Positions 1 to 64,000 of a stretch of DNA of 64,000 nt are shown in pieces; the first letter of the stretch is position 1; the number at the start of each line of letters is the position of its first letter. This stretch comes from an uncultured virus (IMG/VR IMGVR_UViG_3300009111_000004) (Duplodnaviria; Heunggongvirae; Uroviricota; Caudoviricetes), in the IMG/VR virus record IMGVR_UViG_3300009111_000004. The stretch is one strand, 5' to 3'. Both the position numbers and the translations under genes were made by a program. A model generated the notes under the pieces. It searched no databases. It had not been told where the DNA came from and saw only the letters and a program-made list of their open reading frames with translations.

Positions 1-476
1 TACCAAGATGCGATTTTAAGACCAAGAGTAATTGGCTCAGCATGCATTCCATGAGTACGACCGATCATTGGGGTATGTTGATACTCATAAGATAGGTTCT
101 TAAGTTTACTTAATATCTCTTGAAGATCATTTAAGAGCACCATTCCTGATTCTTTAAGTAATAAAGATAGAGTTGTATCCATCACATCTGATGATGTCAT
201 TCCGTAGTGGATATATCTCATTAGAGGGTGATGAATACTCTCTGAAAGGAAAGCTAGGAAAGCCGTGAATTCATGTTTAGTTTGAGATTCTAATTTTTCA
301 ATTCGTTGTGTGTCTGAATTAGTAATCTCCGGAATAGATGGTAGATCTCCTGTAGGAACAATATCAGCAATCATCATACCCTGCAGTGCACTCAATTCAA
401 TATCCACCCATTTCTGGTATCGGTTAGTAGATGACCAGATTTTGCTCATTATGCCTCTAGTATAACGGTCGATCAA
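1..476 (-). CDS. purB: Adenylosuccinate lyase, N-terminal part (truncated by window edge; not in ORF track)
   Basis: Manual translation from TTG at 476: (M)IDRYTRGIMSKIWS...RYIHYGMTSSDVMDT...TPMIGRTHGMHAEPITLGLKIASW. Carries the HxGxTSSD and GRTHGxHAEP signatures of PurB; start overlaps the upstream stop (TTGA). Confidence 0.93.
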   Translation of the reverse strand, partial: MIDRYTRGIMSKIWSSTNRYQKWVDIELSALQGMMIADIVPTGDLPSIPEITNSDTQRIEKLESQTKHEFTAFLAFLSESIHHPLMRYIHYGMTSSDVMDTTLSLLLKESGMVLLNDLQEILSKLKNLSYEYQHTPMIGRTHGMHAEPITLGLKIASW

Positions 477-1726
477 TTTGTCTCCTCGATATTAACTGAA
501 TTGCAAAGAATGGGCTTAACTGCCTGTACATAATCGTTTAGTAACTCTAAATCTTCGCCACCAGGGACATTTTTGGCTTTGCCCCAGCTTTTTACTAGTA
601 AGTCGAAAATGAATTGTCTCGCAATTTGGCCCATAAAAAATACTAGGAGTGATCGCTTATCTTCGATTTTATTATCTGTTCCGGCCCGCGTTTTAAAGTG
701 TTTGATTAATTCTGACTCTGACTTTGATATACCTAGATAGTGTAGATATAAGTCTTGAGCCTTTTGAGTTAACCATTGGACTGGTAATAGATCTACAGTC
801 ACTAAGTCTGATTTACATAATTCAGTTAGACATGACTGAAAGACCATTTCATCGCGAGTAGATTTCCACTCTTCGGTAACTTGCTTAGTTATTTTAGTGA
901 TTAGTTCAGCATAGGTACTAACGCCATGAATTTTAGCTAGTTCTAAATCGTCTGGTATCTCTCGTTTATAAATTTGATTAACAGTGAGTTGAACCATCCC
1001 CTTTTTTCCACGCATCTCTGGGGTAAATTGTTCATTAAGAGTAATATTAACAACTGTAGTCTCTCCATGAACCATATCAAGAAGAGCCTCGTACATTTCC
1101 GGAATACGGAAGGTTTCTGGACGCATTAACCATTTATTGTCTTCAAAGGTCCCCTGAGCCCATGGTTGTAAATCAATTATAGACTTAGCACTAATAGACA
1201 CTACCATATCCGGCTGAACAGAAGCTCCATCGGCTTCTGGTATAAGAATTACTGCCTGCTCACGTATTTGGGCAAGTTGATTTTGGACTAGATCTTGAAG
1301 GATTTTGTCTGGATGTTTAGGCATCTTAATAGTAAGTGGTGAAGTAATTCCGGGCGGTGATCCTTGTTTCCAGATGACAACTGGCTCAGGGCAAAATCTA
1401 GTATTTAGCGTGTAACTACTAATACCCTCTTCAACTACTATGAAATCAATTAGTAGTGTAGACTTTTTCTGGGCCTTTAAGTGGTCTCTGATTATTTGAG
1501 TAAATACCGGCTGATAGAAGGTTGCTAGTCCACCTGATAGCTTAACTACTCGATCCCGTGGTGGATGACGATATCCACCTTTAGTGGCCGCACGTATTAA
1601 AGTTTCAGGTAGTTTATCCTTATATTGATTCCAATATGCTTGTAATGCTGGCTCAACTATAGCTTTATCTAAAACTAATTCTAATGATTCGACGGTGGTT
1701 TTATGATCGGTAGGTGTGTCTGTCAT
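473..1726 (-). CDS. tig: Trigger factor-like chaperone (divergent)
   Basis: GGYRHPP resembles the GFRxGxxP ribosome-binding loop. FKBP-like middle (DMVVSISAKSIID...IPEMYEALLDMVHGETTVVNITL...GKKGMVQLTV), then REIPDDLELAK..GVSTYAEL typical of the C-domain entry; ~417 aa. ATG at 1726 preferred because a small ORF ends at 1735. Confidence 0.75.
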   Translation of the reverse strand: MTDTPTDHKTTVESLELVLDKAIVEPALQAYWNQYKDKLPETLIRAATKGGYRHPPRDRVVKLSGGLATFYQPVFTQIIRDHLKAQKKSTLLIDFIVVEEGISSYTLNTRFCPEPVVIWKQGSPPGITSPLTIKMPKHPDKILQDLVQNQLAQIREQAVILIPEADGASVQPDMVVSISAKSIIDLQPWAQGTFEDNKWLMRPETFRIPEMYEALLDMVHGETTVVNITLNEQFTPEMRGKKGMVQLTVNQIYKREIPDDLELAKIHGVSTYAELITKITKQVTEEWKSTRDEMVFQSCLTELCKSDLVTVDLLPVQWLTQKAQDLYLHYLGISKSESELIKHFKTRAGTDNKIEDKRSLLVFFMGQIARQFIFDLLVKSWGKAKNVPGGEDLELLNDYVQAVKPILCNSVNIEETN

Positions 1727-1734
1727 AGTGTGTC

Positions 1735-1890
1735 TTATGGTGATGGGGGATATGCATCCCATGAAGGTAAAGTAGTCTGTGCGATAAACTCATCGAAAGT
1801 CATATGGCCCATATGTTCGATCCAGTCAGGATCTTGTTCGGCCCAACAATAATGAAACCAATAACGGAACATATAGTTTAGTTCGGTCAT
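1735..1890 (-). CDS. Small hypothetical protein (51 aa, not in track)
   Basis: MTELNYMFRYWFHYCWAEQDPDW...MTFDEFIAQT; ATGA overlap with upstream stop. Confidence 0.5.
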   Translation of the reverse strand: MTELNYMFRYWFHYCWAEQDPDWIEHMGHMTFDEFIAQTTLPSWDAYPPSP

Positions 1891-2138
1891 ATTTGATCAT
1901 TGATGTTCGTATTTAGACAGATTGGTTTCAGCTCGTACAATAGCACTTTATGAAGTTTACAGGTAAATAGATGATTATATGCTGATTCCCAGACCATATT
2001 CGGAGTACTGTGAATCAGACCTGCCCACTCAGAATATGTTGCATTAAGTTCTTTAAGGGCCATCCACCAGACAAGTGTATCTAAAACTAATTTTTCGTGT
2101 TCAATTGGGTTCCTGAATCTATATTGTTTTTTGCTCAT
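1887..2138 (-). CDS. Hypothetical protein
   Basis: 83-aa ORF with ATGA overlaps at both ends. Confidence 0.55.
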   Translation of the reverse strand: MSKKQYRFRNPIEHEKLVLDTLVWWMALKELNATYSEWAGLIHSTPNMVWESAYNHLFTCKLHKVLLYELKPICLNTNINDQI

Positions 2139-4234
2139 GACTCACTTGTTTGTAATTTACTCATCCCGTTGACTTTAATTACAGTCCATATCTGATCAAA
2201 GTTGATTTGATCTTGAATTTGTGGGTTATGTGTTACAATAATGATAGTACTCTTACCTTTGACTCGCATATGTTCAAGGAAATTGAAAGTAAGTTGAGAG
2301 CTGGCTGTATCCAGATTAGCGATTATCTCATCAAGAAAAAGAGTATTAATCCCAACCCCATGACGATTAGCCAGCTCCCAAAAAGCGCCAATAAATGCCA
2401 ACGTAATTTGTTGTTGCTCCCCTCCACTATATAAGGTAAAGGGAACATCATGTTTTTGCCCCTCACGAACCATGATTTGAATATCAGCAGTAGGCTCACC
2501 ATCAGCTTTCTCACGATATTGAGTTACCCAAATAGATACATTATGGTCGGTAAGAATTAAAACATAATCTCGTAAGACTTGATTTAATTCATCGAGTATG
2601 GTATTAAGTTTCCAAGCCTTAAATCCTTTATCACCAAATAACTTATCTATGGCCTGGCGATATACGATCGCCTCTGAAATTTGCAAGCCACGTGCCGCTG
2701 ATTGCTGAATAATTTTCCGATGGGCGTCGTGCTTTTTCTGCTGTTCGTGCCATATTCGGGTCTTGTCCTCGTATCGCGCTTTTTCTGATAAAAAGGAAAG
2801 GCGCGTCTGGGCCTGTTGATCGATGCGATGTTGCGGGCTATCGCCCGATTTCACCTTCTCATTACGCAATCTTTCAATTTCCTGATTTAATTGATAAACG
2901 TCGACTACTAATTGGTTTATTTGATGATCAATAATACTTTTATTGGCAGAATACTCTACACTTAATTTATCGAGATCGTTTTTAATCCTCTTTTCTTCAT
3001 CTTGATTAAGTAAGATAAGTTTTTCAGTGAGTAGCTTAACTTTCTCTTCCTGTTCCTTAATCTCTATTTGAAGTAGATTTCGATGTCGATTTAGGTGTTC
3101 GATGGTTATTGTAGAGCGGCATCGTGGACATTTACCCGCTCCGGTTAATAATTGTTCTAAATCGAATCGCCGAGCCTGAGCTACCCCTCGATATTCAGCA
3201 ATTTTAGTTTCTAAATTTACTAATTCAATATTTCTAGGGTGATCTTGTATTACTCTACAATCATCAATATATTTTTTAGTCAAAGATTCTAAAGGTTCTT
3301 GTAATTGTTGTTGAAGTATGGTTTTTTGACGGATTATCTGTGTATATATATTAATTTCCTGCTCTAGTATTATTAGTTTCTTATCCCATTCGCATTTTTC
3401 AACGCTGAGTCTAGCAATACTATCGTCACATGTGTCAATTTTTACTTTTAAATCATTAATTTGTGTTTGCCACTCTATTAATTTTTTAGGATCTTGTGCT
3501 TCTAATATAGTTCCACTGGTTCTGAGACCTATCAATTGTGCGTCAACTTTATCTTGTTCAGTTTCTAAGGTATGAATATCTTCTCGTACTTGTTCTACAC
3601 GTTTAGTCCAAACGTGTAGATTGGCGAGATCGGTAAGGACTTCTAGTCGTTCTTTATGGGTGCCTCGAATAAATTTAAGGCTTTGACGTTGTGCCATGTA
3701 TCCTATATTAATGAATTGATCATAATTTAGGCGTAAAATCTCTGTAATTTTACGACGGGTAGCTTTTAGATCCAAACGATAAACACCGCTTTCGGAATTA
3801 GTGTTCCGTTCATCTTTCCAGGTAGATCCGTCCCATCGTTCTAAATATACATCAGTACCGCTATAATACGATCCCTGACTATGCAATTCAGAAGGTTCAT
3901 CATAGTCATCCGGACATTTATCTGTTTTTCGCCATTTCTTAGTGTCTGTAATGCGCCATTTTTGTCCATCGTCGTCTAAGAAAATAATTCGTCCGAATGC
4001 TCTCCCTAAAAATTCATTAATGATTGCTTCGCCTATTTCTCCACTAGGGTTTTTGCCAAAAAGTATCTGGCAAATTGCATTGAAAAAAGATGATTTTCCA
4101 GCTCCGTTACTAGTTGATCCGCGGTCTTGATTGAAGCCATTTAGTAAACATAATCCTTGATTATTCAAAGGGATATTATGATGTACACCATAGCTAAAGA
4201 ATCCTGTTGGATTACAAGAGAGGAGTTGCGGCAT
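2135..4234 (-). CDS. sbcC: SbcC/Rad50/gp46-like SMC ATPase
   Basis: Walker A NGAGKS, coiled coil with CPRC zinc hook, YSGGE signature, LFLDE Walker B, VTH loop. Confidence 0.95.
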   Translation of the reverse strand: MPQLLSCNPTGFFSYGVHHNIPLNNQGLCLLNGFNQDRGSTSNGAGKSSFFNAICQILFGKNPSGEIGEAIINEFLGRAFGRIIFLDDDGQKWRITDTKKWRKTDKCPDDYDEPSELHSQGSYYSGTDVYLERWDGSTWKDERNTNSESGVYRLDLKATRRKITEILRLNYDQFINIGYMAQRQSLKFIRGTHKERLEVLTDLANLHVWTKRVEQVREDIHTLETEQDKVDAQLIGLRTSGTILEAQDPKKLIEWQTQINDLKVKIDTCDDSIARLSVEKCEWDKKLIILEQEINIYTQIIRQKTILQQQLQEPLESLTKKYIDDCRVIQDHPRNIELVNLETKIAEYRGVAQARRFDLEQLLTGAGKCPRCRSTITIEHLNRHRNLLQIEIKEQEEKVKLLTEKLILLNQDEEKRIKNDLDKLSVEYSANKSIIDHQINQLVVDVYQLNQEIERLRNEKVKSGDSPQHRIDQQAQTRLSFLSEKARYEDKTRIWHEQQKKHDAHRKIIQQSAARGLQISEAIVYRQAIDKLFGDKGFKAWKLNTILDELNQVLRDYVLILTDHNVSIWVTQYREKADGEPTADIQIMVREGQKHDVPFTLYSGGEQQQITLAFIGAFWELANRHGVGINTLFLDEIIANLDTASSQLTFNFLEHMRVKGKSTIIIVTHNPQIQDQINFDQIWTVIKVNGMSKLQTSES
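2682..2697 (-). promoter_or_regulatory. sigma54-type -24/-12 motif inside sbcC
   Basis: CGGCACG-TGGC-TTGCA on minus strand vs consensus TGGCACG-N4-TTGCW. Confidence 0.55.
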
Positions 4235-5342
4235 TGTTAATATAACCCAGACCTAAATTTTCTAGTTTTTCTAAATCTAATCCCTTGGCGAGTACAGGCC
4301 CTTGCAATACAAGATAGTCTCGCCATTCATCAGCTTCAGTTCGACGTTCTGGTTTAATAGATGTTGTTAGCTGAATGTCAAAATCCAAACGAATTCGTAC
4401 TACTCGTGCCCTAGTCTCTTCCTTAATTTTGTTTTCCCAGTCATGTGGAATAATTCCATCGAGACTTTTTGAGGTTCCTGATAGATGCAGTTGTACTAAA
4501 TTATCTTTCCATTTGGATCGGTTAATAGTAATTAATTTGATTAAGTCTTCTATTTCATTAATACGAGTATGATGAATAAGGAATTGGGGTGCATGTGATA
4601 AAATGTGACATACCTGGATTTGTTTGATCGGAGTTCTAGAGAGAGTAATTAAACAGAATCCGCGTGGGCTTCCGACATCTCCCCAGTTATGTTGCATCGG
4701 AGCACCAATATAGTATCCGGTAGTATTTTTTAAAGGTAGTTTCTGATGTTTATGATTATCTCCGCCCAAAACTAAGTCAAATTCAGGATAGTCAATCATA
4801 TGATGGCTAATTCCATCTTTAACTGGAGTCTTGTTTTCAAAAGTACTTCCAATAATCATCCCATGGAAAATACAAATATTCCAAGGAATTGATTTATCAA
4901 AGGTAAATTTAGGGATTTCGTGCTCGGCCGGGATAGCGTGTATAGCAATTGGTGTTCCATGTTTTGATGGGACCACCTGGGTCCGAACAGTATCTATGAC
5001 TGTTAGATGTTTTAAGTCTGAGTTATAAAGATTAATATGAGACATCGAATGTCCATTGTGGGCATTCTTAAACCAATAATCATGGTTACCTGATAGTAAA
5101 ATACCAGGAATGCCTAAATCAGATTTCCTTTTAAGGGCGCGATCTGCGCGTTGTCTAGTGATGTCCAATGGGTTACGAGAAACAAAGCGATCACCAAGGA
5201 ATAACCAAAAGTCTACTTGGTGTTGAAGAAGCAGTTGGTATGCTTCTTCTTCAACTGCTTCAACATCATCTCCATTGATTCCATCTTTATATTCATGATG
5301 ATGAATATCTGAATAAGCTAGAAATGAGATAGAATCGTTCAT
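4212..5342 (-). CDS. sbcD: SbcD/Mre11/gp47-like nuclease
   Basis: SDIH, LGD, GNHD, HG, GDNH metallophosphoesterase motifs; adjacent to SbcC. Confidence 0.92.
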   Translation of the reverse strand: MNDSISFLAYSDIHHHEYKDGINGDDVEAVEEEAYQLLLQHQVDFWLFLGDRFVSRNPLDITRQRADRALKRKSDLGIPGILLSGNHDYWFKNAHNGHSMSHINLYNSDLKHLTVIDTVRTQVVPSKHGTPIAIHAIPAEHEIPKFTFDKSIPWNICIFHGMIIGSTFENKTPVKDGISHHMIDYPEFDLVLGGDNHKHQKLPLKNTTGYYIGAPMQHNWGDVGSPRGFCLITLSRTPIKQIQVCHILSHAPQFLIHHTRINEIEDLIKLITINRSKWKDNLVQLHLSGTSKSLDGIIPHDWENKIKEETRARVVRIRLDFDIQLTTSIKPERRTEADEWRDYLVLQGPVLAKGLDLEKLENLGLGYINNAATPLL

Positions 5343-5343
5343 A

Positions 5344-6324
5344 TTAATCCCACTTATTTAAATGGAATAGTAACTTCTCTACGACATGTGGTGGATAATC
5401 AATAAGTTTTTGCCAAATTTCGGTTCTAGACAGATGATCGTATTGACCTGATCCTTCTAGAACATCATAGAGGATCTGATCCTCTGAACTCCATCGTTTC
5501 TTCTGAATTAGTTGTGGGCACTGCTGCTCATATCGATTTGAAAGGAACTTTCGATATTGTTTCCACCCACGTAAGTTACCACATCGTTCAATGGTTGATA
5601 ATGGGTATGCTGCATGTTCAAAAGGACTCATATGTCCTGAAGCCAATAATTCATCGTGTCGTTGAACGTCTCGAACTTGATCTACAACTCCTTCATGGGT
5701 TTTATATGAAACTCGTGCACATCTAGCTGTAGTAAACTTGACCAGGGATTTGATTGGAAATGATCGTCTTTCTTCGTCTGTCACGTATGGTAGGTGCCAC
5801 CAATCCCCTGGTATAGACTTAGGTTCACAAGCATTTAATTGATACAACATCTCTTTAGCTAGAGCGACAAATTCTGGTTGAGCAGCATTATCAGTACGTA
5901 AATTGAAAAAATTATCCCAATCAGTAGCAGTGATAATACTGCTAATTAGCTGGAATGGTTCAGTGACTCGATTAGTGTATTCTTTATGTAAGCCAAGATT
6001 ATTAAGATTTTGAGCATGTCGGAGAGCATCGTCCCTCGCTGATAACCACTCCTGCTCCGCTGCGTCTCGGGCTTGCCCAATCAATTCAGAATTAGCCATC
6101 ATCCCCCTTTCATTCTGACCCCAAAATAGAGGCTTGGCTGGATTATCTTTAATCTGATTAATAACTTTCTGTATTGGCAAAGCTCTAGAACTAGCTGCCC
6201 CACGAGAGAAAACTCGATGAGTCATAACCTCCGCATGAATAAATCGTGGGTATACCAGAGAGAAAGTGGTTAGCCGGATTTCATTGGGAGGCAAACTGTC
6301 TTCGATAATCTTGACAGTAATCAT
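5344..6324 (-). CDS. thyX: FAD-dependent thymidylate synthase (phage type)
   Basis: RFIHAEVMTHRVFSRGAASSRA, WDNFFNLR, CARVSY, GHMSPFEH. Confidence 0.9.
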   Translation of the reverse strand: MITVKIIEDSLPPNEIRLTTFSLVYPRFIHAEVMTHRVFSRGAASSRALPIQKVINQIKDNPAKPLFWGQNERGMMANSELIGQARDAAEQEWLSARDDALRHAQNLNNLGLHKEYTNRVTEPFQLISSIITATDWDNFFNLRTDNAAQPEFVALAKEMLYQLNACEPKSIPGDWWHLPYVTDEERRSFPIKSLVKFTTARCARVSYKTHEGVVDQVRDVQRHDELLASGHMSPFEHAAYPLSTIERCGNLRGWKQYRKFLSNRYEQQCPQLIQKKRWSSEDQILYDVLEGSGQYDHLSRTEIWQKLIDYPPHVVEKLLFHLNKWD

Positions 6325-6519
6325 CTATTTATTTTTCTTTTTAGAATGTACTTCTTTCCAATGTAAGGTACAATCCATTGCCTGCCATAAGGCTGCTCGT
6401 AAACCATTTCCACCGTCCTCAATTAATCTCTCCATAATATGTGCCGCATACCAACTATGTAAATCTTGTAAAGTTGACTTTTCGTAATTGAAACATCCGT
6501 CTTTATTGAATTGCATCAT
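6325..6519 (-). CDS. Hypothetical protein
   Basis: 64-aa ORF abutting thyX. Confidence 0.5.
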   Translation of the reverse strand: MMQFNKDGCFNYEKSTLQDLHSWYAAHIMERLIEDGGNGLRAALWQAMDCTLHWKEVHSKKKNK

Positions 6520-6684
6520 AAGATTGCCTTAGTTTTAGTATGTAAATCTATAGCTAACAGTGGATATTTAGTCTTGTATGTTAGCATAGGTTTCGATGGG
6601 AAATTAGTCGTAGTTCGTATCTAATACAAAATGATCACAAATGGTATGCTTACCTATTTCATCGTTTAATCGTGTATAGAATTA

Positions 6685-6933
6685 TTATCCACGTTTGGAT
6701 CCTACCCATTTGATTGCATCTTCTATGTCTAGTTTATACTCTGCAGCAATACTGAATAGAACGAATAGAGTATCTGCTAATTCTTTCTGAGGATCGCCTT
6801 TCTTTCCACGAAGCGATTCAATAAATTCTGATGCTTCTAGATGTAGATAACACCCACCATGGCTCCAGTCTCTTTTCCATCCTTTAATCTTAGAGTATTC
6901 CAATGCTCGCCGCGCAGCTACATTAGCATTCAT
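6685..6933 (-). CDS. MazG-like nucleotide pyrophosphohydrolase (single domain)
   Basis: ExxE...ExxD pattern: LEASEFIE...KELADTLFVL. Confidence 0.85.
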   Translation of the reverse strand: MNANVAARRALEYSKIKGWKRDWSHGGCYLHLEASEFIESLRGKKGDPQKELADTLFVLFSIAAEYKLDIEDAIKWVGSKRG

Positions 6934-7172
6934 CTTAGTATACCAAGTTTCATTTTGATTTGATTAAGAGGTTTAGTAGTGTATGTTTCACAGAATGGGC
7001 ATTCTAGGACTGCTTCTGATCCATTCAATTCCATCTTAATAAATAGATAGCGATTTCCAAATGCACATTGTGGGCAATGTTCACCAGTAGCAGCTACATA
7101 TTTTTTACCATTGACTATGATTAATTTTTCGTCACCGGGACGTGGTAGTTCTTGGAATTCGTAGGTAGCCAT
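6930..7172 (-). CDS. Zinc-ribbon protein
   Basis: CPQC...CPFC. Confidence 0.6.
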   Translation of the reverse strand: MATYEFQELPRPGDEKLIIVNGKKYVAATGEHCPQCAFGNRYLFIKMELNGSEAVLECPFCETYTTKPLNQIKMKLGILR

Positions 7173-7519
7173 TAATCTTCCTTTAGGTTAAAATGTTTAG
7201 TCATGTTTCGATAAGGCTTACTGGCTTCAATGTTTTTAAGTAGTATATTGACCATTCGACTTGTTTCAGTCATAGTTGGTATTAATGTAGATATATTAGT
7301 GCGCACTATCCCATCATCGATTCTAGATAGTTGTTCGGACATAAACTGACAATTGTCGAGGGCAACTAAATACTGACGTAGACGACGAACTACGTCCAAT
7401 AATTCTGCATCGGAAATTGACTGCATTGCTTCTATCACAGAATTAGATGGCAAGGGCATAATTTGCTCTCCCGCAAGAACGGAGGGCGCTATAATCCTCC
7501 GGACGTAAATAGGTAACAC
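7172..7519 (-). CDS. Hypothetical protein
   Basis: ORF between dnaE and the zinc-ribbon gene; true start probably near 7459. Confidence 0.5.
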   Translation of the reverse strand: MLPIYVRRIIAPSVLAGEQIMPLPSNSVIEAMQSISDAELLDVVRRLRQYLVALDNCQFMSEQLSRIDDGIVRTNISTLIPTMTETSRMVNILLKNIEASKPYRNMTKHFNLKED

Positions 7520-10500
7520 TACTTAATATAACTAGGCATCCTTGATGTAGAATTGGTTCAGAAACCGTACCAGTAGCATTTAATATAGTCATAATGCGAT
7601 TAGCTGTAGGGACATCTTGAGCATAAAAACTGCTTATAGGAATACCATTTTTGGCTAAGATTGGAAATACTGCAGATACATTTAATTGATTGTCACCTGG
7701 TCGGAATTTATCTTCTTTAACTTGTCCCACTAAGAAGGCCAGTTGGTTATCTAATAATTGTGTGTTGGCCCGCGTAGCTAGTGGACTCCAGATATTGATC
7801 ATGTGTCCATCTATATGGTCGGCGATTCGTAGCTGTAGAAAAGGATCATTGTTTTTGGTGGTCTTCATCGTACGTTGTTCAACTACCCCAAATAAAATAG
7901 CACGGGTGCCCGGCATTTGATCATTGAGTTGACTCGGGGTAATGAAGTTGATATTCGGAAATAGCCCAAGTAGAGGTTGGTATTGCATTACCGGATGCGA
8001 AGATATATAGAAATTGAGTACACCCTTCTCTAGTTCTAGTCTCTCAGTTTCTAGATAATCTATCGGCCATGGGGTTATAACCTTTAGCACTTCAGTTCTA
8101 ATGTCTGTTAATGATAATTTATTTTGGAATTTCTTAATTAATCTTTGGATAACTTCAGTGTTTTCAACCTTACTTTTTTGATTGATAGATGGATCCCAAT
8201 TGAATGCTCCTGCTTTTACCAAATTTTCTTTAGTGAGCTTAGTTACCTTACTATAGGGAGCCATACGAATACAAAAGTCCAAATAATCAACATATGGCCC
8301 ATTCTTAACTCGTTCTTTTAAGATTGGTTCTACCGCTGCCTCTCCAAGTTGCCTAATTGAATAAAGGCCCATATATATGTTTTTACCATCTGTATGAAAG
8401 TAAGATTGCGAATTATTGATATGAGGTGGCTGTAACTTCACACCTTTTTGGAGTATAGACGATAAAAGGATTTTGAGCTGATCTGAATCGTCTAGATTAA
8501 CATTTAATAAGGTAGTATAGTATTCGGTTGGATAGTGAGTCTCCAACCATGCAGTCACATAAGATATAAAACTATATCCTACTGAATGACCTCGATTCCA
8601 ATTGTAGCGGGCCGACCCAGCAAGACGTCTGGTTACATCATCCATGAATTCTTTTGAATATCCATTTTGGATGCCACGTTGAACTAATTTTTCTTGCACA
8701 GCTTTAAATTTAATAGCGTCCTTTTTTCCGATAGCAGCCCGATATTCATCTGCCTCCTCGTCGTTGAAGCCGCCAAGGATTTTTGATAACTCCATGATTT
8801 GTTCCTGATAAAGAGCGATACCGAAAGTATCGGCAAATATCTTATCTAGATTAGTATGCCAACTAGTGACTGGTTCTCGTCCGTGTCTACGTTCAATGTA
8901 GTCATCTACCATACTTTTACCATTTGAACCAGAACCGGGTAGCAGAGGACCAGGTCGGTAAAGTGCATTTAGAGCTACTAAGTGGTTGAAGCACTCTGGT
9001 CTTAATGCTTTGGTCGTAGCCCGGATGCCAGGACTATCGTATTGGAAGACTGAAACAAATTTAGTTTCGGCTACGGTGGTATAAGTTGCGGCATCATTTA
9101 ATGAGATACATTGATAGTCATCAATGACTTGTCCATAACGCTCATTAACTAAATTTATGGTTTTTTGAATTAAGTCGAGAGTACGTAGACCTAACATGTC
9201 TAGTTTTAATAGACCTAATTCTCCTAGATCACGCATATCATATTGTGTGACTAGATGGCCGTCTTTAGAATCTCGTAGAAGAGGTACATGGTTGATAATG
9301 GGATCATTAGAGATTACAATTCCTGCTGCATGTTCGCCAAGGTTTCTATTATTTCCCTCTAGACGTTTAGCAACGTCGATCCAATCTGGGGTCTGAGCCA
9401 TTAATTCGCGAGCAGTCTTATTTCCATCTAATACTTCTTCTAGGCGATCATCTTTTGAGAGATCACCTAATAATTTACCTAGACTTTTTCGTACCGCAGA
9501 TGGAACTCCTAACCCTCGTCCAACATCATCAGCTGCACCTTTAGCTGCCATTGACTGGAAGGTAACAATCTGGGCAACCCGGTCCTTTCCATATTTATCT
9601 ACAATATATTCGATTACTTCTTTACGGCGTTCCTTAGAAATATCTGTATCAATATCTGGTAGATCTTTACGGCCTTCATTAATGAATCGACTGAAAGGTA
9701 GATTATGTTCAATAGGATCAAGTCCAGTAATATACGTACAATAGCACACTAATGATCCCATAGAGGATCCTCGGCCAATTGGCTTGATTATACCACGTTT
9801 CCCCATGGCATCTACAATGTCAGCAATGATTAAGAAATAAGAAGAAAAGTCTTTTCTTCTAATCATGTTTAATTCGAATTCTAGACGTTCTCGGTGAAGT
9901 TTACTCTCTCCTAGTCCACGAGTACAAAGACCTTGGAAGGTTTTAAAATAGAGAAGTTCATGGCAGGTCTCGTTATCGATAACATTTCCAAGCTCATCTC
10001 GATAGCTTGGAATAATTGATTTCTTAGTCTTAGAGACTAGAGAAAATCCATAATCGTCTACACGTTGTGCGATATTTAGAGTAGTGGTTAGAGCATGTTC
10101 AGGAATACATGCAGTTTCTGCGGTTGTATACATTTCTTGTGGGCTCTTGAACCAATATCCACTACCAGGAAATGTCCATCTTTCAGCACTTTGGATATTT
10201 TTACCTGTCCCGATGGCAAGTATTACCTCATGAGCTAGTGAGTCACTTTGTTCAGTATAATGGGAGTCGCCCGTCATTACGATTCCAATGCCCCGTATTT
10301 TTCCAAAGTCAATCAGGGCGTTTCGAACAATCTCCTCTTCTTCTATATTATGATCCATTACTTCCAGATAAAAATCCTCTCCGAAGAGATTGCGCATTCG
10401 ATCGATCTCTTCTAAAGCTTTGGCTTGATTGCCAGCTACAATTAATCGTGAAGTACGAGAGGCAAGACACCCGGAAAGGACAATAAGTCCGTCTTTATAT

Positions 10501-10925
10501 TTAGTTAGAATCTCATCGTCAATTCTAGGTTTATAATAGAACCCCTCTCTATAAGCAAGAGTGGATAGTTGTTTTAGATTTTCATATCCAGTACGATTTT
10601 TGGCTAATAAGGTAAGATGATAATAAGCCGAACTGAGATCCCCGTTTTTGGCGTTTTCTTGTGCTTCTCCTTTTTTAGTATAAGTACGCCCGAAACGGGA
10701 ATCAGGAGCCACATACGTTTCCATACCAATTATGGGTTTAATTCCGGCATCTGTACATTGTTTGTAAAAGGAAATAGCATTATGCAAATTACCATGTTCA
10801 GTAATCGCTACGGCAGGCATCTCGAATTCTTTAGCCTTTTTAACTAAATCTTCTCTACGTGAGATCCCATCTAGTAGACTAAATGTGGTATGCACATGTA
10901 AAGATACGTAAGATTTATGATCCAT
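7443..10925 (-). CDS. dnaE: DNA polymerase III alpha subunit (family C)
   Basis: PHP domain (LHVHTTFSLLDG, GCL, DSHY), GRGS, PDIDTD catalytic motif, HAAG, KLDMLGL, YQEQIM, C-terminal OB fold; likely start MDHKSY at 10925; no intein seen. Confidence 0.97.
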   Translation of the reverse strand: MDHKSYVSLHVHTTFSLLDGISRREDLVKKAKEFEMPAVAITEHGNLHNAISFYKQCTDAGIKPIIGMETYVAPDSRFGRTYTKKGEAQENAKNGDLSSAYYHLTLLAKNRTGYENLKQLSTLAYREGFYYKPRIDDEILTKYKDGLIVLSGCLASRTSRLIVAGNQAKALEEIDRMRNLFGEDFYLEVMDHNIEEEEIVRNALIDFGKIRGIGIVMTGDSHYTEQSDSLAHEVILAIGTGKNIQSAERWTFPGSGYWFKSPQEMYTTAETACIPEHALTTTLNIAQRVDDYGFSLVSKTKKSIIPSYRDELGNVIDNETCHELLYFKTFQGLCTRGLGESKLHRERLEFELNMIRRKDFSSYFLIIADIVDAMGKRGIIKPIGRGSSMGSLVCYCTYITGLDPIEHNLPFSRFINEGRKDLPDIDTDISKERRKEVIEYIVDKYGKDRVAQIVTFQSMAAKGAADDVGRGLGVPSAVRKSLGKLLGDLSKDDRLEEVLDGNKTARELMAQTPDWIDVAKRLEGNNRNLGEHAAGIVISNDPIINHVPLLRDSKDGHLVTQYDMRDLGELGLLKLDMLGLRTLDLIQKTINLVNERYGQVIDDYQCISLNDAATYTTVAETKFVSVFQYDSPGIRATTKALRPECFNHLVALNALYRPGPLLPGSGSNGKSMVDDYIERRHGREPVTSWHTNLDKIFADTFGIALYQEQIMELSKILGGFNDEEADEYRAAIGKKDAIKFKAVQEKLVQRGIQNGYSKEFMDDVTRRLAGSARYNWNRGHSVGYSFISYVTAWLETHYPTEYYTTLLNVNLDDSDQLKILLSSILQKGVKLQPPHINNSQSYFHTDGKNIYMGLYSIRQLGEAAVEPILKERVKNGPYVDYLDFCIRMAPYSKVTKLTKENLVKAGAFNWDPSINQKSKVENTEVIQRLIKKFQNKLSLTDIRTEVLKVITPWPIDYLETERLELEKGVLNFYISSHPVMQYQPLLGLFPNINFITPSQLNDQMPGTRAILFGVVEQRTMKTTKNNDPFLQLRIADHIDGHMINIWSPLATRANTQLLDNQLAFLVGQVKEDKFRPGDNQLNVSAVFPILAKNGIPISSFYAQDVPTANRIMTILNATGTVSEPILHQGCLVILSSVTYLRPEDYSALRSCGRANYALAI

Positions 10926-10926
10926 A

Positions 10927-11172
10927 TTAATGTGATATATACATCGAGAGTATGGTGCCCATACAACTACCAATTGCGACTGCGATCAATAGTATTGGTT
11001 TACGAGCATATTCAATTACAACTATTCCACCCAACACATGAATGAAGGCTCCAACCAATACTGCAATAAATACCTGATTAGCATTAACAGCCTTAATATA
11101 AAATACCCATAAAAAATCGCATGCTGCAATTCCTAAAACCACTAAGCACCACAATTTAACCTTAAAACTCAT
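10927..11172 (-). CDS. Small membrane protein
   Basis: 81 aa with about three hydrophobic segments. Confidence 0.6.
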   Translation of the reverse strand: MSFKVKLWCLVVLGIAACDFLWVFYIKAVNANQVFIAVLVGAFIHVLGGIVVIEYARKPILLIAVAIGSCMGTILSMYISH

Positions 11173-11327
11173 CGATTTATTTCTCGCTCGAATGATCTAT
11201 AAACAGCAGTAACGATCTTACTTAGACGTTCATCTATGATTATAATATTAGTACTAGCTATTAATGAATTAGTAGCTCCGATCACTGCATTATATCTTTT
11301 TCCTATTTATAGTCAGGATAATTTAGA

Positions 11328-12502
11328 TTAATAGGTGGATCCATTCTGGTCATATATAAAACCCAGTTTTGCGAGATCAAATCCTAGTTTTACGAGAAAC
11401 TCGTCCAAACTCATTGTATGACGATAAGTACAACCAGGCTGATAATACAAAGCTCGTGCCTCCAATAAGCCATTTGGAATTATTGGCCAGCGATTTAATA
11501 AAACATGATAAGTACTATTACTATCAGGATCTTCAATGCGCTTCTGATAGGTAGTAGTTCGTACTAATTCACCTTCTTTGGGGAAGCAAATTTTATCGAA
11601 TCTAACCCAACCATTTTCATATCGTTCTTTGGTCCTAAATTCTTTAGCTTTGTAGGTATGCATCGAAGCCAGTCTTTTGAAGGAAATCAACTAGAGTTAT
11701 TGACTGTCTATAATCAGTCTGCTTCCAGGCCACACAAGCATTTAATAATCCTGGTGGAGCCATTTGTCGTTTACTCCATCTATCAAATTCATCTTTACTA
11801 GTGATTGGATTAAATCCAGTGGAAAATCCAGCCCAGTAATTCTCAAAAATATATAAAACTTCAAAAATTACATGCTCCATACCATTTAAATCTAGATTCG
11901 TGATATTAGTTATGAATATTTGTGGTGTGCCTTGTGGTGTCATCGAATTAACTCGATTTCATGTTGAATAATATGACAATAATCATCATATGAGATTATA
12001 TTAGCTCGCCATTGTTGGTAGAGCATGGAGGTTACAATTGACCACTCTTTGAAAGTCAATGGGTATTCCTTACCACCACAAGATTCGCCTTCTATCCATC
12101 CACAGTGTAAGCAGATGTATTCGTTAAAGTCCCTGGAATAATGGAGTTCACGATAGCAGTTTGGGCAGCTTCCAAATCGGTAAGTTGAATGCCACATTTA
12201 ATTAGAAAGGTGTCAAAGGGAAGATTATAGTTAGTAGTACACCATAGATTATATAATTTTCTAAATCGCCAATCACGTATGTAAAATTGATCTAAGCCAT
12301 AATCCCAAAGCTGAATAGCATAGTCCGTAATCATATGCGGATAACCTATACAAGTTATCCATGTTAGGTTATCCATGTCCTGTTTAGTCAGTATTTGATA
12401 ATGACATAGGGTTTGATCGGAACTTGAAGATATATGACTAATAGCATAGTTTCTGATTGGTCTTAAGAATTCTGTGTGCTCTGCATTAGACATGGAATGC
12501 AA
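11328..12502 (-). CDS. Cluster of hypothetical proteins (11328-11690, 11644-11943, 11940-12197, 12092-12502)
   Basis: Overlapping ORFs. Three share an end motif (LDEFLVKLGFD / LVDFLQKTGFD / FDTFLIKCGIQ); 11940-12197 is a CxxC-CxxC zinc ribbon. Confidence 0.5.
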
Positions 12503-12915
12503 TTCACTTTCTCGCCCACTCTAGAAAAAGAAGAGACCGTCTCAGAGCAGATACAACATTGAGCTGTAATTATAAATGATTCTTTATTAGGTATACGACT
12601 TTGGGGGGCCATTGTCGCAATCATTTTGGTTACATCTTCTAGGCATTCACGAGGAAATTGATCTAGTGCTGTCTCACCATTATGAAGAATTGGAATAATT
12701 TGCTGATTGACAATTTGAATACCATTTAGTGTATAAGTTGATTCTGATGAAAGTCCTTGATCAAAGAGCGGGATTAATCGTGTTTGCCCACCATTGATTA
12801 AACCATAGTCTTTATAATAAGTTCCATCTCCAGATAAAGTAAATCCCAATTCTCCTAATAGATTTTGAAATCTAACTAGGCTTTGGAGTGCTGGGCTTGT
12901 GTTTTCCATTGACAT
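12463..12915 (-). CDS. Hypothetical protein with C-terminal zinc ribbon
   Basis: CCIC...CIPC. Confidence 0.55.
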   Translation of the reverse strand: MSMENTSPALQSLVRFQNLLGELGFTLSGDGTYYKDYGLINGGQTRLIPLFDQGLSSESTYTLNGIQIVNQQIIPILHNGETALDQFPRECLEDVTKMIATMAPQSRIPNKESFIITAQCCICSETVSSFSRVGEKVNCIPCLMQSTQNS

Positions 12916-13189
12916 CCTCTAATAGAATACAACTATGTCGTATCCATTTTTCCGATATACTACTTAAAGTTACTCCGTTAATCAATAATATATCCCATTT
13001 AATGATATTATTATACCATTCATATTGACTCATAATTGGTTGTTTAAAGATCCACCTGACCACTTGACGATTGGTTAATATACCTTTGAGCCCAATCAAA
13101 CTATGAGGACTGGCTGGCTTACCATCTTCCCAGAATAAATCTAATTGGACGATTTGCCAAATTTGACCAATTTTTGGATTAATCATCAC
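12872..13189 (-). CDS. GQIW-family small protein
   Basis: KIGQIWQ N-terminal motif and CILLE end shared with many paralogs in the window. Confidence 0.6.
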   Translation of the reverse strand: MMINPKIGQIWQIVQLDLFWEDGKPASPHSLIGLKGILTNRQVVRWIFKQPIMSQYEWYNNIIKWDILLINGVTLSSISEKWIRHSCILLEDVNGKHKPSTPKPS

Positions 13190-14009
13190 TTTGTTCTATA
13201 GCGAGATAATGCTTCTTAATCTTTTCCTTGGCGCGTTTAAATAACCTAGTAATCCGTGGTCTTGACACACCCATAATCTGTGCAAGATAGATGTGGAGAC
13301 CGTCAATATGACGAGTTTTATTTAGCTCATTACTGTTTGTTAGACAGAATTTAATGACTCGATATTCATTACTGGTTAATGTCTTACCATCTTCGATAAT
13401 CTCTCCAACTTCTTGACTAAGATGATTAGAATCAGCCTCAGTCTCAACATAGGGGTCATATTTGGTACTATCGCTGCCCTGCATGATAGCGGCCCATCCA
13501 CCTTCTGGATTAGCGCGTTCAATACCGGAATGCATATGTTGATTTTCGTCATCAGATGCATCACCGCCCCCTACATCTATTGGGTCATATAATTCATGAT
13601 GAGCATAGAACCTACGATGCTTACTAGTGATCCACTTAATCCATTTAGTTAAGAATCCCTGATGGATATCGAATAGATATGGAGTAGCACGGCCACGGTC
13701 CCCAATCTTATAATCCTTTATCAAATATTCAATTGCGGTGGATTGCATATCGAGTAAGAGTTGATCAAGATCCATACCTTTAGCCGCACCGGATTTCTTA
13801 GCGTGGGTTAATAGATTAATCATTCCTGGTCGAAAGATTTGAAGTAGATTGACAGTGGTATGGTCTCGATCAATTCCAAGTTGGAGCCTACAGACTAAGA
13901 TGTTAATAATAACATTTTGTGTCGAAATCGGTGTGCCTTTATTAGTCATTAAACTCCAGCATTTGGTCTGGTGTGGGCAGATACTACAATTCTGGTAAGA
14001 TATACTCAT
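13179..14009 (-). CDS. Phage sigma70-family RNA polymerase sigma factor
   Basis: Region-2-like segment (DLDQLLLDMQ...YKIG...ATPYL) and region 4 HTH (LTSNEYRVI...LAQIMGVSRPRITRLFKRAKEKIK). Confidence 0.75.
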   Translation of the reverse strand: MSISYQNCSICPHQTKCWSLMTNKGTPISTQNVIINILVCRLQLGIDRDHTTVNLLQIFRPGMINLLTHAKKSGAAKGMDLDQLLLDMQSTAIEYLIKDYKIGDRGRATPYLFDIHQGFLTKWIKWITSKHRRFYAHHELYDPIDVGGGDASDDENQHMHSGIERANPEGGWAAIMQGSDSTKYDPYVETEADSNHLSQEVGEIIEDGKTLTSNEYRVIKFCLTNSNELNKTRHIDGLHIYLAQIMGVSRPRITRLFKRAKEKIKKHYLAIEQSDD

Positions 14010-14056
14010 AAATTTAACCTAGTAGTAAGTAATAATATCTTACAGGTTAGTTTCTT

Positions 14057-14389
14057 TCATACACTAATTTTTGATAATGAATCGGCATGAACAATATGAC
14101 ATTCATCAGAGATCATATAATACATTACAGCTTTTTGTCGATAATGTTGAAGCGTGATTTCAACAATTTGTTGTATTGTTGTATTATTACACATAATACG
14201 TACTGGTATAACTCGCTCGATATAGTCTTGGCCTTTATGGACCCAAACACCTTTACCTGGAGATAAAATCGTTAGTCCGCCTGATAATCTTTTAACTTGC
14301 TCGTCCCATTGTTTATGATGTCTGGTACGGATCGGTTTCATCGTATCGCCATAGATCGTCGGGACTAAAATCTCATATAAGCTCATCAT
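14057..14389 (-). CDS. Conserved-looking hypothetical protein (possible DUF3574/P-II-like fold)
   Basis: GGLTI...GKGVW...E...YRQKAV pattern. Confidence 0.45.
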   Translation of the reverse strand: MMSLYEILVPTIYGDTMKPIRTRHHKQWDEQVKRLSGGLTILSPGKGVWVHKGQDYIERVIPVRIMCNNTTIQQIVEITLQHYRQKAVMYYMISDECHIVHADSLSKISV

Positions 14390-14415
14390 AAACCCACTTG
14401 TAATCTATATAATTA

Positions 14416-14607
14416 TTAAATAACAATAGAATTAATACGGCCCTTTTTGGGCGTGGTGTGACCCTTATTAGATCTCTTACCAATATAGATACGTTCTGGC
14501 TCCCCAGGAGGGTCATAATGATCTACGATATTATCAGGTCTATATATGACTACTTGATAATCTGGTGGAAAATGATATAATTTATTGATTAATTCTTTGA
14601 CAGTCAT
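14416..14607 (-). CDS. Small phage protein (MTVKELI type)
   Basis: MTVKELINKL..FPPDYQV pattern common among phage small ORFs. Confidence 0.6.
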   Translation of the reverse strand: MTVKELINKLYHFPPDYQVVIYRPDNIVDHYDPPGEPERIYIGKRSNKGHTTPKKGRINSIVI

Positions 14608-15458
14608 TATATTGCCTTTACGGAATTTAGTCGTTTCTTAGTTAATTCCAAATAATTAATTTCTGAATCAATACCAATATAATATTGACCAGCTTCTATG
14701 GCTGCTACACCCGTAGTCCCACTTCCATTAAATGGATCGAGAACTAGACCATTGGAAGGTGCGGATGCTGCAATAATTCGTCTCAATAAAGCTAATGGCT
14801 TTTGAGTAGAATGAGATCCAGATTTCTTCTCAGATTTGGGTACGGTTGGAATGGTCCACATATCTCGCATTTGTTTACCACCATTTAATTGCTTCATTGT
14901 TTTATAATTAAATATGTGTTGTAATGGTTTAGTCTTCCATGGAGCTGCCCATAGTAAGAATTCAGTTGAATGAGTAAAATATCGGCAAGCTAGGTTAGGA
15001 CTAGCGTTAGGTTTAAACCACGTAATTGTATTAAGTAGGTTGAACCCCTGATCACGGAGTTCTTTGCCTAGATCAAATATAATATGATGGGTACCTGATA
15101 TCCAAATGGTTCCTCTAGGTTTAAGCAGCCATCGGCAGTCAGTAAGCCATTGTGAATAGTCCCATGGTTGATCCCATTGGCCCTTATTAACTGATACTCT
15201 CTTTCCGGATTGACATGTTGTTCCACTATTGGAAAGTATATATGGAGGATCGGCGAAGATAAGATCAAATACATTATCACCGCCCCCGCCATTCGCGTTG
15301 ATTAATTGAGTTCTCATCTTTTGAATTAGATGTATACAATCATCGTGATATAGTCGCCATCTGTCTCCACGAGCATATTCAAACTTGACTAGTTCTTGAT
15401 CAAATAGATTTAGAACCCCCACAGGATCCATATATACTGGTCGATCGCCCCATCCCAT
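14607..15458 (-). CDS. Beta-class N6-adenine DNA methyltransferase, DpnA (M2.DpnII)-like, probably GATC-specific
   Basis: IFADPPYILSN..TCQSGKRVSVNKGQWD, PNLACRYFTHSTE, MKQLNGGKQMRDMW, HSTQKP, LDPFNGSGTT. Confidence 0.9.
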   Translation of the reverse strand: MGWGDRPVYMDPVGVLNLFDQELVKFEYARGDRWRLYHDDCIHLIQKMRTQLINANGGGGDNVFDLIFADPPYILSNSGTTCQSGKRVSVNKGQWDQPWDYSQWLTDCRWLLKPRGTIWISGTHHIIFDLGKELRDQGFNLLNTITWFKPNASPNLACRYFTHSTEFLLWAAPWKTKPLQHIFNYKTMKQLNGGKQMRDMWTIPTVPKSEKKSGSHSTQKPLALLRRIIAASAPSNGLVLDPFNGSGTTGVAAIEAGQYYIGIDSEINYLELTKKRLNSVKAI

Positions 15459-15507
15459 ATTATTAATTATCCTTACTTTATCAAATATTATAACTTAAGT
15501 CGAATCA

Positions 15508-16194
15508 TTAAAGGCACCACCATTTAACCTGCTTAATAACTTCAGCGAATTGAGGCTCAGTAAGTTCATTTTTAAAGGAGTTTACTGAATAAAGACACCA
15601 AGCCACATTACTTTTAATATATCCCAATGAAGGATCCATTTTATCGAGGGAAGGAGAATTCCAAACAGCGTACCCACGCCCTCTACCATTCATTGGAATT
15701 TTAGTATAATAACATAGACCGCCTTGTGCTCTCCATAATTCTAAAAGATATGATTCATCTAAATCAAATGGTATACCTTTACTTCGAGCACCAGCTTGTA
15801 TAGATATAGTTTTCCTTTTAATATAGAACTCTATATCACTATTTTTAGAGGCTAGTTTCAACCTATTTGACCTAAGTTTTTCATATCGAGAAACTGATTC
15901 GTGAGAATTAAAACATTCTTTGCAAAGCTTACCTACTCCACCTGATCCATGACTATTCTTGTGGAAGAAAGATATGTCCTTCCACTGTTGACATTTATAA
16001 CATCTTTTTTGATTTCCGTTAACGGTTGGGCACTGATGCTTTGCCTGCCTATTTCTAAATTCTCGATGAGTTACGGTTGAACAATTAGTGCACTGAATAA
16101 TAATTGGTAGATGACTACCTTCACATAATGTACTTGGTAGATATCCATATCTAGCTTGAGTCAGATCATCTCTAATTGTAATTAGATGGCGCAT
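15508..16194 (-). CDS. HNH-like (His-Me finger) endonuclease, probable free-standing homing endonuclease
   Basis: N-terminal CxxC pairs; CYYTKIPM...SPSLDKMDPSLGYIKSNVAWC...N..K motif. Confidence 0.75.
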   Translation of the reverse strand: MRHLITIRDDLTQARYGYLPSTLCEGSHLPIIIQCTNCSTVTHREFRNRQAKHQCPTVNGNQKRCYKCQQWKDISFFHKNSHGSGGVGKLCKECFNSHESVSRYEKLRSNRLKLASKNSDIEFYIKRKTISIQAGARSKGIPFDLDESYLLELWRAQGGLCYYTKIPMNGRGRGYAVWNSPSLDKMDPSLGYIKSNVAWCLYSVNSFKNELTEPQFAEVIKQVKWWCL

Positions 16195-16221
16195 ATTTGG
16201 ATGATGAGGATTCGGGTGTTC

Positions 16222-17154
16222 CTAGGAACCTGTGCTGCCGAACCCTTTATCTCCTCTCTCTGAGGGACGTAATGCAGTTACGGGTTGCATATGAAGATGA
16301 GGAATGCGTGGGAAAAATAGAAGTTGAGCAATTCGTTCTCCAGCTTTAACTATAATAGGTTCGTTGGTGAGATTGTATGCCATTACATAAATTCGTCCTC
16401 GGTAAGACGGATCTATCACTCCGGGCAATACCAGTAATCTTTTCTTCGAGGTACTACTACGAGCTTGAACAATTGCATATAGATGATTAGGAATCTCTAA
16501 ATAAAGATCTGATGGAATGTCTGTCCCTTCTTGAGGGGAACAAATTACTTCAGAATCACAAATGATATCCCAACCAGCATCACCTTGCAACTTAGGAGTC
16601 AATAGATTAATATGATCTTGTTGTTGAAGGATATAGAATTCATTTATATAACGGATTAATTCGCTGCGTGCTATATAAGCATTTCGTGGTAGACATAGCC
16701 ATCTATAGTTGAGTTCTCTGGTACGATTATTTTTTGTCTCGGTAAATAATTTACGAAGTTCAAAATCTTTAGAGTCAATTAGGTACTTAGGTGCATCAGT
16801 GGTAACTGACGGGGGTATTTGATTATCAGTTGGGAAGTCAATGGCTAACCGATATTCTGGTATAATAAAATTAAAGGTAGGTTGATAATCAAGACCTTTA
16901 TCATCAACAAAATTTATACCATCAAGCGTACTCTCTTTTAGGATTTCTGATTGATTAAAGATGGTCCAGAGTAGAGATTCGATAGTATCTAAGTTAGTTC
17001 GATCAATCTCTAGGCATTCCTCAAAATCCTTAATATTATATGGGTTACGGTATGTTTGGTCGCAATGTTCGCAACATCCAGACCAGTGTCTACAAACACC
17101 AGCGGATTCAGTTGGTGTAACTCGCCAACATTGATCACAGATTTTCACTTTCAT
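16222..17154 (-). CDS. dut: Trimeric dUTPase with ~185-aa N-terminal extension
   Basis: GDAGWD, RSS, GVIDPSYRG, RIAQL, RGDKGFGSTG in the C-terminal ~125 aa. Confidence 0.9.
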   Translation of the reverse strand: MKVKICDQCWRVTPTESAGVCRHWSGCCEHCDQTYRNPYNIKDFEECLEIDRTNLDTIESLLWTIFNQSEILKESTLDGINFVDDKGLDYQPTFNFIIPEYRLAIDFPTDNQIPPSVTTDAPKYLIDSKDFELRKLFTETKNNRTRELNYRWLCLPRNAYIARSELIRYINEFYILQQQDHINLLTPKLQGDAGWDIICDSEVICSPQEGTDIPSDLYLEIPNHLYAIVQARSSTSKKRLLVLPGVIDPSYRGRIYVMAYNLTNEPIIVKAGERIAQLLFFPRIPHLHMQPVTALRPSERGDKGFGSTGS

Positions 17155-17167
17155 ATATCGCTACCAT

Positions 17168-17635
17168 CTACTGTGAATAATTGTGATCTAACCAAGCTGC
17201 TACTTCTGTTAATGATTTGCGTAAAGATGATTCATTCTTTAGATCGTCACACCAAAACCAATTATCTAATGGAATACGATTATCTAGATATACTGACGTA
17301 CCCGGTTCAATATCTGTTACTAATAATATGGTTTTCACGGTAGTATGAGCAAATTCAATTTCAATCGGTGTGCCAATGGTAGCTATTGTCTTAGGTATAC
17401 AGGCGATTATAATATTAGCATTATTTAACGCGAATCGATTCATATTTTCAATATATCGCGACCGCCCTAGATCTCTAACTCCCATGAAAGTGTGGATGTA
17501 TGCTTTACTTGGATCAAAGAATACAGCTGTACGTTTTAGATTTTGTAGCTCTTCTACTAGTAGTCGTCGCCAATTAGAAGGACCAGATCCAAGATCGATC
17601 GGTGAAGCAGTATAGATAGTTAAATGTTTATTCAT
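17168..17635 (-). CDS. Nucleoside 2-deoxyribosyltransferase / NMP N-glycosidase-like protein
   Basis: IYTASPI...FFDP...N...L...IIIA...TIGTPIEIEFA (catalytic Glu motif). Confidence 0.8.
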   Translation of the reverse strand: MNKHLTIYTASPIDLGSGPSNWRRLLVEELQNLKRTAVFFDPSKAYIHTFMGVRDLGRSRYIENMNRFALNNANIIIACIPKTIATIGTPIEIEFAHTTVKTILLVTDIEPGTSVYLDNRIPLDNWFWCDDLKNESSLRKSLTEVAAWLDHNYSQ

Positions 17636-18201
17636 TTAGGTAATCCTATAATTTTATCGAATTGTTTAATGATTACATCATCTGCAGCACTAATAATCGT
17701 ATGGGTCCGGATTAATTTCTGTCGTAATATGGTATAAATTTTAGACAGATTTTTACTAGCTAATTGAATCCGGCGTTCGAATTGTTTAAGATCAGAATCT
17801 CGATTATCACGGGCTCGAAACCAGGCTCTGGCCATTATGGTACGCATGTCCCCAGCATTGATTTCAATAATCTCAGGAAGGTAAATCCAATATTGATCTA
17901 GTAGAAATTGGACTTGCTCAGAAGATCGGGGGAATCCATCGATAATAATAAGATTAGTGGGGGCTTGTTCGATTTGTTTAGTAAGTTCAGATCGTAGTTC
18001 TTTTTCTAGTGGACATAAATCATATTGTTCTGTTTCAGTCCACTGCTGTCTGGTGGTTAGAGAGCGGGCAATATCACCTGTAGAAATATAAGTGCCATTG
18101 TTTTTTGTGCTAATTAATTTGGCCGCGTGAGACTTACCGCTACAGGGTAGTCCAATAAAACATATTATTCGCTTATTTTGTGGCTTTTTCATAAAGATCA
18201 A
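17632..18201 (-). CDS. Adenylate kinase-like nucleoside monophosphate kinase
   Basis: GLPCSGKS P-loop, ISTGDIAR, IIDGFPRS..Q. Confidence 0.88.
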   Translation of the reverse strand: MIFMKKPQNKRIICFIGLPCSGKSHAAKLISTKNNGTYISTGDIARSLTTRQQWTETEQYDLCPLEKELRSELTKQIEQAPTNLIIIDGFPRSSEQVQFLLDQYWIYLPEIIEINAGDMRTIMARAWFRARDNRDSDLKQFERRIQLASKNLSKIYTILRQKLIRTHTIISAADDVIIKQFDKIIGLPK

Positions 18202-18361
18202 CAGTTTTTTCTAAAGCATTAAGCCTTTGAAATGAATCACAAAGTGCTGCAATAATAGCAGCTAGCCCTTCTTCCTGTTCATTTGATGGATCAAATTCTA
18301 TGTGGATATCCAATATCTCTTGAGTACTATTCATTACTTGTTGACTAGCATTAATAATCAT
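18173..18361 (-). CDS. Hypothetical protein
   Basis: 62-aa ORF with ATGA overlap. Confidence 0.45.
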   Translation of the reverse strand: MIINASQQVMNSTQEILDIHIEFDPSNEQEEGLAAIIAALCDSFQRLNALEKTVDLYEKATK

Positions 18362-21066
18362 AATTGTCCTATCGATCGTTGGAGTCCCATCATCTGTCCA
18401 GGATCAATTTTTTCTGTCCATCGTAAAGTACGTTTAATTTCATCTATATCAGTACTAATATGGATATCTGAGCTACTCATACGTCTTTTACCAAGATTAA
18501 TTAAACGATTACCTTTTAAACCTTTTTCGTCAGTGATCTGTTGATCAGTTTTTTTGGCTATACTAATGAACTCATCAGCGTCTTGAGATATCTCATAAGA
18601 TCCACCCATATTCTCTGTGGATCCAGCCACACCTTCTTTAAAGTCTTTACGATTTAATTGAGCAACAGTAATACAACAAATATCCATTGCATCAGCTATT
18701 TGGAACTTAATAATTTTAGATGCTTTCCCAACAACTTCATGACGTGCTAGACCTTTATCTGAAATTCCTGGTACAATCATTTGAACATAGTCTAGGAATG
18801 CAGCTTTAATATTATATTTGAAGCGGTACTCGTCATAGATAGAAAAAATTTCATCCATATGACCATATCTAGGTTTTTTGATATATAGTTGACTTTTAGC
18901 TATGCGATCGATAGCCCGTTGGACCCGGAGGAACTCATCGGCATTCATTTGTCCACTTTGAACTCGATCATTATCGACTCCACTTATAAGTGAAATAATA
19001 CGGAAAGAAATCTCTTCCTCAGTCATTTCTAGGGGAATCCATAATGTTGGAATTTGATCTTGATAGTCTGGACAAATTGAAATTGAGACAGCTAATTGGA
19101 GAGCTAATAAACTTTTACCAACACCGGTATTTCCAGAAATAATGACCTGATGTCGTCGTTGTAGTCCAGATATCGCTAGAGCTAATCCCGGTAAACACAT
19201 ATGAATCTGATTATCAATATCAATGATCTTAGAAAAATCATATCCAATGATTGCTGAACGATTCATCATACGTTCTTGAATGCATTGCATGACCTTAGTA
19301 GCTAGATCTACAGGTGTATTAATATCGTCTCGGCGTACATCTAAACTGGAAACTAGTTGACGTCGGAAGGAGGTAATTAATTCACTACTTGGCTTACCCA
19401 AATCTTGCATTTGGGTACCAAATAATTTAGATTGCTCAACGCCGGTTCGACGCCGCCAGAGATCTACGGTTCGTTGGAGAGCGTCAACAAACTCATATTT
19501 TGGTTCGGTTATGAGAATGGTATCGATGACTTTAGGTAAATCTCTATAGTGTGGGTAGATGGCTCCTAGTTTGTCTTTAATAACTTGAACAGTGACGCTC
19601 TTAGCCCCATTTGTATCCCTAGCTTCTCGATGGACCTGATCGAGTGTTCCATAGACATATTGGTAAGCACCCACTGTAAATACTTTTACATCAGAAATTG
19701 CTCTACGGGCACTTGAAAATGAATGTGGATTAAGTAAAATATATCGAAGCACAGCTAATTCTACATCTCGATTGTTTAACCCAGATTTGGTAAGTTTTAG
19801 GTCTCCTATGAAAGAACGGATACTGGCTGGGTCGATTTCCAATTCCTTAGCTAAATAGTTAGCTGTCATATCTAGATGTAGATCTGGCAAGCCCTGTAAA
19901 AAATCTTTTAATTCATGGATTAGGGCAAATCGATCTTGAGTAGAGATTTGTCCATCAGTATTACGCTTAGCATCGACATAGAATTGAATAGGTAGAATGG
20001 CCCGATCAAAAAAACTATCTAAATGAGCCCTACCAAATTCTTTTGCTAAACCATCAGGTTGGGAATCTATAGGAAGACGCACAACTAAAACGTGAACATT
20101 GGTCAATAAAGATATTGAATCTAAAAGGCGCATCGAGGCGGTTCGTCCAGCCTCATCTCCATCAAAGGCAACCCGAATTTCTCTAATACCATGCTCCTGA
20201 AGTGTGCGAATCTGATCTTCATGTATACTTGACCCAAGTATGGCTAGTCCGCCGGAGGCAATAGCCTGTTTTTGGCCCTCGACTATACGTACACTATATT
20301 TTAATTCCTTTAAGCGCTTACGTAGAATATGTAGCCCGAAGAAATATCCGTTGCTAAAAAGCGGATGCCGGTGACTAGTTCCTACATATTTACCACCCCA
20401 ATCTAGTGGAGGAGATAGAGGTTTATTATGGAATCGAACTGTATTATCTAGGATATCTTTAATAGGGTAAACTAATACATTATTCCATAATAATCGATTA
20501 TCGAATTCCAGAATAGCTAACTCTGATTGAGTTAGATTCGGAATAATTTTGAATAAATGTTGAACTAAAGCATCAATAGAGTGACAGTAGCCAACATTAT
20601 AGTCAATGACTTGTTCTAAATTGAATCCAGTATCGGATAGATACCAAGTCCGTATAGATTGATTTTGACATAATTGTTGAGCACACCAAATTGCTGCTTG
20701 ATTGCAAATTTGGATATATCGTTCGCGTTGTAGTTCTTCAGGTGTTAACGGTCGTTCATAAGCAGAAATATCTATTTGATATTTAGTAGCAAGTAGTCGA
20801 ATAGCCTCACTATAGGGAAGACCCATGTGGAGCTGTATAAATTTAAGTGCATCTCCGCCGATCCCACAGGCAAAACATTTCATTATGTGGGTTTGAGAAT
20901 GAACGTAGAAGGATGGGCTATTTTCGGTATGGAACGGACATGACCATACCGAATCCATACCTGATGTTTTAGCTGGTGGACCAAGTTCATCAGTAACGAC
21001 TTGAATAATATTTATTGACCGTCTGATGTGATCTGCAGCGGCCCGTACATCATGGAGTTTATTCAT
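18358..21066 (-). CDS. DnaG primase-DnaB helicase fusion
   Basis: CHC2 zinc finger CPFH..CFAC; TOPRIM VEG and FDGDEAG; DnaB GNTGVGKS, LEM, LDYVQ, AQLNR, ISQDAD. Confidence 0.93.
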   Translation of the reverse strand: MNKLHDVRAAADHIRRSINIIQVVTDELGPPAKTSGMDSVWSCPFHTENSPSFYVHSQTHIMKCFACGIGGDALKFIQLHMGLPYSEAIRLLATKYQIDISAYERPLTPEELQRERYIQICNQAAIWCAQQLCQNQSIRTWYLSDTGFNLEQVIDYNVGYCHSIDALVQHLFKIIPNLTQSELAILEFDNRLLWNNVLVYPIKDILDNTVRFHNKPLSPPLDWGGKYVGTSHRHPLFSNGYFFGLHILRKRLKELKYSVRIVEGQKQAIASGGLAILGSSIHEDQIRTLQEHGIREIRVAFDGDEAGRTASMRLLDSISLLTNVHVLVVRLPIDSQPDGLAKEFGRAHLDSFFDRAILPIQFYVDAKRNTDGQISTQDRFALIHELKDFLQGLPDLHLDMTANYLAKELEIDPASIRSFIGDLKLTKSGLNNRDVELAVLRYILLNPHSFSSARRAISDVKVFTVGAYQYVYGTLDQVHREARDTNGAKSVTVQVIKDKLGAIYPHYRDLPKVIDTILITEPKYEFVDALQRTVDLWRRRTGVEQSKLFGTQMQDLGKPSSELITSFRRQLVSSLDVRRDDINTPVDLATKVMQCIQERMMNRSAIIGYDFSKIIDIDNQIHMCLPGLALAISGLQRRHQVIISGNTGVGKSLLALQLAVSISICPDYQDQIPTLWIPLEMTEEEISFRIISLISGVDNDRVQSGQMNADEFLRVQRAIDRIAKSQLYIKKPRYGHMDEIFSIYDEYRFKYNIKAAFLDYVQMIVPGISDKGLARHEVVGKASKIIKFQIADAMDICCITVAQLNRKDFKEGVAGSTENMGGSYEISQDADEFISIAKKTDQQITDEKGLKGNRLINLGKRRMSSSDIHISTDIDEIKRTLRWTEKIDPGQMMGLQRSIGQL

Positions 21067-21859
21067 GATTAAATCGATAATCCTGAAGTAGATCGATAAA
21101 TTCTCGATCTTTTACCCACTGTTTAGCAAGATTTGGATCGAATTGATGTACGATCTTCTGACCTGCTTGTTGAGTTGAATCGATTAGACTACGTAATTTT
21201 AATTCTTGAATAGATTGAGTCTCAGCGGTCTTCTGTCGAACATATTCATCACGGAGAGAGATATCTCGGACTATAGCATACAAGTAAGCAATATTTCGTT
21301 TGTCTATATCTTTAATTCGTTCTGCTTCTCTTTTAATGATGTTTAAACTAAATCTTTCGTCTCCTAACATCGCAATCTTATTCAGATCATCTTCTGAAAA
21401 ATCAGTAATGAGAAAATTGTTAATTAACCATTCATATATCTCATGAACATGTGGACTAGATAGGACCCGGACTCGTCGATCATTGTCTAACAACCCATTA
21501 TTTCGTAACCACTCTATGTTATCAAAGTGACACAATAACATGGTTTGTAAAATATCTTGTTTAGATTTAAATGAGCCCGGTAGACTATTAGCTTTATTTT
21601 TTTTAAGTGTGGTCAGGTGTGAATCAATTTTAAAACGATGACAAACATCTTCATAGATCAATGGATCGAAGTGTTCTATAAACTCATTCATAAATTCTGG
21701 AGTACTTTTCCAGAATTTAGTATGGTAAACCCGCGACCATTCAAGCATCGACTCCAATAATTTCTTAGCCCGTTTAGACATAGGCCGTCCGAGCTTAGAT
21801 CCCGCTGGTAGTGAGATACTTAAGCTAGAAATAATAGGAGACAGATTATTATAGCTCAA
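21059..21859 (-). CDS. Hypothetical replication-associated protein (possible DnaD-like domain)
   Basis: Directly upstream of primase-helicase; NIAYLYAIVR resembles the DnaD YIxxIL motif. Confidence 0.4.
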   Translation of the reverse strand: MSYNNLSPIISSLSISLPAGSKLGRPMSKRAKKLLESMLEWSRVYHTKFWKSTPEFMNEFIEHFDPLIYEDVCHRFKIDSHLTTLKKNKANSLPGSFKSKQDILQTMLLCHFDNIEWLRNNGLLDNDRRVRVLSSPHVHEIYEWLINNFLITDFSEDDLNKIAMLGDERFSLNIIKREAERIKDIDKRNIAYLYAIVRDISLRDEYVRQKTAETQSIQELKLRSLIDSTQQAGQKIVHQFDPNLAKQWVKDREFIDLLQDYRFNHE

Positions 21860-22289
21860 CTTCCCACCTGGGACTGAATGGGATATTAGTTATTTTAATA
21901 TCCTGAATTTTGGTTGGAATAAAAGAGTGGATACATCCATGCAAGGAGCACCACCCAAAAAATTGTTGTCCTGTGCTTCTTTGGCGCATACTATATGGCT
22001 CAACCAGACGGGTTTGCCCATTGTATGTAAGTTGTAATAGTACCCTAGAACGTCCGGCTTTAGTAATGGTATCTATTATAGTAGCTTGATCCAGTGGGCC
22101 TACAGGTGGTACCTGTGGTGGAGGAGGGACTGTCGGGGGGGGTTGAATTTGTCGGATAGTGGGTTGTCGTGGAGCAGGATAGGTTGTTGGTCGAGGTTGT
22201 GTATGTGGTACTGGAGCATAAATTGGCTTAGGACTTTTGGTCCGTCTGAATAACGATCTAATCCTTGTCCAAAAGTCCCCAATAGCCAT
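21849..22289 (-). CDS. Stand-alone WYL-domain protein with Pro-rich N-terminus
   Basis: LTY...RLVEPY...FFGWC....IHSF...KIQDI; strong RBS AGGAGAGG. Confidence 0.8.
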   Translation of the reverse strand: MAIGDFWTRIRSLFRRTKSPKPIYAPVPHTQPRPTTYPAPRQPTIRQIQPPPTVPPPPQVPPVGPLDQATIIDTITKAGRSRVLLQLTYNGQTRLVEPYSMRQRSTGQQFFGWCSLHGCIHSFIPTKIQDIKITNIPFSPRWEVEL

Positions 22290-22307
22290 TGACCTCTCCT
22301 ATATATA

Positions 22308-22801
22308 CTAGCTTTTATTGCTCGTGATATCTACCCAATCTACTACTCTTATAACATTTAACCATCGACCCGGCAGATACACGGCCATTAACATGTTATC
22401 AACCGCATAGAATTCAAGCCGTTGATTATCAGTAATGGTCATTCGATCAGCTTCAATCGTATTTTCATCTTCATCATGCTTACGTTGGATAATTACTTTA
22501 AATTTAGCCATTATGCTGTTCCTTTTTCACTTAAAAATTGTGTAACTCTTACTTCATGTTCTTGATTAGTTTGGCCGCGTTCACCTACTCGTAAGGCATC
22601 AATAGCATTTTCGATTCGCTTATTGGTGTCTTTGATAGTCTCATTAACGGCACTAACCCACTCTTTCTTATCGTCTCTGAGTTGAATGAGTTCTTTATTA
22701 AGATCGGCGATTACTTTACGAAGTTCAGTTACAGTTAAACGATCATATCCAAACGGATTCTTTACTACTTGTTGGTTATCCATCACGCTTCCTTTTAGCA
22801 A
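22308..22801 (-). CDS. Two hypothetical proteins (22308-22511; 22511-22801, coiled coil)
   Basis: Contiguous ORFs with TAATG overlap. Confidence 0.5.
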
Positions 22802-22894
22802 TGGCTAAGTATATAAGTGACAACTAAAATAACTATAGAGACAATTAATATTTCTAGATAATCTATCAATTTATTGTTCATATATATATATAAT

Positions 22895-24358
22895 TTATGC
22901 AATAATACAGTGTTCATGTTCGTATTGACTATGGCGAATCTGGTGATGTTTCGATAAGAACTGGGTTTGAGTGTTGAAATCTAAAGCAATTCCATATTCT
23001 TTATCAGATTTACCCATAGGACGACGGGCTACCCGACCCAATAGTTGTCGAATATCTTTCAAATCGCTGGCCAATGCCATTACATTTAATGATGGGATAT
23101 CTAATCCTGTTCCTCCCACGTCGCTGACCAACACTAATAATTCTTTTTTACGAAGGGCATCATAAACGGCTCGACGTTCAAGGCGAGGGGTCTTGCCATT
23201 AACTAGTACTGCTCCCGGAATTAGATTCTTTATAGTTTGACCAAATTCTAGACTGTGGGCAGCATGAACAAAGACTGATTGCCCATGGCAAGCAAAATCC
23301 CACACTTTTTTAACAACATCTTCGTGATATTTATGGTTATTTAACATCTCTTGTTCAAGGCAGTCACGATAATTCTTACCCCAATCATATTGAATCCCAT
23401 ATTTAGTTCGTTTTTGATGTCTTTTATATTCTGAATTTAGTGCAATACGATTAATTATATTAACTGCTACTGGTACTTTAAGCCCAAGATTAACAAAATT
23501 TAATTTACGACAATCATAGATAATACGTCCGAAGTGTTGTTCTAATTCTAAATTCTGTCTCTTTTCTGCGCGTTCAGCCCACCCATAAGGTGTAGCGGAG
23601 AATCCGTAAAAATTGGTGGTGCGATCAAAATAAGGTATTACCTTTGCAGTACCTTCGCTGTCATATAGATGTGCCTCATCAGAGATTAGAACCCTAACTT
23701 CTTTCAAGTGTTCAAGGAGGGCTTTTCGTTTCTGGGCTGAGGTAATCGTCTTACCCTGACTAATTGATAATAGAGACTGAATTGTGGAGACAGTAATGTC
23801 TTGAAGATTAAATTCCCCATCACCAATTATTCCGATTGGATGATCAAAATAGCGTTGTAAAGATTGAACCATTTGATCTAATAGTACTATGTCTGTGACT
23901 ATGATCATACAACGTAGTTTTAATGCATTAATAGCTAATGCAATACAGATTGTCTTACCGCTACCAGTTGGGCTAACAATAATTCCTATGGGATGTTGAA
24001 TTACAATATCAGGAATTTTTTGCTGAAAGTCAAATAGTTTAATTTGTTGTTGAAGGAATTGATAATCGACTTGTTTGATAGGGGTTTGACCGATATAAGT
24101 AGTCCGTGTTGGGTAACCGGCTTCTTGTAGCGTGTCTGTAACTCTGGTTAGAAGACCCCGACGAAAACACCCATGATGTAAATCATATAGACGATTCCAG
24201 CCATCCCATTTTTCGCTCTGATAAGTGTAAACATGTTCAAAGCCATCTGGTCTATATTTTAATGTGTCCCAAAGTAATTTGTCTACTTCTGTTGGAACAG
24301 GACGTTCTATGGTAGCATTAATATTATCGTATATAATATTAATCATTAGTATACTCAA
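22895..24358 (-). CDS. Superfamily 2 DExH helicase (UvsW/ResIII-like)
   Basis: SPTGSGKT, DEAH, SATP, GLDIP, QLLGRVAR. Confidence 0.93.
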   Translation of the reverse strand: MSILMINIIYDNINATIERPVPTEVDKLLWDTLKYRPDGFEHVYTYQSEKWDGWNRLYDLHHGCFRRGLLTRVTDTLQEAGYPTRTTYIGQTPIKQVDYQFLQQQIKLFDFQQKIPDIVIQHPIGIIVSPTGSGKTICIALAINALKLRCMIIVTDIVLLDQMVQSLQRYFDHPIGIIGDGEFNLQDITVSTIQSLLSISQGKTITSAQKRKALLEHLKEVRVLISDEAHLYDSEGTAKVIPYFDRTTNFYGFSATPYGWAERAEKRQNLELEQHFGRIIYDCRKLNFVNLGLKVPVAVNIINRIALNSEYKRHQKRTKYGIQYDWGKNYRDCLEQEMLNNHKYHEDVVKKVWDFACHGQSVFVHAAHSLEFGQTIKNLIPGAVLVNGKTPRLERRAVYDALRKKELLVLVSDVGGTGLDIPSLNVMALASDLKDIRQLLGRVARRPMGKSDKEYGIALDFNTQTQFLSKHHQIRHSQYEHEHCIIA

Positions 24359-24525
24359 TTAATGTATGGCACCTACTACATCTAAAAGCACTTTTAATGT
24401 TTTTATATTTAGGATCCCATTTATGGTCCCAGAGTACGCACAAGAACATTGGTAATAGATCTAATATGATGATCCTTATAATATGTGGAAAATAATACTT
24501 AATGAAACGATAAAAATGCATCATA

Positions 24526-25035
24526 TTATGACCTAAAGGTAAGACACCAAAATATTTGGGTGTGATATTGCCAAGTTATATCCACTTCCTTAAATTTACT
24601 ATTATCAACATTCCATTGTTTATGATTATATGAATCCTGTATACTAGATTGTAACTTCATAATATCCCACTGATGCAGAGTTTCGTGGGCTAATCCAATC
24701 ATACAACGTTCTAGCCACACATTAGAATCTCCTACTTGCCAGGATCCATATACTCCATCTCGATTTTCTAATGATGGTGAGTCCCAAACCCAATATTCCC
24801 ATGATCTATCTGATAGTCTAGGTAATTCATCGCCATTAGTTATTATAGTCATGCTTTGTATTAATTGTGATGCATACCAATTAACCATATCACAGGAACC
24901 GATATTCGATTGAAATTTAAATGTCCCAATAGAATGATCACATACTAATTTGGGAGTCCACGAAGGCGGCCCTAACACTCCAACTCCACATCCATTAGTA
25001 TATAGGTAAATTATAAAAATTAAAAATTTTCTCAT
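24526..25035 (-). CDS. Putative lipoprotein with HExxH motif
   Basis: MRKFLIFII...NGC signal/lipobox-like N-terminus; AHETLH. Confidence 0.5.
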   Translation of the reverse strand: MRKFLIFIIYLYTNGCGVGVLGPPSWTPKLVCDHSIGTFKFQSNIGSCDMVNWYASQLIQSMTIITNGDELPRLSDRSWEYWVWDSPSLENRDGVYGSWQVGDSNVWLERCMIGLAHETLHQWDIMKLQSSIQDSYNHKQWNVDNSKFKEVDITWQYHTQIFWCLTFRS

Positions 25036-25037
25036 AT

Positions 25038-25418
25038 TTAGAACGGATTTCGAGGAGTTTGAGCACCAGTAATCATCCGCGAAGCTGTTTCTCGGACTTG
25101 TTCAGTGGTTTGAAGTGCTCGATAGAGGATATCTTTCTTGCGACCTAGGACTTCTGCGATTTCTTTGCTCGTGGGCTCACCACTAGTACGTAGACTGGTT
25201 TGGGTAGGAGTGGCCCCTACAACTATTACATATAATTCGGTAAGTAATAGTTGTAGGTTAGCTAAATCAGCCATCACTGGTAGAACTTCGATTTGAACGT
25301 TTAAGGTATGATTTGGACCTGGTCTTGGAACCTTAATTGCTCGTAATTCATTAGAAACCCACAATGATAAATCTAATGCAGTCTGATCAAGTACATTAGT
25401 TACATTTATGTTTGCCAT
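25038..25418 (-). CDS. Hypothetical protein
   Basis: ORF; likely start at MANINVT. Confidence 0.5.
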   Translation of the reverse strand: MANINVTNVLDQTALDLSLWVSNELRAIKVPRPGPNHTLNVQIEVLPVMADLANLQLLLTELYVIVVGATPTQTSLRTSGEPTSKEIAEVLGRKKDILYRALQTTEQVRETASRMITGAQTPRNPF

Positions 25419-26043
25419 TGTCTTTCCCGTCACAGACTGGAACACCTTTACAGAAAGCAAGTCCGAGCAAAATTGCTTCTGCAATATCATTATCTTTTTG
25501 TTTTAGGTTTAATTTAAATTGTTGATTGACCATATCAATAGCAACATGCTTTCTAGTTACTTTACCTTTAATACCTGCTTGCTTTTTAAGTTGAGTGAAT
25601 CTTTTTCTATCTATTCTACCATTAACTTTAGATTGTTGTTTTAATTTTGATAATTTTTTATTATTGTCTTTTGAAGATTTAGTTAATTCAACATTAAGTT
25701 TATTTCTCCATGTTGATGTATTAACATAATACACACTACCAGAAAATACTACATTAATTTTATAAAGGGATAAACAGTGTACAAATTCTAATAACTTTTG
25801 GGTATATCTAGATTTAGATTGATTAGTTTCTTCGATTATCAGTGTTGATGGTCGTATTTTCACTATCAATTGTAGTATACTTTTAGCCATATACTCAGCC
25901 CGCTCTAAATAATTAAATGGATATTTCTGATTACATTTACTATAATTAGAAATAGCACCATAATCAGTGAGCGTTTGTGATATACCATCATACACCGCCC
26001 ATCCAGTACATCTGCTCGATATGTCCAATGCTAATATCAGCAT
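25396..26043 (-). CDS. ruvC: RuvC-like Holliday junction resolvase
   Basis: LALDISSRCTGWA, IIEE, V.TSTWR, DNDIAEAILLG. Confidence 0.85.
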   Translation of the reverse strand: MLILALDISSRCTGWAVYDGISQTLTDYGAISNYSKCNQKYPFNYLERAEYMAKSILQLIVKIRPSTLIIEETNQSKSRYTQKLLEFVHCLSLYKINVVFSGSVYYVNTSTWRNKLNVELTKSSKDNNKKLSKLKQQSKVNGRIDRKRFTQLKKQAGIKGKVTRKHVAIDMVNQQFKLNLKQKDNDIAEAILLGLAFCKGVPVCDGKDNGKHKCN

Positions 26044-26049
26044 ATGTCA

Positions 26050-26421
26050 CTACCATGATAAACTACGATTAGTTCCCATAACTAATCGTGTAAATGGTCG
26101 TAATCGTAATAAACGAATAGATTTGACTGGAATAGTTAATTCAGTAAGGAATGATTCTATCGTTCCAGGCCAAATATCTAGAGAAGATCCGTTTAATAAT
26201 GAGATTTTAATACCACCTTTTCTATTGATACAATGTGGTAATCCAGAGACCCTAACTAATCGACAAGCATTTTGGTATTGATCGGGTGGGATCATTATAT
26301 CATAATCATTAGGTTTAACTAAAGTTAAACCTTCGACATAGTCGACGCTGGAGCCACACAACCAGCTACCCAGATCCATGAGTTGATTACATGGATCTGG
26401 CATACAATTTTTATTTTTCAT
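26050..26421 (-). CDS. Minimal nucleotidyltransferase-like protein
   Basis: CGSS...NDYDIMI...LDIW: Pol-beta-type GS/DxD/D triad. Confidence 0.55.
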   Translation of the reverse strand: MKNKNCMPDPCNQLMDLGSWLCGSSVDYVEGLTLVKPNDYDIMIPPDQYQNACRLVRVSGLPHCINRKGGIKISLLNGSSLDIWPGTIESFLTELTIPVKSIRLLRLRPFTRLVMGTNRSLSW

Positions 26422-26424
26422 GGA

Positions 26425-26778
26425 TTATAATAAATCTGCTAACTGCTGATAGTGAATCTTTGCAGCCTTTCGAACTGCCTGCTGCCGGGACTTTTGGATC
26501 CAATTAGGATTTAAAGCTGCATAAATAGCATATTTATTTGGTACTGATGTTAATGTCCACCCAAAGTAATAACGTTGAGGAACTCGTACAACCCAATCAT
26601 TTCTACCATTAAGATCTGGATTATCACATTCAGCTATAATGTTAGAACCAACTAGGTCGGGTAGTGAGTCTACAATAATATAAAAACTTTCATTAGGAGG
26701 CGGGATAGCGGTCATCATTGGAAGATGATATACTGTAAGCACTGGTACTACAGGAGTGATATTTTTACGAGTACGCAT
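26425..26778 (-). CDS. Hypothetical protein
   Basis: 117-aa ORF in operon. Confidence 0.5.
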   Translation of the reverse strand: MRTRKNITPVVPVLTVYHLPMMTAIPPPNESFYIIVDSLPDLVGSNIIAECDNPDLNGRNDWVVRVPQRYYFGWTLTSVPNKYAIYAALNPNWIQKSRQQAVRKAAKIHYQQLADLL

Positions 26779-26807
26779 ATGATCTCTATTAGGATGGAGT
26801 CTATATA

Positions 26808-27938
26808 CTACTTAGATAATACTTCGGTGCGAATCTTATTAAGTAATTCTGGTCCACCTCCACGTAAAGCGGTTACTAAACCTTCCTTACCATTACTTTT
26901 AATGTCTCCATAATAAAACCATGATGAGGATTTTTGAATTACCCCAGTTTGGATACCAACCTCAACCACATCCTTATAGATATCAACCCCTGGTACGTAT
27001 TCAAGTCCATCTATGTCTTTAGCCGCATGAAAGTATACGTCCCACGTAATTGGATCTACTGGAATAGCTGCAGTCTTGTTCTTGACTAACTTTGCCTTGA
27101 TTGATACACCAATACGCCTCTCTTCTTTACCACCGATATTATTAGGAATCACCCTTTGAATGTCTCCTAATTTATCTACCTCTAAAGAGTAGGTTGCAAA
27201 GAAGTTTAACGCAGTACCGCCCGTATGACCTTCGGTCGGCCCAAACATTACCATTGGCTTCATACGCATTTGATTAATGAATACTACTACTGTACGTTGA
27301 AATGCGTTTAATAATGTAGTAATTTGCTGCAAACCTTCTGCCATCATTTGAGCCTGAGTTGCCTTTTGGCCTTGACCTACTACTGCGTTTAGCCGACTTG
27401 CCGGAATTAAAGATGGTGTTGAGTCTACAATAATCATCTCAATACCGTTTTGGATAAGGATACTCATAACGGCAAAGTAGTCTTCACCAGTCAGGATTCT
27501 CTCTGGAGTACTACGGAAGAGCATGATTCGTTCTGGATCTATACCTACTGAAGCAGCCATAGATGGGGAGAAGGTTCCTTCAGCATCAAGAAACGCAACA
27601 CGTCCCATTCCATCAGGATTGAGATCGCATTTCTCAAATGCCATTTTTTGGACTGCAGCTCCCATAGTTAGAGTCGTAAGAGTCTTTCCAGTCCCCTCCC
27701 AACCGTGTATGTCAAGAATACGCCCACCAAGGATCCCACCTGTCCCCAGATATCGATCTAGAGATAAGATATTAGTAGGGTACTTATGGATGTATTGATT
27801 ACCAGTAGCTGCAGCCATAGAAGTTGTTCCTACAGCACTAACTTGGGCTTTTAGGTGTTCATTGATTGCCACTGATAAAGACGCAAAATCCTTGCCGCGA
27901 GGCACCTTAGGTGCCTCGCTCTCTCTATTCTTAGCCAT
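26808..27938 (-). CDS. recA: RecA/UvsX recombinase
   Basis: GWEGTGKT, FLDAE, IIVDS, FINQMR, TGGTALNF, VKNK, SSWFYY. Confidence 0.96.
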   Translation of the reverse strand: MAKNRESEAPKVPRGKDFASLSVAINEHLKAQVSAVGTTSMAAATGNQYIHKYPTNILSLDRYLGTGGILGGRILDIHGWEGTGKTLTTLTMGAAVQKMAFEKCDLNPDGMGRVAFLDAEGTFSPSMAASVGIDPERIMLFRSTPERILTGEDYFAVMSILIQNGIEMIIVDSTPSLIPASRLNAVVGQGQKATQAQMMAEGLQQITTLLNAFQRTVVVFINQMRMKPMVMFGPTEGHTGGTALNFFATYSLEVDKLGDIQRVIPNNIGGKEERRIGVSIKAKLVKNKTAAIPVDPITWDVYFHAAKDIDGLEYVPGVDIYKDVVEVGIQTGVIQKSSSWFYYGDIKSNGKEGLVTALRGGGPELLNKIRTEVLSK

Positions 27939-27944
27939 AATTAA

Positions 27945-29063
27945 TTACGCCTTTTTGGCGGCGCGGGAAGCTTCTAACTCTTGAGTTAAGGCGGCTCGTA
28001 GGATATTTAGTTTCTCTGGGACTAGAGAGTAATAATCATGACTACCACCATTATGTTTGCGCAACATTGGTACCATAGTTTGAATAATACCAATACCCTG
28101 GAATTCTACCTGTGCATTTAACCATTTAGCGAACTCAGCGTGCGCAGCTCCAGCTATATTTGTTTGCACTGCTGGTGCTGATGTCTGTGGTGTTACATTA
28201 ACTGGCGTAGCAGACGGCATAATGACTGGCGTAGGTACAGCTTCCACCACAGGAGATGGCATTGAAGCTAGAAAGCCTGGTTCTTGAACTGAAGTTAAAC
28301 CACGTGCCTCAATTTTATTTTCACCTCCAGTAATAGTTATACCAGTTACTCCTGACAAGCCACCAGTGGCACTAATACCACCTACCCCAGTAAATCCTTG
28401 CATAGAAGGCATCCCATCGCCATTAATCATCTGGATGAATTTTTCTCCAGTTGCAGGAGCCATGTCTCTCTTAGCTAAATCCATTAGTCTACGTGCTTCT
28501 GCTAGATCGTCAGCACTAGGAACGAATGGGGTTGCGTCCTGTCGAACAGCACTATACTGAGTTTTTTTACCAGCTCCAGTCTTACTTATCATCCAGTCAC
28601 AACGAGTTAAGTCTTGTTGGTCCTGTGGTTGAGTTCCATACCACTCATCCATATTTTTATAAACACCATTACCGCCTTTTAGAATCTTAATGGCCCCGGT
28701 ATCCATTTCCTTTACTGGTAATAGATGCATTGGCTTCTTAGGGAAATCTGCCCGCTGCCCCTTCTTATTAAATCTTGTTTGCGAATCTACTAGTGCCCAA
28801 AGTGGATCTTGTGTAACACAAGGATTACATCCGGATCCAGATCGATTTTGACTAGTACATAGTTCATAACTATATCGACGGATGGTTTGTGGGGTTTTAC
28901 CATCTGGACCTAGTTGAACTACTTCAGGAATACTATGACCCCAAATAGATTCTGGTTTAGAAAAAACTGGTCTAACTCGCTTAGGTATATCAGTCACATC
29001 GAATAAATAATCTGGCTTCTTAGACTTTTGATCGTTATTATTAAGAAAACCCATTTTGTACAA
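27945..29063 (-). CDS. Probable single-stranded DNA-binding protein (gp32-like)
   Basis: H...C...CNPC Zn ligands, KILKGG, D..ISKTGAGKKTQY pattern, low-complexity tail; directly upstream of recA. Confidence 0.65.
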   Translation of the reverse strand: MYKMGFLNNNDQKSKKPDYLFDVTDIPKRVRPVFSKPESIWGHSIPEVVQLGPDGKTPQTIRRYSYELCTSQNRSGSGCNPCVTQDPLWALVDSQTRFNKKGQRADFPKKPMHLLPVKEMDTGAIKILKGGNGVYKNMDEWYGTQPQDQQDLTRCDWMISKTGAGKKTQYSAVRQDATPFVPSADDLAEARRLMDLAKRDMAPATGEKFIQMINGDGMPSMQGFTGVGGISATGGLSGVTGITITGGENKIEARGLTSVQEPGFLASMPSPVVEAVPTPVIMPSATPVNVTPQTSAPAVQTNIAGAAHAEFAKWLNAQVEFQGIGIIQTMVPMLRKHNGGSHDYYSLVPEKLNILRAALTQELEASRAAKKA

Positions 29064-29075
29064 CCTTTCATTTAA

Positions 29076-39500: not shown

Positions 39501-39665
39501 TTGATCCTCTGTGACTTAATCGTTCATATGGATTCTTGCGGCTGGTGATTGTCTTGCATGACCAGATCCCTTACTAGGGAGATGATGCTACGCTGGCAGT
39601 CTTCGACGTCTAGTAAAATTTAGCTAGTCTAGCAGTTATCGGTAAAAATTGTAACAATGTTAATT

Positions 39666-40043
39666 TTATGGCTTCTGTTCTTCATGATCTAGTATGTATT
39701 TTATTGAATTCTGGAAAGCCCGAGTCAATGCTAGTGATTTGCCACGAATGGCCATTTTTTGATCGATAGGATTGCGTTTAGATACCCCAATATGATATTC
39801 GTTGTCTACCAACTGCACTGGAATCAGTAACGCTACTGTAAAGTCATCTTGATATAAGAATTGAACCCTGTATTGATGATTCAATAGATCATAAAGCTTA
39901 CTATAAGTTATAGATCGTTCTGTGTCTATCTGGCTGGTTTGAACTGCACAGATTGGGATTTCGCCCTTATCTAGCATTCTATTCATGGTGCGGGAAAGTA
40001 CAGTTTGATAGTGTGGATCAATATTCTTTGTCTGTTTACGCAT
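39666..40043 (-). CDS. Conserved phage protein
   Basis: GVSKRNPID....RGKSLALTRA pattern. Confidence 0.55.
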   Translation of the reverse strand: MRKQTKNIDPHYQTVLSRTMNRMLDKGEIPICAVQTSQIDTERSITYSKLYDLLNHQYRVQFLYQDDFTVALLIPVQLVDNEYHIGVSKRNPIDQKMAIRGKSLALTRAFQNSIKYILDHEEQKP

Positions 40044-40078
40044 GATGTACCTTTTGTCTTGCAGTTAGATTACGACAT

Positions 40079-40584
40079 TTATACTATAAGAGTTGCACCA
40101 TCAATTAATTCAGTAGGTCCGATGACGATTCGTCGTCCATCGGACCTAGCAACCATCCAATTGTTACCTGGTGTTCGCCTTACTACTAGTAATTTATCAC
40201 CACTCGTGAACCAAACACCGAATCCGGATTCTTTAGTTGGGAATGGATCGCTCGTCCATTCCCAAATTTGACCAATATCAATATCAATCATTCGATTAGT
40301 ACACAATGGCCATTATAAATTTCCCATGAAAAGATATAAAAAGGAGTACTATCAATCTTGACTACTTGATAGCTATTATTATTTAACTGTCCGGATGTGA
40401 CGATTAGCCGGTCGCCATATACAAGAGATACACCATGGTCAATGAGGTCGACACCCCGCCATTCCAATATCTGCCCAGTACTAATTATTATCTTTGATGT
40501 ACTTTTTAAGGGGATTCCATCCATGTTCAATAAGCTGACTAGCTGCATACTGCATGCTTTCAGCGTCGTCAATGGGAAGCCCAT
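40079..40584 (-). CDS. Two GQIW-family small proteins (40079-40306, 40288-~40521)
   Basis: IGQIWEW..GDKLLV; GQILEW..GDRLIV. Confidence 0.55.
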
Positions 40585-41581
40585 TTGCTACATTTAGCAT
40601 ATGTCGGGCTAGATCGAAGCGTTGGTTCAATGGACCAACATTGGCTTGGGCCTTGATTAACTCTACTTGATGTTTAGTTAGCTCATAGCATTTTCGTAGA
40701 CAATCCCAAAGTTTATCAACTTGTGGAAAGTGTTCAGTGATTGCATCGGTGTACGACATATTAAGACGTTCGATAAATGGTGTAATTTGCTGCATTATAC
40801 TTGGTAAACGCATCTGCAATTTACGTCTAGCCTCTCCAACGTGCCTAATGGAAATCTCTGATGCGGCTCGTCGGATAACAAAATAAGAATGATCTGATAG
40901 GAAGTAAACCATTGGTTCTAACCAAACATTAGAGGCGCCAGTCTCAGAGTTCTTTAAGCGAATAGCAACTAGTACTGTATCACCAGATGATAGGTTGTGT
41001 TGTAGACTTGGCCAGAGTAAATCAAATCGGCTCTTAATATCTCCACGAGCTGAACGAATATGTGCCCCAGGCGGGGCTACCTCCTGTAGGGCCTGTAGAA
41101 CGGGTAAATCATCATTAATGCCATAAATCTGGCTAACGATTGCACGTAGGAAGGTGTGTGTAAATCCACCATCTTTTACCCGCAGAAGTACATTATTACT
41201 CTTTTTATCCTGTACCTCAGGACCATAAAATTCTTGGTGCCAGAAGTTGAAATTAATCTCTCTAATATGTGGTGGGCAAGCAACTAAGTATCCTGTCATG
41301 CCAATTACGTCCGGTGGGCGGATACGCGATACTGCCTGAGCCAGAGCATGTTTAGTGTATACGAACTTTACTTTATCCAATTCAAGTCGCCCTAATTCGT
41401 CCATAGATAGGCCGTCGAAATTAACTTCGAAGTCAGCATATCGTTCTTTATCAATCTCTTCCCGTAATCTTTCTAGCTCACTAGGTAAATTCGGTAGTTG
41501 CTGGATAGATCCGAGAGCTGCTTGGATAGATGTTTCACGAGCTGGGATTAGTGCGTCAAATACTGGGATTGTGTTGTTCAT
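40481..41581 (-). CDS. DUF932-like phage protein
   Basis: T.HALAQ, LRAIVSQIY..DD, GDTV..AIRLKNSETGAS. Confidence 0.65.
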   Translation of the reverse strand: MNNTIPVFDALIPARETSIQAALGSIQQLPNLPSELERLREEIDKERYADFEVNFDGLSMDELGRLELDKVKFVYTKHALAQAVSRIRPPDVIGMTGYLVACPPHIREINFNFWHQEFYGPEVQDKKSNNVLLRVKDGGFTHTFLRAIVSQIYGINDDLPVLQALQEVAPPGAHIRSARGDIKSRFDLLWPSLQHNLSSGDTVLVAIRLKNSETGASNVWLEPMVYFLSDHSYFVIRRAASEISIRHVGEARRKLQMRLPSIMQQITPFIERLNMSYTDAITEHFPQVDKLWDCLRKCYELTKHQVELIKAQANVGPLNQRFDLARHMLNVANGLPIDDAESMQYAASQLIEHGWNPLKKYIKDNN

Positions 41582-41617
41582 AACGTTTTACCTGAGGCGG
41601 CTTACTACTTCAGATTT

Positions 41618-41633
41618 TGCAAGGCCCGTGCTT
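41618..41633 (-). promoter_or_regulatory. sigma54-like motif (AG instead of GG at -24)
   Basis: AAGCACG-GGCC-TTGCA, intergenic, ~36 nt before ATG at 41581. Confidence 0.45.
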
Positions 41634-41701
41634 TGATTTTAGGTTGCCGGCGTGAATTTTCAGTATACTATATATTAGATCCAAAACCGGGGAGCCATCA
41701 A

Positions 41702-42595
41702 ATGAACGTTTCAGTTAAGAACCTTACAGCAAACTTACTTTCCACTGACGTTGGGCTGCTTAATCCCGGAGAGACTAAGGTCATGACAATGGGTCCCGCT
41801 GCGGGCTATAGGACTGCTGAGGGTCTAAAGACATTGTCTGATGCTGGTAAGGTGCAGGTAATTGTTACTGAGGAAGCAAGTAAGCTTGATGCTATGGAAC
41901 CTGCAGCCGTTGGTACAGCTTCGGTAGCCGATGGTGCAGTAACCACCATTAAATTAGCTGATGGCGTTCTAGCTGCTAGTGTTGCTGGTAGAGCGAAAAT
42001 GGCTGATAGCTTTTTTACTGAGGCTACTGTTGATAGTAAGTTTGCGGCTGGGGCTATTAACGGCAATAAATTAAAGGATGGAACGATCACCACTGCGAAG
42101 TTTGCAGTTGGATCTGTCGACACTACAGCTCTAGCTGCGAGCGCGGTAACTGCGGTGAAGATCGAAGAGCAGGTGTCGCAGGTATCAGCTGACGTTATTG
42201 TCTCGTCTGCCGAATTATTAGCTCTTAGCGCCACTCCAAAGACTTTGATTGCAGCACCTGGATTAGGGAAGGCGATCGTATTTGAAGGAGCAGTTCTTTT
42301 TTTGGATTACAACTCAATTGCCTATGCCGGAATTGTAGCTGGAACGGACCTATCATTTAAGTATACTGACGGATCTGGTTTGGCTATAGCTGGTTGTGAG
42401 ACTACAGGATTCCTCGATCAGGTAGCGGATACTATGCGTTATGTGCGACCTACTACTACAGCTTCTGGTGTTTCTGATCAGGTGGTAGTCGCCAATGCTG
42501 CCCTAGTGCTTCACATGTTAACAGGAGAGATTACTACAGGGAACTCTCCTGTTAAGGTTCGCGTGTACTATCGCGTAGTACCTACGATTCTATAA
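41702..42595 (+). CDS. Probable virion structural protein (fibre/decoration type); only convincing plus-strand gene
   Basis: Repeats of the ADGAVTTIKL / DGTITTAKF / ASAVTAVKI type; Ala/Gly/Thr-rich; GGGAG RBS before ATG 41702. Confidence 0.7.
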   Translation: MNVSVKNLTANLLSTDVGLLNPGETKVMTMGPAAGYRTAEGLKTLSDAGKVQVIVTEEASKLDAMEPAAVGTASVADGAVTTIKLADGVLAASVAGRAKMADSFFTEATVDSKFAAGAINGNKLKDGTITTAKFAVGSVDTTALAASAVTAVKIEEQVSQVSADVIVSSAELLALSATPKTLIAAPGLGKAIVFEGAVLFLDYNSIAYAGIVAGTDLSFKYTDGSGLAIAGCETTGFLDQVADTMRYVRPTTTASGVSDQVVVANAALVLHMLTGEITTGNSPVKVRVYYRVVPTIL

Positions 42596-42896
42596 GTAGT
42601 TCTTTTAGAGCTAGATTAGCACTCGATTCCCAGCCAATCTCTGGCTGGTGTTGAGGATCGAAGGTATGTATATATAGGGGTGTTGGTACTGATTTACGTT
42701 GGAAGAGATTACGTATAACGGTCGTTACGGGGTCTCTGCTGGCAAAAACAATTTTCCAGATTATTGTTGGGTGTTTTTCTCGACATTGTATGATATCACT
42801 GATAATGTCGAGGTTTTCTAGGATTCTACCTACATGTCGAGCCTCAGCCTCGGTTCCATAGAAAAGAGTAATCACAACTGGTTGACTGATCTTCAT
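42582..42896 (-). CDS. Hypothetical protein
   Basis: 104-aa ORF with TAATG overlap. Confidence 0.5.
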   Translation of the reverse strand: MKISQPVVITLFYGTEAEARHVGRILENLDIISDIIQCREKHPTIIWKIVFASRDPVTTVIRNLFQRKSVPTPLYIHTFDPQHQPEIGWESSANLALKELLIES

Positions 42897-43261
42897 TAGT
42901 TCCCCATGGTAGGTCGGATTGTTTCTAGAATACCAGATTCATTAGTATATGTCACTTTTTTGATTCCAGCTGCACGAATTCGTTGCATACAACTAGGGCA
43001 TGGTCGTGCCATTCCAAAGACGCCACTCTTTTTAACACGCACCACTAGAAGAGTTGATCCGTCAACATCGGATCGCCACGCACGGTTAAGCGCTGTGTGT
43101 TCTGCATGTAGGTGGTCTTTATTCCAGCCAATAGAGACAATATTACCACCCCTAAGGATGAGGGCTGCCAAATGAAACTGTGGATGATTTGATCGTCGCG
43201 CATGTTGACGAGCAATACGTAGATGGCTATAGTAACCTGCAGTATTACTGTTTTGAACCAT
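42896..43261 (-). CDS. Zn-dependent cytidine/deoxycytidylate deaminase-family protein
   Basis: GWN..HAE...PCPSC...GIKKVTY. Confidence 0.88.
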   Translation of the reverse strand: MVQNSNTAGYYSHLRIARQHARRSNHPQFHLAALILRGGNIVSIGWNKDHLHAEHTALNRAWRSDVDGSTLLVVRVKKSGVFGMARPCPSCMQRIRAAGIKKVTYTNESGILETIRPTMGN

Positions 43262-43353
43262 ATCGATCAGTCAGTTATGGGCTGGTTGGTTGGTTCTATA
43301 ATGATTGGACTAAAGGACACATCAATTTTCAAGGATTGACTAGATATTGAAAT

Positions 43354-44547
43354 TTATGAGTGGATATCGCATGGAATGATCAATGCCCCAGGCGGTGGCT
43401 TAGTAGAAATCTCACGAGTGAAAGCCCCTACAACTAGTTTCTTTGCTGGGATCGGCTGTGGCCACTCAGACTGGAAAAAGGCGCAGTCCGTAAAGTGTAC
43501 TAGTGAATCGAACCTCTTTCTTGTTGCGATTATTGCATCGTAAGCCGGTTTAGGGTCAGTACCTCCGGAGAACGAGACTGCGGTCTCAATTTTAGCTTGC
43601 GTGTTAGTGCTTACCCAACCCTCCCAGACTACCTCGTCCGTGTGAGCGACGAGGTAAACTGAGATTCCAGAAAAATCATTCATCAGTGATTTGCATTCAG
43701 CCACAATCTGTGAGATCCACTCACGATCCATAGATCCGGAAACATCAATCACTACCGCAACACGTGGGTCACATCCTATCCAACCAGGTAGTTGTGCTCC
43801 GAACATAGGTGAACGACGATGACGCTTAGAGAATGATTGCCAGTCTCGACGTGGACGACTGGATGCCAACTCCACACCGCGTCGTAGAATAGCTCGCCAT
43901 GAGATTTTGGCTATGCGAGGGGCTAACAGATTAGCCACACCAGTGCCTGAGCCAGCAGAATTGTTACGGGCGATTGTAGCTACTTCTAAAGCTACCTGCT
44001 TCCAATCTACATCTCCAGGACCCTTTTGATCGTCTCCATCGCCATGTTCCGGGTCGTCTACCATCCCACATCCAGCTGTTGGACTGGCGTTGCCGTTCTC
44101 ACCTCCTTTTGACATATACTTCGGATTTTGAAGTAGGAACTCATACATTGATTCAACGAACAGATCTCCCTGATATCCTTCGGGCGGGAAGACTGCTATC
44201 TTTGGAAGTTTGATTCCGTCAGTACGAAGGGCGGCATTGATACACATATCTGCAGCATAATTCCATGTTCGATCGTCGCGGGCTCCTTTACGGCCATGGT
44301 GTTGCATAATCAAGTGCAACATCTCATGGGCCATTACTCCTCCGATCTCATCTCGATCCAGTTTCATTACGAAGTCTGGATTAATGAAAAGTCTTCCGGT
44401 ACCACTTATCCCCATGGTGCCCTCACCACCACCACGAGGGTCTTCTACTACCATGCCCTTAATACGAGCCCAAATCATCAAGAAATGGCTATGACTGAAT
44501 CCCAGAACCAGGGTTGCGTTATGACACCGTTCGGTTGCTTGTCCCAT
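43354..44547 (-). CDS. DUF2201-type metallopeptidase-like + VWA protein
   Basis: AHEMLH, WNYAADMCIN, DVSGSM MIDAS, GGTD, FTD. Confidence 0.88.
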   Translation of the reverse strand: MGQATERCHNATLVLGFSHSHFLMIWARIKGMVVEDPRGGGEGTMGISGTGRLFINPDFVMKLDRDEIGGVMAHEMLHLIMQHHGRKGARDDRTWNYAADMCINAALRTDGIKLPKIAVFPPEGYQGDLFVESMYEFLLQNPKYMSKGGENGNASPTAGCGMVDDPEHGDGDDQKGPGDVDWKQVALEVATIARNNSAGSGTGVANLLAPRIAKISWRAILRRGVELASSRPRRDWQSFSKRHRRSPMFGAQLPGWIGCDPRVAVVIDVSGSMDREWISQIVAECKSLMNDFSGISVYLVAHTDEVVWEGWVSTNTQAKIETAVSFSGGTDPKPAYDAIIATRKRFDSLVHFTDCAFFQSEWPQPIPAKKLVVGAFTREISTKPPPGALIIPCDIHS

Positions 44548-44558
44548 TTTTCCCTCGG

Positions 44559-44807
44559 CTACGTACTATCCCAATCTGGGGGCGCTGGTAGATCGGGCCA
44601 TGGTTTACTCCACCACCAACCATCCCATTTTATGTTGGGAGTTGGCACTCCATCTTTCAATAGTATAATTCCAAAACAACTACCATCATTACCAATTTTA
44701 GGGGTTCTAGCCTTTTGAGCGTAGACTCCAGGTCTAGTAGGCATAGATTTCTGCCATTGCCCAGCCAGAAACTGCTGCCAACGTAGGTATAAATCAATAT
44801 CAAACAT
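44559..44807 (-). CDS. Trp/Pro-rich hypothetical protein
   Basis: WQKSMPTRPGVY...WWSKP. Confidence 0.5.
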   Translation of the reverse strand: MFDIDLYLRWQQFLAGQWQKSMPTRPGVYAQKARTPKIGNDGSCFGIILLKDGVPTPNIKWDGWWWSKPWPDLPAPPDWDST

Positions 44808-44914
44808 TTGATCCCAATATTATAATTAAATTAGGTCTTTGGCGGAGATGGGTTGTACCATCGACCCATGCTTATTAAGAGTGTGCTTACTTACTATAGC
44901 TCTACGTCAGCACT

Positions 44915-44975
44915 ACCAGCACCATACTAACTGACTTTGTGATATTACAAATTCACCAGTTAGTATGGTGCTGGT
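44915..44975. repeat. Perfect 19-bp inverted repeat (long hairpin) just downstream of the MoxR gene
   Basis: accagcaccatactaactg ... cagttagtatggtgctggt, with an inner tttgt/acaaa stem. Confidence 0.9.
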
Positions 44976-44987
44976 TTAGGGTGATTG

Positions 44988-46136
44988 CTACGGATTCATC
45001 GCCTTCATGGCAGTACCAACGGTCTTCATTACCCTGGTCTGAGCCCGATCCGCCTTTTCCCACATTTCATGCTTTTTCCAGTCCTTCAAATTACCCCATC
45101 GACCCAGGGCATGAGAGGCAGCCACTCGAATCTCGACGTTTTGACCTTGTAGACGGTCGCAGTAGATCCAAGCCGGACAAGGATTCTCCATGGCCACCTG
45201 AACCATGACCCCAATCACTCCTACCCCGGCGTTGGTATTGTCTGGAACCTTTGCGGTTTCAGGATTGGTCAAGATCTCCTTCACGCTAGGCAGTTGATCC
45301 CTTATCTTGCGGATCGTCATATACGCAGCTGCAGTAGTCTCACCCACATTGCCAGCTAGCAGAGCAGCGAACAGTGGACTATTATCTCGCTCCCCACTCT
45401 TCAGAGCCATAGCACAGACTTCAATGGCTCGCTCCCATGATCGTGGAGCACCCCAGTTCTCGCCCTTTTGCGATGCCCCAGCTGGTGGATTCATCACGAT
45501 GAGTTCTGGGGCCGCTTCCAGGGTTGCCGCGAGATCGACGGCCAACTGTCGTATGAAGGGCTCGTTCGGCTTGAAGTTGTAGAAATACTCTTTGATTTCA
45601 TCAAGTCGTGGGATGAGCCTGATCATAGTCATCCGTCCGATCAGTGGTAGTGCCACCTCCCAACCACCTGCAGCTTGATCGGGTGGATTCATCGCTGTTA
45701 CTACGCGGGTATCTGGATGGAGCTTCTGATCACCAGCCCATCGTTCGTAGACCAATCGCATGGCGGCACCCTGAACTGCAGGTGAGGCGCAAGATAGCTC
45801 ATCCAGAAAGAGGATAACACCTTGCTCGCAGGCTCGCTTGATTGGCCCAAGTGGGAGACGGTCAATCATTCCACTCTCTCCAGAGAGAGAGGTGACTGGA
45901 AACCCACCGATATCAGTAGGATCACATAGTGAAAGGATCAGTGGCACCAGGGGAAGTTTCAGTTCCTTAGCTACCACTCCCGTTATGGCAGATTTGCCGA
46001 CTCCTGGAGGTCCGATCAAGTTAATCGGTTGGTTCGCGAGGATGGAATATTTAAGGGCCCGTATGGCGTGTTCGATGTCTACGACATCGATTCCACTCCA
46101 CTTGCTGTCTGCCTGAATCCTATTGCTCATCTTCAC
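44988..46136 (-). CDS. MoxR-like AAA+ ATPase
   Basis: GPPGVGKS, DPTDIGG, LFLDE, AMNP, LIGR, PRSWE; AGGAG RBS. Confidence 0.92.
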   Translation of the reverse strand: MKMSNRIQADSKWSGIDVVDIEHAIRALKYSILANQPINLIGPPGVGKSAITGVVAKELKLPLVPLILSLCDPTDIGGFPVTSLSGESGMIDRLPLGPIKRACEQGVILFLDELSCASPAVQGAAMRLVYERWAGDQKLHPDTRVVTAMNPPDQAAGGWEVALPLIGRMTMIRLIPRLDEIKEYFYNFKPNEPFIRQLAVDLAATLEAAPELIVMNPPAGASQKGENWGAPRSWERAIEVCAMALKSGERDNSPLFAALLAGNVGETTAAAYMTIRKIRDQLPSVKEILTNPETAKVPDNTNAGVGVIGVMVQVAMENPCPAWIYCDRLQGQNVEIRVAASHALGRWGNLKDWKKHEMWEKADRAQTRVMKTVGTAMKAMNP

Positions 46137-46162
46137 TACTCCTGGTTGGTGCTGTGAGTGAA

Positions 46163-46453
46163 CTACTCTCTCGGATTACCTTTTTGGCCTTCACTTAGTA
46201 CCCGGTCAAGGTCTTCACTAATATAGCTTCCAATTGCGCATACCATGGCACATACTATCAAAAGAGCACGCCAATATGAGATATCAAGCCCTATGCTCAT
46301 AGCAACCGCACTCAGAATTATAGCGACAATTATTTTAGTGGTTGATTCAGTAAGATTGAACGGTTTCATTGGTATCCTACTGATTACGTGGGTCCATCTT
46401 TTGGATGAACTCTGATAGAGTAAAACCAGACCACTGATGCCATGTACTAACAA
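46163..46453 (-). CDS. Small membrane protein
   Basis: Two hydrophobic segments; likely start at MKPFNL. Confidence 0.5.
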   Translation of the reverse strand: MLVHGISGLVLLYQSSSKRWTHVISRIPMKPFNLTESTTKIIVAIILSAVAMSIGLDISYWRALLIVCAMVCAIGSYISEDLDRVLSEGQKGNPRE

Positions 46454-46700
46454 TGTTTGCTACCCACTCAGGAAAATATACGATACGAAAATAACCTTGA
46501 TTAGGTCTATCAGGATTTAGTGGCCATGTATAGATGTCTCGCGGGACATCTATACTTAGTAGCTCTACTAAATGTTCATAATTACTGAGATCTACTACTC
46601 GTTTAGTAGACATCTCTTTGCGCCATTGACCAAACTGGCACATAGCTAAGGTATGAGTATTGAGTAGAGGACGATTACACTTGGGGCACGATGCAATCAT
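46377..46700 (-). CDS. Zn-finger paralog family member (short)
   Basis: CPKC..H...C ... FPEWV...SGFTLSEFIQKM. Confidence 0.65.
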   Translation of the reverse strand: MIASCPKCNRPLLNTHTLAMCQFGQWRKEMSTKRVVDLSNYEHLVELLSIDVPRDIYTWPLNPDRPNQGYFRIVYFPEWVANIVSTWHQWSGFTLSEFIQKMDPRNQ

Positions 46701-47604
46701 AATGTGTCCAATTGGTTGGGTTTTATTTTGGTTAGGTATTCTTGTAAAGTAAGACCTGCGTAGGGGCCGTCATTACCACTAGCTACCTTCCGATAGGTTT
46801 CGATTGCTTTTTCGACCCATGGTTCCACATAAATATCATAATTAGTGGCGACTGTCATATTACTAACCCCTGCTAGGCGAGCAATTAATCCGTCATGAAA
46901 TTTAATTTTTTGAGCCCTTGTCCAGTCGCTTGGATCTCATCGCGTTTTATCAAACATTCGGGATGTTGTAGATGTTCATCAATGCGCTTTGCTTCGACCA
47001 GCGTTTTACACTGAGTACAATATTGAGCTTGAATAAAGTGAAAAACAATAATCTCAGCTTGTGAAATTAATGGTTCCTCTGAGGGAATTTGTAATATTTT
47101 TCTGCTCGTAGGTATCGATCCATGCATATATCCATTATTATCGATACCTACGACCCAGTCATGTTCAGATATACTATTATTACCTAGATGAATGAGCACG
47201 TCTTCATTTTGCATTCGGGCCATACACAAGCAACGCAGAATCTCATCCTGTTGTTGTACGGTCGATTTATAATCACCTGGGCGTAACCTACCTCGTTTAG
47301 TGAATTCCTCTGAAATATTGGTACTCACCCCACATGAGCGAGTAGAATTCATCCAGTCCATAGACTCAGTGTTCATCTTTGCGCGGCAAATCTCATTAGC
47401 ATATTCCTCTAATTTCTGATTAACAGTTTTGAGTGTGACTTCCAACTCAGCTATTTTATGATTATAAATAAGTCCGTCATTGAACGGGTCAGAAGGCGGA
47501 TGATAGGAATGATACCTACCTTCTTGATCTATACTGGAATCACGCCTGCTGTTCAGATAGTCACGACTGCAAAGGTAGTGATTACCGTCTATTGGACTAA
47601 TCAT
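46697..47604 (-). pseudogene. Zn-finger paralog family member split by a -1 frameshift near 46897-46911
   Basis: After KKLNFMTD* the -1 frame reads HDGLIARLAG...ATNYDIYVEPWVEKAI...YAGLTLQEYLTK, matching paralog C-termini and ending in an ATGA overlap at 46697. Confidence 0.75.
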
Positions 47605-47634
47605 CGTTACGCGCGGCTCCCCTCAGCTAAGAAC

Positions 47635-47650
47635 TGCAAGCGCCGGGCCG
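47635..47650 (-). promoter_or_regulatory. sigma54-type promoter
   Basis: Intergenic CGGCCCG-GCGC-TTGCA, ~30 nt before ATG at 47604. Confidence 0.65.
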
Positions 47651-47659
47651 CCGCCATAG

Positions 47660-49250
47660 CTAGGTCCTGGATTTGGTGTACAATTTGGTTAAAAATTCTT
47701 CTAGACTTATTCCAGCATATCCACCAGGGGTAGATTCAAATAAACGAATGGCTGAACTTACCCAAGGAGGAATCCATACGGAATAGTTGGTGGCTTGTAA
47801 TTTATATGGTAGGTTAGCACTACGAATAGCCTTCCAATGATGCGATTTCCAAACTGGTTCCCATTGTTTAGATTTAAGATTTTGTTCTTCTCCTGCTTGA
47901 ATACATTTTAAACTTTCTTGATGCTTAGTCCAATGTTTAATCGCAACCATTTGTTGACATCTGGTGCAGGTGTAACCTAAGAAAGAATAAGCACAAGTTA
48001 CCGCATAAGGGTGGGCCGCAGACCAACTACTTTTACGATGAACATCCAAATCTACATAACTAAAAAAATGTTGTGGTATTAGTCTACCTTCATGCATTTC
48101 TATGAGAACTTGATTCTGGTGCTTAATCCACAATGGAAGAATAGTTTGAGTAAAGATAGTGGCTTTATCGAAATCCGCTGTATGTTTTCGATTAACTCCA
48201 AAAAGATCAATCCTTTTAATGCGCTCTAGTGCCGGTGTACTATCTGGGATATATAGAATATCATGAGCATGTTGAATTCTAGTAATAGGATCAGATAGTA
48301 AAGTATTATTCGTCTGTTCCCAGTTTCTTAGACCAATTAAAGCTGTCTCAACCATTTCAATAAGTTGAGCTGGCTTTATTGATTCAATAATTGGGTCGAG
48401 CAGGCGATTATTTTCTATGCATAAAGTTAGTTGATCCAAGATAGTCCTAGTTAGTTTGCTCTGTGGTTATACCGTGCATTTTTAGTATGTATTCCTCCAG
48501 GGTTAGTCCAGCATACCCATTTTTCTTCCTGTATTGGTTTATGCTTTCAACAATTCGGGCAGGTGCATACCATTGGAATCTAATAGGAATTAATTCTGAT
48601 GGTATAAGTCTTTGTTCCGCCAATCTAATTATATCTCTACTGTATAATGGCACAAATCCTCGATCTTTAATTGCTTTTAAATAACCTACTTTGGTACATC
48701 TACTAGTCTTTTGATGAGTTTCAAGACGACTTTGTTTGATAGTTATACCGCATCTTTGACATGTAGCTCTAGGAGTTGAATTATCGATATATTCAATATT
48801 TAACTTTTGAATATTGTTTGAATCGAATTTATCAATTAAATTGAAGAATCGATCTTTATTTTTACGAATACGTCCAGCTCGGGCATGTTGCATAAGTTCG
48901 TCATTATACTTACAAATCTTATTTATTGTTTTAATTGTGGGCTTTATATAAGCCTCATGAATACCAGCTGGGGAAGATTTAGATGTAGTGGGTACGATTA
49001 CATCTTTGCCGGTTTGCCTAAGGTGCTGGAGGTGATAGCCATTAATGATCCATTCAAATGGTAGATACATAAATGGTGTTGAATAATTAGAATTATCTGT
49101 TGGCGATAATAATTCAGATTGTTGATCAATCCATTTTCTATAGGCAGTTAGTTGCTCATTGGTGAACTTATATAGATTCTCAAGTTCATCAATAGTAATA
49201 TTAGCGCGTTGACCGAATCGGATAACTTCGAATTCTTTAATATTAGACAT
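47660..49250 (-). CDS. Two Zn-finger paralog family members (47660-48439, 48447-49250)
   Basis: CTRC/CQRC..HQ....C and GYAG(I/L)(S/T)LEE(F/Y) C-termini. Confidence 0.7.
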
Positions 49251-49287
49251 TATTTGTCCAAGATGTAGTAATAAATATTTGGTCTTA

Positions 49288-50022
49288 TCATATTTCTACT
49301 AATAGTCGTCTGTCAAAAACCGAGCTGAGTTCATCTGGGTATCCTAGTGGGTTGGAGTAGACCCTCGTTTGACCCAGTCGATAATCAAATAGTTCGTGAC
49401 TATGTCCGTGAACCCATAATTTGGGTTCACGCTCAATAATGAGATCAGACAGATCACAAAGGAAAAACCGATTAATATCGCTGTTGGCGAATTTTGGATG
49501 TACACTTAATTGAGATGGAAGATGATGGCTAACAACTATATCACCGATTTGTAATTCCTGTCGTAGTGTTGCAATTACTTGAGCATTTCTCAGATATACC
49601 CATGGTATAAGTCCACTAATTTTCTCAAAATCACAAATTTTGTCGTAATACATGGGATTTTGAGGATTATACGGGAACCATAATGTATCACCAAGAAATC
49701 GTTGGTTATTGACGACACAAACTTCGCCTCGACGTAGTATATGAAGATTAGAGAATTTAGTTTCTAGTAGATCTAGAATCTTTTCAGCTTTTAGCACTGA
49801 AGTACCATAATACTCATGATTACCAGGAACCATTAGAACCGTTGAATACTTTTGGCATAGATTTTCATAAATACGTATTGGCCAATAATCATTTTTTAAT
49901 GAGCAAATGTCACCGGCTAAGATTAATATGTCTGCCCGATCTGGTGGTGTGCCCGTTAGAAATTCAATTCCTTCATCTCGATGGCATTCGAGATGAAGAT
50001 CACTCATGATATGTAAACGCAT
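49288..50022 (-). CDS. Calcineurin-like metallophosphoesterase
   Basis: SDLHLE, AGD, GNHE, SHHLP, HGHSH, NPLGY. Confidence 0.92.
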   Translation of the reverse strand: MRLHIMSDLHLECHRDEGIEFLTGTPPDRADILILAGDICSLKNDYWPIRIYENLCQKYSTVLMVPGNHEYYGTSVLKAEKILDLLETKFSNLHILRRGEVCVVNNQRFLGDTLWFPYNPQNPMYYDKICDFEKISGLIPWVYLRNAQVIATLRQELQIGDIVVSHHLPSQLSVHPKFANSDINRFFLCDLSDLIIEREPKLWVHGHSHELFDYRLGQTRVYSNPLGYPDELSSVFDRRLLVEI

Positions 50023-50024
50023 GT

Positions 50025-50354
50025 TTAGATCAATTGAAAATAGTCGTGTATGATATTAACTCTGGTTTGGTACAAAATACCGAAAAAATTGATCGTCCAC
50101 CCCAATCGGCCACTAATAAAATAAGTCCCGATTATAATTATACGATCTCCTGGGGAGAAAAGGTGTGCCTTCACGTCATCGTCACGTCGACGCATCCACA
50201 CTTTGTCTAGGCATTCCCAGACCTGTCCTAATTCTACACAAGGTATAAATTTAGGACAGGGGCACCAGTTTCCGTAGTATAAATTATAATTTATACAGTA
50301 CGTCTGTTCGACATGCTTAGACCAGCTATGTCCACAAGTAAAGCAAGTTAACAT
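50025..50354 (-). CDS. Zn-binding + GQVW-family protein
   Basis: CFTCGH..H..C..CPC followed by LGQVWE..GDRIII. Confidence 0.55.
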   Translation of the reverse strand: MLTCFTCGHSWSKHVEQTYCINYNLYYGNWCPCPKFIPCVELGQVWECLDKVWMRRRDDDVKAHLFSPGDRIIIIGTYFISGRLGWTINFFGILYQTRVNIIHDYFQLI

Positions 50355-51046
50355 TAGGTAGCATTTAATTGCTGTAAACGTTCTCGAATAATCGTAGCAA
50401 TCTCCTCTGCTGAGATCGCGGTCTCAAATGGTGTTCCCTGGAGACGAGGAGTCAAATCTAAGCTAGTAGTATAAACCCCTCGACCCATAACTTTACGTAT
50501 GCAATCAATAGCTAGTAATGGCGTTTGGATATGTCGCAAATTTAGTGGGTTGCTAACTTTGACCAATTGACTGGTTGAATTACCAGCCGTAGAACACCAG
50601 GGGTGATCAGATTTAATTTCAATACAGAATTGTTGATCTCCAATTAAGAGTAATCGCTGAGATATAGGAATTTTTTGTGATGGATGGACGGCAACAGGAT
50701 GAGCTGCTAAACAATCCGGGTATTGTTTATGGGCCTCTTCCAGAGGCATCTTCTTCATCGTCCCAGATCGGCCCTTCAAATTTGTATATATGATGAATTC
50801 GGACTGAATAAGTTTTTGCTGATTTGCTGATTTGCTGTCATTTATAGTCTGTTGAAAACTCTCGTAGATGTCGCGCACCACTCCTGTGAGTGGGATTTCA
50901 AACCCCATAGCTTGCAGGAGAGTGAATTGTTCGATATGATCAGGATTCTCATTACTCATGCGGTGCCAGATTAAATCACAGTCTTTACCTTGATCAAAAT
51001 ATTGATCGTAATAATCAGTAAAGTCTGATTTTAGGCCGATCTTCAT
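50354..51046 (-). CDS. Hypothetical protein, possibly degenerate ATP-grasp fold
   Basis: SDFTDYYD N-terminus; PLLAID...LDLTP. Confidence 0.4.
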   Translation of the reverse strand: MKIGLKSDFTDYYDQYFDQGKDCDLIWHRMSNENPDHIEQFTLLQAMGFEIPLTGVVRDIYESFQQTINDSKSANQQKLIQSEFIIYTNLKGRSGTMKKMPLEEAHKQYPDCLAAHPVAVHPSQKIPISQRLLLIGDQQFCIEIKSDHPWCSTAGNSTSQLVKVSNPLNLRHIQTPLLAIDCIRKVMGRGVYTTSLDLTPRLQGTPFETAISAEEIATIIRERLQQLNAT

Positions 51047-51054
51047 CGTTGTCC

Positions 51055-52521
51055 TCAGATTATATTGTATTTCGCAGAATCACTGACCTTTTCCACTATT
51101 TCTTCTATTTCATCATTAGCTTCTTCTAGATCATTACTAATTTGTTTAATTTGTCCAGTAATTAAATGACTAATAATCTTTACTATGGTTTTGACTATTG
51201 CAGCTATAATCTTAATTGGTGCCGCTATAATCTCTCCAATAAAATCAGGTAGTCCCATTATTGTCCTCAAGTAGTCTGAACTGCTCTATCTGATTGGTTT
51301 CAGTATTAACTACAGCAGCAATAAATCCTCCACCTGTGGACCTACGGCCACATAGACCATTCAGGATACCTAGTAGGCCAACAGTATGTATATTCGACGT
51401 AGTATCAGCAATAATTTGGACTGTTGGATGATCAGCTAACTCTTTGGTGCAAGGTACTCGATGTTCCACTAAAGCATAGATTGCATCTGGTGATAATCTT
51501 AATAGGTCATTAAGGAAGTTTACTATTTGTTGTGCAAGTTGAAGATTGGTTGTTGTGGTCATCGGGACAATTAATCCATTTAAAGAGAAAGGTATGTAAG
51601 TCTTGATAATCAAGCCATCTATTGTTGCTATTAACAATTAATGTATAAACTTCAATTGCAGTAATGATTGGTTCAGGGATAAAGATCTGATACATCTTTC
51701 CCCAGATACCATGAAGACAATATAATACATATTCAATTTGCAGTTTGTCGAGGGCAGGTATAAGTTTTCCATCAACAAACTGCATAAAATCTAATTCTCT
51801 AGAACATATACGCCTGACCGCCGTCGCCCCCCGGAGATTTTGCAAGCCCCGCGCCGGGGCTACTTGATCTACGAAAATCCAAAAGTTACACCATTCTTTA
51901 TGATCAAAGAAGGGTCCTGGTAGGGGATTTTTAAGGCGTTTACATTTAGGACATAAGTCACGGCCACCAAAATCCATTTGGTTTACGATAGTTGGGGTAA
52001 GGCCCCAGTGTTTCAAAAGCGCCTTTGATGAAAGCTTGCTGAGTTTGAACATAGTCGTCTCGACGACGTTTCCTGGACTTCTTTTTCTTCCAAAAATGGC
52101 TATTATTATTATGGTTAACTTTTAGCCATGGATTAAATATAATACCTTGTACGGTGATTGGGCTTTTAGGAAGATAATTCTTAATGAGATCTTCGATTTG
52201 TTCACGGGTAGTGGTCTTATGTCCTTTTATGTTTTGATAATATATTGGTTCTACGAACTGTTGTTCTAGGCATATTCGATGACTAGTAATAACTGGTCTG
52301 GTAGTTATTGGCCAAGTGTTGATGGGCCAATAAGAACAGTCAGACTCATCTGGAGCAACGCCACTTTGACCTATGATCAAACAAGGTACACCTAGAATTC
52401 CGTGAGCGATCAGTCCATAAATTATGCTCATGGACTGATCGCTTTGATACTGAGCCCTACTATCCACCCATTTACATGGGGGGCCGATTTTAAAATGACG
52501 AAGCCGATAAGTTCTTGACAT
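51055..52521 (-). CDS. Hypothetical proteins (51055-51270, 51245-~51562, 51510-52052, 51958-52521)
   Basis: Contiguous ORFs; 51510-52052 has CPKC..H...C and IFIPE..I.AI like the Zn-finger paralog family. Confidence 0.5.
51841..51856 (-). promoter_or_regulatory. sigma54-type motif inside a CDS
   Basis: CGGCGCG-GGGC-TTGCA in a GC-rich patch. Confidence 0.5.
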
Positions 52522-52531
52522 ATAATCTAAT

Positions 52532-53086
52532 TCATGGTGTTGTAGTAAAACTTGTTGGGGCCGAAGCTGAGAATGAACTTTGAGGAGCTGCGAGCAATTC
52601 AGTTAAGGTTACAGGACGATAATCCCAAACATCAACTCCAACGTTAATAATATCTCCTAGTCTCCGCCAAGAATTATGCACGTGTCCTGTTAAATGATAT
52701 TGAGATTGTTCATTTGCTACCCAATCCATTTTAGGTTCGTGTCTAAGATAAAGCTTTACTCCTAGATCTTCTATATATAAATCATCATAATATTCGGAAA
52801 TCTTGGACTGACTGAACTGATTCCATAGGTTTCCACTTCGATGTAAATCATGATTACCTTTAATTAGGGTAATCTTACCGTTTAATTGATTAACATGATG
52901 TGGAATATGTGATTTATCACCCATATGGACGTCTCCAATTATATACACCACATCAGATGGTGTAACTCGTATATTCCAATTGGAGATGAGTTTTTCACTC
53001 ATCTCTTGGATATCATGGAAAGGTCTTGAGCAATACTTTATTATGTTTTGATGTAGGAAGTGAAGATCTGCCGTATAGTAGATCAT
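52532..53086 (-). CDS. Calcineurin-like phosphoesterase (AQ1575-like)
   Basis: ADLHFLH.NI, IGD, GNHD, HEP, GHVH, INVGVDVW. Confidence 0.9.
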   Translation of the reverse strand: MIYYTADLHFLHQNIIKYCSRPFHDIQEMSEKLISNWNIRVTPSDVVYIIGDVHMGDKSHIPHHVNQLNGKITLIKGNHDLHRSGNLWNQFSQSKISEYYDDLYIEDLGVKLYLRHEPKMDWVANEQSQYHLTGHVHNSWRRLGDIINVGVDVWDYRPVTLTELLAAPQSSFSASAPTSFTTTP

Positions 53087-53302
53087 TTTTCATTCTCAAG
53101 TAGTATACATAAATCAAAATCAGTATCTGAGAGATACGTAAATGCTCCAGTTAGGAGCTGAATCCGCCAAGGAAATAAGCCACCCACTTTTTCACATACG
53201 ATAAATTTCTGGCCTATTATTTGGCTCCCGTATTGATCATAGGAACAACCAGAGAGGAAGACGATCTTTAGTTATCTGGTAAATTTGTCCTGGTTCAATC
53301 AT
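53083..53302 (-). pseudogene. GQIW-family gene with a +1 frameshift
   Basis: MIEPGQIYQITKDRL then shifted frame ...GQKFIVCEK...DFDLCILLENEK*; ATGA overlaps at both ends; span 220 nt = 3n+1. Confidence 0.65.
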
Positions 53303-53688
53303 ATGTGTCTGAAATTATAATATAATTGTAAGCCAGAAACTGCTATTGCTGTTCCAGTTGTATTTTTAATAGCTTTAATCATATCACCAGGTGAATATAT
53401 ACTCATCATTCGCCCAGATTTTGACATAGATTGAACTCTATGTTGGTAATTCGATATTGTTGTCCGGTAAGTAACTGTATTATCCAAGGATAATATGCTC
53501 AGCCGTAATGAGCTGCCACTAGGAATTTTTGATTATTGATTAATGAGTTTAAAACCATTACTGGCGAATATAAGACGGTCGATGGTTATTTCAGCAAACT
53601 GGAGATTCCCAAGTAAAATATGGCGCCAAACTTCACCTACTCGGATTGGTAAATTAATACCCTGAAAAGTTGTTGGCCCGAATGGCAT
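53299..53688 (-). pseudogene. GEVW-motif gene interrupted by an in-frame TAA (53535-53533)
   Basis: MPFGP...VGEVWRH...LINQ*SKIP... continues in frame into the 53299-53487 ORF. Confidence 0.55.
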
Positions 53689-54783
53689 CATTTCTTTTTG
53701 GCCTGATCTTGTCTAGCGAAATAGATATCTAGAAGAAACATGAGGGTTTCACCGTTGTCTCCATCACCCCCACTTTTAAATCCCATGGAATCATTGCATT
53801 CTTCAAAATCGATTTTCTCGATAGCTTTGAAGATATTTGTAGAACGAGGATCATGAGGAATACCTTGCTCCCAGCGTTCAGTTATGCTCAATCTATATAA
53901 TGGCTTCATGTTTACTAACCTCCTCGAAGATCAATAATAGTTCTATGTTTAGAAAGGTTAATCCTCTAATAAGCAATGATTAATTATGAATTGAGAACCA
54001 CAACACTGCTCTGCCCCTTGAGCTGTGACTACATCATAAAGCACGCCTGGTGCATATCTCTTAATTATGATTTTATCTCCAATCTTAAGAGATGAGTATC
54101 TCTGATCTGGTAGTTTTGTCACCCTCCAAATTTGTCCAGGTTGAATTGAAGAATTCATCGTTTATTGTCTTGATCCAAATATCGATCTATACTATCAATA
54201 TCTGATTTAAACAATGTACAGGATAACTATGGAATATTCTCAAATTTCTTCTTTAAACGGAGGTACTGGTCACGTTCATATTGTTGATTTTTGTTTTTAG
54301 CTTGGATTCGTAGTTCTACCTCTTTATCGGACTCTAGGCGACGTCCACAGATGGCTATATATGTGTTTACATCGCCCCAATCATACTCTGTCTCAATTCC
54401 GATGTCCAGGTCCTTCCAGGTACCAGCCTGTTCAGCATTTAGAGCTATTTTAAGCTCAGCTATTGTAGCTGCGATTGAATTATGTTGACTTAATCTACCA
54501 AATTCTCTATAAACCCATTGACGCTCTTCAGCCATAATTACCCCTCTAATAAATCACAGTGAATAAAATCATCATCATTAAAACAATGATGAATGTCACT
54601 GTAAACAGTAAATAGAAATCGTATTTCCCAGCAGAATTCAGAATATGGAATATATCCTATGACTAGAAATTTCTGATCCGCAAATAGATCAATCCAATAT
54701 CCAGTGGTTATTGTTGTGCTATTGTTATAATTAACTTTTTTACGTGGATGGGTACGCCAGACTTGTCCGACTTCTATGATCAT
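53688..54783 (-). CDS. Small hypothetical proteins (53688-53909, 53958-54158 GQIW, 54227-54535, 54538-54783 GQVW)
   Basis: Tightly packed ORFs, two with the family motif. Confidence 0.55.
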
Positions 54784-56126
54784 TGTCCAATATCATCATT
54801 ATGACGAATTGCTCGGAATGTATTTAGAATAGGTACTCCATCCTCACTTAGACGCTGATACTTGAAACTAACTAATTTACCAATTAGTTTTGGGTCGTTC
54901 CAGAGTTCTTGGCGTATTTCTTTGGTTAGTCCTTCTCCTGTTCCAATCTCAAACTTTGGTCCAGTAGCCTTACCTTTAACCCACATTTGACAATGTAGAG
55001 CACCCAAAGATCCTTCTAGCCACCCTTTACCTTCGACCTTATCGATAATAATGGCTTCTCCATCTTCGAATGGCTTTACTTTGGTGATATCAGAGGACTT
55101 TTTATTAGTCGGCGGACGATCTAGCCGTCGAATAATCGCTCCATCACAACCCATCCTTGTAACATAGTCTTCAGCTAAATGATCTAGATTCTCCTTCTTT
55201 GGATTGACTATAGTCTTGTGCTGAACAATCTTAATATTATCAATATCTTTTAGGAGGGGACCAATGACCTGCTCTAGATCATAAAGACGATTCTCGTATG
55301 GTGTCTTTGGATTCTCATATTCGTGAATGCTAGCACAATCGAAGAGAACATAACGCATGTCTCCTTCGGGTGTACGCCCATCAACAGCATGAAAGAGTCG
55401 TTGAATAGCTTGAAAATCCATACGATCATTCTTAAATACTACAACCTCCCCATCGAGCACTATATCAAAACAAGTTTTTACCTGAATTTGGCGTCCAATT
55501 TGCTCTAATGATCGGCGAATAGGATCAAAACTCGATCCCCACTCTTTACCGGTACGAGATAATAAGTTTACCGATCGTAGTTGTCCATCCTTAAATCGTA
55601 AATAAGAAACGAATCGACCTCCATCCATCTTAGGTTGGAGTGACCAAGTACCATTTAATGACTTTAAATCCTTAAATGGTTTAGCTAGGGGTAGTGCAAA
55701 TTTAGTTATTGTTCCAGGAAGAGCTTCGTTAATAGAACTAGTAGAGATATTCAAGCGCAGATCTTGCTTGATGATTCGTTCTGTCCACTTTTGTTGATTG
55801 GGGGTACATTGACTTAAGAAGTTAGCAATTTCAGTTTGGGCGGTTCCGCCAGTAATTTGACGTATTGCTAGTTTATCTAGTAGATATTCTAGATTTGCCC
55901 ACCACTGCTGATTAGAAAATTTGACTGTATTCAACCACCATTGGTTGAATACAGCATTTTCTTGGACTGTAAGTTGTTTAACCCCAAATGTGATATTTGA
56001 TGAATTTGTATAATTCAGCAATTTACGAAGTTCAGGGCAATCCAGAGTTCTTAAAACTTCAATTCGGGCTTTTCCACGAGGAGCTGCCTCGATTTGATCA
56101 AGAGCATAAATAAGATCTTTAGACAT
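54780..56126 (-). CDS. ATP-dependent DNA ligase
   Basis: QPKMDGGR (KxDG), SRTGK, LDGEV, LFD, DGAIIR, KVK, C-terminal OB fold. Confidence 0.93.
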   Translation of the reverse strand: MSKDLIYALDQIEAAPRGKARIEVLRTLDCPELRKLLNYTNSSNITFGVKQLTVQENAVFNQWWLNTVKFSNQQWWANLEYLLDKLAIRQITGGTAQTEIANFLSQCTPNQQKWTERIIKQDLRLNISTSSINEALPGTITKFALPLAKPFKDLKSLNGTWSLQPKMDGGRFVSYLRFKDGQLRSVNLLSRTGKEWGSSFDPIRRSLEQIGRQIQVKTCFDIVLDGEVVVFKNDRMDFQAIQRLFHAVDGRTPEGDMRYVLFDCASIHEYENPKTPYENRLYDLEQVIGPLLKDIDNIKIVQHKTIVNPKKENLDHLAEDYVTRMGCDGAIIRRLDRPPTNKKSSDITKVKPFEDGEAIIIDKVEGKGWLEGSLGALHCQMWVKGKATGPKFEIGTGEGLTKEIRQELWNDPKLIGKLVSFKYQRLSEDGVPILNTFRAIRHNDDIGQ

Positions 56127-56210
56127 TGATATTGATTTCCTTATTTATTTTAGCCTTATTTTGATGATAGGCGTATTATGTTTATGAAGATTTTCCAATA
56201 ATATGTTGAT

Positions 56211-57783
56211 TTAGAATAATTTAGTTAATAAATCCTCAGCAGAGAGACCTTTAATTGGGCTTTTTTCTTGATGATTAATCCAATAAAAAGCTTGATTAAT
56301 TGCATAATATTCCTCATCGGTCATTGGCTCGATCAGGTCTGAATCGTAGTCCCATATGAATACCTGTGATCTTATATCAAGGTAGACAGTAATTGATATA
56401 ATACATTTTGTTCCTTTAAAATGCCATAAAAATTGTTTTGGATAGTAATCAGCACCCCATAGGGGAGTTTTATTATGATATAGCCAAAGATTGGGCCAAT
56501 GATATTGTCGTTTTATATCATAGTGTGAATCACCCATAGGTCAGCCTATATTAGATATTAATTCAAAATCTTTAATGAAGGTCATATACCAACATTCTAG
56601 CGTACTCCCTTCACTAGTGGTAATTAATAATACGGATTCATTACCATTAATTGGTGGTAGCCCACTGATGATGATTTTATCACCATTTCGTAGATTGCCC
56701 CAACAATGTCTATAATCGTATTTTAGTCGCCAAACTTGGCCGATCTCACAAAACATAATTATTTCTATTAGTATATTTTAATGAAATCAAGCTACCTCAT
56801 TTTCACTATAAATTTTTTTGATAAAATCGACGAAACTCATACTCCTGGCATACCCAGAATCAAGCCACATCGAAAAACTCTTTCGTACACTTTTGATAGA
56901 GATCTTTTTTCCAGATCGCTCACTGAGTAAATCTGCTATAGCTCGCCAAAGCTCACCTCTTGGGCTGATAACTGATCTACCACCGTAATAATATCCATTT
57001 TTGCGTGAGGATGTGTGTGTTACTGAATTTGTCATGATTACATATTCTCATTTAGGAGTTTAATGATTCGACCCCATTTAAGCTCGTGGCCTAGAGTAGA
57101 TCGTTTGACTATAAAACTGTTGCCGAAGTAATTTAAAGTGGCCTGTGTGACTGTTAGGACTTCTACTAAAATTTTACCACTAATCGGTACTCTATCACTT
57201 ACCATACAATCCTTTTTTATAACAAGGACGTCTCCAACTTGTAATTTACGTTGTGGATTCATGTTTAATTAGTTACAATCTGAATACCACCCCAGATGCA
57301 ATCATTTTGAAATTTGGGTCTAGGTAATTGAATTTTGGTCCCAAACACGTTAATCACAACTATATGTGCATTAATCTTTTCTAGTAAAAATTTACTACCA
57401 ATTGGTAGATTAAAACGATCTCGATAATAAGCTATTAAAGAAGTTTCAGTTTCTAGAATCTGAAGAAGATCTCCAACTTTAGGGAGTGGCATTTAATTTT
57501 CATCACAAATAGTCAAAAAATCAGACATTATAAATAAATCAATAGGAATCCAAATATATAGATCGATGTTATTAAATTGAGTAACTAATAATAAACGTTT
57601 TATCCCAACACTAAGTTTTATATCCTTAATTAGGAATTTAGTTTCGGCCGGAATAGTATAGTGCGAATTCAATCCTAAACGCGTCCATGGATCTTTGCAT
57701 TGTAAAATATCACCTACTTGAAGATTCTTAGCTTGCTCCAGTTTAGGTTTAAGTTTATAGAATTGTTTGCGTTCTGGAGCCAT
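56211..57783 (-). CDS. Small hypothetical proteins (56211-56537, 56541-56756, 56787-57035, 57038-57262, 57265-57492, 57493-57783)
   Basis: Packed ORFs; four carry IGQVW or VGD(V/L/I)L motifs. Confidence 0.55.
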
Positions 57784-57863
57784 TATTATATATAATTACT
57801 TATTATGAGATATTAGATTATTTTCTTGAAGAAGAGATCAAATATGCTTATGTTCGAAATATC

Positions 57864-57899
57864 CACCAGACGATCCCAATATATTGGGATCGTCTGGTG
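57864..57899. repeat. Perfect 36-bp palindrome downstream of the VWA gene
   Basis: caccagacgatcccaata|tattgggatcgtctggtg. Confidence 0.92.
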
Positions 57900-57930
57900 T
57901 GCAAGTAAAAAGTTGTTTATGGGTAACTCT

Positions 57931-60123
57931 TTAGATGTCGATACGCTTCTCGCTGAGTACGAACGTGAAGATCTGTCCATTCACGTCAATAGTAGTACTA
58001 TCTGCGCGTTCTGTGACTCCATCCCACCACCGCTTACCAAGCACCACCGCAAACTTCGTTCGCTGGATCTGGCTTCGGATGTCTGCCAGAGTTGCCTTTA
58101 CCTGTTCGATCCGATAGTCGAGCTGCTTGATTTGCTCTGTCTTCTTGAGGGTAGAGAGGCTCTTGTCCCACTTGGCCAATACCTTGCCCATAACCTCAGC
58201 ATTGGCCGTCAGAGTCCTTTTGGCCTTCAGCCTATCCCGAACCTCCGCCACCTTCGGGAACGAGGAAAAGCCTTTGGCTGCAATCTTAAATTCCTTCGCC
58301 ATATAGTAATCTGTATGGGCCTGATCCTCGGTCGGCGGGTTAAACCCATTGCGAGTCACCCCGATCTCCTTGAGGAATTCCTCCTGACCTACTGAGAGTG
58401 TAGTACCTAGGCCACGTTCCTCTTGTGGCTCAATTTCCTCCCGTAGAGCCTTGAGGACCTTGAGGGTGGCTTGTGCTTCCAGTTCATTGGCCACCTTCAT
58501 ACAAAGGTCTTTAGCGGACGTTAGTCCATCTGCAATAGCCCGGTTGATCACTGGGATACGATTTAGGTGTAGAGTATAGACCCTGCCTTGGTAGTGTCGA
58601 TTGTGTTCCTGGTCGATTACGCCCTCAACCAAGAACCGCTCGTAAGTAGCCTTGCTCATGCTAATCGGTAATGTCGGGGTATTGAGGAATCCGTCCTTGA
58701 CGACTGTGTAGTTACGCCACACGAATGTTTCGTAGGTATTACCCTTAAATCCAGCGTCAGCCCAGCCCTTTGGAAGCTTAATGACACCAGGAATACGGCA
58801 CAACACCGACAGGTTGAGTTGAGTCTGGTTCCACACCAAATCAACCAGTGGTACACGAGTGTTCTTGTCGGGTTCGAATTCAGGGTAGCCTGGCTTGGTC
58901 TTGCTGGGCACCCCGATCCGATTATATCGGAAGTCAGGATGATATGGCTGGAACTCGGCCTCCGGGTCCTGCATCAACAAATCCATAGCGTCTAGGAGGC
59001 AGAACGCGTCTCGCTTGGGTAGACAGCCTACCTTCTTTCCGGCGAGGTACCGCTTCTGCTTGGAGCCAATGGCGTCAAGGATCGCCTGCTCCGCCGCGCC
59101 GTACTCAGCATTAGTAAATGCATTTGAGATTTGAGTCACTAGGCCCGTATCACCGAGCGCCGACATAATCTCCAGAGCCTGGTCCATCTTGGCCCGCTGG
59201 ATTAGTACCAGGGCCGCCGCATAGCTGGCCTTAATCCAGTGCTCACTGGTGTTAAGGCCATGGGTTCCGTGCTCCAGAGCGAGGTTTAGAGGGACCTCTC
59301 CCGATCCTTTCGGCTTTTTGTCTGTAATGATGTAGATCTTATCATTACCCTTCTTACTCGGGGTGAAGGTGATCTCACCGGACTCCGCCGGGTAGACCGC
59401 CACTTGGCCATCTGTCAAGCTAAACACCGCGCCGTCCTTGGGTGGGAGTGTTTCAAGCTGGATCAGAATACGACGCCGCCGATTCCGTGCCTTATCCATG
59501 AAGTCGGAGAGGATGGGTGGGAACGTACTTAGGTCAGAGGAGTGAATGACCTGACCTCCAAACCGTTCGGCCATGTCGATGAGTAGTTCCTTGTTGTAAT
59601 AGTTACCGTATCCAACCACTAGGCTGGAGGTGACCTCACCGCCCATCGCTTTGATGGCGTTTCTGATGTCCTTAATCTCCTGCGATACTGGCGAGACCGT
59701 CGGATATCCGTCTGTGAGGAATGTTAAAGCAAAGACGTTACTTAGTGGTTTTAGGTCAATTACTACCTGCTTGCAGTCGGCCAGGATCTCCGAGAAACAG
59801 GTCATTCCGATAGCGTAGCTGTTCTCGTCGAGAATTTTCTCTAGTTTATGATCCTCGTGGCCGGTAATCTTATAGCCCTTGAGGACAAAGCGGAACTCGT
59901 TTCGTCCAGAGAACCAGCCTAGACTGATGGTATCTCCTACTGGGATTGTCTTGAGCCTCTCCTTTAAGTCATTGATTAGCTGCGGGAGCGCCCCACACAT
60001 GCTCCCTGAGCGGTCATACATCAAGATGTGATTTACGTTGGTTGAGATTGAGGACTGACCTTGATCCGGGACCTGTTGTTGGACCAGGTAAAGGTTTTTA
60101 TTGAACTTCAGATATTCTTGCAT
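57931..60123 (-). CDS. Large VWA-domain protein
   Basis: DRSGSM MIDAS, T, FLTDGYP, VGYGNYYN; AAGGAG RBS; visibly higher GC. Confidence 0.85.
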   Translation of the reverse strand: MQEYLKFNKNLYLVQQQVPDQGQSSISTNVNHILMYDRSGSMCGALPQLINDLKERLKTIPVGDTISLGWFSGRNEFRFVLKGYKITGHEDHKLEKILDENSYAIGMTCFSEILADCKQVVIDLKPLSNVFALTFLTDGYPTVSPVSQEIKDIRNAIKAMGGEVTSSLVVGYGNYYNKELLIDMAERFGGQVIHSSDLSTFPPILSDFMDKARNRRRRILIQLETLPPKDGAVFSLTDGQVAVYPAESGEITFTPSKKGNDKIYIITDKKPKGSGEVPLNLALEHGTHGLNTSEHWIKASYAAALVLIQRAKMDQALEIMSALGDTGLVTQISNAFTNAEYGAAEQAILDAIGSKQKRYLAGKKVGCLPKRDAFCLLDAMDLLMQDPEAEFQPYHPDFRYNRIGVPSKTKPGYPEFEPDKNTRVPLVDLVWNQTQLNLSVLCRIPGVIKLPKGWADAGFKGNTYETFVWRNYTVVKDGFLNTPTLPISMSKATYERFLVEGVIDQEHNRHYQGRVYTLHLNRIPVINRAIADGLTSAKDLCMKVANELEAQATLKVLKALREEIEPQEERGLGTTLSVGQEEFLKEIGVTRNGFNPPTEDQAHTDYYMAKEFKIAAKGFSSFPKVAEVRDRLKAKRTLTANAEVMGKVLAKWDKSLSTLKKTEQIKQLDYRIEQVKATLADIRSQIQRTKFAVVLGKRWWDGVTERADSTTIDVNGQIFTFVLSEKRIDI

Positions 60124-60291
60124 TCTGCTACCGCTCCTTAGTTAGGCATAGCGTGGATACAGGTTAAAATCTAAACGATATTACAATCTTGATAATCATA
60201 ATTGTCATCCCAACCATAGCGACAACGCTAGTCCATAGATGGATTGATAATACAATGTTATTCATATATCCTTTCATTGTGAATATATGAA

Positions 60292-60639
60292 CTATGTGCT
60301 AAAATTACGAAGAACGACTATGATAACTGGAAATATGATAATACCAAGTAATATACCTACACTAAACCATCTTGCTTCACTAGCGGTCATCCATTCATCT
60401 GGTATTGGATAAACTAATTTACATTGTTTCTGAATTCTAGAAAGAGGAATCCATGCCATAGAATTTGGACCATCTATACTTTCAAACATTAGAACTCGGG
60501 CCGCATAGGGCTCATTTGGCCACCCAAGTGGGACGATCGCTTCTATCCTAAACAAAGATCCTATAGGCATTGAATAAAAAAGTTCTAAAGATTCAGGATT
60601 TGGACGAACGACTTGCCAAATCTGATTAGAAGCGATCAT
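60292..60639 (-). CDS. QIW-family protein with C-terminal transmembrane helix
   Basis: MIASNQIWQV...CKLV, then a hydrophobic tail. Confidence 0.5.
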   Translation of the reverse strand: MIASNQIWQVVRPNPESLELFYSMPIGSLFRIEAIVPLGWPNEPYAARVLMFESIDGPNSMAWIPLSRIQKQCKLVYPIPDEWMTASEARWFSVGILLGIIIFPVIIVVLRNFST

Positions 60640-60942
60640 TGACGCTACACCCTTCTTCATCGTACCATTCGGTCCAACCATCGCACTCATTTTCTTCAGA
60701 AATGTCGGCTGAATTGTAGACTTCAAGTCCTGCGACATTACAGAAGTCAGGTTTGATATGATGTTCTAGTTGGAAAAGATCATAGTCAGCTAAATTTTGA
60801 AGAATTCTCTTCTCTTCTTTTCCCTTCCCTTCCCTTCTCCTCCCCTCCCCTTCTATTACTGTTGAGACTGTAACATAAAAGGGCTCCATTGGTACTTGTG
60901 GGATATGCCATACTCGCAGATCACCATTTTTGGCGTAGACAT
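60626..60942 (-). pseudogene. P22 gp17-like protein, with frameshift and purine-only insertion
   Basis: LRVWHIPQVPMEPFYV...LADYDLFQ....IKPDFCNVAGLE...W.EWY matches the P22 gp17 family as recalled; the ATG at 60942 needs one extra A in the run at 60927-60931. Confidence 0.7.
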
Positions 60943-60975
60943 TTGACCAGGCATCCGATCCATTGGTTTAATCAA

Positions 60976-61500
60976 TTATATGATTTCAGCGATCTTTGCA
61001 TGCATCTTCAATGCCATTATATGATGTATTTGTCGAAGTCCTACTGATTTAAAACCGATTTCTTTGAAAAATCGTTTTAAATGGGGGTTAATTACATGAA
61101 CTGTACATGATTGTGCATTACGAAGACTGCCTAGATAAATCAATGTCCGAATCAAATATCGTGCTAGTCCTTGACGACGATAATTAGGATGAATTTCGCA
61201 GACATAAATGTGGAGGCTGCGTCCAATTAGATGACCAGCGCAGAATCCTATAACCATGACCCTTTGGGCTATATCCCGCGCTAGCAAAGTTAGCCAGTTA
61301 GGATTGTTGAATAGATTTTTGATATCATTGCGAGTATCCCGCATCTGGGGATCCCAGCAAATAGCTTGTAGTTTAAGAATGCTGTCAATTTCCTGAGGGG
61401 ATGGAGACGTGGAGAAGATTTGAATATTAGTAGAGGTAGCTAATATGGCCTTTACTCGATGGCGAGATTTATGATAGTGAAGAGTGCCAGGACGTATCAT
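60976..61500 (-). CDS. GNAT-family acetyltransferase
   Basis: IHPNYRRQGLA acetyl-CoA motif, N....FFKEIGF. Confidence 0.85.
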   Translation of the reverse strand: MIRPGTLHYHKSRHRVKAILATSTNIQIFSTSPSPQEIDSILKLQAICWDPQMRDTRNDIKNLFNNPNWLTLLARDIAQRVMVIGFCAGHLIGRSLHIYVCEIHPNYRRQGLARYLIRTLIYLGSLRNAQSCTVHVINPHLKRFFKEIGFKSVGLRQIHHIMALKMHAKIAEII

Positions 61501-62072
61501 CGATTTCGTTGTTCTACCAAGAGTTTAATCAATTCTGCATCGTAAAGAGAACCCTCATAGCGGAAAACTCGTTCGTGTTTAAAATTAGTATTCCAACGTT
61601 GAGCTGGCATAATCACCAATCCGCGTTGACGAACGTTGAGCCAGGGCTTAATGTAGTCGGGCCAGTCATCTACTAAGATACGACCATAAACCTGAGATTT
61701 TAAATCGGTAGTAATTGTGACCTTAGCGTCTGGGATGTATTTGGCGGCCCATCGAACCTTTTGTTCCCAAGCCGAATAGTTATGTTTGGGGCCACGAGTT
61801 AGAATACTTAACCGAAATCCGACTTGACGTAGTAGATCAACAACGTGCATCCCATGAGAAAGAGGTTCTAGATTGAACCACCAGTCTGGTTGGGCTTTGA
61901 TGAGATCTCGTCTGGCTTTGATATGAGGGTACTTATGCTCATCTTCAGTATCTAATAGTGGTATTTCCCCCGGAGCCATGAGCTTGAGAAGATCTCGCTG
62001 CATAGCTTGGTCAAATTGTGCGGTGCTACCATCAATATCGATGAGTGCGACTGGCTTACGTTTAGTAGACAT
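61497..62072 (-). CDS. HAD-family 5'(3')-deoxyribonucleotidase-like protein
   Basis: IDIDG, LT, K..W, K, ILVDD, WN. Confidence 0.85.
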   Translation of the reverse strand: MSTKRKPVALIDIDGSTAQFDQAMQRDLLKLMAPGEIPLLDTEDEHKYPHIKARRDLIKAQPDWWFNLEPLSHGMHVVDLLRQVGFRLSILTRGPKHNYSAWEQKVRWAAKYIPDAKVTITTDLKSQVYGRILVDDWPDYIKPWLNVRQRGLVIMPAQRWNTNFKHERVFRYEGSLYDAELIKLLVEQRNR

Positions 62073-62131
62073 CTTAGTCCTAATTATTACGGATATACTT
62101 ACTTGGCGCAGGCTCCGCTCGCCCCTAAGAT

Positions 62132-62147
62132 TGCAAGTCGCGGGCCG
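62132..62147 (-). promoter_or_regulatory. sigma54-type promoter
   Basis: Intergenic CGGCCCG-CGAC-TTGCA; downstream leader resembles the one at 47611-47634. Confidence 0.65.
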
Positions 62148-62158
62148 GGCATTTTAAC

Positions 62159-62900
62159 TTAAGAACACAATTCACATGAATGTGTAATACGATCATCGAT
62201 AGTGGTGAAGACTTGACCAGACAGATCTACGCACTCTACTATATAATGTTCAACTTCTCTAATGACAAACTTGGTGCCTGGTTGGATTACTAGGCGTAAA
62301 TTACGATTCTGTGGATACACCAACAAGGAACCAGTAGGAATTACTTGCCAAATTTGACCTGGGGTCAATATCAATAGCACATCTTCCCATATTCAATAAG
62401 GGCACTTTTTGAAATCACAATCTCCCCTGTAATGTTAGGACATATGCATACTACCATTATTTTATTACTAGTAGTATCTTTGATAATTACCTTGTCTTCA
62501 TGGAGAAGTCGTATATCTAGAACAATCCAATTACTAGAATTGTACTTGCGACACAGCAATCGCACAGATACCCCATCTGGGTTAACGATCTTCCATACTT
62601 GACCAACAATGAGTTGGTCAGTATTCATTGGCTGACATGTAGCCATTCAATTATGGCTCGTTTTTCGTCTTCGACTTTCTTGAGATCAATTTCAAAATAA
62701 TCTGCTAGGAATGTCTCAATACTAATTGAGACTTCTTCTGGATCACCGCTACTATTAAGTTTGTAGATACAGTATCCTTTTTCACCCATGAGCCAATCTA
62801 AAAAGCCACCAATTACTTGGGATTCAAGCTTGATCGCTCTGAGCCTGTCTAGTTCTGGAGTCGCTGGATATCTTTCTTGTTTATTCATCATATTCCTCAA
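62159..62900 (-). CDS. Small proteins (62159-62380 and 62371-62646 GQIW/GQVW family; 62625-62900 hypothetical)
   Basis: PGQIWQ, VGQVWK motifs; overlapping ORFs. Confidence 0.55.
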
Positions 62901-63474
62901 TACCGGAATCTAGATTGCTGCAATCCTCCTCAGATTCTTCATCATGATCAATGATATAATCGATGCGAGCAGCAATAACTCGCCCCTGCTTATCCTTGAC
63001 TATATAACAATTATAACTACCGTCTCCAAAACCAGAACTAGATATGGTACCAAACTTAATTACTCCGCCTTGAACTTCTCCAAGAGTAAGATTGCTAACG
63101 GCAGTATAGAATTGTTGCTCATATCCATCATCACGTGGATTATCAGGGTAACAATCATTATCGAAAAACCCAGCTTGTCCAGAGTCTACTCCAACATCGA
63201 TCCCTGAGTCTTCACTGGCCATTTTGGCCATATCTATGTTTCCATTTTTATCGTGCCATACTAAAAGTTTATTAACCCGGATTCCCCAATATTTCTCATC
63301 CTTATATGAAATTGCAGCTTTCCAATCTCCCGGCAAAGCTGGTATTGTGCCTGAACAGTATACTGTCTTGTCATAACACGGATCGGTGACCCGTAATAGA
63401 TTAGCGGTTAGCTTAAATGTACCTAATATCTTAATAGTATGCATGGTATTCCTCATAGTAGGTATTATATCCAT
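62881..63474 (-). CDS. DUF4241-like protein
   Basis: VTDPCY, VGVDSGQAGFFD, SGFGDGSY. Confidence 0.7.
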   Translation of the reverse strand: MDIIPTMRNTMHTIKILGTFKLTANLLRVTDPCYDKTVYCSGTIPALPGDWKAAISYKDEKYWGIRVNKLLVWHDKNGNIDMAKMASEDSGIDVGVDSGQAGFFDNDCYPDNPRDDGYEQQFYTAVSNLTLGEVQGGVIKFGTISSSGFGDGSYNCYIVKDKQGRVIAARIDYIIDHDEESEEDCSNLDSGIEEYDE

Positions 63475-63500
63475 TGTAATCAGCTTGCTACGGAAACTAA

Positions 63501-63848
63501 TTAGGTAGATTGGTTAAGAATCGATGAAATATCACGTAGGTCTCCTAAGGTAATAGTATCCTGAGTCCCGACGAGAATTTCGGTATCATCTGGAGTCTCA
63601 TCGGAGACCCCACTCCAATCATGGAGTACTACAATTAGTCTACGGAGGAGTACTAAATGCGCATCTGTAATTTTAATATTAGTCATTTATTAGATAATGT
63701 GAATAACAATGGCGTGAGTGATACTGGGCCATAGTAATGTGAATAATATGAGCCCAATAAGCATTATTAACATTAGAATGCACACATTAAGTATTATTAG
63801 AATGCACACATTAAAAATGATAATAAAGACTTGACAAAATGCTTTCAT
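63501..63848 (-). CDS. Two small ORFs (63501-63686; 63690-63848, hydrophobic, not in track)
   Basis: Packed ORFs with TAATG overlap at 63848. Confidence 0.45.
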
Positions 63849-64000
63849 TAGATAATTTCAAAGTGCTCTTGTACTACAGCTAAAAGATGATTATAATCAT
63901 CTTCCATCATTTTGGATTTAAGAGCATTAATCTCATCCATAGCCCAACCAGCTTTGCGGGCAGCTTTAATACATTTACCAATAATGACGAACGCATTACC
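63848..64000 (-). CDS. 3' end of a conserved small phage protein (GNAF motif)
   Basis: GNAFVIIGKCIKAARKAGW...DYNHLL; truncated by window edge. Confidence 0.65.
   Translation of the reverse strand, partial: GNAFVIIGKCIKAARKAGWAMDEINALKSKMMEDDYNHLLAVVQEHFEII

Follow-up and report, generated by a model that had tools for sequence, protein, structure and literature searches.

Phages are known to be transcribed through host sigma-70, through sigma factors of their own or through polymerases of their own. Promoters of phage polymerases of the T7/SP6 type start with GGGAGA or GAAGAG, some of the promoters read by the T7, SP6, K11 and Syn5 single-subunit RNA polymerases contain GGGCAC, and single-subunit polymerases require a fixed distance between the conserved block and the start. 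PeSLs consist of a sigma-70 early promoter and a stem-loop. The consensus of sigma-54 promoters, attributed to Barrios et al. 1999, is reportedly TGGCACG-N4-TTGCW. A full-text search of the literature returned no description of a sigma-54-dependent promoter class in a phage genome. In excerpts of the E. coli study of Bonocora et al. 2015 (PMC4591121), GG and TGC are the five important positions of a sigma-54 promoter, transcription starts 11 nt past the last base of the motif, and in some sites position 2 is C or position 6 is G (e.g., the OA03 row). PeSLs are characterized as mobile promoter cassettes of T4-type phages in the parts consulted of Arbiol et al. 2010 (PMC2839356) and Comeau et al. 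2014 (PMC4122927). As far as the available text of two further reports goes, some phages may interact with the sigma-54 system: gp2 of Pectobacterium phage Q19 scores 94% to sigma-54 in HHpred (PMC7693777), and Htm of Mosigvirus resembles an enhancer-binding protein without GAFTGA (bioRxiv 10.64898/2026.10.06.757011).

Whereas those two reports, in the text available, concern proteins, we describe here a candidate promoter class in the genome of an uncultured wetland phage. The window, i.e., the whole stretch of DNA analyzed, is 64,000 nt long and represents part of the phage genome, with genes for replication and nucleotide metabolism only; these include PurZ-like and DnaE genes, and the phage is of the lytic (virulent) type. 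No homologue of the Q19 gp2 or Htm kind was detected in the window. The six GC-rich 16-mers listed by an earlier note were all found where it had placed them, as reverse complements on the minus (coding) strand, which carries nearly all genes of the window. The scan against shuffled sequence that it had suggested bore out their enrichment: GCNNNNNNCTTGCA gave six matches, all on the minus strand, where 1.20 were expected, and six or more were obtained in 0 of 100 shuffles. A looser pattern, [GA]GC.C.{5}TTGC[AT], matched seven times on the minus and once on the plus strand (∼0.5 expected per strand; at least seven in 0 of 200 shuffles). The short core alone was not enriched in the window, either as CTTGCA (22 matches versus 26 expected) or as GCTTGCA (5 versus 4.9). 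When nhmmer profiles were built with one site left out, the omitted site was the top nontraining match in all six runs, with E values from 0.0012 to 6.5.

The GC-rich cassettes are ∼55 nt long, with a 16-mer as the upstream half of each, and the genes downstream belong to accessory and nucleotide metabolism groups. The first cassette (62097..62151, minus strand) carries CGGCCCGCGACTTGCA at 62132-62147, with a predicted +1 near 62121 and a GC-rich leader; its 16-mer lies 59 nt ahead of the ATG of an NT5C-like 5'-nucleotidase gene (61500-62072), with a GNAT gene next in line. The third (47600..47654, minus strand; CGGCCCGGCGCTTGCA at 47635-47650, predicted +1 near 47624) occupies nearly the entire 55-nt gap, 30 nt ahead of the ATG of a 239-aa gene (46888-47604), the first of a run with MoxR-like AAA, VWA and dCMP deaminase genes. 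The fourth (41583..41637, minus strand) has AAGCACGGGCCTTGCA, without GG, at 41618-41633 and a predicted +1 near 41607; it stands 36 nt ahead of the ATG of a 366-aa gene with no assigned function (40484-41581), in a divergent gap opposite the sole plus-strand gene (about 41702-42595). The fifth (31716..31770, minus strand; TGGCACTCGACTTGCA at 31751-31766, predicted +1 near 31740) is found directly downstream of the ribonucleotide reductase gene (31903-33753) and 42 nt ahead of a 93-aa ORF (31430-31708), after which comes the PurZ-like gene (30277-31434). This order is the part that stands of the earlier suggestion that purZ is among the sigma-54-driven genes.

The measured distances of these four sites, 30 to 59 nt, agree with the earlier placement of four 16-mers in intergenic gaps 30 to 60 nt before start codons. 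The second cassette (51806..51860, minus strand; CGGCGCGGGGCTTGCA at 51841-51856, predicted +1 near 51830) falls formally within a long ORF call (51510-52052); since translation could begin 55 nt downstream, at an in-frame ATG (51785) that would open a 91-aa ORF, this site is probably intergenic as well. The sixth (2647..2701, minus strand; CGGCACGTGGCTTGCA at 2682-2697, predicted +1 near 2671) is truly intragenic, inside an SbcC-like gene (2138-4234) and 543 nt before the next start, and could be an internal promoter. By the crude ORF calls made in this analysis, intergenic gaps of at least 25 nt sum to just 3,474 of the 64,000 nt (5.4%), so that the presence of four to five of the six sites within gaps is far from random. 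The six-site family is real, strand specific and nonrandom in position.

Within the cassettes, the 16-mer is followed by 4 to 10 AT-rich nucleotides, a G/purine run and then GCCGCC..CA[AG]GTAA. The A+T fraction is 0.63 at positions +1 to +9 after TTGCA versus 0.30 within the 16-mer, and G is conserved at +10, +11 and +13 after TTGCA, around the predicted +1. The spacing between the 16-mer and the purine run is variable. The conserved block reaches ∼35 nt past the 16-mer, with CA[AG]GTAA present at five of the six sites, and AGTAAG/AAGTAAG is the most enriched intergenic word overall (8 occurrences versus 1.03 expected). Two pairs of sites share additional sequence, namely TCTTAG..GGAGCC at 62132 and 47635 and CTTGCAAAATCT at 41618 and 51841. 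The cassettes are located among genes of higher GC content (0.50 to 0.56) than that of the window (0.38).

For comparison with sigma-54 promoters we used a consensus fixed beforehand, N-TGGCAC-N5-TTGCW, with GG and TGC required and at least 9 of the 11 specified positions matched. It yielded 12 matches on the coding strand versus 2 on the other, and 300 shuffles gave a mean of 2.3 and a maximum of 7. With other spacers (N1 to N4 and N6 to N10), zero to five matches were obtained on the same strand, the codon-phase-preserving spacers N2 and N8 giving two each. The sigma-54 resemblance thus depends on spacing and strand alike. Five of the six sites pass this test; the site at 41618 fails, AG replacing GG. 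Eleven positions are matched at 31751, 10 at 2682 and 9 at each of the other four, the score of 41618 having been counted by hand.

As in bacterial sigma-54 promoters, GG and GC are 10 bp apart (GC in 6/6 sites, GG in 5/6), GGC-C-G and TTGCA fall at equal positions, and the sites lie on the coding strand, four or probably five of them 30 to 60 nt before genes. All five important positions are kept in five of the six sites, while three of the four spacer columns (the N4 of TGGCACG-N4-TTGCW) vary, the fourth being an invariant C. The positions conserved across the six sites appear, by sequence, to be largely those read by sigma-54, and most of the variable ones belong to its spacer. Applying the E. 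coli rule puts the predicted start directly on a G at four sites, and no site has it more than 1 nt away from a G. The single intragenic phage copy would also have its counterpart in E. coli, where intragenic sigma-54 sites are common according to the excerpts of Bonocora et al. 2015 (PMC4591121). There are differences from the bacterial promoters, too. The motif occurs in the genome of a virulent-type phage with 38% GC; T at -26 is retained in one of the six sites and is mostly replaced by C, and A at -22 is present in three; and the conserved C before TTGC (-16), the GC-rich flanks and the leader block GCCGCC..CA[AG]GTAA are not sigma-54 features.

Regarding the machinery, the 64-kb window contains neither the RpoN homologue nor the phage enhancer-binding protein that the earlier note had proposed to look for: no PF00158-type match, GAFTGA loop or RpoN box was found in any frame, and the sole AAA+ protein of the window is MoxR/midasin-like. 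The window likewise holds no RNA polymerase, no DFDGD catalytic motif and no sigma factor, including the phage sigma factor that the note had named as counting against its reading. No activator element is shared by the 200-nt regions preceding the six sites: 38 8-mers recur in at least five of them, versus 30 to 487 in 30 random control sets. The sigma-54 reading of the earlier note holds as a sequence match, whereas its functional side found no counterpart in the window. A host activator, or one without a DNA-binding domain, is possible. The small size of the family, with six members, and its absence from the PurZ relatives likewise count against sigma-54 recognition.

Our tentative preference, held at nearly even confidence, is that the six elements are sigma-54-type promoter cassettes. 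Copies of the ∼55-nt GC-rich cassette at the heads of accessory and nucleotide metabolism gene groups would serve as promoters, with the upstream 16 nt acting as a -24/-12 element (GG, 10 bp, GC, within GGC-C-G...CTTGCA). Host core RNA polymerase with sigma-54 would form a closed complex on the 16-mer, and an ATP-driven enhancer-binding protein, of the host or encoded outside the window, would open the AT-rich 4 to 10 nt past TTGCA. Transcription would then start ∼11 nt past TTGCA, at a G, producing a purine- and GC-rich leader 20 to 50 nt ahead of the start codon. We infer the promoter role, sigma-54 recognition, the start position and the acting activator from the DNA sequence.

The main rival of the sigma-54 reading has the cassette serving as a promoter for an RNA polymerase, single subunit or other, or for a sigma factor, that the phage encodes outside the window; the likeness to sigma-54 promoters would then be coincidental. 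The layout, in which a conserved block is followed by a short AT-rich segment and a G/purine-rich initial transcribed sequence, indeed resembles that of the T7, SP6, K11 and Syn5 promoters, but the phage block would lie at -26 to -11, compared with -17 to -1 in theirs, and its variable distance of 4 to 10 nt to the purine run is at odds with the fixed spacing that single-subunit polymerases need. The motif being private to this phage, and absent in its PurZ relatives, would fit such a promoter, as would the lack of an enhancer-binding protein and of an upstream activator sequence in the window. No polymerase, sigma factor or DFDGD motif was found there, either; yet the window is limited to replication and nucleotide metabolism genes, so that much of the genome lies outside view. 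Under this rival, the exact sigma-54 spacing and the match at the informative positions would both be chance, and we consider it unlikely, though to be taken seriously.

The elements might also be no promoters at all. They could be operators for a phage regulator or mRNA leader signals acting in processing, stability or translation, with the promoters located further upstream. Since the genes are codirectional with tiny gaps, the element would be part of read-through transcripts, and both the conservation that extends ∼35 nt past the 16-mer, including CA[AG]GTAA, and the intergenic enrichment of AGTAAG/AAGTAAG would be in line with a leader function. A common fold is absent, however, and the CTTG/CA[AG]G helix does no better than in shuffles; the motif is asymmetric, which most operator sites are not; and the variable 30- to 59-nt distance to the start codon rules out covering of the ribosome site as the mode of action. 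We regard this explanation as quite unlikely. Still less probable, in our estimate, is that we are dealing with selfish or recombinogenic GC-rich repeats, left at the boundaries of horizontally acquired gene cassettes and without a transcription role of their own. The extra similarity within the pairs 62132/47635 and 41618/51841 suggests duplication, the surrounding genes are GC rich relative to the window, and the cassettes occupy whole intergenic gaps, but the copies do not delimit the GC islands, and the uniform orientation of all six, their placement before start codons and their promoter-like conservation are unexpected for neutral remnants. A repeat origin would, moreover, fit with a mobile promoter cassette rather than exclude one.

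Other readings of the elements were tried and rejected. A conserved -10 hexamer 16 to 18 nt past TTGCA, as a sigma-70 promoter would have, is missing in four of the six sites; generic sigma-70-like sites are not enriched in the window (59 versus 53 expected), and each strand has 59 copies of TATAAT. A structured RNA was dismissed, with 0 matches in Rfam and 0 in a tRNA scan. Single-sequence folds were inconsistent over the six sites (z-scores of -2.3 to +1.2), the RNAalifold consensus structure consisted of a 3-pair stem only, and the CTTG/CA[AG]G helix was 76.5% paired versus 78.1% in shuffles. The terminator reading was rejected because no T-run follows the elements. To the extent that the PeSL reports were available, the putative cassettes resemble PeSLs as short repeated promoter units, positioned at the boundaries of genes in variable accessory regions, with signs of duplication. 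They differ in that the promoter half is -24/-12-like, the -10 box is missing in those four sites, and a stem-loop is not consistent.

If the sigma-54 reading is true, which would be unusual for a phage, the cassettes would be compact, portable 55-nt promoter units. An enhancer-dependent host system with tight off/on control would then govern accessory genes, among them the one for 2-aminoadenine synthesis, which would imply that an activator of the phage or of the host acts as a developmental switch. A further, testable question would be how a fully base-modified genome gets transcribed. Sigma-70 needs a flipped-out adenine at -11; sigma-54 reads mostly G/C in the major groove, and opening is driven by an ATP-dependent activator, so that sigma-54 would suffer less from triple-bonded Z:T pairs and from Z at -11. 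That a virulent PurZ phage, probably carrying 2-aminoadenine in place of adenine, recruits host sigma-54 polymerase via portable GC-rich -24/-12 cassettes is nevertheless an idea that we rate as improbable. If true, it would make these cassettes the first such promoter class in a phage and would connect the sigma factor used with the modification of DNA bases.

A search with the profile of all six sites recovered no seventh copy in the window, the next match having an E value of 2.4. A weak putative candidate, GGCACGAGCTTTGTA (11438..11465, minus strand), within an ORF call, was the next-best match in 7 of 12 leave-one-out runs (E of about 5 to 24, never significant) and the third nonfamily match in the full-profile search.

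Among 50,697 phage records there was no near DNA match to the window, and blastn of two cassettes against phages gave chance matches only (E = 7). The 366-aa, ribonucleotide reductase, NT5C and 239-aa proteins had 0 loci in viral_contigs, where the last 60 nt of the window had no match either. The earlier idea of a sigma-54-rich host gained no support; ribonucleotide reductase homologues in genome_contigs were at most 46% identical and came from many phyla. DNA contigs from four runs belonged to this phage and were invariant at the sites. A search with PurZ returned 1 viral locus and 20 metagenome loci, and the cassette motif was absent before purZ in all of them; PurZ relatives at 56 to 78% identity lack it. 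A distant relative with a complete 41-kb genome (L001) had no Sigma70_r2 match. Before purZ, at least one of these loci (L011) carries a sigma-70-like TTGACA-N17-TACAAT, and two others (L005 and L018) have sigma-70-like boxes that are less clear.

We found the six GC-rich 16-mers of the earlier note, beginning at 2682, 31751, 41618, 47635, 51841 and 62132, all at the positions and on the minus (coding) strand where it had placed them. In the window, the pattern GCNNNNNNCTTGCA matched 6 times against 1.2 expected (six or more in none of 100 shuffles), and a slightly wider pattern matched 7 times on the minus and once on the plus strand, against ∼0.5 per strand (seven or more in none of 200 shuffles). 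Since the short core of the 16-mer was not enriched in the window by itself, the signal sits in the bipartite motif. When profiles were built from five sites, the omitted one was the top nontraining match in all six runs at both window sizes, albeit with modest E values (0.0012 to 13). The profile search found no seventh copy in the window; the next-best match in 7 of 12 leave-one-out runs, at 11438-11465, was never significant.

Alignment of the six copies on the 16-mer revealed that conservation reaches beyond it, and we conclude that the 16-mer belongs to a real, oriented element of ∼55 nt, the cassette, that lies upstream of genes. About 4 GC-rich nucleotides precede the 16-mer (cGGC.CG.G.CTTGCA), which is followed by an AT-rich stretch of 4 to 10 nt (A+T of 0.63 at +1 to +9), a G/purine run with conserved G at +10, +11 and +13, and a GC-rich block ending in GCCGCC..CA[AG]GTAA in five of the six copies. 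Some pairs share extra identity, TCTTAG...GGAGCC at sites 62132 and 47635 and CTTGCAAAATCT at sites 41618 and 51841, which suggests that the copies arose by duplication rather than independently. The cassette may also be mobile, by analogy with the PeSL cassettes described for T4-type phages (PMC2839356, PMC4122927). AGTAAG/AAGTAAG was the top enriched coding-strand word of the intergenic regions, seen 8 times, in 6 gaps, where 1.03 occurrences were expected; it was also present outside the six cassettes, at 15459-15507, 11173-11327, 44808-44987 and 39501-39665.

Gaps of at least 25 nt total only 3,474 of the 64,000 nt by crude ORF calls, and the cassette of site 47635 occupies almost all of the 55-nt gap at 47605-47659. 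The distance to the start codon was 42 nt for site 31751, 36 nt for 41618, 30 nt for 47635 and 59 nt for 62132, in agreement with the 30 to 60 nt claimed for four sites. Downstream of site 51841, at a distance of 55 nt, an in-frame ATG stands at 51785; the site is covered by a long, probably overextended ORF call that shares 95 nt with the preceding gene. Site 2682 lies inside an SbcC-like gene (2138-4234).

The window was scanned with the textbook sigma-54 consensus, N-TGGCAC-N5-TTGCW, and circularity was therefore avoided. Requiring GG and TGC, the five positions called important by Bonocora et al. (PMC4591121), together with a score of 9 or more out of the 11 specified positions, we observed 12 matches on the coding strand and 2 on the other, compared to a mean of 2.3 per strand (maximum, 7) in 300 dinucleotide shuffles; the enrichment over shuffled background that the earlier note had proposed checking is thus present on the coding strand. 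Altering the spacer to N1-N4 or N6-N10 left 0 to 5 coding-strand matches, with 2 each for the codon-phase-keeping spacers N2 and N8. Five of the 12 matches are sites of the family, and site 41618 misses on GG alone. The other seven, on the minus strand with canonical spacing (61001, 35066, 30994, 29829, 28060, 27328 and 4944), are all intragenic, lack the cassette and are mostly AT rich (30994 is not), a mild excess over the 0 to 5 for control spacers. Variable columns of the family fall mainly in the sigma-54 spacer, at three of its four positions. Under the E. coli rule, by which transcription begins 19 bp from the motif centre, 11 nt past the last base (PMC4591121), the predicted start would fall on a G at four sites and next to a G at two. 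By sequence, the conserved half of the cassette is a match to a -24/-12 promoter with correct spacing.

That the six cassettes are sigma-54-type promoters is nevertheless a tentative reading, to which we give slightly less than an even chance. Sites, strand, consensus and spacing speak for it; against it stand the lack of an activator or RpoN in the window and of a common upstream word, as well as the absence of the motif from the loci of PurZ relatives. The phage bEBP or RpoN homologue that the earlier note had suggested seeking was not found within the 64-kb window: Pfam, PHROGs and NCBIfam searches, with Pfam also run at E values up to 0.1, recovered no RpoN, enhancer-binding protein, sigma-70-family factor or RNA polymerase there, and the window contains no DFDGD motif and, in any frame, no GAFTGA-like loop or RpoN box. 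Despite a weak PspF match (E = 3e-4), the AAA protein at 44991-46136 is MoxR/midasin/RavA-like. Shared words in the 200 nt preceding the six sites did not go beyond those of 30 random control sets, and sigma-54 does not account for the GC-rich flanks and downstream block of the cassette.

The main rival, unlikely in our estimate, is that the cassette serves as promoter for a polymerase or sigma factor which the phage encodes outside the window; with its AT-rich gap and the purine-rich start behind it, the cassette is reminiscent of T7-type promoters, but its conserved block stands at a variable distance from that start. Distinctly less probable is an operator or mRNA leader element; a structured RNA found no support: Rfam and RNAalifold returned nothing, single-sequence folds were inconsistent, and a proposed helix was no better than shuffled partners. 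The sigma-70 reading fails because four of the six sites have no -10-like hexamer 16 to 18 nt after TTGCA. We consider a repeat without a role in transcription still less probable than an operator or leader element, and a purely selfish repeat unlikely, since all six copies share one orientation and placement before start codons. Full-text searches of the literature outside subscription journals returned no paper that describes a class of sigma-54-dependent promoters in the genome of a phage; the nearest items were a predicted sigma-54-like protein of Pectobacterium phage Q19 (PMC7693777) and the enhancer-binding-protein-like Htm protein of a Mosigvirus (bioRxiv 10.64898/2026.10.06.757011).

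Judged by its Pfam, PHROGs and NCBIfam matches, the window is a phage replication and nucleotide-metabolism region, with a DnaE-type polymerase (7446-10973), a primase-helicase (18361-21066), RecA (26811-27938) and ribonucleotide reductase (31903-33753), all on the minus strand, as well as SbcCD, ThyX, dUTPase, RNA ligase, DNA ligase, and a MoxR-like AAA ATPase with a VWA partner. Comparison with 50,697 phage records gave no near match at the DNA level, and the closest protein matches had 34% identity; the DNA was found in wetland metagenome runs, with short identical pieces in one freshwater run. Overall GC content is 38%; the genes for the MoxR-like ATPase (45000-46000) and for a 730-aa protein (58000-60000; VWA-like N terminus; phrog_2426, E = 4e-125) have 50 to 56% GC and look like recent horizontal acquisitions. 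A 429-aa phage protein (476-1762, minus strand) gave a partial match to bacterial trigger factor well below the family cutoff (TIGR00115, E = 2.6e-16). All credible genes are on the minus strand except one (41702-42595; protein P0001, N terminus MNVSVKN...), which has raised GC content, reversed GC skew and weak PHROG tail-fibre matches (E = 8e-9) and is divergent from the gene behind the cassette at 41583-41637.

The PurZ-like adenylosuccinate synthetase homologue (30277-31434, minus strand; phrog_1211, E = 1.5e-41) is accompanied in the window by a short MazG-like ORF (6688-6933). Since no HD-type, DatZ-like dATPase was recognised in these 64 kb, the window alone does not establish a full 2-aminoadenine pathway. 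The cassette motif was absent from 20 metagenome loci with PurZ relatives (29 to 88% identity over the matched part; GC, 0.31 to 0.52), and in at least one of these (L011) purZ is preceded by a clear pair of sigma-70-type boxes, TTGACA-N17-TACAAT. On a 187-kb metagenome contig (L006, 9551-10020), the PurZ match begins only at query residue 45, and the DNA ahead of it, in a frame guessed by eye, seems to end like an intein C terminus (…VSHN), so that this purZ may be interrupted by an intein. In three loci with 50%-GC PurZ relatives (L008 to L010, ∼9550-9880), an opposite-strand gene lies immediately upstream of purZ; its DNA looks repetitive and collagen-like, reminiscent of the plus-strand gene beside the cassette of site 41618.
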